Origin: Flaccisagitta enflata
Lineage: Eukaryota
Assembly: GCA_965153355.1 (NCBI GenBank)
Contig: OZ231126.1
Coordinates: forward strand, 2,418,001-2,482,000
Direction of reading: 5' to 3'
Length of the DNA: 64,000 nt
Part shown: piece by piece, positions 1 to 64,000 of the stretch
How the letters are laid out: every line of letters starts with the position of its first letter
Position numbering within the stretch: the stretch's first letter is position 1
Translations under genes and position numbers: made by a program
Notes under the pieces: model-generated
Database searches by the model: none
What the model was told of the DNA's origin: nothing
The model's input: the letters and a program-made list of their open reading frames with translations, nothing else

Positions 1-1999
1 ACTGTCCGTTGGTTGGTCTGTCTGTTTGTTGGTCATACTTGGATGAAAAACTGCTACGGTTGCCCTTATGGGCTTGTCTGTTCTATAACAAGGCATTTTT
101 TAGTTGTGGACACGCAACTCTAAAAGAGGCTTTGTCCGTCAGTCTGTCCGTTGGTCCATCAGTTCTTCAGTCCGCCTGTCAGCAGTCAGCAAGAATCGAA
201 AAGTGGGGAAATGCGCATATCCGACCCTGCCCACCCGTCCGCGACTGGTAGCCGTATTTCCGGCCTTGTTATATCATAGTTGGTGTTCGACATGACTGGA
301 ATAGAAGAAACATTGGAAATATAACATCTCTTACAGAATCTGTCTGAGCTAAATGACATTATTTAAGGGAGTGCTGATCACGTTTTTTGATCTTTTGCCA
401 AATTCAATACTCTAGCATTACAATGAAGAAGAGAGACTGGTAGATGGATGAATAATATACTTCCGTCGAGACTAAATACAAGTTTTTAGGAGTGAATTTT
501 TCACATTTCATTTTATTTTAACCCAGCTGCCAAAGACTTCGAGTTTTTCAAGTAGTAGTAGGACAGAGTAGCAAACAGAGTGACATTTATTTCATCTCCT
601 GATTTTTTGTTTTAAGGACTTCCACCATGTAGTCTTTATACGCGGTTAGATTCTCTGCATTAGTTTTGCGCGGCCGCCACATTTCAAGATTATCACTGGC
701 GTCTGTACTGAGGTATTGTTTCCGGGTAAGCGCCCAAATCCCAGGTATATCATAGCCGATTCAGGCTCAAAAATTTATGGTAGTTTTATGCCATAAATTT
801 ATGGGCAATAGGTACCAATAAATTTATGGAGTTTTTTTCCATAAATTTATGCGAAAAAACATATGAACCTTAAATGTCTTTAAATAGCATGAAAGACAAG
901 ACTGACTAAAATGACAAAAATGACTTTGAATGATTTAGAATGACCTTATTAATTGACTCTAAATTACATAAATGACAAAATAGACTAAAATGACCAAAAT
1001 GACTCAAGATGACTTAAAATGACTTGAAATCACTTAAAAAACCCTAAAACGACTTTGAAAAATAAGATTGATGAAAAGAGATAAAAAAAAAAATGTGATG
1101 GACCGCCCAACTGACCAACTAACAGATGGACAAAGCGAGATGTGAGTCGCGTGCACGCGACTAAAGATTTTTTCTTAAAATTAGAATCAATAGTTGGTAT
1201 TTTATTAATTATAATTTATATTTCAAGGTGGTTTTAATATACGTCAATCTTAAACTCAAATTGGAAAATGTATCAATATGACCAAGCACAATATTTGTTA
1301 TGTTTAGGATTTTTTTTATAGATTCACTTTAATTTGCTGAAAAAATTCTATTTTTTTTGTTTTAACACACCTTTATTTCCATCATCATGAAGATATATCC
1401 TTAACTGTATTTAACAAGGCCGGTTACATGGCTACCCTAGTCGCGCGCAGGTGGGCAGAAGAAGTGCTGGAGCTGTATGCTCCAAAAGCTCAAAAACGCC
1501 AAGTGTAATAGTCGCAAAAGCGTTAGATGCTCAGCGGTACCCATGCCCGGCTTAAGTAGGTTGTGGTCGAAGTGGAGGGGGGAGCAGGGCAGCGGTCCCG
1601 AAGGTGAGGCTGATGCTCTTATTGGAAAAAAGTCGAATTACGTAATTCGACTTTTTGAAACGTAGGGGAGAAATAAAGTTTTCCAGTTTTGGGTTGGGCT
1701 GATTTTCGGAAGTTGTGCCGTTTTGAAATTGCAATTATATTTTGATATTCTATAGCTAAGAAAGATCTATTTTCTCTTTCAAATGGCGCTAACCAAGTCT
1801 CTATGATCATTAGTTTTAGCGCTATGAATTTTTCAATCTTTTATTATTTTTCCGAATTTTTGCGAAAATCGATAATTTTCTTGATCCTATTTCAGAGCCA
1901 TATGTAACATGATAGATGAGTCAAGATGTTACACAAATTGACCCTAACTTTTATGACGCTGGCTTTTGCATTTTACTCTACTTTAGAGAGAGTAAGAGA

Positions 2000-2600
<601 letters not shown>

Positions 2601-2890
2601 ACAAAGGAAGACCAAAAAAGAGATACAGAGAAACAGATTGAATGACAAAAACAAGCAAGCAGTCAACCAGACATCATGAGATGCACATAGAAGAACATGC
2701 ACGGAAAAAAAAGTTTCCCATTTACGACTTTTTTCCGGTCGGCGAGAGCCGCCTTTATTGGTAAACAGTGTTCTTAGGCAAATTTCGAAGTGGAATATAT
2801 GTCCGTTGAGGTGGTTTTCCATCACTCTCGGATCCGGTCTAGCTGGGTGTAACTGTAGATCGGGCTTCCTTTGTAGGCGACTCGTGGGTT

Positions 2891-4623
2891 ATGGTAAATG
2901 CTAATGGACAATTTCTATTTTCTAGGGAATGTGTTCTAACAATGAACCTTGAATTAGATAATAGATAAAAATATTCTTGGTTTTTTTACAGGATGCTGCC
3001 CTTCCCGATCGGTCAAGTCGACTGGAGTCTATGGAGTCTAAAGAATCCTCTTCTTACATCGATGCGGAATTATGGAAGGCCGGCCGCAAGTGCCCTTCTG
3101 GTTGTCCGGGTCGTTGGCACAGCTCGGAAAGTTATGACGCACACTGCGTTACTTCGCATCACGTTCTGGCCGCGATCGCTCGCGAGGAGCGTGCGAATGT
3201 GGTAAGGAGGGCGTCTGCAATAATCGTCGATTTACACAAAATTCCGTCGGCGGAACCATCCAAAGGGCGATTTAAGGACGGGTACAAAACCAGTCCGGGG
3301 TTATGCGAAAGCGTGACGAAGCTTGATGAAAGTCCTCAATGTGATATGGCCACCGAGACATCTCGCACTATCGACTTAATAGAATGGCTCTCTTACCAAA
3401 TGCAATCATCAATGCAGGTGACCGAGATCAAGGTGAAAAATCTTTTCAATGGCCATGAGACCAACCTTTACGGAGTCATGGTTCAACTGATGACGTCCCT
3501 TGAATCGCTCGAGGGGCTCGTAGCCGTGGCCGAGTATTTAAAAGATTATTGGAAAAAGTCAAATACGGTTGGACGGGAGGTGAAAAAGAAGTTGCGTGCT
3601 CTGTGCGAAGCCATTTTAGCATACTCGCATAAATTGGAGGTGATCTTCACGTCGAAAGCCAAAGAGGGGGTTAGGAAAAGGAAGAAGAAAATGATGAGGC
3701 AAAAAAGAAAGATGTTGAACAGAAAACAGCGGGAATTCTGGGCGTTGCATCCTGATGCCGATGACCATTGTCAGTTTGTCTCCGAGGTTCAAGCTAAGCT
3801 GCTTGTTGTGATAGGTTGCATAGAGAAGCATCCCGGCCCTTTGCACGCAAAAGTGGAAGAGGACGTTCGTGCCTTTCTCGAGCTCATCCGCCAGAAATAT
3901 GACAAATGCGCTCGAAGACCTATCAAGGATAACCATGATCGCGAATATCATCTCAGTGATTTGCGCAACGCAATGGAGTTTCTCAACACGGTGATTCTCA
4001 TGGTTTTTCACAATAAGACGGAGAACGAGCTTCATGAAGAAGATAGAGAGCGAAAGCGAAGGAATAGAGAGCGAAAGCGAAGGAAACTTAAACCTCGTTT
4101 CAATCACAGCTGGGATCTTTCGGAAATCATATCCGACATTCGCCGGAAGAGCGAAAGAAGAGACCAAGAGTATAAGGAGCGTGCGGAGCAGTTAATCCGC
4201 ATTTTGAAAGAGATCTCTGACGACTTCAAAGAATTTCCGGTCAGGAGTCCCAACAAGATACGCGCACATCAAATTGACTTCGCGCAAGACCGGTTTTCCT
4301 CAGAACGTGCACTGCCTTTGCTGAAAAGCGCGTTTCACAAAGTCATGAAGTTTTACGATCTGAAGTTCCCAAATGAGGGGAATTTCAACTGCAGCAAATG
4401 CTTTTGCGTAAAGTGCAGCAGTCTGCGTGACAGAGCCAGGGAGCTTCACTTTGTGGTCGGTTCCCACCTAGAACAGAATGGATTGAGTGAGGAGGATTAT
4501 CAGCAATTGGTCCAATATTTTGAAAAAGCAAAGTCGATCGTGGATAGAGGAAGAAAGCGTGGGGGCAGGAGCGACAGAGGCTCTGAAAAGCGTCCACGGC
4601 GCGAATCGCGCGACAGGAGCTAG
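2891..4623 (+). CDS. Uncharacterised basic, probably nuclear protein with one C2H2-type zinc finger and a C-terminal CxxCxCxxC motif; probable structure ATG(2891-2893) + exon 2992-4623
   Basis: 1.6-kb stop-free, non-repetitive ORF that is GC-richer than its flanks. Polypyrimidine acceptor tttttttacag ends at 2991, and ATG|gtaaat at 2891-2899 gives a phase-0 98-nt intron. CPSGC-x12-H-x4-H motif, K/R-rich NLS-like tracts, CSKCFCVKC. The start model is inference. Confidence 0.7.
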
Positions 4624-6227
4624 GCTGCAAATTTGAACTCTTTCGAATTTACCCACATTCGTTCGTTCTACACTTGGCTGGTGACATTCCATTACGCTGG
4701 GTTTTTACGCATTTTCCTTCTAAATATCAATGCAATGATTTGTTTGGTGGCGGTTTTATTCCTGGAATCATTGTGCCTTAGATTTTGGATGGAGATTAGT
4801 TTTGACGATTATGTCGAGCGATTTAATCAGTGACTTCCAGTGATTTTGTGACAATCATTGCCGTTTTAACGTTCAAGTGATTTTTGTCCCCGACGAACAG
4901 TTTTCGTCGGTGACTATGAAGTAGCAGTGATGTGTAGTCTGTCTGTCGTTTGTCTGTTTAAAACCTTCTCATATTTTAGAACCAGACTTCAGAATTTTAT
5001 GAAACTTTGCTGGTGATGTTTATAGGTCAATAGGAGCTTGTGTACCAATTTTCAGAAAAATTCAATAACTTTTACTACCCTTTGCCTATTATTTTTATGG
5101 TAATATTTTTCTGGACTTAGGTGATTTTTTGGACATGTACTAAAACTTTTTTACCCTTCATGGTGACCTATCATCCCATGATATATCTTCTTTGAAGATG
5201 AAGGCCTTTTTCCCTTTGATCACTAAAAATCATAACCATAACCATATATAGTATAAATTCTCCTAAATCCCACCCCCCTAATTAGGATAAAGGGGCTCAA
5301 CTAGGGATATGGACACCTTGGTTCTCTTTTTTCAATTAGGTCAACTCTAACCAAAATTGGGCTGAGTTGATGGTCCCGATCAATGCCAGAAGACAGCTCT
5401 AACAACACCCTTTCCCTAAAATATTCATTATTTCTAAATAAAATATTTAGATATTTATTTTTAAGATAGGAAAATATGACACATTTAGTAAAAAGTATAT
5501 GCCTAAGGAATTTTGTTAGTGTTTCAAAAGACCACAGATTAGGTATGTATGTGTATGTAATGGAAGCTTACACTATATAAATGTCCATATCTTTTCCAAA
5601 TTTTGTTCAATTTCTGTTTCCTTTTGATTAATTGTATGAGTTTTATATAGGATAAATTGTTGCACAAGCCACATAGGTAGAGGGTAGTAAACGTATGTGA
5701 ATTTTTTTTTAATTTGGTATACAGGTAAGGGTCACTAAATAATCAGCCCCTGCAAAATTCGAATTAAATCTGAAGTCTGGTTCTTGAGATATTAGCTAAT
5801 TTCTGTAGTAATATGTTACTGGGACTTAGGCTATTTCTTATTTTGATAATTGTATGAGTTTTATATAGGATAAATTGTTGCACACATCACATAGGCAAAG
5901 GTTAGTAAAGTTAAGTGAGTTTTTTTTTTGATTTTGGGATTCAAATGAGATATTAAACAGCCCCACCTATAAAAATTCGAATTAAAAATCTGAAGTATGG
6001 TTTATCAGATATTAGCTTTATTGTAGTAATATGTTACCAGGACTTAGGCGATTAATATAGAAGGTTGGAGTTGATAAATTAATTTTTACCAACTCATTCA
6101 TTACCGTCCTTTTTTGTCTGGCTAAACAGTTTCGTTGGTGGACTATGGAGAGGAATGAACCTGATCAGTAAGTCTGTTTGTGAGTGAGTGAGGGGTGGGT
6201 GAGTGAGTGCGTTTAAGACCTTCTCAT

Positions 6228-6874
6228 TAGGGTGAACAAAAGTATGGTCAAATTCGAATTTCATCTTCCTCGTTGAGGCGGCGTGTCATTTCCATCACAG
6301 ATGACTTAAACCTAAAATCTGGTGATGATAAGATAAAGTTTACTCATGACCGCCACTCCCATTATATCCCCTAGAAATGCGTAGGAAGAATTCTGGTGCT
6401 TGTTCGGCCTATGTTTACAATGGGAAAAGGGGTTAATTGGCGGAGTGCATTCTGGGTGGAAGAATAGGGTGGTCCCGAAGTGGGTCAAATTTCATATATT
6501 GATATACTTGAGCCCTTTGCTCAAATGTCCAATAAAAGAAGGATTTCTAATAAGCTGTGGTGTGAAATCAATGAAGAAACCTTGTCGGTAAAACTATAGG
6601 GTTGCTATGAGTTTTTTATTGCCACGTGAAGCCTATAGTTTTGCCGCCATGGTTTAATCTTCAAATACAGACCTCTACTTGTGGGAAAACCTTCTTTTTT
6701 GGTACATTTATGCAAAAAACTAGAGTATATAATTTTTTGAAATTTGACCCTATTTCGTGACCACCCTAGCGGTCATGAGTAAATTTTATCTGATCATCAC
6801 AGATCGGAAGAGATATCTGTAGTGAAAATGGACATTCTCCCAGCTAAGTCGGATTTAACCATACTCGATCCCTA
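6228..6874. mobile_element. hAT-type MITE, with a second inverted-repeat element (~6465-6768) inside
   Basis: TAGGG...CCCTA termini with imperfect TIR; 8-bp TSD CTTCTCAT (6220-6227, 6875-6882); empty site seen in the sibling Helentron-like copy near 4965. Confidence 0.85.
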
Positions 6875-7499
6875 CTTCTCATATCTTTGGATCCAGACTT
6901 CAGTAGTTCATGAAACTTTACCAGTGTTATTATTATGTCAATGGGAGCTTGTGTACCAATTTTCAGAAAAATTCATAAACTTTTACTACCCTTTGCAAAA
7001 TTTTTTTTGTAGTAATATTTAGCTGGGACTTAGGTGGTTTACATAGGTAGAGGGTAGTAAAAGTATGTGAATTTTTTTTTAATTTGATATACAAGTAGAG
7101 GATAGTGAATAAAACACCCCTGCAAAATTCAAATTAAATCTGAAGCCTGGTTTACAAGATATTAGCTTATTTATGTAGTAATATATTACTAGGACTTGGG
7201 CAGTTTACGTAGGCAAAGGGTAGTAAAAGTTTATAAATTTTTTGTCCGCGACGGAATATCATTCCGACGCGGACTATAATCAAGGCGAAATTGGTGTCGT
7301 CGTTGTGGTGGGTACGTTGTCGACGGATTTTAAAATAATTAACTTTTATGCTTTGATCGATTTGGTTTAATATTTGGTGGGAAGTTGTACTAGGGTAGGC
7401 GCTTTACATCCTATCCGTTTTTATGATCACGACCAACCCAACCGGCCCAACCAGCCTACCAGTAAGCTTTCCTTAAAGATCTTTGATACGTTCTCTGAG

Positions 7500-8460
7500 G
7501 CCCTTTTCAACCAGTTTCAGTTGGTTGAAATTTGGTATGAGTCTCTAAATGGAAGGACTCAGTGTATGTAATTTATATGCATTTGAGCATTGCCTAACTT
7601 GGTCAAACCGACTGCACCACAACAGCCAGCATTTAAAGTGAAAAACTTGCATCGCTTTGGCGTTTTTTCGACTAATTTGGTTGAAACTTGGTATGGGGTC
7701 GCTAAGTGGAAGAACTCAACATATGCGCACTATTTATCCTGTTAAACCAGCCTACCACCCAACAGCCTTCCAGCCTAAAAGTGAAAAACGTGCATAACTT
7801 TGGCATTTTTCAAGCGATTTGGTTGAAATTTGGTATGGAATCTCTAAATTGGAAGGACTCAACGTGTTATTATGTGGTGTATATCCATTTGAGCATGCTA
7901 ACCGGCCAAACCGACCTACCACCCAACTAGCCAACCGGCTAAGTGAAAAAAAGCTTGTAACTGTCGTTTTCAATTAATTTGGTTGAAACTTGGTATAAGG
8001 TCTCTAAATGGAATGAGCCAGTATATATTTGCGATTCATAAAGATTTTATCATGCTAAATGGCCAAACTGGCCTACCACCTAACCAACTAGCCTACCAAC
8101 CAAAAAGTGATAAATATGCATATCTTTGGCGTTTTCAACCAATTTAGTTGAAATTTAGTGTGGAGTCTCTCAATGGAAGGACTCAACATGTATGTGATTT
8201 ATGTTTAGGCATGCTAACAGCCATACCAACTGCTGCAACCAGCTTCTGCGGCCTAAAAGTAAAAAACTTACATCAAATTGGACGTTTTTTGACCAAATTG
8301 GTTGAAACTTGGTATGGTGTCTTTAAATGCAGGCTACTTGTCTGTGTTTCTTTATTTAAACCAGCCTACCCAGGAAAAACCCTCTTATTATAAAGAAGTG
8401 AAAAACGTGCATAACTGTCATTTTTCAGCGGATTTGCATGAAACTTTGTATGGCGGCTGA
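7500..8460. repeat. Degenerate tandem repeat of roughly 140-170 bp (core GGTTGAAATTTGGTATGGAGTCTCTAAATGGAAGGACTCAAC)
   Basis: Core recurs near 7522, 7679, 7821, 7981, 8147, 8300. Confidence 0.8.
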
Positions 8461-9064
8461 ATGTAAAGACTTATAGTTTTGAAAGTGACTTACAGGGTTA
8501 GCGATCTTTTAGTCACGTAGCGATCTTCTGAGGTGGTGATCTTTAACCCCCTTCCGTCTGGACCCAGATACTGTTCAGATTTTTTTTTTAATTTTGGTAT
8601 ACAAGTAAGGTTAGTAAATGAACATTGAACAACCCCTGCAAAATTCAAATTAAATCTGAAGTCTGGTTTAGGAGATATTAGCTTATTTATGTAGTAACAT
8701 GTTACTAGGACTTAGGCAGTTTACATGGGCATAGGGTAGTAAAGTTATGTGAATTTTTTTTTTTAATTTGGTTAAGTAAAGGACATCAATTGAACAGCCC
8801 ATGCAAAATTCGATTTAAATCTGAATTCTGGTTTATGAGATATAAACATATTTATGTAGTAATATATTACTGCTGTGAGAGTGGGTGAATTGTTCATTGA
8901 GGAGATTCGCACTTTTCTCATTTACATATTGCGGACGACCATTTATTTGTTCAAAGATTTTTGTGTGATGCATTTATTAGTTAAATATTATTTTACATTC
9001 ACTCATGTTGTTGTTCAGCTTTATAGCAATTTCATTATTACGATTTAAATGATAAACAATTACT

Positions 9065-9475
9065 ACAGATCAGAGCGTATCAGAACGAGAGGCCCCCACT
9101 CTCAGGAAATATAACTGTAGCAGACCCCCTACAGCCCAGTATGTTGAAGCTAGGGGTATGATTGAGGTATCATTTGAAAGCCTATGAGAATACAAATGGC
9201 GCCATCAGAGGGTTTTTTGAATTTTGTTCACTAGCTCAATTTATAGCTCTTCGAAGTATCAAATTTAGCTTTTCTTAAATAACCCTAAAAAAGTCAATTT
9301 TTACACCTTTAAAGGGCTGTAATTTTAGTCAGGGCTCAAAACTTGAAAAACGCTCTGATTGCGCCATTTGTATTCTCACAAGCTTTCAAATGATGCCTCA
9401 AGCATACCTGGCTAACATACTGGGCAAAGATCTCTGAGCCTAGCAGCCTGTGTTCAGTGCAGCTCCTGACCTGTA
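9065..9475. mobile_element. Foldback-type MITE
   Basis: 9135-9230 is the reverse complement of ~9335-9425; degenerate TACAG..CTGTA ends. Confidence 0.65.
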
Positions 9476-9587
9476 ATTTAGTTGTAATTCCCAACGCTGA
9501 ACTGCTTATAGTATTCAGAAGATTTGCTCTTATCTAAGTTATACTTCATGGTAAAAGGTTTGCACAAAGAAAAAGAAGGTTTGCATG

Positions 9588-9666
<79 letters not shown>

Positions 9667-10195
9667 GTGTGAACGCGCACAGATACCCAGGGTGACACCT
9701 TCTAGTTTTAATGTTTGAGTGTGCCCAATCATAGATCCAGTTTTTTGTTTTTTTTTACTGTTTTAGACTTTTTTTGAAATTTTTTCAGCAATTTTTTTTT
9801 TTTTTTTAGAAAAAATTTTTTTTTTTTGCGTGTATCTTCTCGAGTCGCGTTTAAGCGACAAGAAAGCTTCAAAAATTACAGTCCCCAGTCGGGGACTGTA
9901 ATTTTGAAGCTTTTTTAAACTTTTTTAACCTTTTTTAAAATTTTTTTAAACCTTTTTACTTTTAAAATTCCACAAGAATTAAAAAAAGTTTTTAAAAATT
10001 TAAAAACTTTTTAGCTTTCCTACCCCTGTTTTTACAAAACTATTGACTTTGTTTACTCAATCACCTTTTAACCGTTTACAGGCACGATGTGATATGGAGA
10101 CATGTATTTAATCCAAGTTTGTTTTTAACACAATGAGAACTAGAATTTTAAAACCTATGAACTTAAGAGATGGAACTGTGTAGACAAATCTAGTT

Positions 10196-10388
10196 ATGGA
10201 TGCGCAGCGGAAACTCGATCGACTAGATCACTTTTCGCGACTTTTGCAAAAAACTATACTCATTCATCAAAATCCTGACACTGGACTGTTTCCGCCCAAC
10301 CCGGGAAATCCGCACGCCTGGATCAGAGATAACGTGTATACAACTCTCTCAATATGGGCACTTTCACGAGCTTTTACGAGGAATTCAG
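10196..10388 (+). CDS. PHKA: Phosphorylase b kinase regulatory subunit alpha, exon 1
   Basis: MDAQRK...HQNPDTGLFP...AWIRDNVY (alpha-type motif AWVRDNVY); ends AG|gtaaag, phase 1. Confidence 0.9.
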
Positions 10389-10556
10389 GTAAAGAATTTA
10401 GTAGTTAACTCTGGTAACTGTAAAGCAAATGAATTTTATTTATAGATTATAAATGAGAGTTCACTCTTAGTGTTGAGCAAGTAAATTTTACTTATAAATG
10501 AGAGGAGTGGTGGCGAATGGCGGCGATCTCAGTTTCAAAGTTTCCTATTTTCTCAG

Positions 10557-10617
10557 GAGCGGAGGAGGGGCGTCGCAAGACGCTTCAATCAGAAGAGGTC
10601 GTCATTGGGACCATGAG
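10557..10617 (+). CDS. PHKA: Phosphorylase kinase alpha, exon 2
   Basis: tttctcag| acceptor, AEEGRRKTLQSEEVVIGTMR, |gtgggt donor; phases 1->2 are consistent. Confidence 0.85.
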
Positions 10618-10733
10618 GTGGGTCGACGTCCGTAGATCGCCGTCTGATTTGGCATTGACTGATTTGATTATACTATTGTACTTTTGCCACTTACGTATGA
10701 TGTAAGCAAATTCCTATTTGCCTCCGTATGCAG

Positions 10734-10917
10734 GGGCCTTCTTCGTTCGATGGTGACCCAACGAGAGAAGTTGGAGCGGTTCAATCTCAGCCAGAACACA
10801 GCCGATGCTATCCACGCTAAATTCAGCGTGTCCACGGGCCTGGCCGTTCACGGCGATCACGACTGGGGACATCTGCAGATCGACGCTATCTCCATCTATC
10901 TTTTGATGCTCGCGCAG
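10734..10917 (+). CDS. PHKA: Phosphorylase kinase alpha, exon 3
   Basis: RGLLRSM...AIHAKFS...WGHLQIDAISIYLLMLAQ, conserved PhK motif; AG/GT boundaries, phases 2->0. Confidence 0.92.
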
Positions 10918-11138
10918 GTGATCAGCGTCTGAAGGGATAAGGATGGTTTGAAGTTTCTTTTCGACATTTTCAGTTGCGGACACGCAACTCCATAAGAAGT
11001 GTAGGTGGTCGATGAGGGGGCTGGGTCGTGGAAGGGGGATTGCATGCACCTGCCCACCCGTCCGCAACAATATGTAACCCCGGGTTCCTTGCTCTGAGGT
11101 TTACTGTACATACATCATCGATCTGCAACGTTACACAG

Positions 11139-11339
11139 ATGACAACATCCGGTTTGAAAATCATTCAATCCTTGGGAGAAGTCGCGTTTGTTCAAAATCT
11201 GGTGTTTTACATCGAATCCGCTTATCGTATTCCTGACTACGGCATTTGGGAGAGAGGGGACAAACTCAACAACGGCGTCACAGAACTCAACGCCTCTTCC
11301 ATCGGCATGGCCAAAGCAGCGCTCGAAGCCATCGATCAG
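11139..11339 (+). CDS. PHKA: Phosphorylase kinase alpha, exon 4
   Basis: MTTSGLKII...[26 protein letters not shown]...[17 protein letters not shown], the hallmark PhK GH15-like segment. Confidence 0.95.
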
Positions 11340-11591
11340 GTGAGCATTCTAAGCTTGGGCCATGGTTTCAGTGATTATCTTTGATAGCAACATCTGTCAT
11401 GGTCAATTCTTCACTCTAGCTTCGTCGGCCTTCTTTATGAATGGCGCTTACAATGTTACATGCATCGGTTTTAGCTGAACTTGTTTGGGTCAGCTGTGAT
11501 AGTTACGTAAATACTTCATCACTCTGTATCTTAGCTTTTGACGGCCTACTTGATGGATAGGGCCTACCAAACGTACATGTATCGGTTTCAG

Positions 11592-11709
11592 GTGAACCTG
11601 TTTGGGTCTCACGGTGGTCCCGCGTCGATCATTCATTCGTTGCCCGATCAATCTCAAAGATGCGACGCGATGTTGACGAACATGTTGCCGAGAGAATCGA
11701 ATTCCAAAG
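11592..11709 (+). CDS. PHKA: Phosphorylase kinase alpha, exon 5
   Basis: VNLFGSHGGPASIIH...MLPRESNSK; phases 0->1. Confidence 0.92.
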
Positions 11710-11849
11710 GTTCGCGCTCATCGTTCGAATCCGCATTGAAATTTTAGACTTGTTGAATTAAGTACACGTTTATATCTGGCGAGTCCAGCTCAGTGGACCT
11801 GATGATGGCATAACACTCACTCCAAGATAACTGATAACTATAGGTGGTG

Positions 11850-12027
11850 GTAGGGGAAAGTGGGTCACCTGGGGTAAAATGGGTCACCCAATTAATTCAG
11901 CCCTAGTATTAATGTCAGCATAATTACTGTTTTTATCAAAAAATACTTACGCTAAACCTCCCAAAATTTTCAAAATTGAAAAAAGTCGATGGCCCATTTT
12001 ACCTCAGGTGACCCATTTTACCCCACG
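11850..12027. mobile_element. Small MITE in PHKA intron 5
   Basis: GGGGAAAGTGGGTCACCTGGGGTAAAATGGGTCA inverted against TGGCCCATTTTACCTCAGGTGACCCATTTTACCCC. Confidence 0.7.
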
Positions 12028-12075
12028 AAACTGTCCATTTCACGTTTTCTCAATAGCTCGTTTCTCCTCTGGCAG

Positions 12076-12350
12076 AAACTGACGCTGCGTTATTGACGGT
12101 GATTGGTTTTCCGGCCTTCGCCGTCAGCGATAAGGATTTGATTCAAGAGACGAGATCGACCATCATCTCCAAGCTAGAAGGTCCCTTTGGCTTGTCGCGA
12201 TTCCTTCGCGATGGCTTCGGGACGGTGCTCGAGGATCCTCATAGACTTCATTACGAATCTTGGGAATTGGAAACGTTTGAAAACATCGAATCGGAATGGC
12301 CGCTCTTTTGGGCTCTTTTACTTATAGATGGCCTGTTTGACAACGATCAA
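12076..12350 (+). CDS. PHKA: Phosphorylase kinase alpha, exon 6
   Basis: ETDAALLTVIGFPAFAV...RFLRDG...FENIESEWPLF; ggcag| acceptor, |gtaagt donor, phases 1->0. Confidence 0.93.
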
Positions 12351-12531
12351 GTAAGTTGCCTTAGTTTTTAGGAGAGATTGCCAGTCGATCCGTCCGTTAT
12401 CGGAAAAGCTTTTCAATTGCGATTGTGGTTTTGGTATTACTACCCCCGCCTAACCTCACGCTTTTCTTTGGGATGCTATAGACAAAATACATGGAAGCAA
12501 GTTGGTTTAAAAAATAAGTCATTTGGTACAG

Positions 12532-12754
12532 GATCAAATCGACAAATACTGGCGACTGCTAAACAAGGTGATCTTGAACACCCCCGACGGATTAGTCATG
12601 CCCGAATTATACGTCGTGCCAAAAGAGAAAATCAATGAAGAAAAGAAAAGTCCTAAGTCGACCGTCAGAACGGCATCGGGAAAAATCCCTCATCTTTGGG
12701 GGCAAAGCCTTTTCATCGTCGGCAGCATGCTGAAGGAGGGCTTGATTTACCCAG
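12532..12754 (+). CDS. PHKA: Phosphorylase kinase alpha, exon 7 (last exon found; gene 3'-incomplete in window)
   Basis: DQIDKY...MPELYVVP...PHLWGQSLFIVGSMLKEGLIYPG|gttggt; no stop codon reached. Confidence 0.9.
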
Positions 12755-13701
12755 GTTGGTAAATTGACTCTCTTCAATTGACGGTATGTTTTCCCCCTCA
12801 TGTGCTCAAAACCTAGGTACCCGATCATTTTCGATTATTTTTATAATATTACTACCTAGAACATAAGAGATTTGGGATCTTTGATCCATTTTAGGGACCG
12901 CGAGTTCCGTTTATTTATCACCACTCAAAGGTGGTGGTGGTGAAAATGCTGAAATCTGGTCACTTTTGGCTCAAAATCGGGCCACTTTGGTTTTGAAATT
13001 TGACCCAAAATCCATGAGATTATAAAACTAGAGCTCAAGAGCTAACCAGTGGTGCAATCCGCATGTTGCTAACATTTTTTGTAAAGATTTGAGAGCTTTT
13101 CAAAGATGGAAGGGTATGAGGGTTTTTTACCAGATGAATTTGGTGGTCAATTTTGACATCTTTTACAATTTTTGATATATCTCCGCTTTGGATGAACAAA
13201 TTTAGATGGAATTGGTGACCAAATTGAAGAGTTTTTGATGCTCTAACTGAATCTGGTAAAAATTTTGATTGATATGATCCTCAAAATTTTGGGAGACTCT
13301 AGAAGTAAGTGCTAAAAAGTGAATTTTTTCACCATTTTTGCTACTTTGGTCAAAAAATTTGGGCACTTCCAAGATAGAAAAAGACAAAAAATTCATGGGC
13401 AAATTAAACTAGAGTTCAAGATCTAACCTGTGGTGCAATCGGCATGTCAATATGTTGAGGCATATAGATTTGGCAGAGCCTCAAAGATTGGTGGGTATGA
13501 TAAAATGACATTTTTTAGTCATTATGAGCCTAAAAGCTCTGCCAAATCTATGTGCTTCAACATATTGACATGCCAATTGCACCACTAGTTAGATCTTGAA
13601 CTGCTGTTTAATTTTCCCATGAATTTTTTGTCTTTTTCTATCTCGGAAGTGCCCAAACTGTTTTACCAAAGTAGCCAAAATGGTGAAAAAAATCACTTTT
13701 T

Positions 13702-15336
13702 GTCCCCGACGAAAAGTTTTCGTCGGTGACTATGAGGTGGACCTGATCGTGTAGTCTGTTTGTTGTTTGTTTGTTGTTGTTTGTTTAAAACTTTCTCATA
13801 TCTTTTGAACCAGACTTCAGAATTTCTCATATCTTTTGAACCAGACTTCAGAATTTCATGAAACTTTACTAGTGTTATTTTTATGTCAATGGGCGCTTGT
13901 ATACCAATTTTCAGAAAAATTCATTAGCTTTTACTACCCTTTGCCTATTATTTTTGTAGAAATATTTTACTGGACTTAGGCAATTTACATAGGTAGAGGG
14001 TAGTAAACCTATGTGAATTTTTTTTTAATTTGATATACAAGTAAAGGGTACTAAATAAACAACCCCTGCAAAATTCGAATTAAATCTGAAGTCTGGTTTA
14101 TGAGATATTAGCTTATTTATGTAGTAATATGTTACTATGACTTAGGCAGTTTACATAGGCAAAGGGTAGCAAAGTTATGTGAATTTTTTTTTAATTTGGT
14201 ATACAAGTAAAGGATATTAATTGAACTGCCCCTGCAAAGTTTGAATTAAATCTGAAGTCTGGTTTATAAGATATTAGCTTATTAATGTAGTAATATGTTA
14301 CTAGGACTTGAGCGATTTATATAGAGGATTGGAGTTGATGAATTCTTTTACTTGCTCATTTATTTCATTCCGATTTTTCTTTAGGTTTGGCATCATGGAT
14401 TTCAAGATTCATCTTCAACTACTGTCATCATCTTTAACCACTGTCATCATCTTCAACTACTGTCATCATCTTCAACTACTGTCATCATCTTCAACTACTG
14501 TCATCATCTTCAACTACTGTCATCATCTTCAACTACTGTCATCATCTTCAACTACTGTCATCATCTTTAACTACTGTCATCATCTTTAACCACTGTCATC
14601 ATCTTCAACTACTGTCATCATCTTCCACTACTGTCATCATCTTCAACTACTGTCATCATCTTCAACTACTGTCATCATCTTCAACTATTGTCATCATCTA
14701 CAACTACTGTCATCATCTACAACTACTGTCATCATCTACAACTACTGTCATCATCTACAACTACTGTCATCATTTTAACTACTGTCATCATCTTCAACTA
14801 CTGTCATCATCTCCAACTACTGTCATCATCTTCAACTACTGTCATCATCTTCAACTACTGTCATCTTCAACTACTGTCATCATCCTCGACTACAGTCATC
14901 ATCTTCAACTACCAAATTTTTCTGATAAAATTTTTTGAAAAAAAAAATTTTTGAAATTTTTTGAAAAAAAAATTTCAAAATTTTTTTTTGAAAATTTTTT
15001 TGAAATTTTTTTTTTTGAACTCTTTTATTTTTTATTTTTTTTTTTTTGAAAAATTTTAAAAATTTTTTTAAAAAATTTATTATTGATTTTTTTTTTGAAA
15101 ATTTTGTTTAAAATTTTTTTGAATATTTTTTTTTCAGATTTTTATTATCATTATCATTCATTGTTGTCATCATCATCATCTACTATTGTTATCATTAAAA
15201 CAATATTGAATATTTTTTTTCTTTTTTTTTCTTGAGATTGCTGTCTTGTAGTGTATCTCATCGAGTTGCGTTTACGCAACGAGAAAGCTTAAAAAATTAC
15301 AGTCCCCAGTCGGGGACTGTAATTTTGAAGCTTTTT
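13702..15336 (+). mobile_element. Non-autonomous Helentron/DINE-1-like element, copy A
   Basis: Same 5' GTCCCCGAC hairpin and 3' palindrome as 4886/9913; inserted in a TTTTT run of the foldback arm. Confidence 0.85.
14410..14912. repeat. 19-bp minisatellite ACTGTCATCATCTTCAACT
   Basis: Directly visible tandem array inside copy A. Confidence 0.95.
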
Positions 15337-15912
15337 GTCCCCGACGAACAGTTTTCGTCGGTGACTATGAAGTAGCAGTGATGTGTAGTCTGTCGTCTGT
15401 CTGTCGTCTGTCTGTCGTCTGTTTAAAACCTTCTTATATTTTTGGAACCAGACTTCAGAATTTTTTGAAACTTTGCTGGTGTTGTTTATAGGTCAATAGG
15501 AGCTTGTGTACCAATTTTCAGAAAAATTCACTAACTTTTACTACCCTTTGCCTATTATTTTTATGGCAATATTTTACTGGACTTAGGCGATTTACATAGG
15601 TAGAGGGTAGTAAACTTATGTAAATCGCCTAAGTTTGGTATACAAGTAAGGTCACTAAATTATCAGCCCTGCAAAATTCAGATTAAATCTGAAGTCTAGT
15701 TCATAAGATATTAGCTATTTTATGTAGTAATATGTTACTGGGACTTAGGCAATTTACATAGGCAAAGGGTAGTAAAAGTTAGTGAATTTTTTTAAAACTT
15801 AGTCAACAGGTAAATAATGTCAATTAAACAGCTCCTGCAAAATTCGATTTAAATCTGAAGTCTGGTTTATGAGATATAGACTTATTTATGTAGTAATATA
15901 TTACTGTTGTGG

Positions 15913-15986
<74 letters not shown>

Positions 15987-16653
15987 ACATACACACATAC
16001 ACACATACACACATACACACACATACACACAGAGAGAGAGAAAGAGAGAGTGTGTGTGTGTGTGTTTTTTCTTCCCGTGGACTGTTTTAAAAACAGATAT
16101 TGCTAATATTGCATAAAATAACCCATGCCATTCCTCTAAAAAAAGGTTTGCCGTCAAGGACTCCAAGGACCAAGGTTTGCCTTCTTGGACTTCAGTGTTT
16201 AATGTTCAAGGTATGCCGTCATGGACTTTAAGGTATGCCGTTATGGACTTTAAGGTATGCCGTTATGGACTTTAAGGTATGCCGTTATGGACTTTAAGGT
16301 ATGCCGTTATGGACTTTAAGGTGTGCCGTCATGGACTTTAAGGTATGCCGTCATGGACATTTAAGTATGCATGCCATCATGGACATCAAAATTTTTTTTT
16401 TTTTTGAAAAAAATTTTTATATTTTTTTTAATTTTTTTTTTAAAAAAATTTTTTTTTTGAAATTTTTGAAATTTTTTAAATTTCTTTTTTTTTAAATTTT
16501 TTTTGAAATTTTTTTTTTTGAATTTTTTTTTTGAAATTTTTTTTAAATTTTTTTAAATTTTTTTTTTTGAATCGTGTCTTCTCAGTCGCGTTTACGAGCA
16601 GAAACTTTCAAAATTACAGTCCCCAGTCGGGGACTGTAATTTTGAAGCTTTTT
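15337..16653 (+). mobile_element. Non-autonomous Helentron/DINE-1-like element, copy B (head-to-tail with copy A)
   Basis: Junction GAAGC-TTTTT-GTCCCCGAC at 15327-15345; carries (CA)n and a 22-bp satellite at ~16205-16390. Confidence 0.85.
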
Positions 16654-18276
16654 AGCACCTGCTTCTAGAGTCTCCCAAAAATTTTGAGGGTCATATCGAT
16701 CAAAAATTTCACCAGATTCAGTTAGAGCATCAAAAACTCTTCAATTTGGTCACCAATTTCATCTAAATTTGTTCATCCAAAGCGGAGATATATCAAAAAT
16801 TGTAAAAAATGTCAAAATCGACCACTAGATTCATTTGGAAAAAAACCCTCAAACCCTTCCATCTTTGAAAAGCGCTCAAATCTTAACAAAAACTGATAGC
16901 AACATGCGGATTGCACCACTGGCTAGCTCTTGAGCTCTAGCTTCATAATCTCATGGATTTTAGGTCAAATTGCAAAAGCAAAGTGGCCCAATTTTGAGCC
17001 CAAAGTGACTGAATTTCAACATTTTCACCACAACCACCATTGAGTGGTGATAAATAAATGGAACTCGCGGTCCCTAAAATGGATCAAAGATCCCAAATCT
17101 CTTTTGAACTAGGTAAAAATATTATAAAAATAATCAAAAACGATCGGGTACACAGGTTTTGAGCACATGAGGGGGAAAACATACCGTCAACTCTTCAATC
17201 ATACCGGTTTTTGTCAGTGATTCTATCGGTTTGAGACCTTATTTGAATAGGCTAGTTAATCATGTGTACGTATGTATGAAAGTTGAAACAACATTGCCCA
17301 TGAGAGAATTGTGGGTACGTTTCTAAGGGCGGCCTCCTGGTTGTTAGGTAAATGAAACAAAAGTTATTACCCTGACTTCCCCGCTTACCGATCTCCGTTG
17401 CAACTGATACAATCTTTTGACATATCTAGATCTAAACCTTCGCTCGTCTTCGCCTGTCTAGAGGGATTTACCAATTCAACTTTTAAGGTGGCCGGTCTGA
17501 AGGAGTGACCGTGTTGCTATATTTTTAAAAATAATACTATCAAATTTTACATCATTAGATAGCCTAGCGTTTAAGCTTTCCTCGGTTGTTCTTACTTTTC
17601 AAATACTCCTAATATTTCAGGTGTAGTGATCAAAAGACGAAAGGTAGTTCATGATTTTACAAAGCGCTCAAACTGTGAAATGCGCTAAGAATCTGAGAAC
17701 AAAACATGTTTGTGACTTTTTTCTCCTAAGTGGCGGAATCTGTCGTGACTTTTTACCCAAACTTTGAAAGCTCCATATCTTTTAGGCGGATTGACGGATT
17801 GACTTGATTTTTGTATGGTAATTATTTGACCTTGTTGCTAATATGTCAAGATTCGAAATTTCAGATATTGCAACCAGCCCGAACCAGCCTACCTATCCAA
17901 AAATTTCAAATTAGCGTAGCCAAAAAAGTGTTGTATGAAATTTCCTGAAATTTTGCATGAATAACCATCCAACCCCTGGACTAATCCTAGGTGAGTTGTA
18001 TGGCGATCACATGATTACTTTGGCCGTAATCACATGAAACATTTTTTTCGTTAGAAAGCTATTCAGTACTAGTCCACAGATTCCAAAGCAAAGCTCCTAA
18101 CGTGGAATATTAATGATGAATCCATCCTTTGATGTCATCTTAATAACAGCATCGCATATTTGCTCCTTGGTCTGAGCGTCTTCATCTTAAAAAAATAATA
18201 AACTTATTCTAACTCAACAAATTCCGTTCACTATCGAAGCTTTCAGGCGACGGAACTTAGTAGAGTGTGTTTTAAG

Positions 18277-21200
18277 CAGGGTGGGGAACGGTACCAAAGT
18301 TTTAGCACTTTTTAGCGCGTTTTTAGCACCGAGACTTGGGCGTTTTTCCGACTTTTCCTTTTTGTTGGAGTTGATGACCCGTCGACGCAAACCCTGTCCC
18401 GACGCGAGGGGTTTCATTTATCACCGTTTTCCGCGAAAAATGAGCCGCGGAAATTTTCCGCTTGAAAAGTTAGAGTTCGAATTCTAATTGTTAGAATTCG
18501 AACTCTAACTTTTAGAATTCGAATTCTAATTGTTAGAGTTCGGGTTTGAACTCTAACTTTAAGAGTTCAAGCTTGAATTCTAATTTTTAGAGTTTGAGTT
18601 TGAACTCTAATATTTAGAATTCGAATTCTAATTTTTAGAATTTGAGCTTGAACTCTAATTTTTAGAATTCGAATTCTAATTTTTAGAATTAGAGCTTGAA
18701 CTCTAATATTTAGAATTTGAATTCTAATTTTTAGAATTCAAGCTTGAACTCTAATTTTCAGAATTCAAATTCTAATTTTTAGAATTCTACTTCTATTTTT
18801 AGAATTCGGGCTTGAACTCTAGTTTTGGGAATTCAATTTCTAATTTTTAGAATTCAAGAATAGACTCTAATTTTTAGAATTCGAATTCTGATTTTTCAAA
18901 TTAAAACTTGAACTCTAATTTTCAGAATTCATTTTCTAACCCCGAGGTACTCCATCATGGACTTCAAGGTACACCATCATGGACTTCAAGGTACACCATC
19001 ATGGACTTCAAGGTACGCCATCATGGACTTTGAGGTATGCCATCATGGACTAAAAGGTATGCCATCTTTGATCGCGCAGGTGGAGTACGCCGTCTTCTGC
19101 AAAATTTATGACATTTTAAGCTGGCGCTCGGCGCTAGAGTCAAACTCGAAAAGTTGGAGTCTAAAAGTTAGAGTCAAATTTTTAGACTCTAACTTTTAGA
19201 GTCTAAAAGTTGGAGTCTAAAAATTCGACTCTAACTTTTAGAGTCTAAAAATTAGAGTCGAATTTTTAGACTCTAACTTTTCGAGTTTGACTCTAACTTT
19301 AGAGTCTAAAAATTAGAGTCAAATTTTGAGACTCTTTTAACTTTTCGAGTTGGACTCTAACTTTCAAGAGTCTAAAAATTAGAGTCGAATTTTTGGAATA
19401 CCTTTTAGAGTCAAAACCTTAGTCAAATGTTTACTCTTAATTATCGAGTTTGACTCTTTAACTCTCTGAGTTTGATTCCAACTTTTTGAGTTTGACTCAC
19501 TATTTGAGTTTGACTCCGATTGCTTTCTAGTTTGACTCCAAATGTATTCGAGTTTTACTCCAACTGTATTGAATTAGACTAACATGAGTGAAATTGAACT
19601 GTCTGACTGCAACTAATTGAGCGCAATAATTGTCTATCTCGATGCTAGTAAATGATACTTATTCCTCAAAATGAAAGTAGACTCGTGTTCTCGACTTTTT
19701 GACCACGTAAAACCGATTATTTGACAAGGTCTGTGTGGTAGTAAATTCTGTTGTGTAGAGACTTATATGCCATCATGGACTTCAAGATGTGCCCTCATGG
19801 ACCTCAAGGTATGCCATCATGGATTTCAAGCTATGTCATCATGGACTGCAAGGTATGCCACTTTGCTATTTCCAGGGTGGAGAACGCCACAGATTTTTTA
19901 GCACTTTTTAGCGCGTTTTTAGCACCAAGACTTTGGCGTTTTTCCGACTTTTCCTTTATGTTGGAGTTGATTACCCGTCGATGCGAACCCTGTCCCGACG
20001 CGAGGGGCTTCATTTATCACCGTTTTCCGTGAAAAATGAGCCGCGGAAATTTTCCGCTTGAAAAGTTAGAGTTCGAATTCTAATTGTTAGAATTCGAACT
20101 CTAACTTTTAGAATTCGAATTCTAATTGTTAGAGTTCGGGTTTGAACTCTAACTTTTAGAGTTCGAACTTGAATTCTAATTTTTAGAGTTCAAGTTTGAA
20201 CTCTAATATTTAGAATTCGAATTCTAATTTTTAGAATTCGAGCTTGAACTCTAATTTTTAGAATTCGAATTCTAATTTTTAGAATTCGAATTCTAATTTT
20301 TAGAATTCGAATTCGAATTTTTAGAATTCGAATTTCAATTTTTAGAATTCAAGCTTGAACTCTAATTTTCAGAATTCAAATTCTAACTTTTAGAATTCGA
20401 CTTCTATTTTTAGAATTCAGGCTTGAACTCTAGTTTTGGGAATTCGATTACTGATTTCTAGAATTCAAGTATGGACCCTAATTTTTAGAGTTTGAATTCT
20501 GATTTTTCAAATTGAAGCTTGAACTCTAATTTTCAGAATTCATTTTCTAACCCCGAGGTACGCCATCATGGACTTCAAGGTATGCCATCATGGACTTCAA
20601 GGTATGCCATCATGGACTTCAAGGTACGCCATCATGGACTTCAAGGTATGCCATCATGGACTTCAAGGTATGCCATCATGGACTTCAAGGTATGCCATCT
20701 TTGATCGCGCAGGTGGAGTATGCCGTCTTCTGCGAAATTTATGACATTTTAAGCTGGCGCTCGAATTGGACTCTAAAAGTTAGAGTCAAACTTGAAAAGT
20801 TGGAGTCTAAAAGTTAGAGTCGAATTTTTAGACTCTAACTTTTAGAGTCTATAAGTTGGAGTCTAAAAATTTGACTCTTAACTTTTAGAGTCAAAAAATT
20901 AGAGTCGAATTTTTAGACTCTAACTTTTCGAGTTTGACTCTGACTTTTAGAGTCTAAAAATTAGAGTCAAATTTTAGACTTTTTAACTTTTCGAGTTGCA
21001 CTCTAACTTTCAGAGTCTAAAAATTAGAGTCGAACTTCTGGACTACCTTTCAGAGTCAAAACCTTAGTTGAATTTTTAGACTCTTAATAATCGAGTTTGA
21101 CTCTAACACTCTGAGTTTGATTCCAACTTTTCGAGTTTTACTCACTACCATTTGAGTTTGACTCTAACCGTACTCGAGTTTGACTCTGATTGCTTTCTTG

Positions 21201-21780
21201 TTTGACTCCAAATGTATTCAAGTTTTACTCCAACTGTATATGAGTTAAATTCAACTGTCTGATTGCAACTAATTGAGCGCAATAATTGTTCATCTCGATG
21301 CTAGTAATTGATATTTATTCCTCAAATTGAAAGTAGACTCGTGTTCTTGACTTTTTGACCACGTAAAACCGATTATTTGACACGGTCTGTGTGGTAGTAA
21401 ATTCTGTCGTATAGAGACTTATATGCCATCATGTACTTCAAGGTGTGCCCTCATAGACCTCAAGGTATGCCATCATGGACTTCAAGGTATGCCATCATGG
21501 ACTTCAAGGTATGCCATCATGGATTTCAAGGTATGCCATCATGGACTTTGAGGTATGCCATCATGGACTTCGAGGTATGCCATCATGGACTTCGAGGTAT
21601 GCCATCATGGACTTCGAGGTATGCCATCATGGACTTCGAGGTATGCCATCATGGACTTTGAGGTATGCCATCATGGACTGCAAGGTATGCCATCATGGAC
21701 TGCAAGGTATGCCATCATGGACTTCAAGGTATGCCATCATGGACTTCAAGGTATGCCGTCATGGAGTTGTCAACAAAAAC
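18277..21780 (+). repeat. Tandem duplication of a ~1.6-kb terminal module (copies start 18277 and 19873)
   Basis: Both copies read: terminus, GAATTC-rich ~21-bp satellite, 22-bp satellite, GATCGCGCAGGTGGAGTA spacer, GACTCTAA satellite, unique spacer, 22-bp satellite. Confidence 0.9.
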
Positions 21781-23399
21781 AGAATTATGTTTTGAAACCA
21801 TTTCCAGAGACCGATTTCTGTAATCATCTCTGCAGAATACTGGTAAAAATGTTTCATGCATTCAGAAATAAGATCATTTAAAAAAATGTGAAATAGCTTC
21901 TAAATGTTAGAATTTTAATTCAAATTTTTTTCAATTCAAGTTCTAATTCCAATTCTAATTTTTTAAAAATCGAGCTTAATCCTTGAATATAAAATCCAGA
22001 TTTCATATTCAATTTTTAGGAATTTGAAATCTGATTTTTAGTTAGCTTCGCGACACCTGGCTATGTTTTACTAGTTCAGTATTTATTAGCTTTGTGAGCT
22101 CACTGCTCCTGCCCATTTGCATGTGAGAGGTGTAGCCATGTATCCAGCCTTGTTAAAAATAAAATTCTAATACTATCTTGGTCAAATTAAGTCCTCGCAA
22201 TTGAATTTAGTTCTTAAACTTTGAAGATTGATCAGAAAAACCTGTTTTCTTCTTACAGAAATTTATTTTAGCATATTTTGGCATTAGATATAGCTTTTAT
22301 AGTGATTGTTATTGTCTCATATAGCAGCGTTACTGATTTGCATGTGACTGGTTTCTCATCTCTTTATCTGTTTTTGCCACTTGGGTTTTATGGTGAGGCT
22401 TGTACTAATTCTATTGGAAATTCTAAACGATTTGAGCTAATGAGCTCTACTTGGTGGCAAATGAAAGCTCTTTTGAAGTTCTTTACAGCGGTCATCGATT
22501 TTCTTATGTGTCTATAATTTCTATGTGTAGAAAATATCCAAATAAAACTGCTGGAATTTCAAAAATGGAAATCAATGATATTTACCTTAGAGATCAAAAT
22601 GAATCATTTTACTATTTCTGCTGTAAAATCTAAAAGAGTTGAGCTACAGAGGTCTGCGTAGTGGTGTTAGATCGCATTTTTGCATAGCTTTCCAGTGGTC
22701 AACAATTTCTATATGTTTGTTGATTAATCTGGCCACAATGTAAGAAAACATGCCGGACTCTTAATTTGACCGAGATAGTACTTAGAATTCAAGTTTGTAT
22801 CTTTGATATGCCATCAATAACTTCCATGTATGCCATCAACAATTACAAGGTATGCCAATTACAACTTTATGTTATGGCTGGTATACCATCAATGATGTCA
22901 ATTGTCAAAGTATACCATCAATGGAGCACTGATAGAGCGCACAAGCTAATAAGGCACCTGTAAGGCATACAATTCGCTGTCCCATGAGCAATTTTTTAGT
23001 TATTTCTATATTGGCAATGAGGCAGCTACATTATAGGGCATAATTTTGCACAGTCCCCTGAAATGTGTCTAGTGAGGTTCAACTGTATGCTTATCACGAC
23101 TTTATGGTGTGCCATCGACGATTCCAAGATGTGCTTTATACAATTTTCAAGGTATGACACTAACAATGTCAACATCCTCCAATTACAATTTTATGGTATG
23201 CCCTCAATGATTTATAAGTATGCCAATTACAACTTCAGGGGGGTTACAGGTTTTTTTTTTATCAGAAGCTAGATTTTTTTTGTAATGATCTCTCGAAAAA
23301 AAATTGTATGTTTACCTATTTCTGGACACAGGTTTCTGCATTTGCTTCTGTTTAGGAAATTCAGGCATGCCAACAAATATAATTACAGAAATCATTATT

Positions 23400-26300
23400 A
23401 TTTTTAGAAAAAAATGCAGAAACCAATTCCTCTTTTCTAAGCCCATTATATATACTCTGAAATAGTTACAGAAATGAGAATTTATTTCTAGAACTATTCA
23501 AAGACATATCTCCCATTTCTGAATATTAAATCCCCCTGTAAACCCCTACCTTATTAGCCCCTCCCAATCTAGGAACTTGACTCAGTAAACAAATTTTGAA
23601 TTGCAGAAATAAACTAAGAAATAATCATTTCTGTAATTATTGCTTTTCTATTAGGTGACACACTATTTACAGAAATGATTTCATTTCTGTGTTTATTTCT
23701 GTAAATGAAAATGAGTGTAATTATGCCCATTTCTAGGATCAAGTTCCTGGATTGGGAGGGGCCATATAGGTAGGGGTTTATTTGGGGTTTTAGTAATCAG
23801 AAATGAATCCATTTCAGTAATTATTTTTAGAAACGCGACCAGTTTTCTGTGGTTGTTTCTGTAATGAAAAAAAAAACCCTTCAAATCAATTCTGCATTAG
23901 TTTCTCTTTTCTAAGCCTATTCTATCATTTTCAGAAATAGTTACAGAAATGAGATTCTATTTCCAGAAATTATCACAGAAATATTTCTCATTTCCGAACA
24001 TTAAATCCCCCTGCAAACCCCTACCTTATTAGCCCCTCCCAATCAAGGAACTTGACCCTGTAAACGAATTTTCAATTGCAGAAATAAACTCAGAAATAAA
24101 ATCATTTCTGTAATTATTGCTGTTCTATAAGGTGACACACTATTTACAGAAATGATTTTATTTCTGTGTTTATTTCTGTAAATAAAAATGAGTGCATGGC
24201 CATGTAAATGAATTTTCTGTTGCAGAAATAAACTCAGAAATGAAATCATTTCTGTAATCATCCCTGTTTTATATGGTGACACACTATTTGCAGAAATGAT
24301 TTTATTTGTGTTAATTTCTGTAGATGAAAATGAGTGTCATTATGCCCATTTCTAGGAACAAGTTCCTGGATTGGGAGGGGCTATAAAGGTAGGGGTTTAT
24401 TGGGGTATTTAGTCATCAGAAATGAAATCCATTTCTGTAATTGTTTCTAAATATGCAACCAGTTTTCTGTAGTTGTTTCTGTAATGATAAAAAACCTTCA
24501 AATCAATTCTGCATTAGTTTCTCTTTTATAAGCCTATCCTTTTATTTCCAGAAATAGTTACAGAAATGAGAATCTATTTCCAGAAATAATCACAGAAATA
24601 TTTCCCATTTCTGTACATTAAATCCCCCTGTAAACCCCTACCTTATTAGCCCCTCCCAATCTAGGAACTTGACCCTGTAAACGAATTTTGAATTGCAGAA
24701 ATGAACTTAGAAATAAAATCGTTTCTGTAATTATTGCTGTTCTATAAGGTGACACACTATTTACAGAAATGATTTTATTTCTGTGTTTATTTCTGTAAAT
24801 GAATGAGTGTATGACCATGTAAATGAATTTTCAATTGCAGAAATGAACTCAGAAATGAAATCATTTCTGTAATCATCCCGGTTCTATAAGGTGACACACT
24901 ATTTACAGAAATGATTTTATTTCTGTGTTTATTTCTGTGAATGAAAATGAGTGTCATTATGCCCATTTCTAGGATCAAGTTCCTGGATTGGGAGGGGCTA
25001 TAAAGGTAGGGGTTTATTGGGGGATTTAGTAATCAGAAATGAAATCCATTTCTGTAGTTATTCATAGAAATGAGACATGGTTTCTGTAGTTGTTTCTGTA
25101 ATGAAAAAAAAAAAACCTTCAAATCAATTCTGCATTAGTTTCTCTTTTCTAAGCCTATTCTATTATTTCCAGAAATAGAGAAATGAGATTCTATTTCCAG
25201 AAATAGTTACAGAAATGAGATTCTATTTCCAGAAATAATCACAGAAATAATTCTCATTTCTGAACATTAAATCCCCCTGTAAACCCCTACCTTATTAGCC
25301 CCTCCCAATCAAGGAACTTGACCCTGTAAACGAATTTTCAATTGCAGAAATAAACTCAGAAATAAAATCATTTCTGTAATTATTGCTGTTCTATAAGGTG
25401 CCACACTATTTACAGAAATGATTTTATTTCTGAGTTTATTCCGGTAAATAAAAATGAGTGTATGACCATGTAAATGAATTTTCAATTGCAGAAATAAACT
25501 CAGAAATGAAATCATTTCTGTAATCATCCCTGTTCTATACGGTGACACACTATTTACAGAAATGATTTTATTTCTGTGTTTATTTCTGTGAATGAAAATG
25601 AGTGTCATTATGCCCATTTCTAGGATCAAGTTCCTGGAATGGGAGAGGCTATAAAGGTAGGGGTTTATTGGGGGATTTATTCATCAGAAATGAAATCCAT
25701 TTCTGTAATTATTCCTAGAAATGAGACCAGATTTCTGTAGTTGTTACTGTAACGTAAAAAAACCTTTGAATCAATTCTGCATTAATTTCTCTTTTCTAAG
25801 CCCATTGTATTATTTCCAGAAATAGTTACAGAAATGAGAATCTATTTCCAGAAATAATCACAGAAATATTTCCCATTCCCGTACATTAAATCCCCCTATA
25901 AACCCCTACCTTATTAGCCCCTCCCAATCTAGGAACTTGACCCTGTAAACAAATTTTGAATTGCAGAAATGAACTTAGAAATAAAATCATTTCTGTGATT
26001 ATTGCTGTTCTATATGGTGACACACTATTTACAGGAATGATTTTATTTCTGTGTTCATTTCTTCAAATGAAAATGAGTGTATGACCATGTAAATGAATTT
26101 TCAATTGCAGAAATAAACTCAGAAATGAAATCATTTCTGGAATCATCCCTGTTCTATATGGTGACACACTATTTGCAGAAATGATTTTATTTGTGTTTAT
26201 TTCTGTAAATGAAAATGAGTGTTGTTATGCCCATTTCTAGGATCGTTCCTGGATTGGGAGGGGCTATAAAGGTAGGGGTTTATTGGGGGATTTAGTCATC

Positions 26301-27850
26301 AGAAATGTAATCTATTTCTGTAAATATTTCTAGAAACGAGACCAGTTTTCTGTAGTTGTTTCTGTAATGAAAAAAACCTTCAAATCTATTCTGCATTAAT
26401 TTCTCTTTTCTAAGCCTACTCTATTATTCCCAGAAATAGTTACAGAAATGAGAATTTATTTCCAGAAATAATCACAGGAATGAGAATTTATTTCCAGAAA
26501 TAATCACAGAAATGAGAATTTATTTCCAGAAATAATCACAGAAATATTTCCCATTTCTGAACATTAAATCCCCCTGTAAACCCCTACCTTATTAGCCCCT
26601 CCCAATCAAGGAACTTTACCCTGTAAACGAATTTTCAATTGCAGAAATAAACTCAGAAATATATTTATTTCTGTAATTATTGCTGTTCTATAAGGTGACA
26701 CACTATTTACAGAAATAATTTTATTTCTGTGTTTATTTCTGTAAATGAAAATGAGTGTATGACCATGTAAACAAATTTTCAATTGCAGAAATAAACTCAG
26801 AAATAAAATCGTTTCTGTAATTATCCCTGTTCTATAAGGTGACACACTATTTACAGAAATGTTTTTATTTCTGTGATTATTTCTGTAAATGAAAATGTGT
26901 GTCATTATGCCCACTTCTAGGATCAAGTTCCGGGATTGGGAGGGGCTATAAAGGTAGGGGTTTATTGGGGGATTTAGTCATCAGAAATGTAATCTATTTC
27001 TGTAATTATTTCTAGAAACGAGACCAGTTTTCTGTAGTTGTTTCTGTAATGAAAAAAACCTTCAAATCTATTCTGCAGTAATTTCTATTTTCTAAGCCTA
27101 TTCTATTATACCCAGAAATAGTTACAGAAATGAGAATTTATTTCCAGAAATAATCACAGGAATGAGAATTTATTTCCAGAAATAATCACAGGAATGAGAA
27201 TTTATTTCCAGAAATAATCACAGAAATATTTCCCATCACTGAATATTAAATCCCCCTGTAAACCCCTACCTTATTAGCCCCTCCCAATCAAGGAACTTAA
27301 CCCTGTAAACGAATTTTCAATAGCAGAAATAAACTCAGAAATAATATCATTTCTGTACTTATTGACGTCCTATAAGCAGACACACTATTTACAGAAATAA
27401 TTTTATTTCTGTGTTTATTTCTGTAAATGAAAATGAGTGTCCATTTATAGGATCAAGTTCCTGGATTGGGCGGGGCTATAAAGGTGGGGGTTTTTTGGGG
27501 ATTTAGTCATCAGAAATGAAATCCATTTTTGTAATTATTTCTAGAAACATCTAACCTCGATACGTAAAAGCAAACTCACTCTTGGGGGAAATAATTTGTT
27601 TCTGTAATTTACAGAAATAAACATGTAAATGAAATCATTTTTGTACAAGTTAGCTTCCTACGAAGAAACACTTTTACTGCAGAAATGATTTTATCTCTGT
27701 TTCTGTCATTCATTAAAAGAATAATTTTGATTAGTTCTAGGAAAAACTTTCTGGATTGGGAGGGCTAAAAGGTGGTTATGAATGGAATTAGTTTCTGTTA
27801 AATATTTTTAGAAACATGTTTCTGTGACTGTTACTAGACTTAAATTAGGT
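23400..27850 (-). repeat. ~620-680-bp complex satellite (ACAGAAAT-rich, internal ~45-bp inverted repeats)
   Basis: AAATCCCCCTGTAAACCCCTACC recurs near 23528, 24003, 24619, 25269, 25888, 26566, 27248. Confidence 0.95.
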
Positions 27851-27919
27851 TTCTGCATTTGTTTCGATTCAGAAAATTTAACAAGGTATCTGAACAATGC
27901 TGCCCTTGGGTGAATTATT

Positions 27920-28082
27920 AAAGTTTGGTTACATTTGACAAATATTCCCAAGTTTGGTTACATTTAACAAATATTCCCAAGTTTGGTTACATTTAACAAA
28001 TATTCCCAAGTTTGGTTACATTTAACAAATATTCCCAAGTTTGGTAACATTTAACAAATATTCCCAAGTTTGGTTACATTTA
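27920..28082. repeat. 29-bp minisatellite AAGTTTGGTTACATTTAACAAATATTCCC (mirror copy ~33947-34063)
   Basis: Directly visible. Confidence 0.95.
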
Positions 28083-28649
28083 TGGTCAGACACGGAATGG
28101 ATGTTTCCAAAGTCAGTTTTGCAACTTGGAGAACTTATGATGGGCGTAGTAATTAGTCCGTGAGGGATCACAAGACCCTCTTCCATATTTCTCGGTTAAG
28201 ATAAGCAAGGAATATCTTTTTTACCAACTAAAATATGTACTGAAGAAATGAATGCTGTAACCAATTCCGTTGACTAAATCCCCTTATAAACTCCTACGTT
28301 TTAACTTTTAAATCCCTCCCAATCCCAATCCATTCTGTACTAGTTGGCTGCCTATAAAGAAACTCACCTCTGCTGAAATGATTACATTTCTGTTGATCGA
28401 CCGATGGATGGATAAAGCTAGTGTGCGACTAAAACATTAGTCCAACGGGTTTGATATCACTTTCATTTGCAAACTCAAATGCAGAATAAAATCATTTCTG
28501 TAGTTGGTGACAGGAAGTCATCTAACATAGGAAGAAAAAATTCTTTCTCTGTGAATAGAGAAGGTGTTGACTGTTAATTGCCCCAATCTGTGATCAAGTT
28601 CCTAGATTGGGAGGCGCTTAAGAGCTAGAGATAACCATAAATAAGATCA

Positions 28650-30430
28650 ATATCTTCTGGACAGGTGTCCATCCTCTGGACGAATGTCCATTCTCTTGAC
28701 GTGTCTATCTTTATGACGCGTCTCTCTTCAGGATGTCATTTCCTCTGGACGAGTGTCTATCCTCTGAAGGAGTGTCTATCCTCCAAACAAGTGTTTATCC
28801 TCTGAATGGTTGTGAAGGAGTGTCTATCCTCCAAACAAGTGTTTATCCTCTGAATAATTGTCAATCCTCTGAACGAGTGTCAATCCTCTGAACGCGTCTC
28901 TATCCTTTGAATGAATGTCTATCCTCTGAACAAGTGTCTATCCTCTGATCAAGTGTCTATTCTCTGAACGAGTGTCTATTCTCTGAACGAGTGTCTATCC
29001 TCTGAACGAGTGTCTATCCTCTGAACGAGTGTCTATCCTCTGAACGAGTGTCTATCCTCTGAGCGAGTGTCATTACTCTCAGGCAGTGTCTATCACTCTG
29101 AGCAGTGCCATCCTCTGAAACGAGTGTCTATCCCTGAACGAGGTGTCTATCCTCTGGTAGTGTATCACTCTGAGCGAGTGTCTATCCTCCTGAGCAGTGT
29201 CTATCCTCTGAACCAGCGTCTATCCTCTGAGCGAGTGTCTATCCTCTGAGCGAGTGTCTATCTCTGAGCAGTGTCTATCCTCTGAGAACGAGTGTCTATC
29301 CTCCCTAAACCAGTGTCTATCCTCTGAGCGAGTGTCTATCCTCTGAACGAGTGTCTATCCTCTGAAGCAGTGTCTATCCTCTGAACGAGTGTCTATCCTC
29401 TGAACGAGTGTCTATCCTCTGAACGAGTGTATGAACAAGTGTCTATCCTCTGAACAAGTGTCTATCCTCTGAACGAGTGTCTATCCTCTGAACAAGTGTC
29501 TATCCTCTGAACAAGTGTCTATCCTCTGAATGAGTGTCTATCCTCTGAACAAATGTCTATCCTCTGAACAAATGTCTATCCTCTGAACGAGTGTCTATCC
29601 TCTGAACAAGTGTCTATCCTCTGAGCAGTGTCTATCCTCTGACAGTGTCTATCACTGAGCAGTGTCTATCCTCTGAGCAGAGTCTATCACTCTGAACAAG
29701 CGTCTATCACTCTAGATGAGCGTCTATCCTCTGGCCAGTGTCTATCACTCTGAGCAGTGTCTATCCTCTTAACCATTGTCTATCATCCTGAATGACTGCT
29801 ATCCTCTGAACCAGATATCTATCCTCTGAGCAGTGTCTATCCTCTGAGCAGTGTCTATCCTCTGAACGAGTGTCACTGTCACTCAGGACAAGTGTCTGTC
29901 CTCAGGACAAGTGTCTGTCCTCTGAACGAGTGTCTGTCCTCAGGACAAGTGTCTGTCCTCTGAACGAGTATCTGTCCTCTGAACAAGTGTCTGTCCTCTG
30001 AACGAGTGTCTGTCCTCTGAACAAGTGTCTATCCTCTGAACGAGTGTCTGTCCTCTGAACGAGTGTCTATCATCTCTGAGCGAGTGTCCTGTCCTCTGAA
30101 CGTGTCTCCTCTGAACAGTGTCTATCCCTCTGAGCAGTGTCTATCACTCTGAGCAGTGTCTATCCTCTGAACGAGTGTCTATCCTCTGAGCGAGTGTCTA
30201 TCCTCTGAGCGAGTGTCTATCCTCTGAACGAGTGTCTATCCTCTGAACGAGTGTCTATCCTCTGAACGAGTGTCTATCCTCTGAACGAGTGTCTATCCTC
30301 TGAACGAGTGTCTATCCTCTGAACGAGTGTCTATCCTCTGAACGAGTGTCTATCCTCTGAACGAGTGTCTATCCTCTGAACGAGTGTCTATCCTCTGAAC
30401 GAGTCTCTATCCTCTGAACGAGTGTCAATC
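28650..30430 (+). repeat. 19-bp satellite GAGTGTCTATCCTCTGAAC
   Basis: Perfect units at 30220-30420, noisy units internally. Confidence 0.97.
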
Positions 30431-30597
30431 TCGTCAGCTTTAAACCCTGAAAGTAATGTCATATCGTTGATTACCGCTTATTGGTTGCTTTGGTGTGGGT
30501 CGTGGATCCGATGCTGTTGCCGCGTGAATTTGCTAAAAGTGGAATGCGCTAAAAGGTGCTAAAACGGTTTGTGACTTTTTCGGAAACTGCTCAGGCC

Positions 30598-31218
30598 CAG
30601 GGAAGGCTAAAAACTTTTTAGCAACTTTTTAGCAACTTTTTAGCAGCTTTTTAGCAACTTTTTAGCATAAATTTTCATTAAGGGGAACCGCTAAAAAGTT
30701 TTTAGCAAAAATTTTATTGCTAAAAGGTTTTTAGCAAAAATTTTCCTGCTAGAAAGTTTTTAGCACTTTTTAAAAGTGCTAAAATCTTCAATACTGGTCA
30801 AAAATTGCAAAAATAAAAACTGCTTAAAGCCCAAAAATGCTAAAAAGTTTCAGGTTTGAACCTTGCTAAAATAAGAATTGCTAAAAAGTTGCTAAAAAGA
30901 TTTTAGCAAGAAGCATCTTAGCAAAAAAACTTTTTAGCATAACATTTTTTAGCAAAAAAAGTTAGAGCAAGAAAATTTTAAGCAATGGACTTTTTTGCTA
31001 AAAACTTTTTAGCAAAAATTTCTATTGGCAAAATATATTTTAGCAACTTTTTAGCAAAAACAAAGTTTTTAGCAGAAATAAAAGTGTTAAAATCCTGCTA
31101 AAATCTTTTTAGCACCCAAAATTTAAGGGGAACCCGGTGCTAGAAAGTTGCTAAAAAGTTGCTAAAAAGCTGCTAAAAAGTAGCTAAAATAATGCTAAAA
31201 AGTTTTTAGCTTTCCCTG
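30598..31218. repeat. Palindrome centre, dense in TTTTAGC/GCTAAAA motifs, bounded by CAGGGAA..TTCCCTG
   Basis: Dozens of motif copies in both orientations; inverted flanks ACTGCTCAGGCCCAGGGAA / TTCCCTGGGCCTGAGCAGT. Confidence 0.9.
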
Positions 31219-31379
31219 GGCCTGAGCAGTTTCCGAAAAAGTCACAAACCGTTTTAGCACCTTTTAGCGCATTCCACTTTTAGCAAATTCTCTCGGCAAC
31301 AGCATCGGATCCACGACTCACACCAAAGCAACCAATAGCGGTAATCAGCAATGACATTACTTTCCCGGGGTTTGAAGCT

Positions 31380-33340
31380 AGCGGAGGGCCAACTGGGCTA
31401 CTCGTTCAGGGCAGCTACTCGTTCAGAAGAAGGCAGGTACTCGTTCAGATATTACTGTTCGGAAGATGAGTACTACGTTCAGAAGGATAGACACTCGTTC
31501 AGAGGACAGGCTCTCGTTCAGATGAGAGACACTCGTTCAGGGGATAGTTGCTCGCTTGGAGGATAGAGACACTCGCTCCGAGGATAGACACACTCGTTCA
31601 GAGGATAGACACCACTCGTTCAGAGATAGACACTCGTTCAGAGGATAGGAGCGCACCGTTCAGAAGATATCGGTCAGAGATAGGCTGCCGTTGAAGGATA
31701 TGGAACCTTTCACCGGGAATAGGCTGCTCGTTCAGAGGATAGTTTTCGTTCAGAGGATGGAACACTCGTTCAGAGGATAGACACTCGTTCAGAAGAGATA
31801 GGCACTCGTTCAGAGGATAGGCTGCCGTTCAGAGGATGGACATTTGTTCAGAGGATATAGACTCGTTCAGGATGCGACACTCGTTCAGAGAATATAGACA
31901 CTCGTTCAGAAAGGATATAGACCTTCGTTCAGGATATAGAACACTTTCGTTCAGAGGATATAGACACTTTCGTTCGGAAGATATGAACGCACCGTTCGGA
32001 GGATGCTCTTTCGTTCAGAGGACCAGACGCCGTTCAGAGGGATGAGCGCCGTTCGGAAGACAGACGCCGTTCGAAGGTAGAACGCCGTTCAGAAGCGACG
32101 CCGTTCAGAAGATCGGTCAGAGGATAGGTACCTTTCGTTCAGAGATGAGCACTGCGTTCGAGAATGAACGCCGTTCGGAGGATGATTTTCATTCGAAAGG
32201 GATAGACGCCGTTCGAAGGATGAACGCTACGTTAGAGGACAGACACTTTCGTGGTAGACACTGCCGTTCAGAGGATGAACACTGCGTTCAGGATAGACAC
32301 CGTTCAGAGATCGACGTTCAGAGGATAGACCGTTCGGAAGGATAGACACTCATTCAGAGATAGACGTTCAGAGATGATACTTGTTCAGAGATGAACACTT
32401 GTTCAGAGATGGACCTTCGTTCAGAGGTGGGCACTCGTTCGGAGGATAGCTCCGTTCGAGGATAGACGCCGTTCGGAAGATAGACACTTCGTTCGGAAGA
32501 GATAGACACTGTCGGTCGAAAGATGGCTCGTTCAGAAGATGACACTTCGTTCAGAGAGATAGACCGTTCAGAGGATGACACTTGTTCAGAGGATAGACAC
32601 TTGTTCAGAGGATAAACACCGTTCAGGGAGCGTTCAGAATAGACATCGTTCAGAGGATGAACACCGTTCGAAGAAGACACTCGTTCAGAGGATAGACACT
32701 CGTTCAGAGGATAGACACTCGTTCAGAGGATAGACACTTGTTCAGAGGATAGACACTTGTTCAGAGGATAGACACTCATTCAGAGGATAGACACTTGTTC
32801 AGAGGATAGACACTCATTCAGAGGATAGACACTCGTTCAGAGGATAGACACTCGTTCAGAGGAAAGACTTGTTCAGATGATAAAAAATTGTTCAGAGGAT
32901 AGACACTTGTTCAGAGGATAGACACTTGTTCAGAGGATAGACACTCGTTCAGAGGATAGACACTCATTCAGAGGATAGACACTCATTCAGAGGATAGACA
33001 CTCATTCAGAGGATAGACACTCATTTAGAGGATTGACACTCGTTCAGAGGATAGACACTTGTTCAGAGAATAGACACTTGATCAGAGAATAGACACTTGA
33101 TCAGAGGATAGACACTTGTTCAGAGGATAGACATTCATTCAGAGGATAGACATTCATTCAGAGGATCGACACTCGTTCAGAGGATAGAAAATTATTCACA
33201 ACCATTCAGAGGATAAACACTTGTTTGGAGGATAGACACTCGTCCAGAGGAAATGACATCCTGAAGAGAGACGCGTCCTAAAGATAGACACGTCAAGAGA
33301 ATGGATATTTGTCCAGAGGATGGACACCTGTCCAGAGGAT
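31380..33340 (-). repeat. 19-bp satellite, inverted orientation (GTTCAGAGGATAGACACTC)
   Basis: Directly visible; very noisy over 31380-32680. Confidence 0.97.
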
Positions 33341-34139
33341 ATGTATCTTATTTATAGTTCTCTCTAGCTCTTAAGCGCCTACCAATCTAGGAACTTGATC
33401 ACAGATTGGGGCAATTAACAGTCAACACCTTCTCTATTCACAGAGAAAGAATTTTTCTTACTGTTTTAGATGAGTTCCTCTCACCAACTACAGAAATGAT
33501 TTTATTCTGCATTTGAGTTTGCAAATGAAAGTGATGTCACACCCGTTGGACTAATGTTTTAGTCGAACACTAGTGACTGGCTTTATCCATCCATTGGTCG
33601 ATTAACAGAAATGTAATCATTTCAGCAGAGGTGAGTTTCTTTATAGGCAGCCAACTAGTACAGAATGGATTGGGATTGGGAGGGATTTTAAAGTTAAAAC
33701 GTAGGAGTTTATAAGGGGATTCAGTCAACAGAATTGGTTACAGCATTCATTTCTTTGGTACATATTTTAGTTGGTAAAAAAGATATTCCTTGCTTATCTT
33801 AACCGAGAAATATGGAAGAGGGTCTTGTGATCCCTCACGGACTAATTACTACGCCCATCATAAGTTCTCCAAGTTGCAAAACTGACTTTGGAAACATCCA
33901 TTCTGTGTCTGACCATAAACACTAATGCTTACCAAAAAAAGATAAGTGGGAATATTTGTTAAATGTAACCAAACTTGGGAATATTTGTTAAATGTAACCA
34001 AACTTGGGAATATTTGTTAAATGTAACCAAACTTGGGAATATTTGTCAAATGTAACCAAACTTCAATAATTCACCCAAGGGCAGCATTGTTCAGATACCT
34101 TGTTAAATTTTCTGAATCGAAACAAATGCAGAAACCTAA

Positions 34140-37100
34140 TTTAAGTCTAATAACAGTCACAGAAACATGTTTCTAAAAATATTTAACAGAAACTAATTCC
34201 ATTCATAACCACCTTTTAGGCCCTCCCAATCCAGAAAGTTTTTCCTAAAACTAATCAAAATTATTCTTTTAATAAATGACAGAAACAGAGATAAAATCAT
34301 TTCTGCAGTAAAAGTGTTTCTTCATAGGAAGCTAACTTGTACCAAAATGATTTCATTTACATGTTTATTTCTGTAAATTACAGAAACAAATCATTTCCCA
34401 AGAGTGAGTTCGCTTTAAGGTAGCTAGGTTAGATGTTTCTAGAATTAATTACAGATATGGATTTCATTTCTGATGACTAAATCCCCAAAAAACCCCTACC
34501 TTTATAGCCCCGCCCAATCCAGGAACTTTATCCTATAAATGGACACTCATTTTCATTTACAGAAATAAACACATAAATAAAATTATTTCTGTAAATAGTG
34601 TGTCTGCTTATAGGACGTCAATAAGTACAGAAATGATTTTATTTCTGAGTTTATTTCTGCTATTGAAAATTCGTTTACAGGGTCAAGTTCCTTGATAGGG
34701 AGGGGCTAATAAGGTAGGGGTTTACAGGGGGATTTAATATTCAGTGATGGGAAATATTTCTGTGATTATTTCTTGAAATAAATTCTCATTCCTGTGATTA
34801 TTTCTGGGTATAATAGAATAGGCTTAAAAAATAGAAATTAGAATTTTTTTCTTCATTGAAAATTTGTTTACATGATCATACACTCATTTTCATTTACAGA
34901 AATAAACACAGAAATAAAATTATTTCTGTAAATAATGTCATCTTATAGAACAGCAATAGTTACTGAAATAAAAATATTATTGAGTTCATATCTGCATTTA
35001 AAAATTCATTTACAGGGTAAAGTTCCTTGATTGGGAGGGGCTAATGAGGTAGGGGTTTACAGGGGGATTTAATGTTCAGAAATGGGAAATATTTCTGTGA
35101 TTATTTCTGGAAATAAATTCTCATTCCTGTGATTATTTCTGGAAATAAATTCTCATTTCTGCAACTATTTCTGGGAATAATAGAGTAGGCTTAGAAAAGA
35201 GATATTAAAAAGAATAGATTTGAAAGTTATCGAAAACTGGTGTCGTTTCTAGAAATAATTACAGAAATAGATTACATTTCTGATGACTAAATCCCCCAAT
35301 AAACCCCTACCTTTATAGCCCCTCCCAATCCAGGAACTTGATCCTAGAAATGGCCATAATGACACACATTTTCATTTACAGAAAAAAACACAGAAATGAA
35401 ATCATTTCTGTAAATAGTGCGTCACCTTATAGAACAGGGATAATTACAGAAACGATTTTATTTCTGAGTTTATTTCTGCAATCGAAAATTTGTTTACATG
35501 GTAAAACACTTATTTTCATTTACAGAAATAAACACAGAAATAAAATTATTTCTGTAAATAGTGCGTCACCTTATAGAACAGCAAAAATTACAAAAATAAA
35601 TATATTTCAGAGTTTATTTCTGCAATTGAAAATTCGTTTACAGGGTAAAGTTCCTTGATTTGGAGGGGCTAATAAGGTAGGGGTTTACAGGGGGATTTAA
35701 TGTTCAGAAATGGGAAATATTTCTGTGATTATTTCTGGAAATAAATTCTCATTTCTGTGATTATTTCTGGAAATAGATTCTCATTTCTGTAACTATTTCT
35801 GGGAATAATAGAGTAGGCTTAGAAAAGAGAAATTAATGCAGAATAGATTTGAAGGTTTTTTTCATTACAGAAACAACTACAGAAAACTGGTCTCGTTTCT
35901 AGAAATATTTACAGAAATAGATTACATTTCTGATGACTAAATCCCCCAATAAACCCCTACCTTTATAGCCCCTCCCAATCCAGGAACTTGATCCTAGAAA
36001 TGGGCATAATGACACTCATTTTCATTTACAGAAATAAACACAGAAATAAAATCATTTCTGCAAATAGTGTGTCACCATATAGAACAGGGATGATTCCAGA
36101 AATGATTTCATTTCTGAGTTTATTTCTGCAATTGAAAATTCATTTACATGGTCATACACTCATTTTCATTTACAGAAATAAACACAGAAATAAAATCATT
36201 TCTGTAAATAGTGTGTCACCATATAGAACAGCAATAATTACAGAAATGATTTTATTTCTAAGTTCATTTCTGCAATTCAAAATTCGTTAACAGGGTCAAG
36301 TTCCTAGATTGGGAGGGGCTAATAAGGTAGGGGTTTATAGGGGGATTTAATGTACAGGAATGGGAAATATTTCTGTGATTTTTTCTGGAAATAGATTCTC
36401 ATTTCTGTAACTATTTCTGGAAATAATAGAATGGGCTTAGGAAAGAGAAATTAATGCAGAATTGATTCAAAGGTTTTTTTACGTTACAGTAACAACTACA
36501 GAAATCTGGTCTCATTTCTAGGAATAATTACAGAAATGGATTTCACTTCTGATGACTAAATTCCCCAATAAACCCCTACCTTTATAGCCCCTCCCAATCC
36601 AGGAACTTGATCCTAGAGATGGGCATAATGACACTCATTTTCATTTACAGAAATAAACACAGAAATAAAATCATTTCTGTAAATAGTGTGTCACCATATA
36701 GAACAGGGATGATTACAGAAATGATTTCATTTCTGAGTTTATTTCTGCAATTGAAAATTCATTTACATGGTCATACACTCATTTTTATTTACAGAAATAA
36801 ACACAGAAATGAAATCATTTCCGTAAAAGGTGTGTCACCTTATAGAACAGCAATAATTACAGAAACGATTTTATTTCTGAGTTTATTTCTGCAATTGAAA
36901 ATTTGTTTACAGGGTCAAGTTCCTTGATTGGGAGGGGCTAATAAGGTAGGGGTTTACAGGGGGATTTAATGTTCGGAAATGAGAATTGTTTCTGTGATTA
37001 TTTCTGGAAATAGAATCTCATTTCTGTAACTATTTCTGGAAATAATAGAATAGGCTTATAAAAGAAAAATTAATGCAGAATTGATTTGAGGGTTTTTTTT

Positions 37101-39578
37101 TCATTACAGAAACAACTACAGAAATCTGGTCTCAATTCTAGGAATAACTACAGAAATGGATTTTATTTCTGATTACTGAATCCCCCAATAAACCCCTACC
37201 TTTATAGCCCCTCCCAATCCAGGAACTTGATCCTATAAATGGGCATAATGACACTCATTTTTATTCACAGAAATAAACACAGAAATAAAATCATTTCTGT
37301 AAATAGTGTGTCACCTTATAGAACAGGGATGATTACAGAAATGATTTCATTTCTGAGTTTATTTCTGCAATTGAAAATTCATTTACATGGTCATACACTC
37401 ATTCATTTACAGAATAAAACACAGAAATAAAATCATTTCTGTAAATAGTGTGTCACCTTATAGAACAGCAATAATTACAGAAATGATTTTATTTCTTAGT
37501 TCATTTCTGCAGTTCCTAGATTGGGAGGGGCTAATAAGGTAGGGGTTTACAGGGGGATTTAATGTACAGAAATGGGAAATATTTCTGTGATTATTTCTGG
37601 AAATAGATTCTCATTTCTGTAACTATTTCTGGAAATAATAGGCTTCAAAAAGAGAAACTAATGCAGAATTGATTTGAAGGTTTTTTATCATTACAGAAAT
37701 TGCTACAGAAAACTGGTTGCGTTTTTAGAAACAATTACAGAAATGGATTTCATTTCTGATGACTAAATCCCCCAATAAACCCCTACCTTTATAGCCCCTC
37801 CCAATCCAGGAACTTGTTCCTAGAAATGGGCATAATGACACTCATTTTCATTTACAGAAATAAACACAGAAATAAAATCATTTCTGCAAATAGTGTGTCA
37901 CCATATAGAACAGGGATGATTACAGAAATGATTTCATTTCTGAGTTCATTTCTGCAATTGAAAATTCATTTACATGGTCATACACTCATTTTTATTTACA
38001 GAAATAAACACAGAAATAAAATCATTTCTGTAAATGGTGTGTCACCTTATGGAACAGCAATAATTACAGAAATGATTTTATTTCTGAGTTTATTTCTGCA
38101 ATTGAAAATTCGTTTAGAGGGTAAAGTTCCTAGATTGGGAGGGGCTAATAAGGTAGGGGTTTACAGGGGGATTTAATGTTCGGAAATGAGAATTATTTCT
38201 GTGATCATTTCTGGAAATAGAATCTCATTTCTGTAACTATTTCTGGAAATAATAGAATAGGCTTATAAAAGAAAAATTAATGCAGAATTGATTTGAGGGT
38301 TTTCTTTTCATTACAGAAACAACTACAGAAATCTGGTCTCAATTCTAGGAATAACTACAGAAATGGATTTCATTTCTGATTACTAAATCCCCCAATAAAC
38401 CCCTACCTTTATAGCCCCTCCCAATCCAGGAACTTGATCCTATAAATGGGCATAATGACACTCATTTTCATTCACAGAAATAAACACAGAAATAAAATCA
38501 TTTCTGTAAATAGTGTGTCACCTTATAGAACAGGGATGATTACAGAAATGATTTCATTTCTGAGTTTATTTCTGCAATTGAAAATTCATTTACATGGTCA
38601 TACACTCATTCATTTACAGAATAAAACACAGAAATAAAATCATTTCTGTAAATAGTGTGTCACCTTATAGAACAGCAATAATTACAGAAATGATTTTATT
38701 TCTTAGTTCATTTCTGCAATTCAAAATTCGTTTACAGGATCAAGTTCCTAGATTGGGAGGGGCTAATAAGGTAGGGGTTTACAGGGGGATTTAATGTACA
38801 GAAATGGGAAATATTTCTGTGATTATTTCTGGAAATAGATTCTCATTTCTGTAACTATTTCTGGAAATAATAGGCTTCAAAAAGAGAAACTAATGCAGAA
38901 TTGATTTGAAGGTTTTTTATCATTACAGAAATTACTACAGAAAACTGGTTGCGTTTTTAGAAACAATTACAGGAATGGATTTCATTTCTGATGACTAAAT
39001 CCCCCAATAAACCCCTACCTTTATAGCCCCTCCCAATCCAGGAACTTGTTCCTAGAAATGGGCATAATGACACTCATTTTCATTTACAGAAATAAACACA
39101 GAAATAAAATCATTTCTGCAAATAGTGTGTCACCATATAGAACAGGGATGATTACAGAAATGATTTCATTTCTGCAATTGAAAATTCATTTACATGGTCA
39201 TACACTCATTTTTATTTACAGAAATAAACACAGAAATAAAATCATTTCTGTAAATAGTGTGTCACCTTATAGAACAGCAATAATTACAGAAATGATTTTA
39301 TTTCTGAGTTTATTTCTGCAATTGAAAATTTGTTTACAGGGTAAAGTTCCTAGATTGGGAGGGGCTAATAAGGTAGGGGTTTACAGGGGGATTTAATGTT
39401 CGGAAATGAGAATTATTTCTGTGATCATTTCTGGAAATAGAATCTCATTTCTGTAACTATTTCTGGAAATAATAGAATAGGCTTAGAAAAGAGAAACTAA
39501 TGCAGAATTGATTTGAAGGTTTTTTTTTCATTACAGAAACAACTACAGAAAACTGGTCGCGTTTCTAGAAATAATTAC
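34140..39578 (+). repeat. ~620-bp complex satellite, right-arm copy
   Basis: AATCCCCCAATAAACCCCTACC recurs near 35289, 35939, 36558, 37179, 37765, 38385, 38997. Confidence 0.95.
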
Positions 39579-40483
39579 ACCACTAAGCAGACCTCTGTAG
39601 CTCAACTCTTTTAGATTTTACAGCAGAAATAGTAAAATGATTCATTTTGATCTCTAAGGTAAATATCATTAATTTCCATTTTTGAAATTCCAGCAGTTTT
39701 ATTTGGATATTTTCTATACATAGAAATCATAGACACATAAGAAAATCGATGACCGCTGTAAAGAACTTCAAAAGAGCTTTCATTTGCCACCAAGTAGAGC
39801 TCATTAGCTCAAATCATTTAGAAGCCTCACCATGAAACCAAAGTGGCAAAAAACAGATAAAAGAGATGAGAAACCAGTCACATGCAAATCAGTAACGCTG
39901 CTATATGAGACAATAACAATCACTATAAAAGCTATATCTAATGCCAAAATACGCTAAAATAAATTTAAAGAAAACAGGTTTTTCTGATCAATCTTCAAAG
40001 TTTAAGAACTAAATTCAATTGCGAGGACTTAATTTGACCAAGACAGTATTAGAATTTGAATTTTAACAAGGCTGGATACATGGCTACGCCTCTCACATGC
40101 AAATGGGCAGGAGCAGTGAGCTCACAAAGCTAATAAATACTGAACTAGTAAAACATAGCCAGGTGTCGCGAAGCTAACTAAAACTCAAATTTCAAATTCT
40201 AAAAATATCAGTCAATTAATATCTTAAAATCAGAATACAAATTCCTAAAAATTGATTATGAAATCTGTATTTTATATTCAAGGATTAAGCTCGATTTTTA
40301 AAAAATAAGAATTGGAATTAGAGCTTGAATTGAAAAAAATTTGAATTAACATTCTAACATTTAGAAGCTATTTCACATTTTTTAAAATGATCTTATTTCT
40401 GAATGCATAAAACATTTTTGCCAGTATTCTGCAGAGATGATTACAGAAATCGGTCTCTGGAAATGGTTTCAAAAACTTATTCT

Positions 40484-40805
40484 CCATGATGGCATACCTT
40501 GAAGTCCATGATGGCATACCTTGAAGTCCATGATGGCATACCTTGAAGTCCATGATGGCATACCTTGAAGTCCATGATGGCATACCTTGAAGTCCATGAT
40601 GGCATACCTTGAAGTCCATGATGGCATACCTTGAAGTCCATGATGGCATACCTTGAAGTCCATGATGGCATACCTTGAAGTCCATGATGGCATACCTGGA
40701 AGTCCATGATGGCATACCTGGAAGTCCATGATGGCATACCTTGAAGTCCATGATGGCATACCTTGAGGTCCATGAGGGCACACCTTGAAGTCCATGATGG
40801 CATAT
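40484..40805 (-). repeat. 22-bp satellite CATCATGGACTTCAAGGTATGC (mirror of ~21423-21765)
   Basis: Directly visible. Confidence 0.97.
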
Positions 40806-42499
40806 GTCTCTATACAACAGAATTTACTACCACACAGACCATGTCAAATAATCGGTTTTACGTGGTCAAAAAGTCAAGAACACGAGTCTACTTCAATTTG
40901 AGGAATAAATATCAATTACTAGCATCGAGATAAACAATTATTGCGCTCAATTAGTTGCAGTCAGACAGTTGAATTTAACTCATATACAGTTGGAGTAAAA
41001 CTTGAATACATTTGGAGTCAAACTAGAAAGCAATCAGAGTCAAACTCCAGTACAGTTAGAGTCAAACTCAAATAGTGAGTAAAACTTGAAAAGTTAGAAT
41101 CAAACTCAGAGAGTTAAGAGTCAAACTCGATTATTAAGAGTCTAGAAATTCGACTAAGGTTTTGACTCTGAAAGGTAGTCCAAAAATTCGACTCTAATTT
41201 TTAGACTCTGAAAGTTAAGAGTCCAACTTGAAAAGTTAAAAGAGTGTAAAATTTTGACTCTAATTTTTAGACTCTAAAAGTTGGAGTCAAACTCGAAAAG
41301 TTAGTCAAAAAATTCGACTCTTATTTTTAGACTCTAAAAGTTAGAGTCGAATTTTTAGACTCCAACTTTTAGACACTACAAGTTAGTCTAAAAATTCGAC
41401 TCTAACTTTTAGACTCCAACTTTTCGAGTTTGACTCTAACTTTTAGAGTCCAATTTGAGCGCCAGCTTAAAATGTCATAAATTTCGCAGAAGACGGCGTA
41501 CTCCACCTGCGCGATCAAAGATGGCATACCTTGAATTCCATGATGGCATACCTCAAAGTAAATGATGGCGTACCTTGAAGTCCATGATGGTGTACCTTGA
41601 AGACCATGATGGTGTACCTTGAAGTCCATGATGGTGTACCTTGAAGTCCATGATGGCGTACCTCGGGGTTAGAAAATGAATTCTGAAAACTAGAGTTCAA
41701 GCTTCAATTTGAAAAATCAGAATTCAAATTCTAAAAATTAGGGTCCATACTTGAATTCTAAAAATCAGAAATCGAATTCCCAAAACTAGAGTTCAAGCCT
41801 GAATTCTAAAAATAGAAGTCGAATTCTAAAAGTTAGAATTTGAATTCTGAAAATTAGAGTTCAAGCTTGAATTCTAAAAGTTAGAATTTGAATTCTGAAA
41901 ATTAGAGTTCAAGCTCGAATTCTAAAAATTAGAATTCGAATTCTAAAAATTAGAGTTCAAGCTCGAATTCTAAAAATTAGAATTTGAATTCTAAATATTA
42001 GAGTTCAAACTTGAACTCTAAAAATTAGAATTCAAGTTCGAACTCTAAAAGTTAGAGTTCAAACCCGAACTCTAACAATTAGAATTCGAATTCTAAAAGT
42101 TAGAGTTCGAATTCTAACAATTAGAATTCGAACTCTAACTTTTCAAGCGGAAAATTTCCGCGGCTCATTTTTCGCGGAAAACGGCGGTAAATGAAGCCCC
42201 TCGCGTCGGGACAGGGTTCGCGTCGACGGGTAATCACCACTAACGAAGAGGGAAAGTCGGAAAAACGCCAAAGTCGCGATGCTAAAAACGCGCTAAAAAG
42301 TGCTAAAAAATCTGTGGCGTTCCCTGGGCCTGAGCAGTGTCCATAACCGTATAGCACGTTTTAGCGCACCCCATTTTTAGCACCTTTTTAGCGCCTTACC
42401 TCAGGCAACCCCATTGAGATCCACGAACAACGCGATCGCGACCCATAAGTGGGAAATGGCGACAGAACATGATCATGAACCAAATCAAAGATTTATGAG

Positions 42500-43005
42500 C
42501 AGGCAGATTAAATTTTGAGCTGCTGGCTAGGGTTTCAAACTGGCGGTTAGCGTATGGAGCCGGCAGTTTGCATTTGCAGCTGGCAACTAGTTTAGAGTTG
42601 GTGGTAAGAGATTGCAGCTTGGGGTTAGTAGTTGGAGCTGTTGATTAGGGTTTGGAGCGAGTGGTTAGGGTTTGGAGCGAGTGGTTAGGCTTTACAGCTT
42701 GCATTTGGGGTTTTGAGCTGGCAGTTAGGATTTGGAGCAGGCAGCTACTGTTTTGTTCTTACAATTTATATGGGCAGCTGGCGGTTAGGCTATGGTGCTG
42801 GCGGAGGCAGTTAGGGTTCAGAGCTGGTGGTTAGGGTTTAAGCTGAGGGCTTGGAACTGGAGGTAAAGTTTGGTACTGGCGGAGTGGCGGTTAGGGTTCA
42901 GAGCTGGTGGTTAGGGTTTGAGCTGAGGGCTTGGAACTGGCGGTATGAGTTGAGGGCTGGCGGTATGGGTTAAGGCTGGCAGTTAGGGTTTGGAGCTGGT
43001 GGATA
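42500..43005 (+). repeat. Degenerate ~20-bp repeat containing TTAGGG (GGTTAGGGTTTGGAGCTGGC)
   Basis: Multiple GGTTAGGG cores with GAGCTGG spacers. Confidence 0.8.
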
Positions 43006-43214
43006 ACCTCTGAGCTGACACTGAGCCATACGTTCAAGGTTTAGATTATCAGTAGAACAGTAAGGTTCTTAAAAAAATTTACCAAGAATGAGAAAGAGTT
43101 GATAATTTCTAAGAAATCTGATGTGCTAAAACAGGGGGGTCTTAACAATAAGATGACCTTTACATTCATAATGCAGAAAATCTAGCAAGTCATACGGAAT
43201 AGAGCAACTTCATT

Positions 43215-44220
43215 GATAGAGAGGATAGACACTTGTTCAGAGGATAGACAGCATTCAGAGGATAGACATAGTTCAGAGGAGGCACAAGGATGACCTCATT
43301 GAAGGACACTGTTCAGAGGATAGACACTCGTTCAGAGGAATAGACACAATTCAGGTAAAACCTCGTTAGATATTACACTCGTTCAGAGGATAGACACTCG
43401 TTAAGATGACATGTTCAGAGGATTCTGACACTCGTTCAGAGGATGAACACTCGTTCAGAGAGGTAGACACTCATTCAGAGGATAGACACTCGTTCAGAGT
43501 AACACTGTTCAGAAGGTGAACATCTGAACCTCCCGTTGAGATAGACACTCTAGTTGAGGTGAGCCTCTCACATTCAGAGGATGAACACTTGTTCAGAAGA
43601 GTGAATACTCGTTTTAGAGTTGAACCTCATTGAAAGTTACTCGTTTGAAGGATGGCCTCATTTGAAGATGACATAGTTTGAAAGGATGAGCCTTCGTTCA
43701 GAGGGGATAGACACTCATTGAAAGGATAGACACTCGTTCAGAGGATAGACACTTGTTCAGAGGATAGACACTCGTTCAGGATGACACTCGTTCAGAGGAT
43801 GAACACTCGTTCAGAGGATAACACCCGTCAGAGGATGAACCTTGATTGAAGGATAGACATGTTCAGAGGATAGACACTCGTTCAGAGGATAGACACTCGT
43901 TCAGAGGATAGACACTCGTTCAGAGGATAGACACTCGTTCAGAGGATAGACACTCGTTCAGAGGATAGACACGCATTCAGAGGATAGCAACGCATTCAGA
44001 GGATAGCAACGCATTCAGAGGATAGTCACGCATTCAGAGGATAGTCACGCATTCAGAGGATAGTCACGCATTCCGAGGATAGTCACGCATTCAGAGGATA
44101 GTCACGCATTCAGAGGATAGTCACGCATTCAGAGGATAGACATGCATTCAGAGGATGGACATGCATTCAGAGGATGGACACGCATTCAGAGGAAAGACGC
44201 GCATTCAGAGGATAGACACA
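43215..44220 (-). repeat. Third 19-bp satellite array (with variant GCATTCAGAGGATAGTCAC block)
   Basis: Directly visible. Confidence 0.95.
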
Positions 44221-44352
44221 TAAACCCCTACCTTTATAGCCCCTCCCAATCTAGGAACTTTATCTTATGAATGGTCATAATGACACTCAATTTCATTTAC
44301 AGAGATAAACACAGAAATAAAATCATTTCTGTAAATAGTGTGTCACCTTATA

Positions 44353-45548
44353 ACTATGGCAAAAAAAAAAGAGCGAACAACTTGTTTGTCAATGTTTCAC
44401 ATCCAAGCAATGTGAGAAACATAGCAAAATCCATGACTACTTTAAAGATCTGCGAAAGATCTTTCAAGTGAGACCTTGCTGGATGTTCTAGCTCTATACG
44501 TTTAGAAATGGCATAAGAATGAAGACAGCTGGTCAAGAATTAGGAAATTCACTACACCACTTTCATGGGTTATCTTTATTCTAACATAAAAACTAAACGC
44601 ATTGAGTTAAGAATTTGTTCTTGGCGCCATTTTAAAGAAAATTTGAAACTTTAATTTGCTCATGGAAAACGAGTAGCTAGGACAATCCTGAGCTGCATCG
44701 TTGACAAAAACGGAAAGACTAAAATTCCTCATTGGAAAAAAGTTGAAATAAGCACTTTTTTCAATCAGCGATTTTTTCTTCAAACCATCGCCATTTCTAA
44801 ACGAATAAAGCTACAATGACCAGCAACGTCGCATTTGGAAGATTTTTTTGTCATGGATTTTCTATCGTTCAGGCCCATAGTTAACACTGTGCATTAAAAA
44901 AAATTCCAAGTGGAAAGTCATACAACTGTGGATTTTTCTGCATTTTTGAGCAGTATTGGGGTGTAAGAGCATGTAACTAGCAAAAACAAAATCATTCCCC
45001 GAGCACTTTTTGAGTAATCTTAAAAATAGAAAAAAATTAAATCTATTTCTAATGCAGATTCTAATGTATTGTCTTGACCCATTTTTTGATTCCATATTGT
45101 TATTCTATACAAAATTTCCTTTCATTTGATAGGTCACACTGTATGATTTTCTTATAAAAATTAGGTTTAAACATTTTGAGCCACTGTTACTTTTTTTTAA
45201 CTAAAAAAATGAAACTTTTATTCTTTGCAAAAGTATAAAGTGTGTCCTATCAAATAAATAAAAGGGAATTTTGCATAGAATAACAATATGGAATCAGAAA
45301 TTTAATCAACACATCCCAGAAGAAACTGCATTAAAATTAGGCCTTTTTTTTCTGATTTTGAAGATTACTCAAAAAGCGCTCAGGGAATGATTTTATTTTT
45401 TCTAGTTACATGCTCTTACACCCCAATTCAGCTCAAAATTACGGAAAAACCCACAGTTATATGACTTTTCACTCAGATTTGTTTTAAAAGCACAGTGTTA
45501 AGCAGCAACTAGCAAAACAAAGTGTTTGCTTTTTTTCTTTGCCATAGT
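44353..45548. mobile_element. TA-TSD non-autonomous DNA element
   Basis: TA|ACTATGGCAAA...TTTGCCATAGT|TA interrupts the satellite consensus CACCTTATAGAACAGGG. Confidence 0.88.
44885..45497. mobile_element. TTAA-flanked foldback MITE nested in the TA element
   Basis: TTAA|CACTGTGC...GCACAGTG|TTAA; arms of ~280 bp are mutually reverse-complementary. Confidence 0.82.
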
Positions 45549-47986
45549 TAGAACAGGGATAATTACAGAAATGATTTTATTTCTGAGTTTATTTCTGCAA
45601 TTAAAAATAAATCCCTACCTTTATAGCCCCTCCCAATCCAGGAACTTGATCCTATAAATGGTCATAATGACACTCATTTTCATTTACAGAAATAAAATCA
45701 TTTCTGAAAATAGTGTGTCACCTTATAGAAAAGGAATAATTACAGAAGTGATTTTATTTCTGAGTTTATTTCTGCAATTGAAAATTCGTTCACAGGGTCA
45801 AGTTCCTAGATTGGGAGGGGCTAATAAGGTAGGGGTTTACAGTGACTTAATGTCTGAGATGGGAAATATTTAGGGACTATTTCTTGAAATAAATTCTCGT
45901 TTCTGTAACTATTTCTGGAAATAATTTCTCGTTTCTGTAACTATTTCTGGAAATAAATTCGCAATCTCTGTAACTATTTCTGGAAATAAAGGGGTTTACA
46001 GGGGGATTTAATGTTCAGAAATGGGAAATATTTCTGGGATTATTTCTGGAAATAAATTCTTGTTTCTGTAACTATTTCTGGAAATAAATTCTTGTTTCTG
46101 TAACTATTTCTGGAAATAAATTCGCAATTCTGTAACTATTTCTGGAAATAAATTCTCGTTTCTGTAACTATTTCTGGAAATAAATTCTCATTTCTGTAAC
46201 TATTTCTGGAAATAAAATCTCGTTTCTGTAACTATTTCGAAAGAGAAATCATTGTAGAACTGATTTAAAGGTTTTCTTTTTCTTACAGAAACAACTACAG
46301 AAAACTGGTCTTTTGTTTTGAGAAATGAATACAGAAATGGGATTTCACTCTTGATACTAAATCCCCCATTAAACCCCTACCTTAATAGCCTCCCAATCCA
46401 CGAACTTGATCCAATAATGGTTATAACGAACGAAGAAGCGCAATGTTTTCTGTAACCTAAAATGCATGAAATAGGTAATATCTATCAGCATTTAGAATGC
46501 AGAAAACTAGACAGAAAATAATTTGATTTCTAGAAATCATCACAAAATCAATTTCATTCTAAATCCCCCTGTAAACCCCTACCTTCTAGCCCCTCCCAAT
46601 CTAGAAACTTAACTCCTTAAATAACAGATAATGATATTTCTCAATTACAGAAAACAACACAGAAATGAATCTGTGATCATTTCTGTAATGAATAAAAGAA
46701 TCATTATTTGTTATTCAAGGAATTAAGTTCCTAGATTGGGAGGGGCTAAAAAGGTAGGGGTTTACAGGGGATTTAGAATGAAATTGATTTCTGTGATTTT
46801 TTCTAGAAATCAAAAAGTTTTCTGCAATGTTTTCTGTAAACTAAAATGAATGAAATAGGCGAAATCTATCAGCATTTGAAATGCAGAAAACCTGACAGAA
46901 AACTATTTGTTTTCGAGAAATCAGTACAAAAATCAATCCTATTCTAAATCCCCCTAAAAACCCCTACCTTTTTAGCCCCTCCAAATCTAGGAACTGAACT
47001 CCTCAAATAACAGGGGGATTTAATGACCAGAAATGGGAAATATTTCTGTGATTATTTCGGGAAATAAACCATTTCTTTAGCTATTTCTGAGAATAATAGA
47101 GTGGGCTTAGAAAGGAGAAATTAATGCAGAGTTGATTTCGAGGTTTTTATCATTACAGAAACAACTATAGAAAAACTGATCTTGTTTCTAGAAATATTTA
47201 CATTTCTGAAAGACCTTATTGCTCAATAAACCCCTACCTCTATATAGAACTCGATCCTTTAAATTGGCACAATGACACATTTTCATATGCAGAAATAAAG
47301 AACTAAAATCATTTCTGTAAAAAAAGTGTGTGTTTTTGTAAGACAGCAATTAGTACAAAAATGATTTAATTTCTGAGTTAATTTCTGTGTTTGTTTCTGT
47401 TATTTACAGAAATAAACGCGTGAATGAAATAATTTCTTTAGAGAATGAGTTCTTATTTAGGAACAAACTAGTACTGAAATGATTTTATTACTGTGTTTAT
47501 GTCATGTTTTACTATTTATAGGATCAAGTTCCTAGGTAAGGGTTTGTAGGGGGATTAAACCAACAGAAACAGAATTAGTTTCTGCATTTGTTTCTCGAAA
47601 TGAATATGATTTCTGTACATGTTTCTGTTGGCATTAAAAGATATGACTTGCAATACCTTGATAAATTTCCTGAACAGAAACAAATGCTGAAACCTAATTG
47701 GTATCTGGAATTATGTATTGACACACATTTTTTTAAAGAAATAATTACAGTCATGAATCTCATTTCTAATAATTCCCCCTCCCCATTATGAAATCGTTGA
47801 TGGCATACCATGAAGTCATAATTGACATACAGTGTATTTTGAAATCGTTGAGGGCATACAAATGATACCATGAAATTGCAATTGGAAGACCATGACATTT
47901 TTAGTGGCATACCTTGCTATTTGTTGATGGTATTCCTTAAAATCGTTAATGGCCTACCTTGAAATCGTTAACGCGACTTAAAATAA

Positions 47987-48310
47987 AAGGGGTGTATATA
48001 GTTCCACAACCTTTGATTATTTCCCCCCCCCTGCCTTTGATTTTCTTCCCAGCGTCGCATTAAAAAATCAAAGATTTTCTTCCCCATACAGCAATAAAAG
48101 TGTGTTTATGGTTTAAATTGTAGTGTTAAATTGTGTTTTATTTATCATGTTTAATGATTTGTTACTGCCAATAGTTATATTTTCCCTAAGTTTTCTTTTT
48201 TTTTTCTTTTTTCCCCTCCTTCCTTTTCCTTCGGTCCTTCCCTTTCTCCAAACCTTTTGATTATTCCCCCCCCCACCGGGGGGAGGAATACGGAACAATA
48301 TACAGGCCTG
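47987..48310. mobile_element. Probable hAT-type MITE
   Basis: AGGGGTGTATATAGTTCC vs GGAACAATATACAGGCCTG imperfect TIR; repeated TTTGATTATTCCCCCCC subterminal motif; TSD not clear. Confidence 0.5.
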
Positions 48311-48689
48311 AAAAATTATTTTTAATTTTAAAAGTAATAAGTCAAATTCCAGAATAATGAAGTCGACTTCTAAAGTTAGAAGTCAAAAACTTAAAATCAG
48401 AACTCGAATTCCAAAAATTAGAATATAAATTCGATATTTTAGAATTTAAGATCGGTTTTTGAAAATCAGAATTGGAATTGGGGCTTGAACTCTTAAAATA
48501 CGAATCAAAATTCTAACTTTTAAATTTTACAGTTCTTTTCTGCATACATGAAACATATTTTCGCCAGTATTCTACAATGATGACTACAGAAGTTTGTTTC
48601 CGGAAATGGTTACAGAAACTAATTCCGTTTCTGATGACTTTACCCCACTGAAAACCCGTAACTTCTTGGCGGAACCATGTCATCATACC

Positions 48690-49818
48690 TTTTAAGTCCA
48701 TGATGGCATACTCTGAAATCTATGATGTCGTACCTTGAAGTCCACGGTGGGGCGCCTTGAAATCCATGATGGCGTACCTTGTAGTCCATGATGGCGCACC
48801 TTGAAGTCCATGATGGCGTACCTTGTAGTCCATGATGGCATATCTTTAAGTCCATGATGGCATATCTTTAAGTCCATGATGGCACACCTTGAAGTCCATG
48901 ATGGCACACCTTGAAGTCCATGATGGCACACCTTGAAGTCCATGATGGCACACCTTGAAGTCCATGATGGCACACCTTGAAGTCCATGATGGCACACCTT
49001 GAAGTCCATGATGGCACACCTTGAAGTCCATGATGGCACACCTTGAAGTCCATGATGGCACACCTTGAAGTCCATGATGGCACACCTTGAAGTCCATGAT
49101 GGCACACCTTGAAGTCCATGATGGCACACCTTGAAGTCCATGATGGCACACCTTGAAGTCCATGATGGCACACCTTGAAGTCCATGATGGCACACCTTGA
49201 AGTCCATGATGGCACACCTTGAAGTCCATGATGGCACACCTTGAAGTCCATGACAGCATACTCCTTGAAGTCCATGATGGCATACCTTGAAGTCCATGAT
49301 GGCATACCTTGAAGTCCATGATGGCATACCTTGAAGTCCATGATGGCATACCTTGAAGTCCATGATGGCATACCTTGAAGTCCATGATGGCATACCTTGA
49401 AGTCCATGATGGCATACCTTGAAGTCCATGATGGCATACCTTGAAGTCCATGATGACATACCTTGAAGTCCATGATGACATACCTTGAAGTCCATGATGA
49501 CATACCTTGAAGTCCATGATGGCATACCTTGAAGTCCATGATGGCATACCTTGAAGTCCATAATGGCATACCTTGAAGTCCATGATGGCATACCTTGAAG
49601 TCCATGATGGCATACCTTGAAGTCCATGATGGCATACCTTGAAGTCCATGGTGGCATACCTTGAAGTCCATGGTGGCATACCTTGAAGTCCATGGTGGCA
49701 TACCTTGAAGTCCATGGTGGCATACCTTGAAGTCCATGATGGTATACTTTGACGTCCATGATGGCATACCTTGAAGTCCAAGGTGGCACACCTCGAAATC
49801 CATGAAGGCACACCTTGA
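48690..49818 (-). repeat. Long 22-bp satellite array (~50 units)
   Basis: Directly visible; source of three overlapping spurious ORFs. Confidence 0.98.
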
Positions 49819-49824
49819 AAGTTG

Positions 49825-50400
49825 GATTCAAACTCAAATAGAGTTAGAGACAAACTAAAATAGTTAAAGAGTCAAACTCGGAAAGTTAGAGTCAAACTCG
49901 GAAAGTTAGAGTCAAACTCGGAATGTTAGAGTCAAACTCGAATATTCAGAGTCTAAAAATTCGAATAACGTTTTGAGTGTAAAAGATTTCTAAAAATTCG
50001 ACTCTAATCTTTAGAGTCTAAATGTTCGAGTCAAACTCAAAAAGTTAGAGTCTAAAAATTCGATTCTAATTTTTAGAGTCTAAATGTTAGAGTCAAACTC
50101 AAAAAGTTAGAGTCTAAAAATTTGACTCTAACTTCTAGAGTCTAAAAGTTAGAGTCTAAAAATTTGACTCTAATTTTTCAGACTCTAAAAGTTAGAGTCA
50201 AACTCGAAAAGTTAGAGTCTAAAAATTCGACTCTAACTTTTAGAGTCTAAAAGTTAGAGTCAAACTCAAAAAGCTAGAGTCTAAAAATTTGACTCTAACA
50301 ATTCGAGTTTGACTCTCACTTTTAGACTCTAAAAGTTAGAGTCGAATTTTTAGACTCTAACTTTTCGAGTTTGACTCTAACTTCTAGAGTCCAATTCGAG
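49825..50400. repeat. GACTCTAA/TTAGAGTC quasi-palindromic satellite (also ~19135-19570, 20765-21235, 41000-41455)
   Basis: Directly visible. Confidence 0.92.
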
Positions 50401-50756
50401 CGCAAGCTTAAAATGTCACAATTTTGATGAAGACGGCGTACTGCACTTGCGCGATCAAATGGGAAGGGATAACACTGAGCAAACATCTCAGCGGGAGAGA
50501 GTGCAAGTCGGAAAAACGCCCAAGTCCCGGTGCTAAAAACGCGCTAAAAAGTGCTAAAACTTTGGTACCGTTCCCCACCCTGATATATGTAAACTGTAAG
50601 TGAAGACTTGAATAGTAGAATTAGCCTAGCTGGCCAAAAATTAGCAAAAACTGGCCAAAACAGCCCAAAACTATCCAAAATGAGGAAATATGGAATAACA
50701 CAAGGTATCATCATACAATTCACTTTGGCTCCCTTCACCAACTCTCACTGAAATAG

Positions 50757-52208
50757 AAAAGGAATACAAATCTGGATTTGGAAATCTCTTCCATGAACAT
50801 TTTGTCGGATTAGAGGTATTGTGATAACCACGGCTTTGAGTAATCATCATCATCATACACCGTATTTCTACTTATCAGCGCCCCAGGCGCTTTAAAAATC
50901 ACAATTTGACAAGTCCATTTTAGCCCCCTAATAAGCGCCCCCTCAAACACTAGTGATCTCTTTTTTTTTCACGCATAGACTCTCTTCAAACTTCAATCTA
51001 TTTTTTATTTATTATGTTTTAACATAAAAATGCTAATGAATTAAAAAATGCTAATGAAAAATTCTGATTTTTTCATAAAAAAGGGGGAAGGATGGAGCTA
51101 ATTAGGAGAAATACAGTATTAAGTCTACTCCTCAAATAAAGTTAACTTCAGTCTAGGTTTCTCTGCACACCCCGTTTTCATTGAAAAAATGTAAGAAAAT
51201 ACAAATAGAGGACACCCATTTTTATCCTAAAGCTTCCTATCTTCAATGATACAAAATAAAATAAAAATAAAAAAAAAAAAACAAGATGGTCATTTGAATC
51301 ATGTTTTTTTTTAAAAATGCCATAGCGTAAATATCAGTGGCAGAGTTGCTCTTGAAAAAATTTCGAGTTGATTTAAACTGTTCACTTCCTCAAGGCGACA
51401 ATATCATAAATTTTTTAGATGCGTGCTACGCGACTCTATAAGCCACTTTTTGGTCGGTCCGTCGGTCCGTCGGTCCGTCCATCGGTCCGTCCGTCCGTCC
51501 GTCCGTCGGTCCGTCCGTCCGTCCGTAATAAAGTCGTTTTAATGGCCTTTTATTGTGTTGCGAAAAAAAAAAACTTGGAAGAGTAAAAAGCCATTTCAAA
51601 TGTCTCTATGAAAAAAAAATTTTGTCTGTCTGTCAGCCTGACTTTTTTTGAAAGTGCCGACGCATGTGACTCAAGTCTAATGACCTTGATATAAACTGTC
51701 CTTATCATTGATAAATTAGGCTATCAGATATATTTGTGGTTCATCATCGAGCACTCGATGCACCATACAAGTTCATCAGAAGACAAGAACGGGGAAACAA
51801 AACAACTTGCACTATCATGGATTCAAACTGTCGGTAAGTCTTTTTGCGACATTTTTTAAGATATCGTTCAAGTTGTGTCGGTCATGTCATAACAGAAGTC
51901 TATAATCATTTCTGCCTTTCCTGATTTAGTAATGGTTAGCAAGGCATTCAAAAACGTCTTTTTAAGTTAAAAACCCATGAGGATGTGTCATATATCAAAA
52001 TGCCAATCAAATGAACACAAAAAGTTTACAATCACAACGAGAAAAAAAAAGGCTAACCTATTACCTATATGGACTCATGGTGAACTTCCCACCTCATATT
52101 CCTCAGTCCTTATTCAAAAGTCCTCATTCAATGTATCTCATTCATTCTCCCAGTCCGGAAATGTGATGACGGTTTGTCCTCATGATCCAACGTCAAGCGG
52201 CATACCAG
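50757..52208 (+). CDS. Fibrinogen-related domain (FReD) gene, upstream exons 50757-50815, 51720-51833, 52154-52208 (5'-incomplete)
   Basis: Phase-compatible AG/GT exons give KEYKSGFGNLFHEHFVGLE|AIRYICGSSSSTRCTIQVHQKTRTGKQNNLHYHGFKLS|SGNVMTVCPHDPTSSGIP. This matches the FReD pattern eYk.GFG....EfwlGLe.i...L.v.l....g.....Y..F.l. Confidence 0.65.
50860..51118. mobile_element. Small MITE in FReD intron
   Basis: CCGTATTTCTACTTATCAGCGCC vs GGAGCTAATTAGGAGAAATACAG imperfect TIR. Confidence 0.55.
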
Positions 52209-54742
52209 GTAAAGATATTGACGAAAATCAGCAAAATAAAAAGAATTGAAAAAATAAAAAGAATTGGAAAAAGAAAAAAAAAACATACAGGCTAAAATAA
52301 TAAAAAACAAAAACTAGACAGTAATATCGTGAGCAAAAATATATAGCGAACGCACTGATAGGTAATTTATGCATGAGGGATTGGCACAATAGAATCTCTA
52401 GAATATGTCCAATTTCTAGTGATGAATAAACATATATATACGCTTTCTATTTACTGAAGCAGTACTAGAATGTAACTTTTTTGGGGCAGACGTTTGTAGC
52501 AAAACGAAACCTAGTAACACAATTCCTTGTGCTTTTTTAAGGTGATCTTTCCGTGCCAATACCAACAACAACAACGGGCGCGATTTCACCACCAGCCAAT
52601 CAAAAGATGAGAGACGCATTCACGATGCGATCTGGAACACAGTTTCTCTTTGACACATGTAGTAGTAAGTAGATCATGATAAAAATGTAAGTGTTACTGT
52701 TGCTTACATGATGCAATCTGGAACGCAGATTCGCTTTGACAACAGTAATTGGATAAGTTTGACACAGATTCGCTGTGACAACAGTAATTGGATAACGACA
52801 ATGATTTAAGTGTTACTGTTGTTTTCATGATGTGATATGGAACTCAGTTTTTTTTTTTGACACATGAAGTACAGTGCGACGCATAAAAAAAGATACAAGC
52901 CAAAGTTCACGTTTAAGGGACTCAAACTCAACTTTTTGGGGTTCTTCTTGAGAGCATTTGAAAGAGCTTCAAAAAATGGAGACATTGCCAACAAGCCCAA
53001 AAAGTTTGATCAATTTGTTCAGATTATATGATAAAACAAGGACAAGTTATCTAAATCAGCGATGAAAATTGTGACCTTTTTTTGCTGCCATCAAGGAAGG
53101 AATGTTTTTACTTAAATCAACATTACGCTTAGAAGCCATGGACCAAAGCCAAAGTACCGCTCATCGCAGTATGCAAGAATGTGTATATGTGTGGCAGAGG
53201 CTCAGGGAAAAAGTTTCATAAGCATCAGAGACCCCAAACCATCGGCAGCGAGCATATTTATGATAAAAATTAAAGTAGGTACTAACATATTTATATTCAG
53301 TTAACTCTTTTTGCATTTTTTATCTTTTTGTTTTTCTTCACGTTTCAGCTAAGCATTTTTAGACGCGTTCGACACCTTTTTACCCCGCTTTATCCGTCTG
53401 TTGGTTGGTTGGGCAATGGGTTGGTTGGTTGGTGCCCTTTTTGGGCAGCGGCCCCAAAGGGGTCGATGACCAATGCTTTCACACGTATGGGGAATTTTCT
53501 CCTCCTCCTTCTCCTTCTTCTTCTCCTCCTTCGTACCCCCCCCCCCCTCAGATCCCAATCTAGAGGCCCCAATCCCAGTCTTGAGGCCCAGATCCCCGTC
53601 TCGAGGCCCAAATCCAAGCCTCCAGACCCAAATTCAAGCCTCCAGGCCCAGATCCTAGGCTGGAGGCTGAGATTTGGGCCTCAAGGGTGGGAACTGGGCA
53701 TCTTAGCTGGGATTTGGACCTTGAGGCCAAAATCTCAGTCTCAAGGCTGGAAACTGGGCCTCCTGGCAAGGATTTGAGGGGGGGGTACGAGGGAGGAGAT
53801 GAAGGAGGAGGAGGAGAAAATTCCCCATATGTGTGAAAGCATAGGTCATTGATCCCTTCGGGGCCGCAGCCCTGCTCCCCCCTCAACTATCAACTTTAAC
53901 CACAACCTGCTTAGGCAGGCCGCGGGTACCGCTGACCACCTAAAGCTTTTGCGACTATTACTTTTTTGGCTTTTTTAGCATTTGGAGCTAACTGCTCCTG
54001 CCCAAATGCCCCAGTAACCCTATCTATCAATGCCCCTGCCCACTCGCACGCGACTAGGGTAGTCGTCTATCCTGCCTTGTTAAATCTTTAATTGCACCAA
54101 CATAAGAGGCTCTGTCAGTGCATCCGTCCGTTTGACCTTTGGTTTGTTAAGCTCAATTGAAAAAATCAATGAAATTGACCAAAATCTCGTGAAATTTCTC
54201 ATGCGGTAAATACAAATCATTCTTCATCTCATCTCATTCATTTATTCATTCTCTCCTTCTTCATTCATTTGACAACCTTCATCATTCATTGCATCCATTC
54301 ATTCATCATGTTAATTGATTCATAACATTCACACATTCATTATTAATTCATTGTTCATAAATTTTCATTCATTCCATGTGTACTTCATCAATGCAGTTGT
54401 CGACTGACCTGGTATACACTGTTTGATCGACATTTTCTCTCTAGAAAAACTTAACTTCTTTTCCCGATCCTCCTTCGATTATTTTATTCCTGGTATGCAC
54501 TGTTTGATCAACATTTTCTCACTAGAAAACCTTAACTTATTTTACCAATCCCCCTTTGATTATTTTATTCCTCGTCCTTGTTTTGGGTGGTGGTTGGGTA
54601 TATAATAGGCTGGTTACCTGAAGGGTGAATTTGGCTCAAAATTTAAGATTCCTCCGCCATCTAACCATACATTCTAAGCGGCATTTGGGCAGTAAATCAG
54701 ACCAGCAGAGGTCGGTATTTGATCAAGAAACCCACAGGCAAC

Positions 54743-55670
54743 CAGGGGCGTATGGGAGCCAAAGTTTTAGGGGTAGCCACCCCCAGTTTGTGTCCCAACA
54801 AATTTTATAACCTGATGAAAACTATTTGCCTAATTTTTATGTATCTTTTAAAAAAATATTAATTAATATATGAAAGTTGGACAACATTACTACTCAACCC
54901 CACTTTACTTAAGGATGAGAGCCTTTGGAGCTCTCACTGGTGTTTAATCTGGACCCATCACAACTATCCTTAGTAGTCAAAATAACTAAGTCTATCTTAG
55001 CATTATCATGAAATGATATAAGACAACAATCCAACCAGAAAGAAAAGATCCATGATTTTAACCTGTTTGCTACAAGTGCCATTGACAAGAAAGAGTACCA
55101 GATGATTGTGCTGAACTGTGGAGGCGTAGTCCCTCACATCCATCTGATCTTCCCATTGTAAAAGGTTCATGCAACCCACAACCTAAAATCAAAACCCTTT
55201 CCACTGAATGAGACCATTCCCTCAAACATTCCATGTCAACCCAAAATAAAAAAATGCAAAGTAGTCAACATATCCCTATTACTTATAGCAAACAAATTAC
55301 CAAATGATGATGTAGCTATCCTAGGATAATCTAGATCTCAAAGGCAATGTTGTTAAAAACCATACCATTAGAGGCAAGAATCGAGAATCAACCATATGGG
55401 ATCGCCGGCATTCTATACCATGGTACTGAAATATATGAAAGTTGGACAACATTACTACTCAACCCCACTTTACTTAAGGATGAGAGCCTTTGGAGCTCTC
55501 ACTGGTGTTTTAAAATTGGTGAATTAAAACAATGAAAAAAACATTGCCCTTTCTTTCTTGTTCTCTCTCTTTCTCTCTCTCTTTTTTTTCTCTTTCTATC
55601 TTTCTTTATATTTTGTGTCCCAACAGGGGTAGCCATGGCTACCCCAGCGACCCCTTCTAATACGCCCCTG
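54743..55670. mobile_element. hAT-type non-autonomous element
   Basis: TIR CAGGGGCGTA/TACGCCCCTG; 8-bp TSD CAGGCAAC (54735-54742, 55671-55678); internal ~80-bp direct repeat (~54867, ~55430). Confidence 0.92.
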
Positions 55671-56007
55671 CAGGCAACACAATGGTAAAGTATATGAAAG
55701 CAATTTTACGCCCATTGTAACTCTATAGTGTTGCCGTGGGGTTTTCTTTCAAGATTCCGATCTCCCCTGGCCTCAATTCCTTTTTAAATATGACGTAGAG
55801 TGTATGGTTAGTTGGCTGAGGCGTTCTGAAATTTGACCACATTTGACCCTCCAGGTAGCCGCCCTAGTATATAATGCCTGTAGCATGTCAAAATCACCTA
55901 TAGTGTTGGTGATTTAGGTGTTTGGGTGGGGTGTTGGTGATGGTGATTTGGGGGTTTTGGGTGGTGGTTGAGTATACAACGCCTGTAGTATGCCAAAACC
56001 ACCCATA

Positions 56008-57552
56008 GTGTTGGTGATTTAGGTGTTTGGGTGGTTGTAGGGGTGTCGGTGATGGTGATTTGGGGGTTTTGGGTGGTGTTTGGGTATATAATGTCTTTAG
56101 TATGCCAAAACCACACAAAGTGCTGACCAACTGACATGCATACATAGCGGGCATGTGACTAAAAAGTAACAACTACATTTGGCAATTCACAGATCATTCT
56201 TTCTTTGCTTGACCCAGATACATGTTAATTTATGCACCTTTGAGATTTTTTTCAGGATTAAACCCCATTTTTTGTCGCGTGCATCGACTTGATAACCCGC
56301 TACGTCGGTTGTTCCGTTTCTCCATTTCTCCATCTGCCTGTTTTGTCCATCTCTCTGTCCATCTGCCTGGCCGGCCAGCCGTCCATCCGTCCGTCCATCT
56401 GTTCATCTGTCCGTCCATCCTTCCATCCATCACCATCAGTTTTTTCGGCGTTTAGGAGCGATTTTTGCATCACTACTCCTGCCCAATCGCTTGGGTTAGC
56501 TTTTGCATCACTGCCCCTGCCCCACCCACACGCGACTTCGGTAGCCGTGTTTAAGGCCTTGTTAGTTCAAACATGCAACTATATATGAGACTTTGTCCGT
56601 CAAATGGTCTGTCAGTTCGTTTGTCTGTCAGTCCGTAACACACAAGTCAAAAAGACGGAAAATGAATGTTTCAGAGGCTCTTTGGGTGTGTGTATTTGTA
56701 GGAGTAGGCGCGGGGTGTTGATGGGGGTTGGGTGCCCCTGCCCACCCATCTGTAATGGTAATGTGACCCCACATCACTTTGTGTTGGTGATTTAGGTGTT
56801 TGGGTGGTTGTAGGGGTGTCGGTGATGGTGATTTGGGGGTTTTGGGTGGTGTTTGGGTATATAATGTCTTTAGTATGCCAAAACCACACAAAGTGCTGAC
56901 CAACTGACATGTATACATAGCGGGCATGTGACTAAAAAGTAACAACTACATTTGGCAATTCACAGATCATTCTTTCTTTGCTTGACCCAGATACATGTTA
57001 ATTTATGCACCTTTGAGATTTTTTTCAGGATTAAACCCCATTTTTTGTCGCGTGCATCGACTTGATAACCCGCTACGTCGGTTGTTCCGTTTCTCCATTT
57101 CTCCATCTGCCTGTTTTGTCCATCTCTCTGTCCATCTGCCTGGCCGGCCAGCCGTCCATCCGTCCGTCCATCTGTTCATCTGTCCGTCCATCCTTCCATC
57201 CATCACCATCAGTTTTTTCGGCGTTTAGGAGCGATTTTTGCATCACTACTCCTGCCCAATCGCTTGGGTTAGCTTTTGCATCACTGCCCCTGCCCCACCC
57301 ACACGCGACTTCGGTAGCCGTGTTTAAGGCCTTGTTAGTTCAAACATGCAACTATATATGAGACTTTGTCCGTCAAATGGTCTGTCAGTTCGTTTGTCTG
57401 TCAGTCCGTAACACACAAGTCAAAAAGACGGAAAATGAATGTTTCAGAGGCTCTTTGGGTGTGTGTATTTGTAGGAGTAGGCGCGGGGTGTTGATGGGGG
57501 TTGGGTGCCCCTGCCCACCCATCTGTAATGGTAATGTGACCCCACATCACTT
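56008..57552 (+). repeat. 773-bp near-perfect tandem duplication
   Basis: 56008-56779 equals 56781-57552; identical ORFs offset by 773. Confidence 0.97.
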
Positions 57553-57622
57553 GTTTGCAGCTTTGAAGAACTTCATTATAGCAATTAGAAAGAAATGACA
57601 AGAGAAAAAGATGTTCTGCATG

Positions 57623-57793
57623 TTTTTAGTCGCGGACAAGCGACTCTATAAGAGGCTTCGTCCGTCCGTCCGTTGGTCGGTCGGTCGGTCGGTTGGTTGG
57701 TCCATGGTGATCAAGCTGGAAAGTGTGAAAATCCACATTTCCGCCCCTGCCCACCCGTCCGCGACTGGTATTGGCCGTGTATCCGGCCTTGTT
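57623..57793 (+). mobile_element. Short DINE-1/HINE-like interspersed element (related copies ~97-270, 10968-11090, 51413-51690, 53356-54081, 56268-56563, 57041-57336, 58345-58500, 58582-58776, 62635-62993; minus-strand pieces ~1095-1165, 1414-1456)
   Basis: Shared TTTTTAGTCGCG..CGCGACTCTATAAGAGGC 5' hairpin, (GTCC/GTCG)n, CCCTGCCCACCCG.CCGCGACT, 3' GCCGTGTATCCGGCCTTGTT hairpin; T-flanked, no TSD. Confidence 0.8.
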
Positions 57794-58195
57794 TACCTAA
57801 ATAAGCCTGCTGCCGATGGTTTTTGGTCACTGAAGGTCATGAAACTTCGCGTTTTGTTTTAATTCACACAGATGCCAGATACGACTCAAATGGAGGCCAT
57901 TTTGAAGGGCTTTCCAAATGTCATGGATTTTTATCAGTTCAAAGTCAATACAAAGCATCTAGATATGGGTAAAGTCAATTTTAAGAATCATTTGAAGATC
58001 TTGCATCAATTGACAACACCTAGTTTTCAATTTATGATAAAATCTACTCAAATTGATCAAAATGTCTGTGATTGGTGCCAATTACTTCATTTCTTCCAAC
58101 TCTGTGGATTCCTACGGAAAAAAGTTTTTTTATGTGAATTTAGAGCATAGAAATCTTTAATATAAAGTTTTTATCTTTTTTTATGCATCGCACTG

Positions 58196-59100
58196 TAGTA
58201 AGTAGATCATGATAAGAATGTAAGTGTTACTGTTGCTTACAGGATGCGATCTGGAACACAGATTCGCTTTGACACTTGTAGTAGTAAGTGGATAGCGACA
58301 ATGATTTAAGTGTTACTGTTTTCATGATGTGATCTGGAACTCAGTTTTTAGTTTCGGACACGCAACTCTATAAGAGGCTTTGTCCGTCAGTCCGTCCGTT
58401 GGTTGGTCGGTCCATCACATTCAAGTTGAAAAGTAGGAAAACGCGCATTTCCGCCCCTGCCCACCCGTCCGCAACTGATGGCCGTGTATCCGGCCTTGTT
58501 CTTTGACACATGAAGTAGTAAGTAGATCATAATGAGGACATAAATATTACTTTTCCTTTCACAATGCGATCTGGAACACAGTTTTTAGTTGCATGTACGC
58601 GACTCTACAACCCACTTTGTCCGTCGGTTGGTCTGTCGGTTGGTCGGTCACACTTTACTTTTTTATATGATTTCATTTCTTTGACCTCACTGCTCCTTCT
58701 TAAATGGTGTGATGACCTCAAATATGGCCCCTGCCCACCCGCACGCGACTTTGGTAGCCATGTATCCAGCCTTGTTCTTTGATCAAAACAAGGTGTAAAT
58801 TGGCCATTGAGTTCACAATGCGATCTGGAACACAGTTTCTCTTAGATACATGTTTTAGACTAGTAGAACATAGATCTCAATGAAGACATAAATGTTACTC
58901 TTTCCTTTCACAATGCATTCTGAAACACAGTTTCTCTTCAACACATGTAGTAGTAAGTAGATCACGCTGAAGATGTATATGTTACTGTGGCTTTTCCAAT
59001 GCGATCTTAAACACACTTTCTCTTTAGCACATGAATAAGTTAGGAAATGACAATATGTAAATGTTACCATTGCTTTACATTTCGATTTGGAACACAAAGT
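58196..59100 (+). repeat. Local ~85-bp tandem repeat (continues from ~52620-52871)
   Basis: GATGCGATCTGGAACACAGTTTCTCTTTGACACATGTAGTAGTAAGTAGATCA recurs on both sides of the TA element. Confidence 0.85.
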
Positions 59101-59182
59101 TTTTGTCTACAAAAGGTATTCTAAAAGCGACATGCCACCCACCATGAAAATACAAAGTGTATTGCAAATTGTCATTGGCTAG

Positions 59183-62100
59183 GTGGATCTCCTGCTGGAC
59201 CTTGTCAGCCCTGGTTTCGCTTTACTAGACTAATGGATGATTTGCAGAGACCCACAGGTGATATTACCTCCAAGACTGAGGGAGTGTTTCTAGTGACGAC
59301 CAAAAAAATGTTCCTTCCCGTTGAACGCGTTTACAGGGTGAACAGCCATAAACACATATGAATTTCAACTGTCCCACGAGGGAGTGAGCGGAGTGAATGA
59401 GCAAAACCGTGAATGGATCGAGTGAGTGGAGCAAGCGTAGCAAAGCGTATCACTGTGTAGCGAGTGAGAAAGTGAGCAGTGCGAGTTAACAAACGTAGCG
59501 AGCAACCGAGTGGCCCGTTTAAAATGCGATTTTCTGTGACTAGAAATCCGCCCCTAGTGATGGTCATCTACGCAAAAAGAATTTGTACAATTAGATAATT
59601 TTTATTGCAGCCCCTCGAAGTTCAATGTTGTGGAAACGCCACTTTTTCGAACTTGAAGATGATGAGACAGATATAAGTTTGGAAAGACTGTATCTTTTCG
59701 CCCAAGCTGCTGTTTATACCTGCACGGTGAATGATGATAAATATCATTTGAATAGATCGATTGGTGGATATGGCTCAATTCTAACATATTTTTTTCATAA
59801 TCAGGTTTATTCACCAGTGAATCCCTCCGCTATAACAATCGATTCTCAGTAAGTTTCCTAAATTACATCTGTGTCATCGCCATTCTGTCATGAGATGTAT
59901 AAAAGGAATTAATTTGTAAATTTTTTTCATTATTATTGATCTTTCTGGTTTTTTTTTCCAAGGATGGAACAATGTTTTGATCAGCCCGCCGTACATGCCA
60001 TTTACACAATCATGCTGCCATCGCCGAAGATGATTGATGTAGAATGTGATGCAGGTTTCTCTCTCCAGTCATAGAAGCGTGACATGATATCTTGGCTATG
60101 ATTGATTATCTAGCAGTTGAGATTGTCGATTTACGGCCGAGATTCTTTTGAAGAACTAAAGCCAATATGCAATTACCAAACATGCCAGATTGCAAAAAAA
60201 AACAAAAAACAAAAAAAAAAAAAAAACAAACATATTTGCTTTTTTATAACAGGGCTTGTTTTTTTTTTGTTTGTTTTTTTTTTCAGGGAATGTTGCTCTT
60301 TTGAAAAGATCCGCTTCACACCCTGATGACAAAAACAATAATTTCAACAATCAAGACTTAGCCTCATCCACAGCTGGTTTCTTTGAAAACAAGTAAGATC
60401 TTGGACTACAGGTATAGTCTGATGTCTGATGTCATGACAACTGATGATTCATCCTACTTAATACTTTTTTGTTTGTAATATCTTGAAACAGAAACTCATA
60501 TTGGCAAGGTGCCGAACTGATGGTTAAGATGACTACGACAGAGAAAGTTCTCTCAGTGGAATTCAAAGATACGGGAGGAACTTCGTTATTTGAATATGTG
60601 ATCAAGGGAAAGATTTCATCGCTGCCTTCTTTCTATATAGATACTGTTTGTTCCCTTAACAAAGAAGACTATTTCAGGCGAGTTTAGCGACTAGTTAGCA
60701 AGTGGTAGGCAAAAGATACAATTCAATTGGTGGAAACAAAGTACTGATATCTTGCACTCGCTTGTTTATTATTCAATATACAGTGTACAAAACCCAATTT
60801 TTGCTTTCAACCTCAAACTCATCCTAAGCCCAAGCCCATTCCTGAGTCTCACGTAACAGGCTAACACCACCCCTAACCACACCTCTTACCCTAACTCTTA
60901 GTCCCACCCCTGGCCCTCACTTAAACCCCACTTATGACCCAAATGGGCAGTTTGCCAGGGCGTGTTTCTAGTGAAGATGAAAAACGCGTTCACAGCGTGA
61001 ACACACATTCACAAATTTCAACTGTCCTACGAGGGAGTGAGCAAAGTGAGTGAGCCGGCTGGTAAATGGCGGGCTGCAAAGCAAGTGAGCGGTGCGAGCA
61101 AACGAACGTAGCGAGCGACTGAGTGGCCTGTTGAAACGCGAATGTCTTTTACTAGAAACCCTCAGTCACTTCAATTCAATTATACATTCAAATTGTGACA
61201 TACAAATTGCAGTGTTTTGGATGGGGCCAAATTCAAGGCAGGACCAACCACACCCACGCCTGAGTTCTTTTGGTGGTACCAAGGTAAAAAATGAAACCAA
61301 GTAATGTCATGAACAGTTGAGACAAATTACTACCTAGAACATAAGTCGTTGTCCACCTGAAGCTCATATCCTGGCCCTGAGGCTCAAATCCCAGCTTTGA
61401 GGCCCAAATCCTTGTCTCAAGGCCCAAATTTTAGCCTCAAACCCCAAATCCCAGCCTCGAGGTTCAAATCCCAGCCTCAAGACTCAAATCCCAGCCTCAA
61501 GACTCTAATCCCAGCCTTAAGCCTCTAATCCCAGCCTTCGAGGCTCAAATCCCAGTCTGGACCAAAATCACAGCCTCAAGGCTCAAATCACAGCCTTCGA
61601 GGCTCAAATCCCAGTCTGGACATAAATCACAGCCTCAAGGCTCAAATCACAGCCTCGAGGCTCAAATCACAGTGTTGATGCTCAAATTCAAGCCTAGAGC
61701 TTCTAAACTTACTAAGCATAGGTCATCGGCCCCTTCGGGGCCGCTGCCCCTCTCACCATCACACACCCGCATATACTCACACAGGGGCAACGGGTACCGC
61801 TGACCATCTAACGCTTTTAGGACTATTTGATATGACTTTGCCATTGTGTGATTATCATGTCTCGGGAATAAATCCATTTGTTAATTCCAAAATTCCAGGT
61901 AAATTTCCAGACGTCCAAAGGGGGTATATTTTAGGCCTCATATGACTGCTGAATGCCTGTTTTAGGGCTGGAGGGCAGATTTCAGGTTTGAAGGGCAAAT
62001 TTGAGGCACGGAGGGTTGATTTGATGCTTGGAGAGCTGGAGGGCAGATTTGAGGACTGGAGGGCTGATATGAGGCATTTGGGGGTTGTTTTGAAGCCTTG

Positions 62101-63555
62101 GGGGGCTGATTTCAAGTCTAAATGGTTTGAGGACTGGAGGGTTAAATTGAGGCCTGGGAGGGCTGATTTGAGGCCTTGATGGTCAACTGGGCGGAAAGGA
62201 CGGAAGGACGGACATCTGTAAATACCCCCCTGTGTTCAACAGGACATTGGCCCTTTGGGGCCGCTGCCCAAAAAGGCTTCATTCTTGTTATTTGCAAACT
62301 GAACTGAGCTGAGAAAGTATAGGTAAATGTAGGTGAATTGGTGACCCAAAGAACTCGTAATGCTTTTGAAAAATGTTACCAATTAGAGCCATCAGTTTCA
62401 AAATTATTAGTTATTAATTGTTTCCTGATTTCAGGACCATCATTGGATCCTTACTGTACCATTGATAAATCCATGTTCCCAACTGCAAAGGGAACGGGCT
62501 TTGGATGGACTTTTCATCAAAGTAAGTCGTTTCCTTTTTCCATTTCTATTTTTTGTGGATCTCAATTCTCTTGACTCTTCTTCCGGCCATTAAATTGGTT
62601 CAAAAAAGCACCGAGACCAAAAAGCATTTTTGCATTTTCAAGTGCGTCCTCGCACTTCTATAAGAGATCATGTCCGTCGGTCGGTTGGTTTGTCGGTTGG
62701 TTGGTCGGTGGGTCTTTCGATCACGCAAACGTTTGAAACGCGCAAAATGGCTATTCGGACGTATTTCTTTATTCCTATCACCTTTCAAGCCATACCACAT
62801 TCATTTTCATTCATTTATTCATTCATTCAATCATTCATTCAATCATTCATTCATTCATTCAATCATTCATTCATTCATTCATTCATTCATTCATTCATTC
62901 ATTCATTCATTCATTCATTCATTCATCAGAAACGTTCATTCACAAATTCTTAATCAAGCTAGGCGCACTTATTGGCCATTACTTGGCCTTGTTGGTTTAG
63001 TAGTAATATTGTCCATTTTTTTTGTGCTGTACTTCTGTATAATGCCCCCACAAAGCCGCATTAACATAACGGGTTATAGAGTTGCGTGCGTGTGACAAAA
63101 AAGTAAACTGTAAAGTGCATTTTCTTCATCTTTTAGATGTGGACAAGATTACGCTGAAACTTCGGAGAAAGAAACCCGCCGAAACTTGCACAAATCTCCA
63201 AGCTCATAAATGGTTATTCTTCCGCTTTGCATTATATTAATGACAGTGGGTGTAATCTTTTCTTGTTGAACCCCGCTCCAACGGATCCGCTAACAACTGA
63301 ATTTCTCCTTTTACAGTTACTTATTCTTTGTTCCTTCTGCCAATTTTATTTCATTTCTCATATTGGCTATAATAGAATTCTGCCTATAAAAGATGAAATC
63401 TATTTGTCCCTCCCAAATCCATTAGAGCGGGATTAGACTGCATAAACTTCAATTTCAATCAGCTGCTGCCATTTATATTTACAGGGACAAATGTGCATTG
63501 GTCCCCACCCCGACAACCGTCGCACTTGACAAAATTCTCATTTTATTCAACATTG
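59183..63555 (+). CDS. FReD gene, downstream exons 59183-59257 (tentative), 59611-59726, 59805-59848, 59963-60054, 60287-60392, 60492-60677, 61213-61283, 62435-62521, 63137-63212, 63485-63555; continues beyond last exon
   Basis: Ten exons chain in frame with compatible phases. Translation includes C...IYTI..P.MIDVECD...LLKR...NF...AGF...SYWQGAE..MT...LSVEFKD..G...LDGAKF...WWY...C...GFGW...KITLKLRRK, the ordered motifs of a divergent fibrinogen C-terminal domain. Confidence 0.7.
59286..59548. mobile_element. Short TIR element GTTTCTAGT..ACTAGAAA (second copy ~60964-61159)
   Basis: Both copies share ATTTCAACTGTCC.ACGAGGGAGTGAGC and GAGTGGCC.GTT.AAA. Confidence 0.7.
61350..62275. mobile_element. 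Interspersed repeat family with GGGCAGCGGCCCCGAAGGGGCCGATGACC ends and ~21-bp CCTCAAGGCTCAAATCCCAG internal array (also ~53440-53955)
   Basis: Shared motifs at 53442, 53845-53945, 61720-61815, 62245-62272. Confidence 0.65.
62798..62930. repeat. (TCAT)n microsatellite
   Basis: Directly visible. Confidence 0.95.
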
Positions 63556-64000
63556 GTAAGGAGTCTTCTGATTATGCTTTTGGACACGCTTGCTACCTAA
63601 TCTGAACAACCCCATTCTCCAATTTTTCACTTTCTGTTTCTTTTCCTGCATCTTTTACTAGTAATGGCGGCTATCACCGTGAGAAAAAAAGTCGACTTTT
63701 CATTTGTTAGATCAAATCATGAGCACTTAATCAGAGAAAAATAAGACTAAGTCAAATGAGCTAGATGAACAAAAATGCTCAAAATCACACAACCAGACAA
63801 CCAGCTATACTCACTGACATGCTTTCTTGTATTTGCATGCTCATATCAAAACATTTATAAATCTATTCTATTAAAAATTGATTGAGCTAAATGAGCTAAG
63901 TGAGTTAGAATACTTAAAATTACCCTCACAGATGAGCAGGTATACTCATTGATATGCTCTTTTGTATCTGCTCTCTCTTTCTCTCTTTCTCTCTTTCTCT

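Follow-up and report, generated by a model that had tools for sequence, protein, structure and literature searches.

A 32-kb gene-less block of ordered satellites in Flaccisagitta enflata, probably a nest of foldback-type element copies

This locus raises the question whether a 32-kb block of ordered satellites (positions 18277-50582 of the window, the whole stretch of 64,000 nucleotides analysed here) is one very large mobile element, a set of smaller ones, or no mobile DNA at all. The block appears to lie within a large intron of this marine animal's phosphorylase-kinase alpha gene, with a coding exon adjoining, an intron location that would reach beyond the window. The flanking sequence on either side is unique and belongs to that intron. 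Tandem repeats make up 62% of the block vs 17-22% of the flanks. The original prediction that it holds no protein-coding frame was borne out: in 94 of 94 stop-to-stop frames of at least 55 aa inside the block, no Pfam domain had a stretch passing alone, and the sole Pfam matches were repeat-summed artefacts of the 22-bp array (0 stretches). Rfam and tRNA searches gave no matches in the block, and no transposase domain was found in the 224 frames of the window.

By self-BLAST, the block was resolved into four units (P, A, B and C) and a spacer (S), as listed in Table 1. This agrees with the predicted 8-11-kb unit that occurs three times in a fixed order, with a duplicated terminal module at 18277. 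The module order is common to all units. In A and B it runs from the head through a GAATTC-type palindromic satellite, the 22-bp satellite, a GAGTC-type palindromic satellite, a spacer, the ~620-bp satellite, a spacer with a 29-bp array and the 19-bp satellite to the tail; C has this order with gaps, lacks the first palindromic satellite and has in addition a 20-bp TTAGGG-like array. About seven tandem-repeat families, whose periods range from 14 to 620 bp, are carried by one unit in fixed order, and the orientation of the arrays relative to the ends is the same in A, B and C. Units A and B are collinear, with 85-93% identity per block and 92-97% in the non-array segments. The match of C to A/B is patchy (76-97%) in the same order, and P shows 89% identity to the first 1.6 kb of A (over 1-1644) and 90% to that of B. 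A (19873-30667) and B (31149-42319) form inverted, collinear arms of foldback type, ~11 kb each; their palindrome continues to 30667 and 31149 (arms 30479-30667 and 31149-31337, 96%) and leaves a loop of 481 bp. The predicted unit limits hold, except that the overlap at 42322/42327 is a fusion junction, because the initial bases of the full tip are missing from the B head, which is fused with the tail of C.

Table 1. Coordinates of the units and their modules in the window
Feature	Position	Strand	Remarks
Unit P, truncated copy	18277..19872	+	1.6 kb; head, GAATTC-type palindromic satellite, 22-bp array, GAGTC-type palindromic satellite, short 22-bp array, 12 bp filler; head tip type I
Left outer terminus	18277..18354	+	type-I head tip CAGGGTGGGGAACGGTACC..., three inward TTTTAGC motifs; 77/78 to reverse complement of 50505-50582
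Unit A, full copy	19873..30604	+	10,732 bp
A: head	19873-20065	+	
A: pal-sat1	20066-20541	+	
A: 22-bp arrays	20556-20699, 21422-21765	+	
A: pal-sat2	20795-21239	+	
A: degenerate 22-bp-like segment	22668-23427	+	absent from B
A: ~620-bp satellite	23578-27440	+	
A: 29-bp array	27921-28082	+	
A: 19-bp satellite	28651-30430	+	
A: tail	30431-30604	+	
Central spacer S	30605..31211	.	607 bp; 32 TTTTAGC motifs, both orientations
S edges	both ends of 30605..31211	.	short-form head-like sequences (CAGGGAA(G/A)GCTAAAAAC...)
Unit B, full copy, inverted	31212..42319	-	11,108 bp
B: tail	31212-31400	-	
B: 19-bp satellite	31400-33341	-	
B: 29-bp array	33947-34063	-	
B: ~620-bp satellite	34841-39579	-	7.7 copies, 1207-bp higher order
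B: 22-bp arrays	40483-40804, 41520-41663	-	
B: pal-sat2	40984-41449	-	
B: pal-sat1	41674-42138	-	
B: head, short form	42139-42319	-	
Unit C, diverged copy	42320..50582	-	8,263 bp
C: tail	42320-42520	-	
C: 20-bp TTAGGG-like array	42540-42980	-	
C: 19-bp satellite	43220-44219	-	
C: 32-bp array	45876-46238	-	
C: 22-bp satellite	48684-49819	-	
C: pal-sat2	49817-50388	-	
C: head, type I	50389-50582	-	without pal-sat1
C/B tail-to-head fusion junction	42300..42340	-	...GGCCCAGGGAA joined to CGCCACAGA..., also given as ...GCTCAGGCCCAGGGAA joined to CGCCACAGAT...
Tail tip ACTGCTCAGGCCCAGGGAA	30586..30604 (+), 31212-31230 (-), 42320-42338 (-)		conserved; exact matches
Right outer terminus	50505..50582	-	type-I head tip

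The outer termini, predicted as near-perfect inverted repeats of ~75 bp, are identical at 77 of 78 positions and both start with CAGGG. The motif TTTTAGC was found exactly three times in each of the four heads and three times, inverted, in each of the three tails, against a background of 0.1-0.4 per kb. Head and reverse-complemented tail align over ~30 nt, and the subterminal inverted triple motif of ~30 nt lies at a distance of 22 nt (head) and 39 nt (tail) from the respective end. The tips themselves are not inverted repeats of each other, and have CAGGG..AA in common in direct orientation. The 19-mer of the tail tip has three exact occurrences, vs 0.00 expected in shuffles. Among the four window copies and six ENA copies, three tip types and two head-body types were distinguished; in the window, the outer heads (P and C) pair as type I and the inner ones (A and B) as type II.

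The CAGGG head starts at one and the same base beside eight unrelated flanks, three in the window (heads at 18277, 19873 and 50582, with unrelated upstream flanks) and five in public metagenome assemblies. The latter come from six ENA proteins retrieved with open frames running through the head. Five of these are free heads, in which the codon position of CAGGG is the exact point where similarity sets in or stops, beside a different flank each time, and these flanks have no match to the window, a microsatellite excepted. The sixth (P0126) is a tail-to-head junction, which was also seen in a 2.2-kb metagenome contig (X3 record 21, ~87%). The tail, which had been called a core end, was not found free: its three copies in the window all continue into short-form head-like sequence.

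Copies outside the window were examined with the 3.6-kb stretch 39600-43220 in four public metagenome runs from three studies, using contigs at 85-99% identity. At 85% identity or more, 4891 (X1), 7105 (X2), 1278 (X3) and 205 (X7) contigs lay on this stretch, counts that are uncalibrated for copy number, the stretch having no single-copy control. All 30 bins were covered in three of the four runs, and at head position 42279 as many as 14 different contigs had the non-reference letter. The links between the 22-bp array and each of its adjacent spacers, and between the tail and the 20-bp array, are spanned by contigs; the termini and modules are thus present beyond this locus, with thousands of contigs across module boundaries in the four runs. 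Part of 17500-27400 was found in 20 of 24 listed runs, which come from 10 studies, and the unit is detectable in marine metagenomes of 9 separate studies. Read joints show C-type heads in other copies, where the intervening stretch of 38 letters is identical to 50460-50497 (38/38), and also deletion variants of the repeat family. A breakpoint near 39610 is common to A and B, and most family copies in the reads are without it (loose ends in 4/4 runs); the read letters beyond these loose ends are absent from the window. These findings indicate that the repeat family exists as many diverged copies, and for its dispersal the eight flank contexts are the only evidence. Because contigs elsewhere bridge the modules and the head starts precisely beside eight flanks, we regard the non-coding, satellite-laden, dispersed element family as real.

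The original interpretation, in which a set of satellites is carried as one cassette, is partly supported, but without strict linkage of the modules. The same intron contains, at 12778-17190, a well-defined foldback element that carries satellites, has TIRs of 540 bp and is flanked by a perfect target-site duplication (TSD) of 8 bp, which means that this genome mobilises satellite-carrying foldback structures. A variant of the 22-bp satellite also occurs within this unrelated element, and in reads the 22-bp satellite adjoins AT-rich repeats of the type found there; the modules are therefore not strictly linked.

A TSD was looked for at the following pairings of ends. At 18277/50582 there was no direct repeat of 8 bp or any other length (GTTTTAAG vs ATATATGT), and none at the head and tail of A (GCTATTTC vs GGCTAAAA). 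The two heads of A-S-B gave none either (left flank GCTATTTC, right side the tail of C), the head and tail of C gave no match, and the flanks of S are inverted, not direct. The expected 8-bp duplication was thus not found at this locus, and membership in the hAT superfamily failed this test for every pairing tried. In none of the sequences examined did a complete element appear with both ends and an empty site.

On balance, and with confidence somewhat above even, we favour reading the 32 kb as a nest formed by four copies of a non-autonomous, non-coding, high-copy family of foldback/TIR type, in which A-S-B is a 22.4-kb foldback. Here two inverted ~11-kb arms with type-II heads at their ends would surround the 481-bp loop, while P would be a truncated and C a diverged copy, whose outward, near-identical type-I heads would produce an apparent 32-kb 'TIR'. 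A full unit of 8-11 kb leads from a head (CAGGG tip and three TTTTAGC) through about seven repeat families to a tail with the motifs inverted. A transposase encoded elsewhere may bind the TTTTAGC clusters and cut at the CAGGG head, and any segment between two inverted heads would then be movable, multimers included. The satellites would be passengers whose copy number shifts by slippage and unequal exchange, and copies may insert into or beside each other and later rearrange. The cut-and-paste chemistry, the motif binding and the order of nesting are proposed from sequence features. The breakpoint shared near 39610 fits A and B as two arms of one element, and an assembly fold-back artefact is argued against by the 3-8% divergence and the indels between the arms. 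A-S-B is without one intact terminus, because the tip of the B head is incomplete. The recurrence of the tail-to-head junction in diverged copies (B/C, X3 record 21 and P0126) is not predicted by a simple foldback and is better fitted by tandem multimers or a rolling-circle process.

The latter forms the main rival, which we consider unlikely: a non-autonomous rolling-circle (Helitron/Helentron-like) family, in which every unit would be a single element that inserts without a TSD, with the head as its 5' end and the tail as its 3' end, tail-to-head junctions would be read-through concatemers, and the satellites would be central repeats of HINE type. The lack of a TSD at any pairing, the tail-to-head junction in three diverged copies and the subterminal inverted repeats at both ends would agree with it, as would the CAGGG..AA shared directly by both ends, expected if one strand is cut at each. 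A T stands just upstream of the free heads in 5 of 8 cases, and HINEs are described with central satellite arrays and no TSDs, while whole Helitrons may stand in tandem (PMC7492417, PMC12628747). However, the final 80 nt of each of the three tails, folded as DNA, did no better than shuffles (z +0.79 to +1.04), which speaks against a 3' palindrome, and the flanks show no clear insertion point between T and T or between A and T; the bases upstream of the window heads are G, C and T, and those after the tails are G, A and C, all in family sequence. The tail-to-head junction is not the tail end plus the full head start, 5 or 12 nt being missing, no tail is free, and two inverted head pairs with matched tip types would be unexpected. 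The subterminal repeats also differ, a ~30-nt triple motif vs the 11-12 bp reported for HINEs (PMC7492417). More doubtful is a new non-autonomous type with two different ends (a CAGGG head and a tail ending in direct CAGGG..AA, both with the inverted triple TTTTAGC), whose 8-11-kb units would amplify in the form of multimers, both direct and inverted, so that 20-30-kb blocks with an ordered seven-satellite 'library' would be moved and spread through the genome as one cassette by an enzyme that is neither classical hAT nor classical Helitron.

We consider it improbable, at hardly any distance from the last reading, that 18277-50582 constitutes a single hAT-like element, very large and non-autonomous, that moved as a unit, with the 78-bp heads as TIRs and the cassettes as cargo, as originally predicted. 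The inverted outer termini with their CAGGG start fit the hAT tip consensus, which is of YARNG type, the flanks are unique sequence from one intron, and the recurring tail-to-head junctions show that multimeric blocks get propagated. Besides the missing TSD, the P and C 'arms' are unmatched beyond 78 bp, because the body of P is of A/B type and C belongs to another subfamily without pal-sat1. The interior consists of four units of differing orientation and age (A-B 92-97%, P-A 89%, C 76-97% and patchy), which fits serial events. A non-mobile structure, either a satellite-rich block that grew locally through segmental duplication plus inversion or an artefact of assembly, is very improbable and has been largely refuted. 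A and B do form a large palindrome with the highest identity near its centre (96%), as in duplication palindromes, but in public assemblies heads adjoin five other flanks, the unit is covered in four runs by thousands of diverged contigs, its boundaries are base-precise in several contexts, and the arm divergence with arm-specific indels is unlike a chimeric-read artefact. A classical tandem satellite or macrosatellite was rejected, as the units stand in both orientations and the ends are base-precise at CAGGG in eight flank contexts.

Several features are shared with known systems. The CAGGG tip start is hAT-like, as is the 8-bp TSD of the neighbouring element, and in Ac/Ds short motif copies are likewise subterminal at both ends. 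Unlike hAT elements, the family has head and tail tips that are not inverted repeats, no 8-bp TSD was found and no transposase is linked in the window; the size is far larger than that of typical non-autonomous hAT elements. Foldback transposons with tandem repeats in their arms also include Drosophila FB, Galileo and the sea-urchin TU elements, and to our knowledge the known satellite carriers (HINEs, Tetris, MITEs) have one short array each. Tetris of Drosophila virilis is a foldback transposon with tandem repeats in arms of up to 1,735 bp and a TSD of 8-10 bp (PMC4079207). It shares with our family the non-coding organisation, long inverted arms (terminal flanking domain, tandem repeats, inner domain) with a short middle domain between them, many rearranged or partial copies, and arm repeats that also occur as independent arrays. 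In Tetris, end-proximal repeats are similar to the terminal motif; in our family, a CTAAAAA/TTTTTAG core is common to the palindromic satellites and the head motif. In contrast to Tetris, the arms here reach ~11 kb, instead of one repeat family there are about seven (their periods ranging from 14 to 620 bp), no TSD was found, and the inner arm end (tail) also joins head-to-tail to further units. HINEs associated with Helentrons (Cg_HINE of the Pacific oyster, DINE-1) are described in PMC7492417 with no TSD, subterminal inverted repeats of 11-12 bp and central tandem repeats in one orientation. Like them, the present family is a dispersed non-autonomous carrier in which two conserved end modules enclose satellite-like arrays; it likewise shows no TSD, has broadly comparable subterminal inverted repeats and includes tandem copies of whole elements, and 'shuffled' loci of nested and truncated copies are described in a review (PMC12628747). 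Unlike the HINEs of PMC7492417, the present units have no 3' palindrome, no clear TT insertion site, a ~30-nt triple motif as subterminal repeat, and seven arrays in 8-11 kb vs one short array.

The scale of this family is unusual, and the principle of satellite spread is already known. The finding touches the open questions of how satellites come to be spread over gene-rich regions and how a shared satellite 'library' is maintained within a species. If mobility is confirmed, whole sets of satellites can disperse together and foldback arms can reach ~11 kb, and such elements would be a strong source of inversions and palindromes within genes.

In the present study, the 32-kb region at 18277-50582 was resolved by self-BLAST and unit-to-unit chaining into a truncated unit (P), two units (A and B) facing each other across a central spacer (S), and a diverged unit (C). 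A complete unit runs from a head, the end with the CAGGG tip, to a tail, the opposite end with a conserved 19-nt tip, and between them lie ordered satellites (palindromic, 22-bp, ~620-bp, 29-bp and 19-bp). This tail tip occurs exactly three times, where none is expected. The original prediction had described inverted CAGGG termini, units repeated in a fixed order and the absence of a protein-coding frame, and these features were recovered here: the outer termini are inverted and identical at 77 of 78 positions, the chaining returned the same order, and none of the 94 frames of at least 55 aa in the region has a credible Pfam domain. Rfam families and tRNA genes were also not found in the region. 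Tandem repeats make up 62% of 18277-50582, compared with 17-22% of the flanks. The ~620-bp satellite of B (34844-39579) is organised at a higher order, with a period of 1207 bp (92%), and its monomer includes 144-bp and 32-bp sub-repeats, the latter forming a separate array in C (45876-46238). In addition, a 20-bp array with TTAGGG-like cores (GGTTAGGGTTTGGAGC) at 42540-42980 is present in C and missing from both A and B. In the papers searched, short strings (12-14 nt) from the 22-bp and 19-bp satellites matched 11 articles, in every case through primers by chance.

Features located in the window
Feature	Position	Strand	Description
Phosphorylase b kinase alpha subunit exons	10220-12756	+	six exon-like blocks, residues about 10-421, Glyco_hydro_15 domain
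Foldback-type element, 4.4 kb	12778-17190		540-bp terminal inverted repeats (92%)
Unit P	18277-19872		matches the opening 1.6 kb of A at 89% and of B at 90%
Unit A	19873-30604	+	self-BLAST, unit chaining
Spacer S	30605-31211		built from 32 TTTTAGC motifs
Unit B	31212-42319	-	collinear with A; 92-97% identical in non-array segments
Unit C	42320-50582	-	same module order, patchy match, 76-97%

The two unit ends were found to be related in sequence. Exactly three inward-pointing TTTTAGC motifs stand in all four heads, and three in the opposite orientation in all three tails, the background density being 0.1-0.4 per kb. The head starts with CAGGGTGG(G/A)GAAC and the tail ends with ...GCTCAGGCCCAGGGAA; the head and the reverse-complemented tail can be aligned over ~30 nt, and the extreme tips are not mutual inverted repeats and have CAGGG..AA in common in direct orientation. 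Type I head tips occur in the outer inverted pair (P and C), and type II tips in the inner one (A and B). Every tail in the window (3/3) is followed directly by head-like sequence of the short form (CAGGG, next AA, no TGGRG): the tail of C meets B's head, and the tails of A and B each meet one edge of S. The A/B palindrome extends 63 bp into S on each side at 96%, leaving a loop of 481 bp. Furthermore, the palindromic satellites adjoining the heads have a CTAAAAA/TTTTTAG core in common with the head motif. An open frame (…ALFSAFLAP.L.RFSD…) runs through every head (18275-18484, 19871-20080, and on the minus strand 42124-42326 and 50411-50584), and a second one (MKPLASGQG…KNALKSAK…) is open on the other strand.

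Copies outside the window were sought with exact patterns and by two other routes, and only the latter gave copies. As exact patterns, a 23-nt head core gave no match in metagenome_contigs, genome_contigs or viral_contigs, and a 30-nt piece of the 22-bp satellite gave none in metagenome_contigs or viral_contigs. By one of the two other routes, the open frames running through the head on each strand were used as queries, as search handles only and not as coding sequence, and six proteins predicted from ENA assemblies were retrieved; both frames are preserved in the ENA copies. In five of them (P0124, P0125, P0127, P0132, P0133), the similarity to the window starts or stops exactly at the codon with the first C of CAGGG, and the flanks beyond it differ in each and are unrelated to the window, with the exception of the microsatellite-like flank of P0124. 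The tip and body types, together with a back-translation check, indicate that these are five different copies. With the three free heads of the window, the head terminus is thus base-precise in eight flank contexts, a hallmark of the ends of mobile elements. The sixth protein (P0126, 17.6-kb contig) joins a tail to a type-II head of the short form, as at the C/B junction. Frames across the tail tip were all 31 aa at most, apart from those at the B/C junction; these reached 79 aa and continued into the head of B, not beyond a free tail. A profile search with the head frame over 1.84 billion representatives gave seven matches and no additional copies: four had already been found and three were long repetitive proteins, taken as chance.

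Public sequencing runs extend this picture. Part of 17500-27400 is present in 20 of the 24 listed runs, from 10 studies; two of the 20 are coded 'organism A' (0.33 of words) and 18 are marine, seawater or plankton metagenomes (0.05-0.21 of words). The source is accordingly a marine animal with DNA that occurs commonly in plankton; a conserved exon of its phosphorylase-kinase alpha gene reached no more than 84% identity to any protein, and the named matches, at 75-83%, were scattered over molluscs, insects and other animals. By the other of the two routes, the contigs of four runs from three studies that could be placed on 39600-43220 at an identity of at least 85% numbered 4891, 7105, 1278 and 205, which are contig counts rather than copy number, on a stretch without a single-copy control. 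All 30 bins of this stretch were covered in three runs. Very many of the placed contigs are diverged variants, and at head position 42279 a non-reference letter was seen in 14, 13 and 7 distinct contigs. Contigs span the 22-bp array with both neighbouring spacers, and also the tail with the 20-bp array, so other copies preserve the module order, over a few hundred bases at the minimum. Joints omitting 41519-42247 carry 38 letters identical to the head body of C, which implies that C-type heads are common elsewhere. Near 39610, loose ends whose letters are absent from the window occur in all four runs; the breakpoint is common to A and B and absent from most family copies, which argues that A and B are sister arms. 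The B-head/C-tail junction is spanned by a 2.2-kb metagenome contig (run X3, record 21) at ~87% identity. Tail-to-head junctions of this kind recur, and they are old and have been propagated. In one contig of run X7, a copy of the spacer 40029-40050 runs ...GATAGTAT and then ACAGGGTG, of which only 7 letters are visible and which may represent the insertion of a further head within a unit. With heads in eight flank contexts and diverged contigs in four runs, the dispersed family proposed in the original prediction is real.

The composition of the region was then weighed as a whole. Elements of the hAT superfamily have an 8-bp target site duplication (TSD) and a YARNG tip. The 8-bp TSD looked for on the basis of the original prediction was absent: the sequences bordering 18277 and 50582 (GTTTTAAG against ATATATGT) have no direct repeat, whatever the length, and no TSD fits any other head/tail pairing in the region. 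Within the window, no paralogous empty site matching the two flanks was found. P ends within a 22-bp array and is followed by 12 bp of filler and then by A's head; it has a body of the A/B type, C represents a subfamily without the first palindromic satellite, and the units differ in age. On these grounds (no TSD, the truncation of P, the body types of P and C, unequal ages), the region is better described as a nest of units than as a single transposed unit, the latter being the less likely reading. Hence, of the very large non-autonomous hAT-like element proposed originally, a dispersed, gene-less, satellite-carrying family stood, and neither a single 32-kb element nor hAT membership was shown.

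The eukaryotic window also contains microsatellites and many satellites. The remaining ~800 residues of phosphorylase-kinase alpha are absent from it (next 51 kb); we infer that the DNA from 12757 on, with the 32-kb region, belongs to a very long, repeat-filled intron of more than 51 kb. A separate foldback-type element begins ~20 bp past an exon of this gene and is flanked by a perfect 8-bp TSD (CTCTTCAA, 12770-12777 and 17191-17198). Its interior is non-coding, with AT-rich repeats, a satellite of 19-bp period (14409-14912) and, at 16205-16389, a variant of the 22-bp satellite, which is the only sequence that the 32-kb region has in common with any other part of the window. A family of 166-218-bp units with CATAGGCAAAGGGTAG occurs twice inside this element (13824-14324, 15431-15905) and once in the left flank (5622-6053). 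Farther left, a 552-aa, charged-residue-rich open frame without Pfam match (2965-4623, +) directly follows long (AC)n and (AG)n tracts (2051-2518). In the right flank, two tandem copies of a 772-bp unit (56008-57552) are 99.87% identical, which points to a very recent duplication.

Transposon-borne satellites are already well described. In Cg_HINE/Helentrons, a single short array is flanked by two end modules; a TSD is lacking, insertion favours TT sites and a 3' palindrome is present (PMC7492417). Tetris has 220-bp repeats in terminal inverted repeats of up to 1,735 bp with a TSD of 8-10 bp (PMC4079207). A review reports loci termed 'shuffled', in which carriers are nested, truncated or tandemised, as well as tandem Helitron arrays (PMC12628747). 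Compared with Cg_HINE/Helentrons and Tetris, the scale is larger here (8-11 kb units, a 22-kb foldback), each unit has about seven different arrays in fixed order, and the units are joined both tail-to-tail and tail-to-head.

The copies outside the window, together with the 3-8% divergence and the arm-specific indels between A and B, make it unlikely that the structure is purely a local duplication or an artefact of assembly. The main rival reading is a rolling-circle (Helitron-like) element bounded by the head at one end and the tail at the other. The absence of a TSD, the CAGGG repeat in direct orientation and the recurrence of tail-to-head junctions are explained by it, but the 3' hairpin test failed, no clear T|T or A|T site was seen, and the two inverted, type-matched head pairs are left unexplained. 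We believe that the units most likely belong to a non-autonomous family in which the head is the verified terminus. A-S-B fits the foldback plan as described for Tetris (terminal, tandem-repeat, inner and short middle domains), with arms of ~11 kb; the arms of Drosophila FB are the comparison. In the proposed chemistry, a transposase encoded elsewhere would bind the TTTTAGC clusters and cut at CAGGG, and any segment between two inverted heads would be movable. The arrays would grow and shrink in place, and copies would insert into one another and then rearrange.
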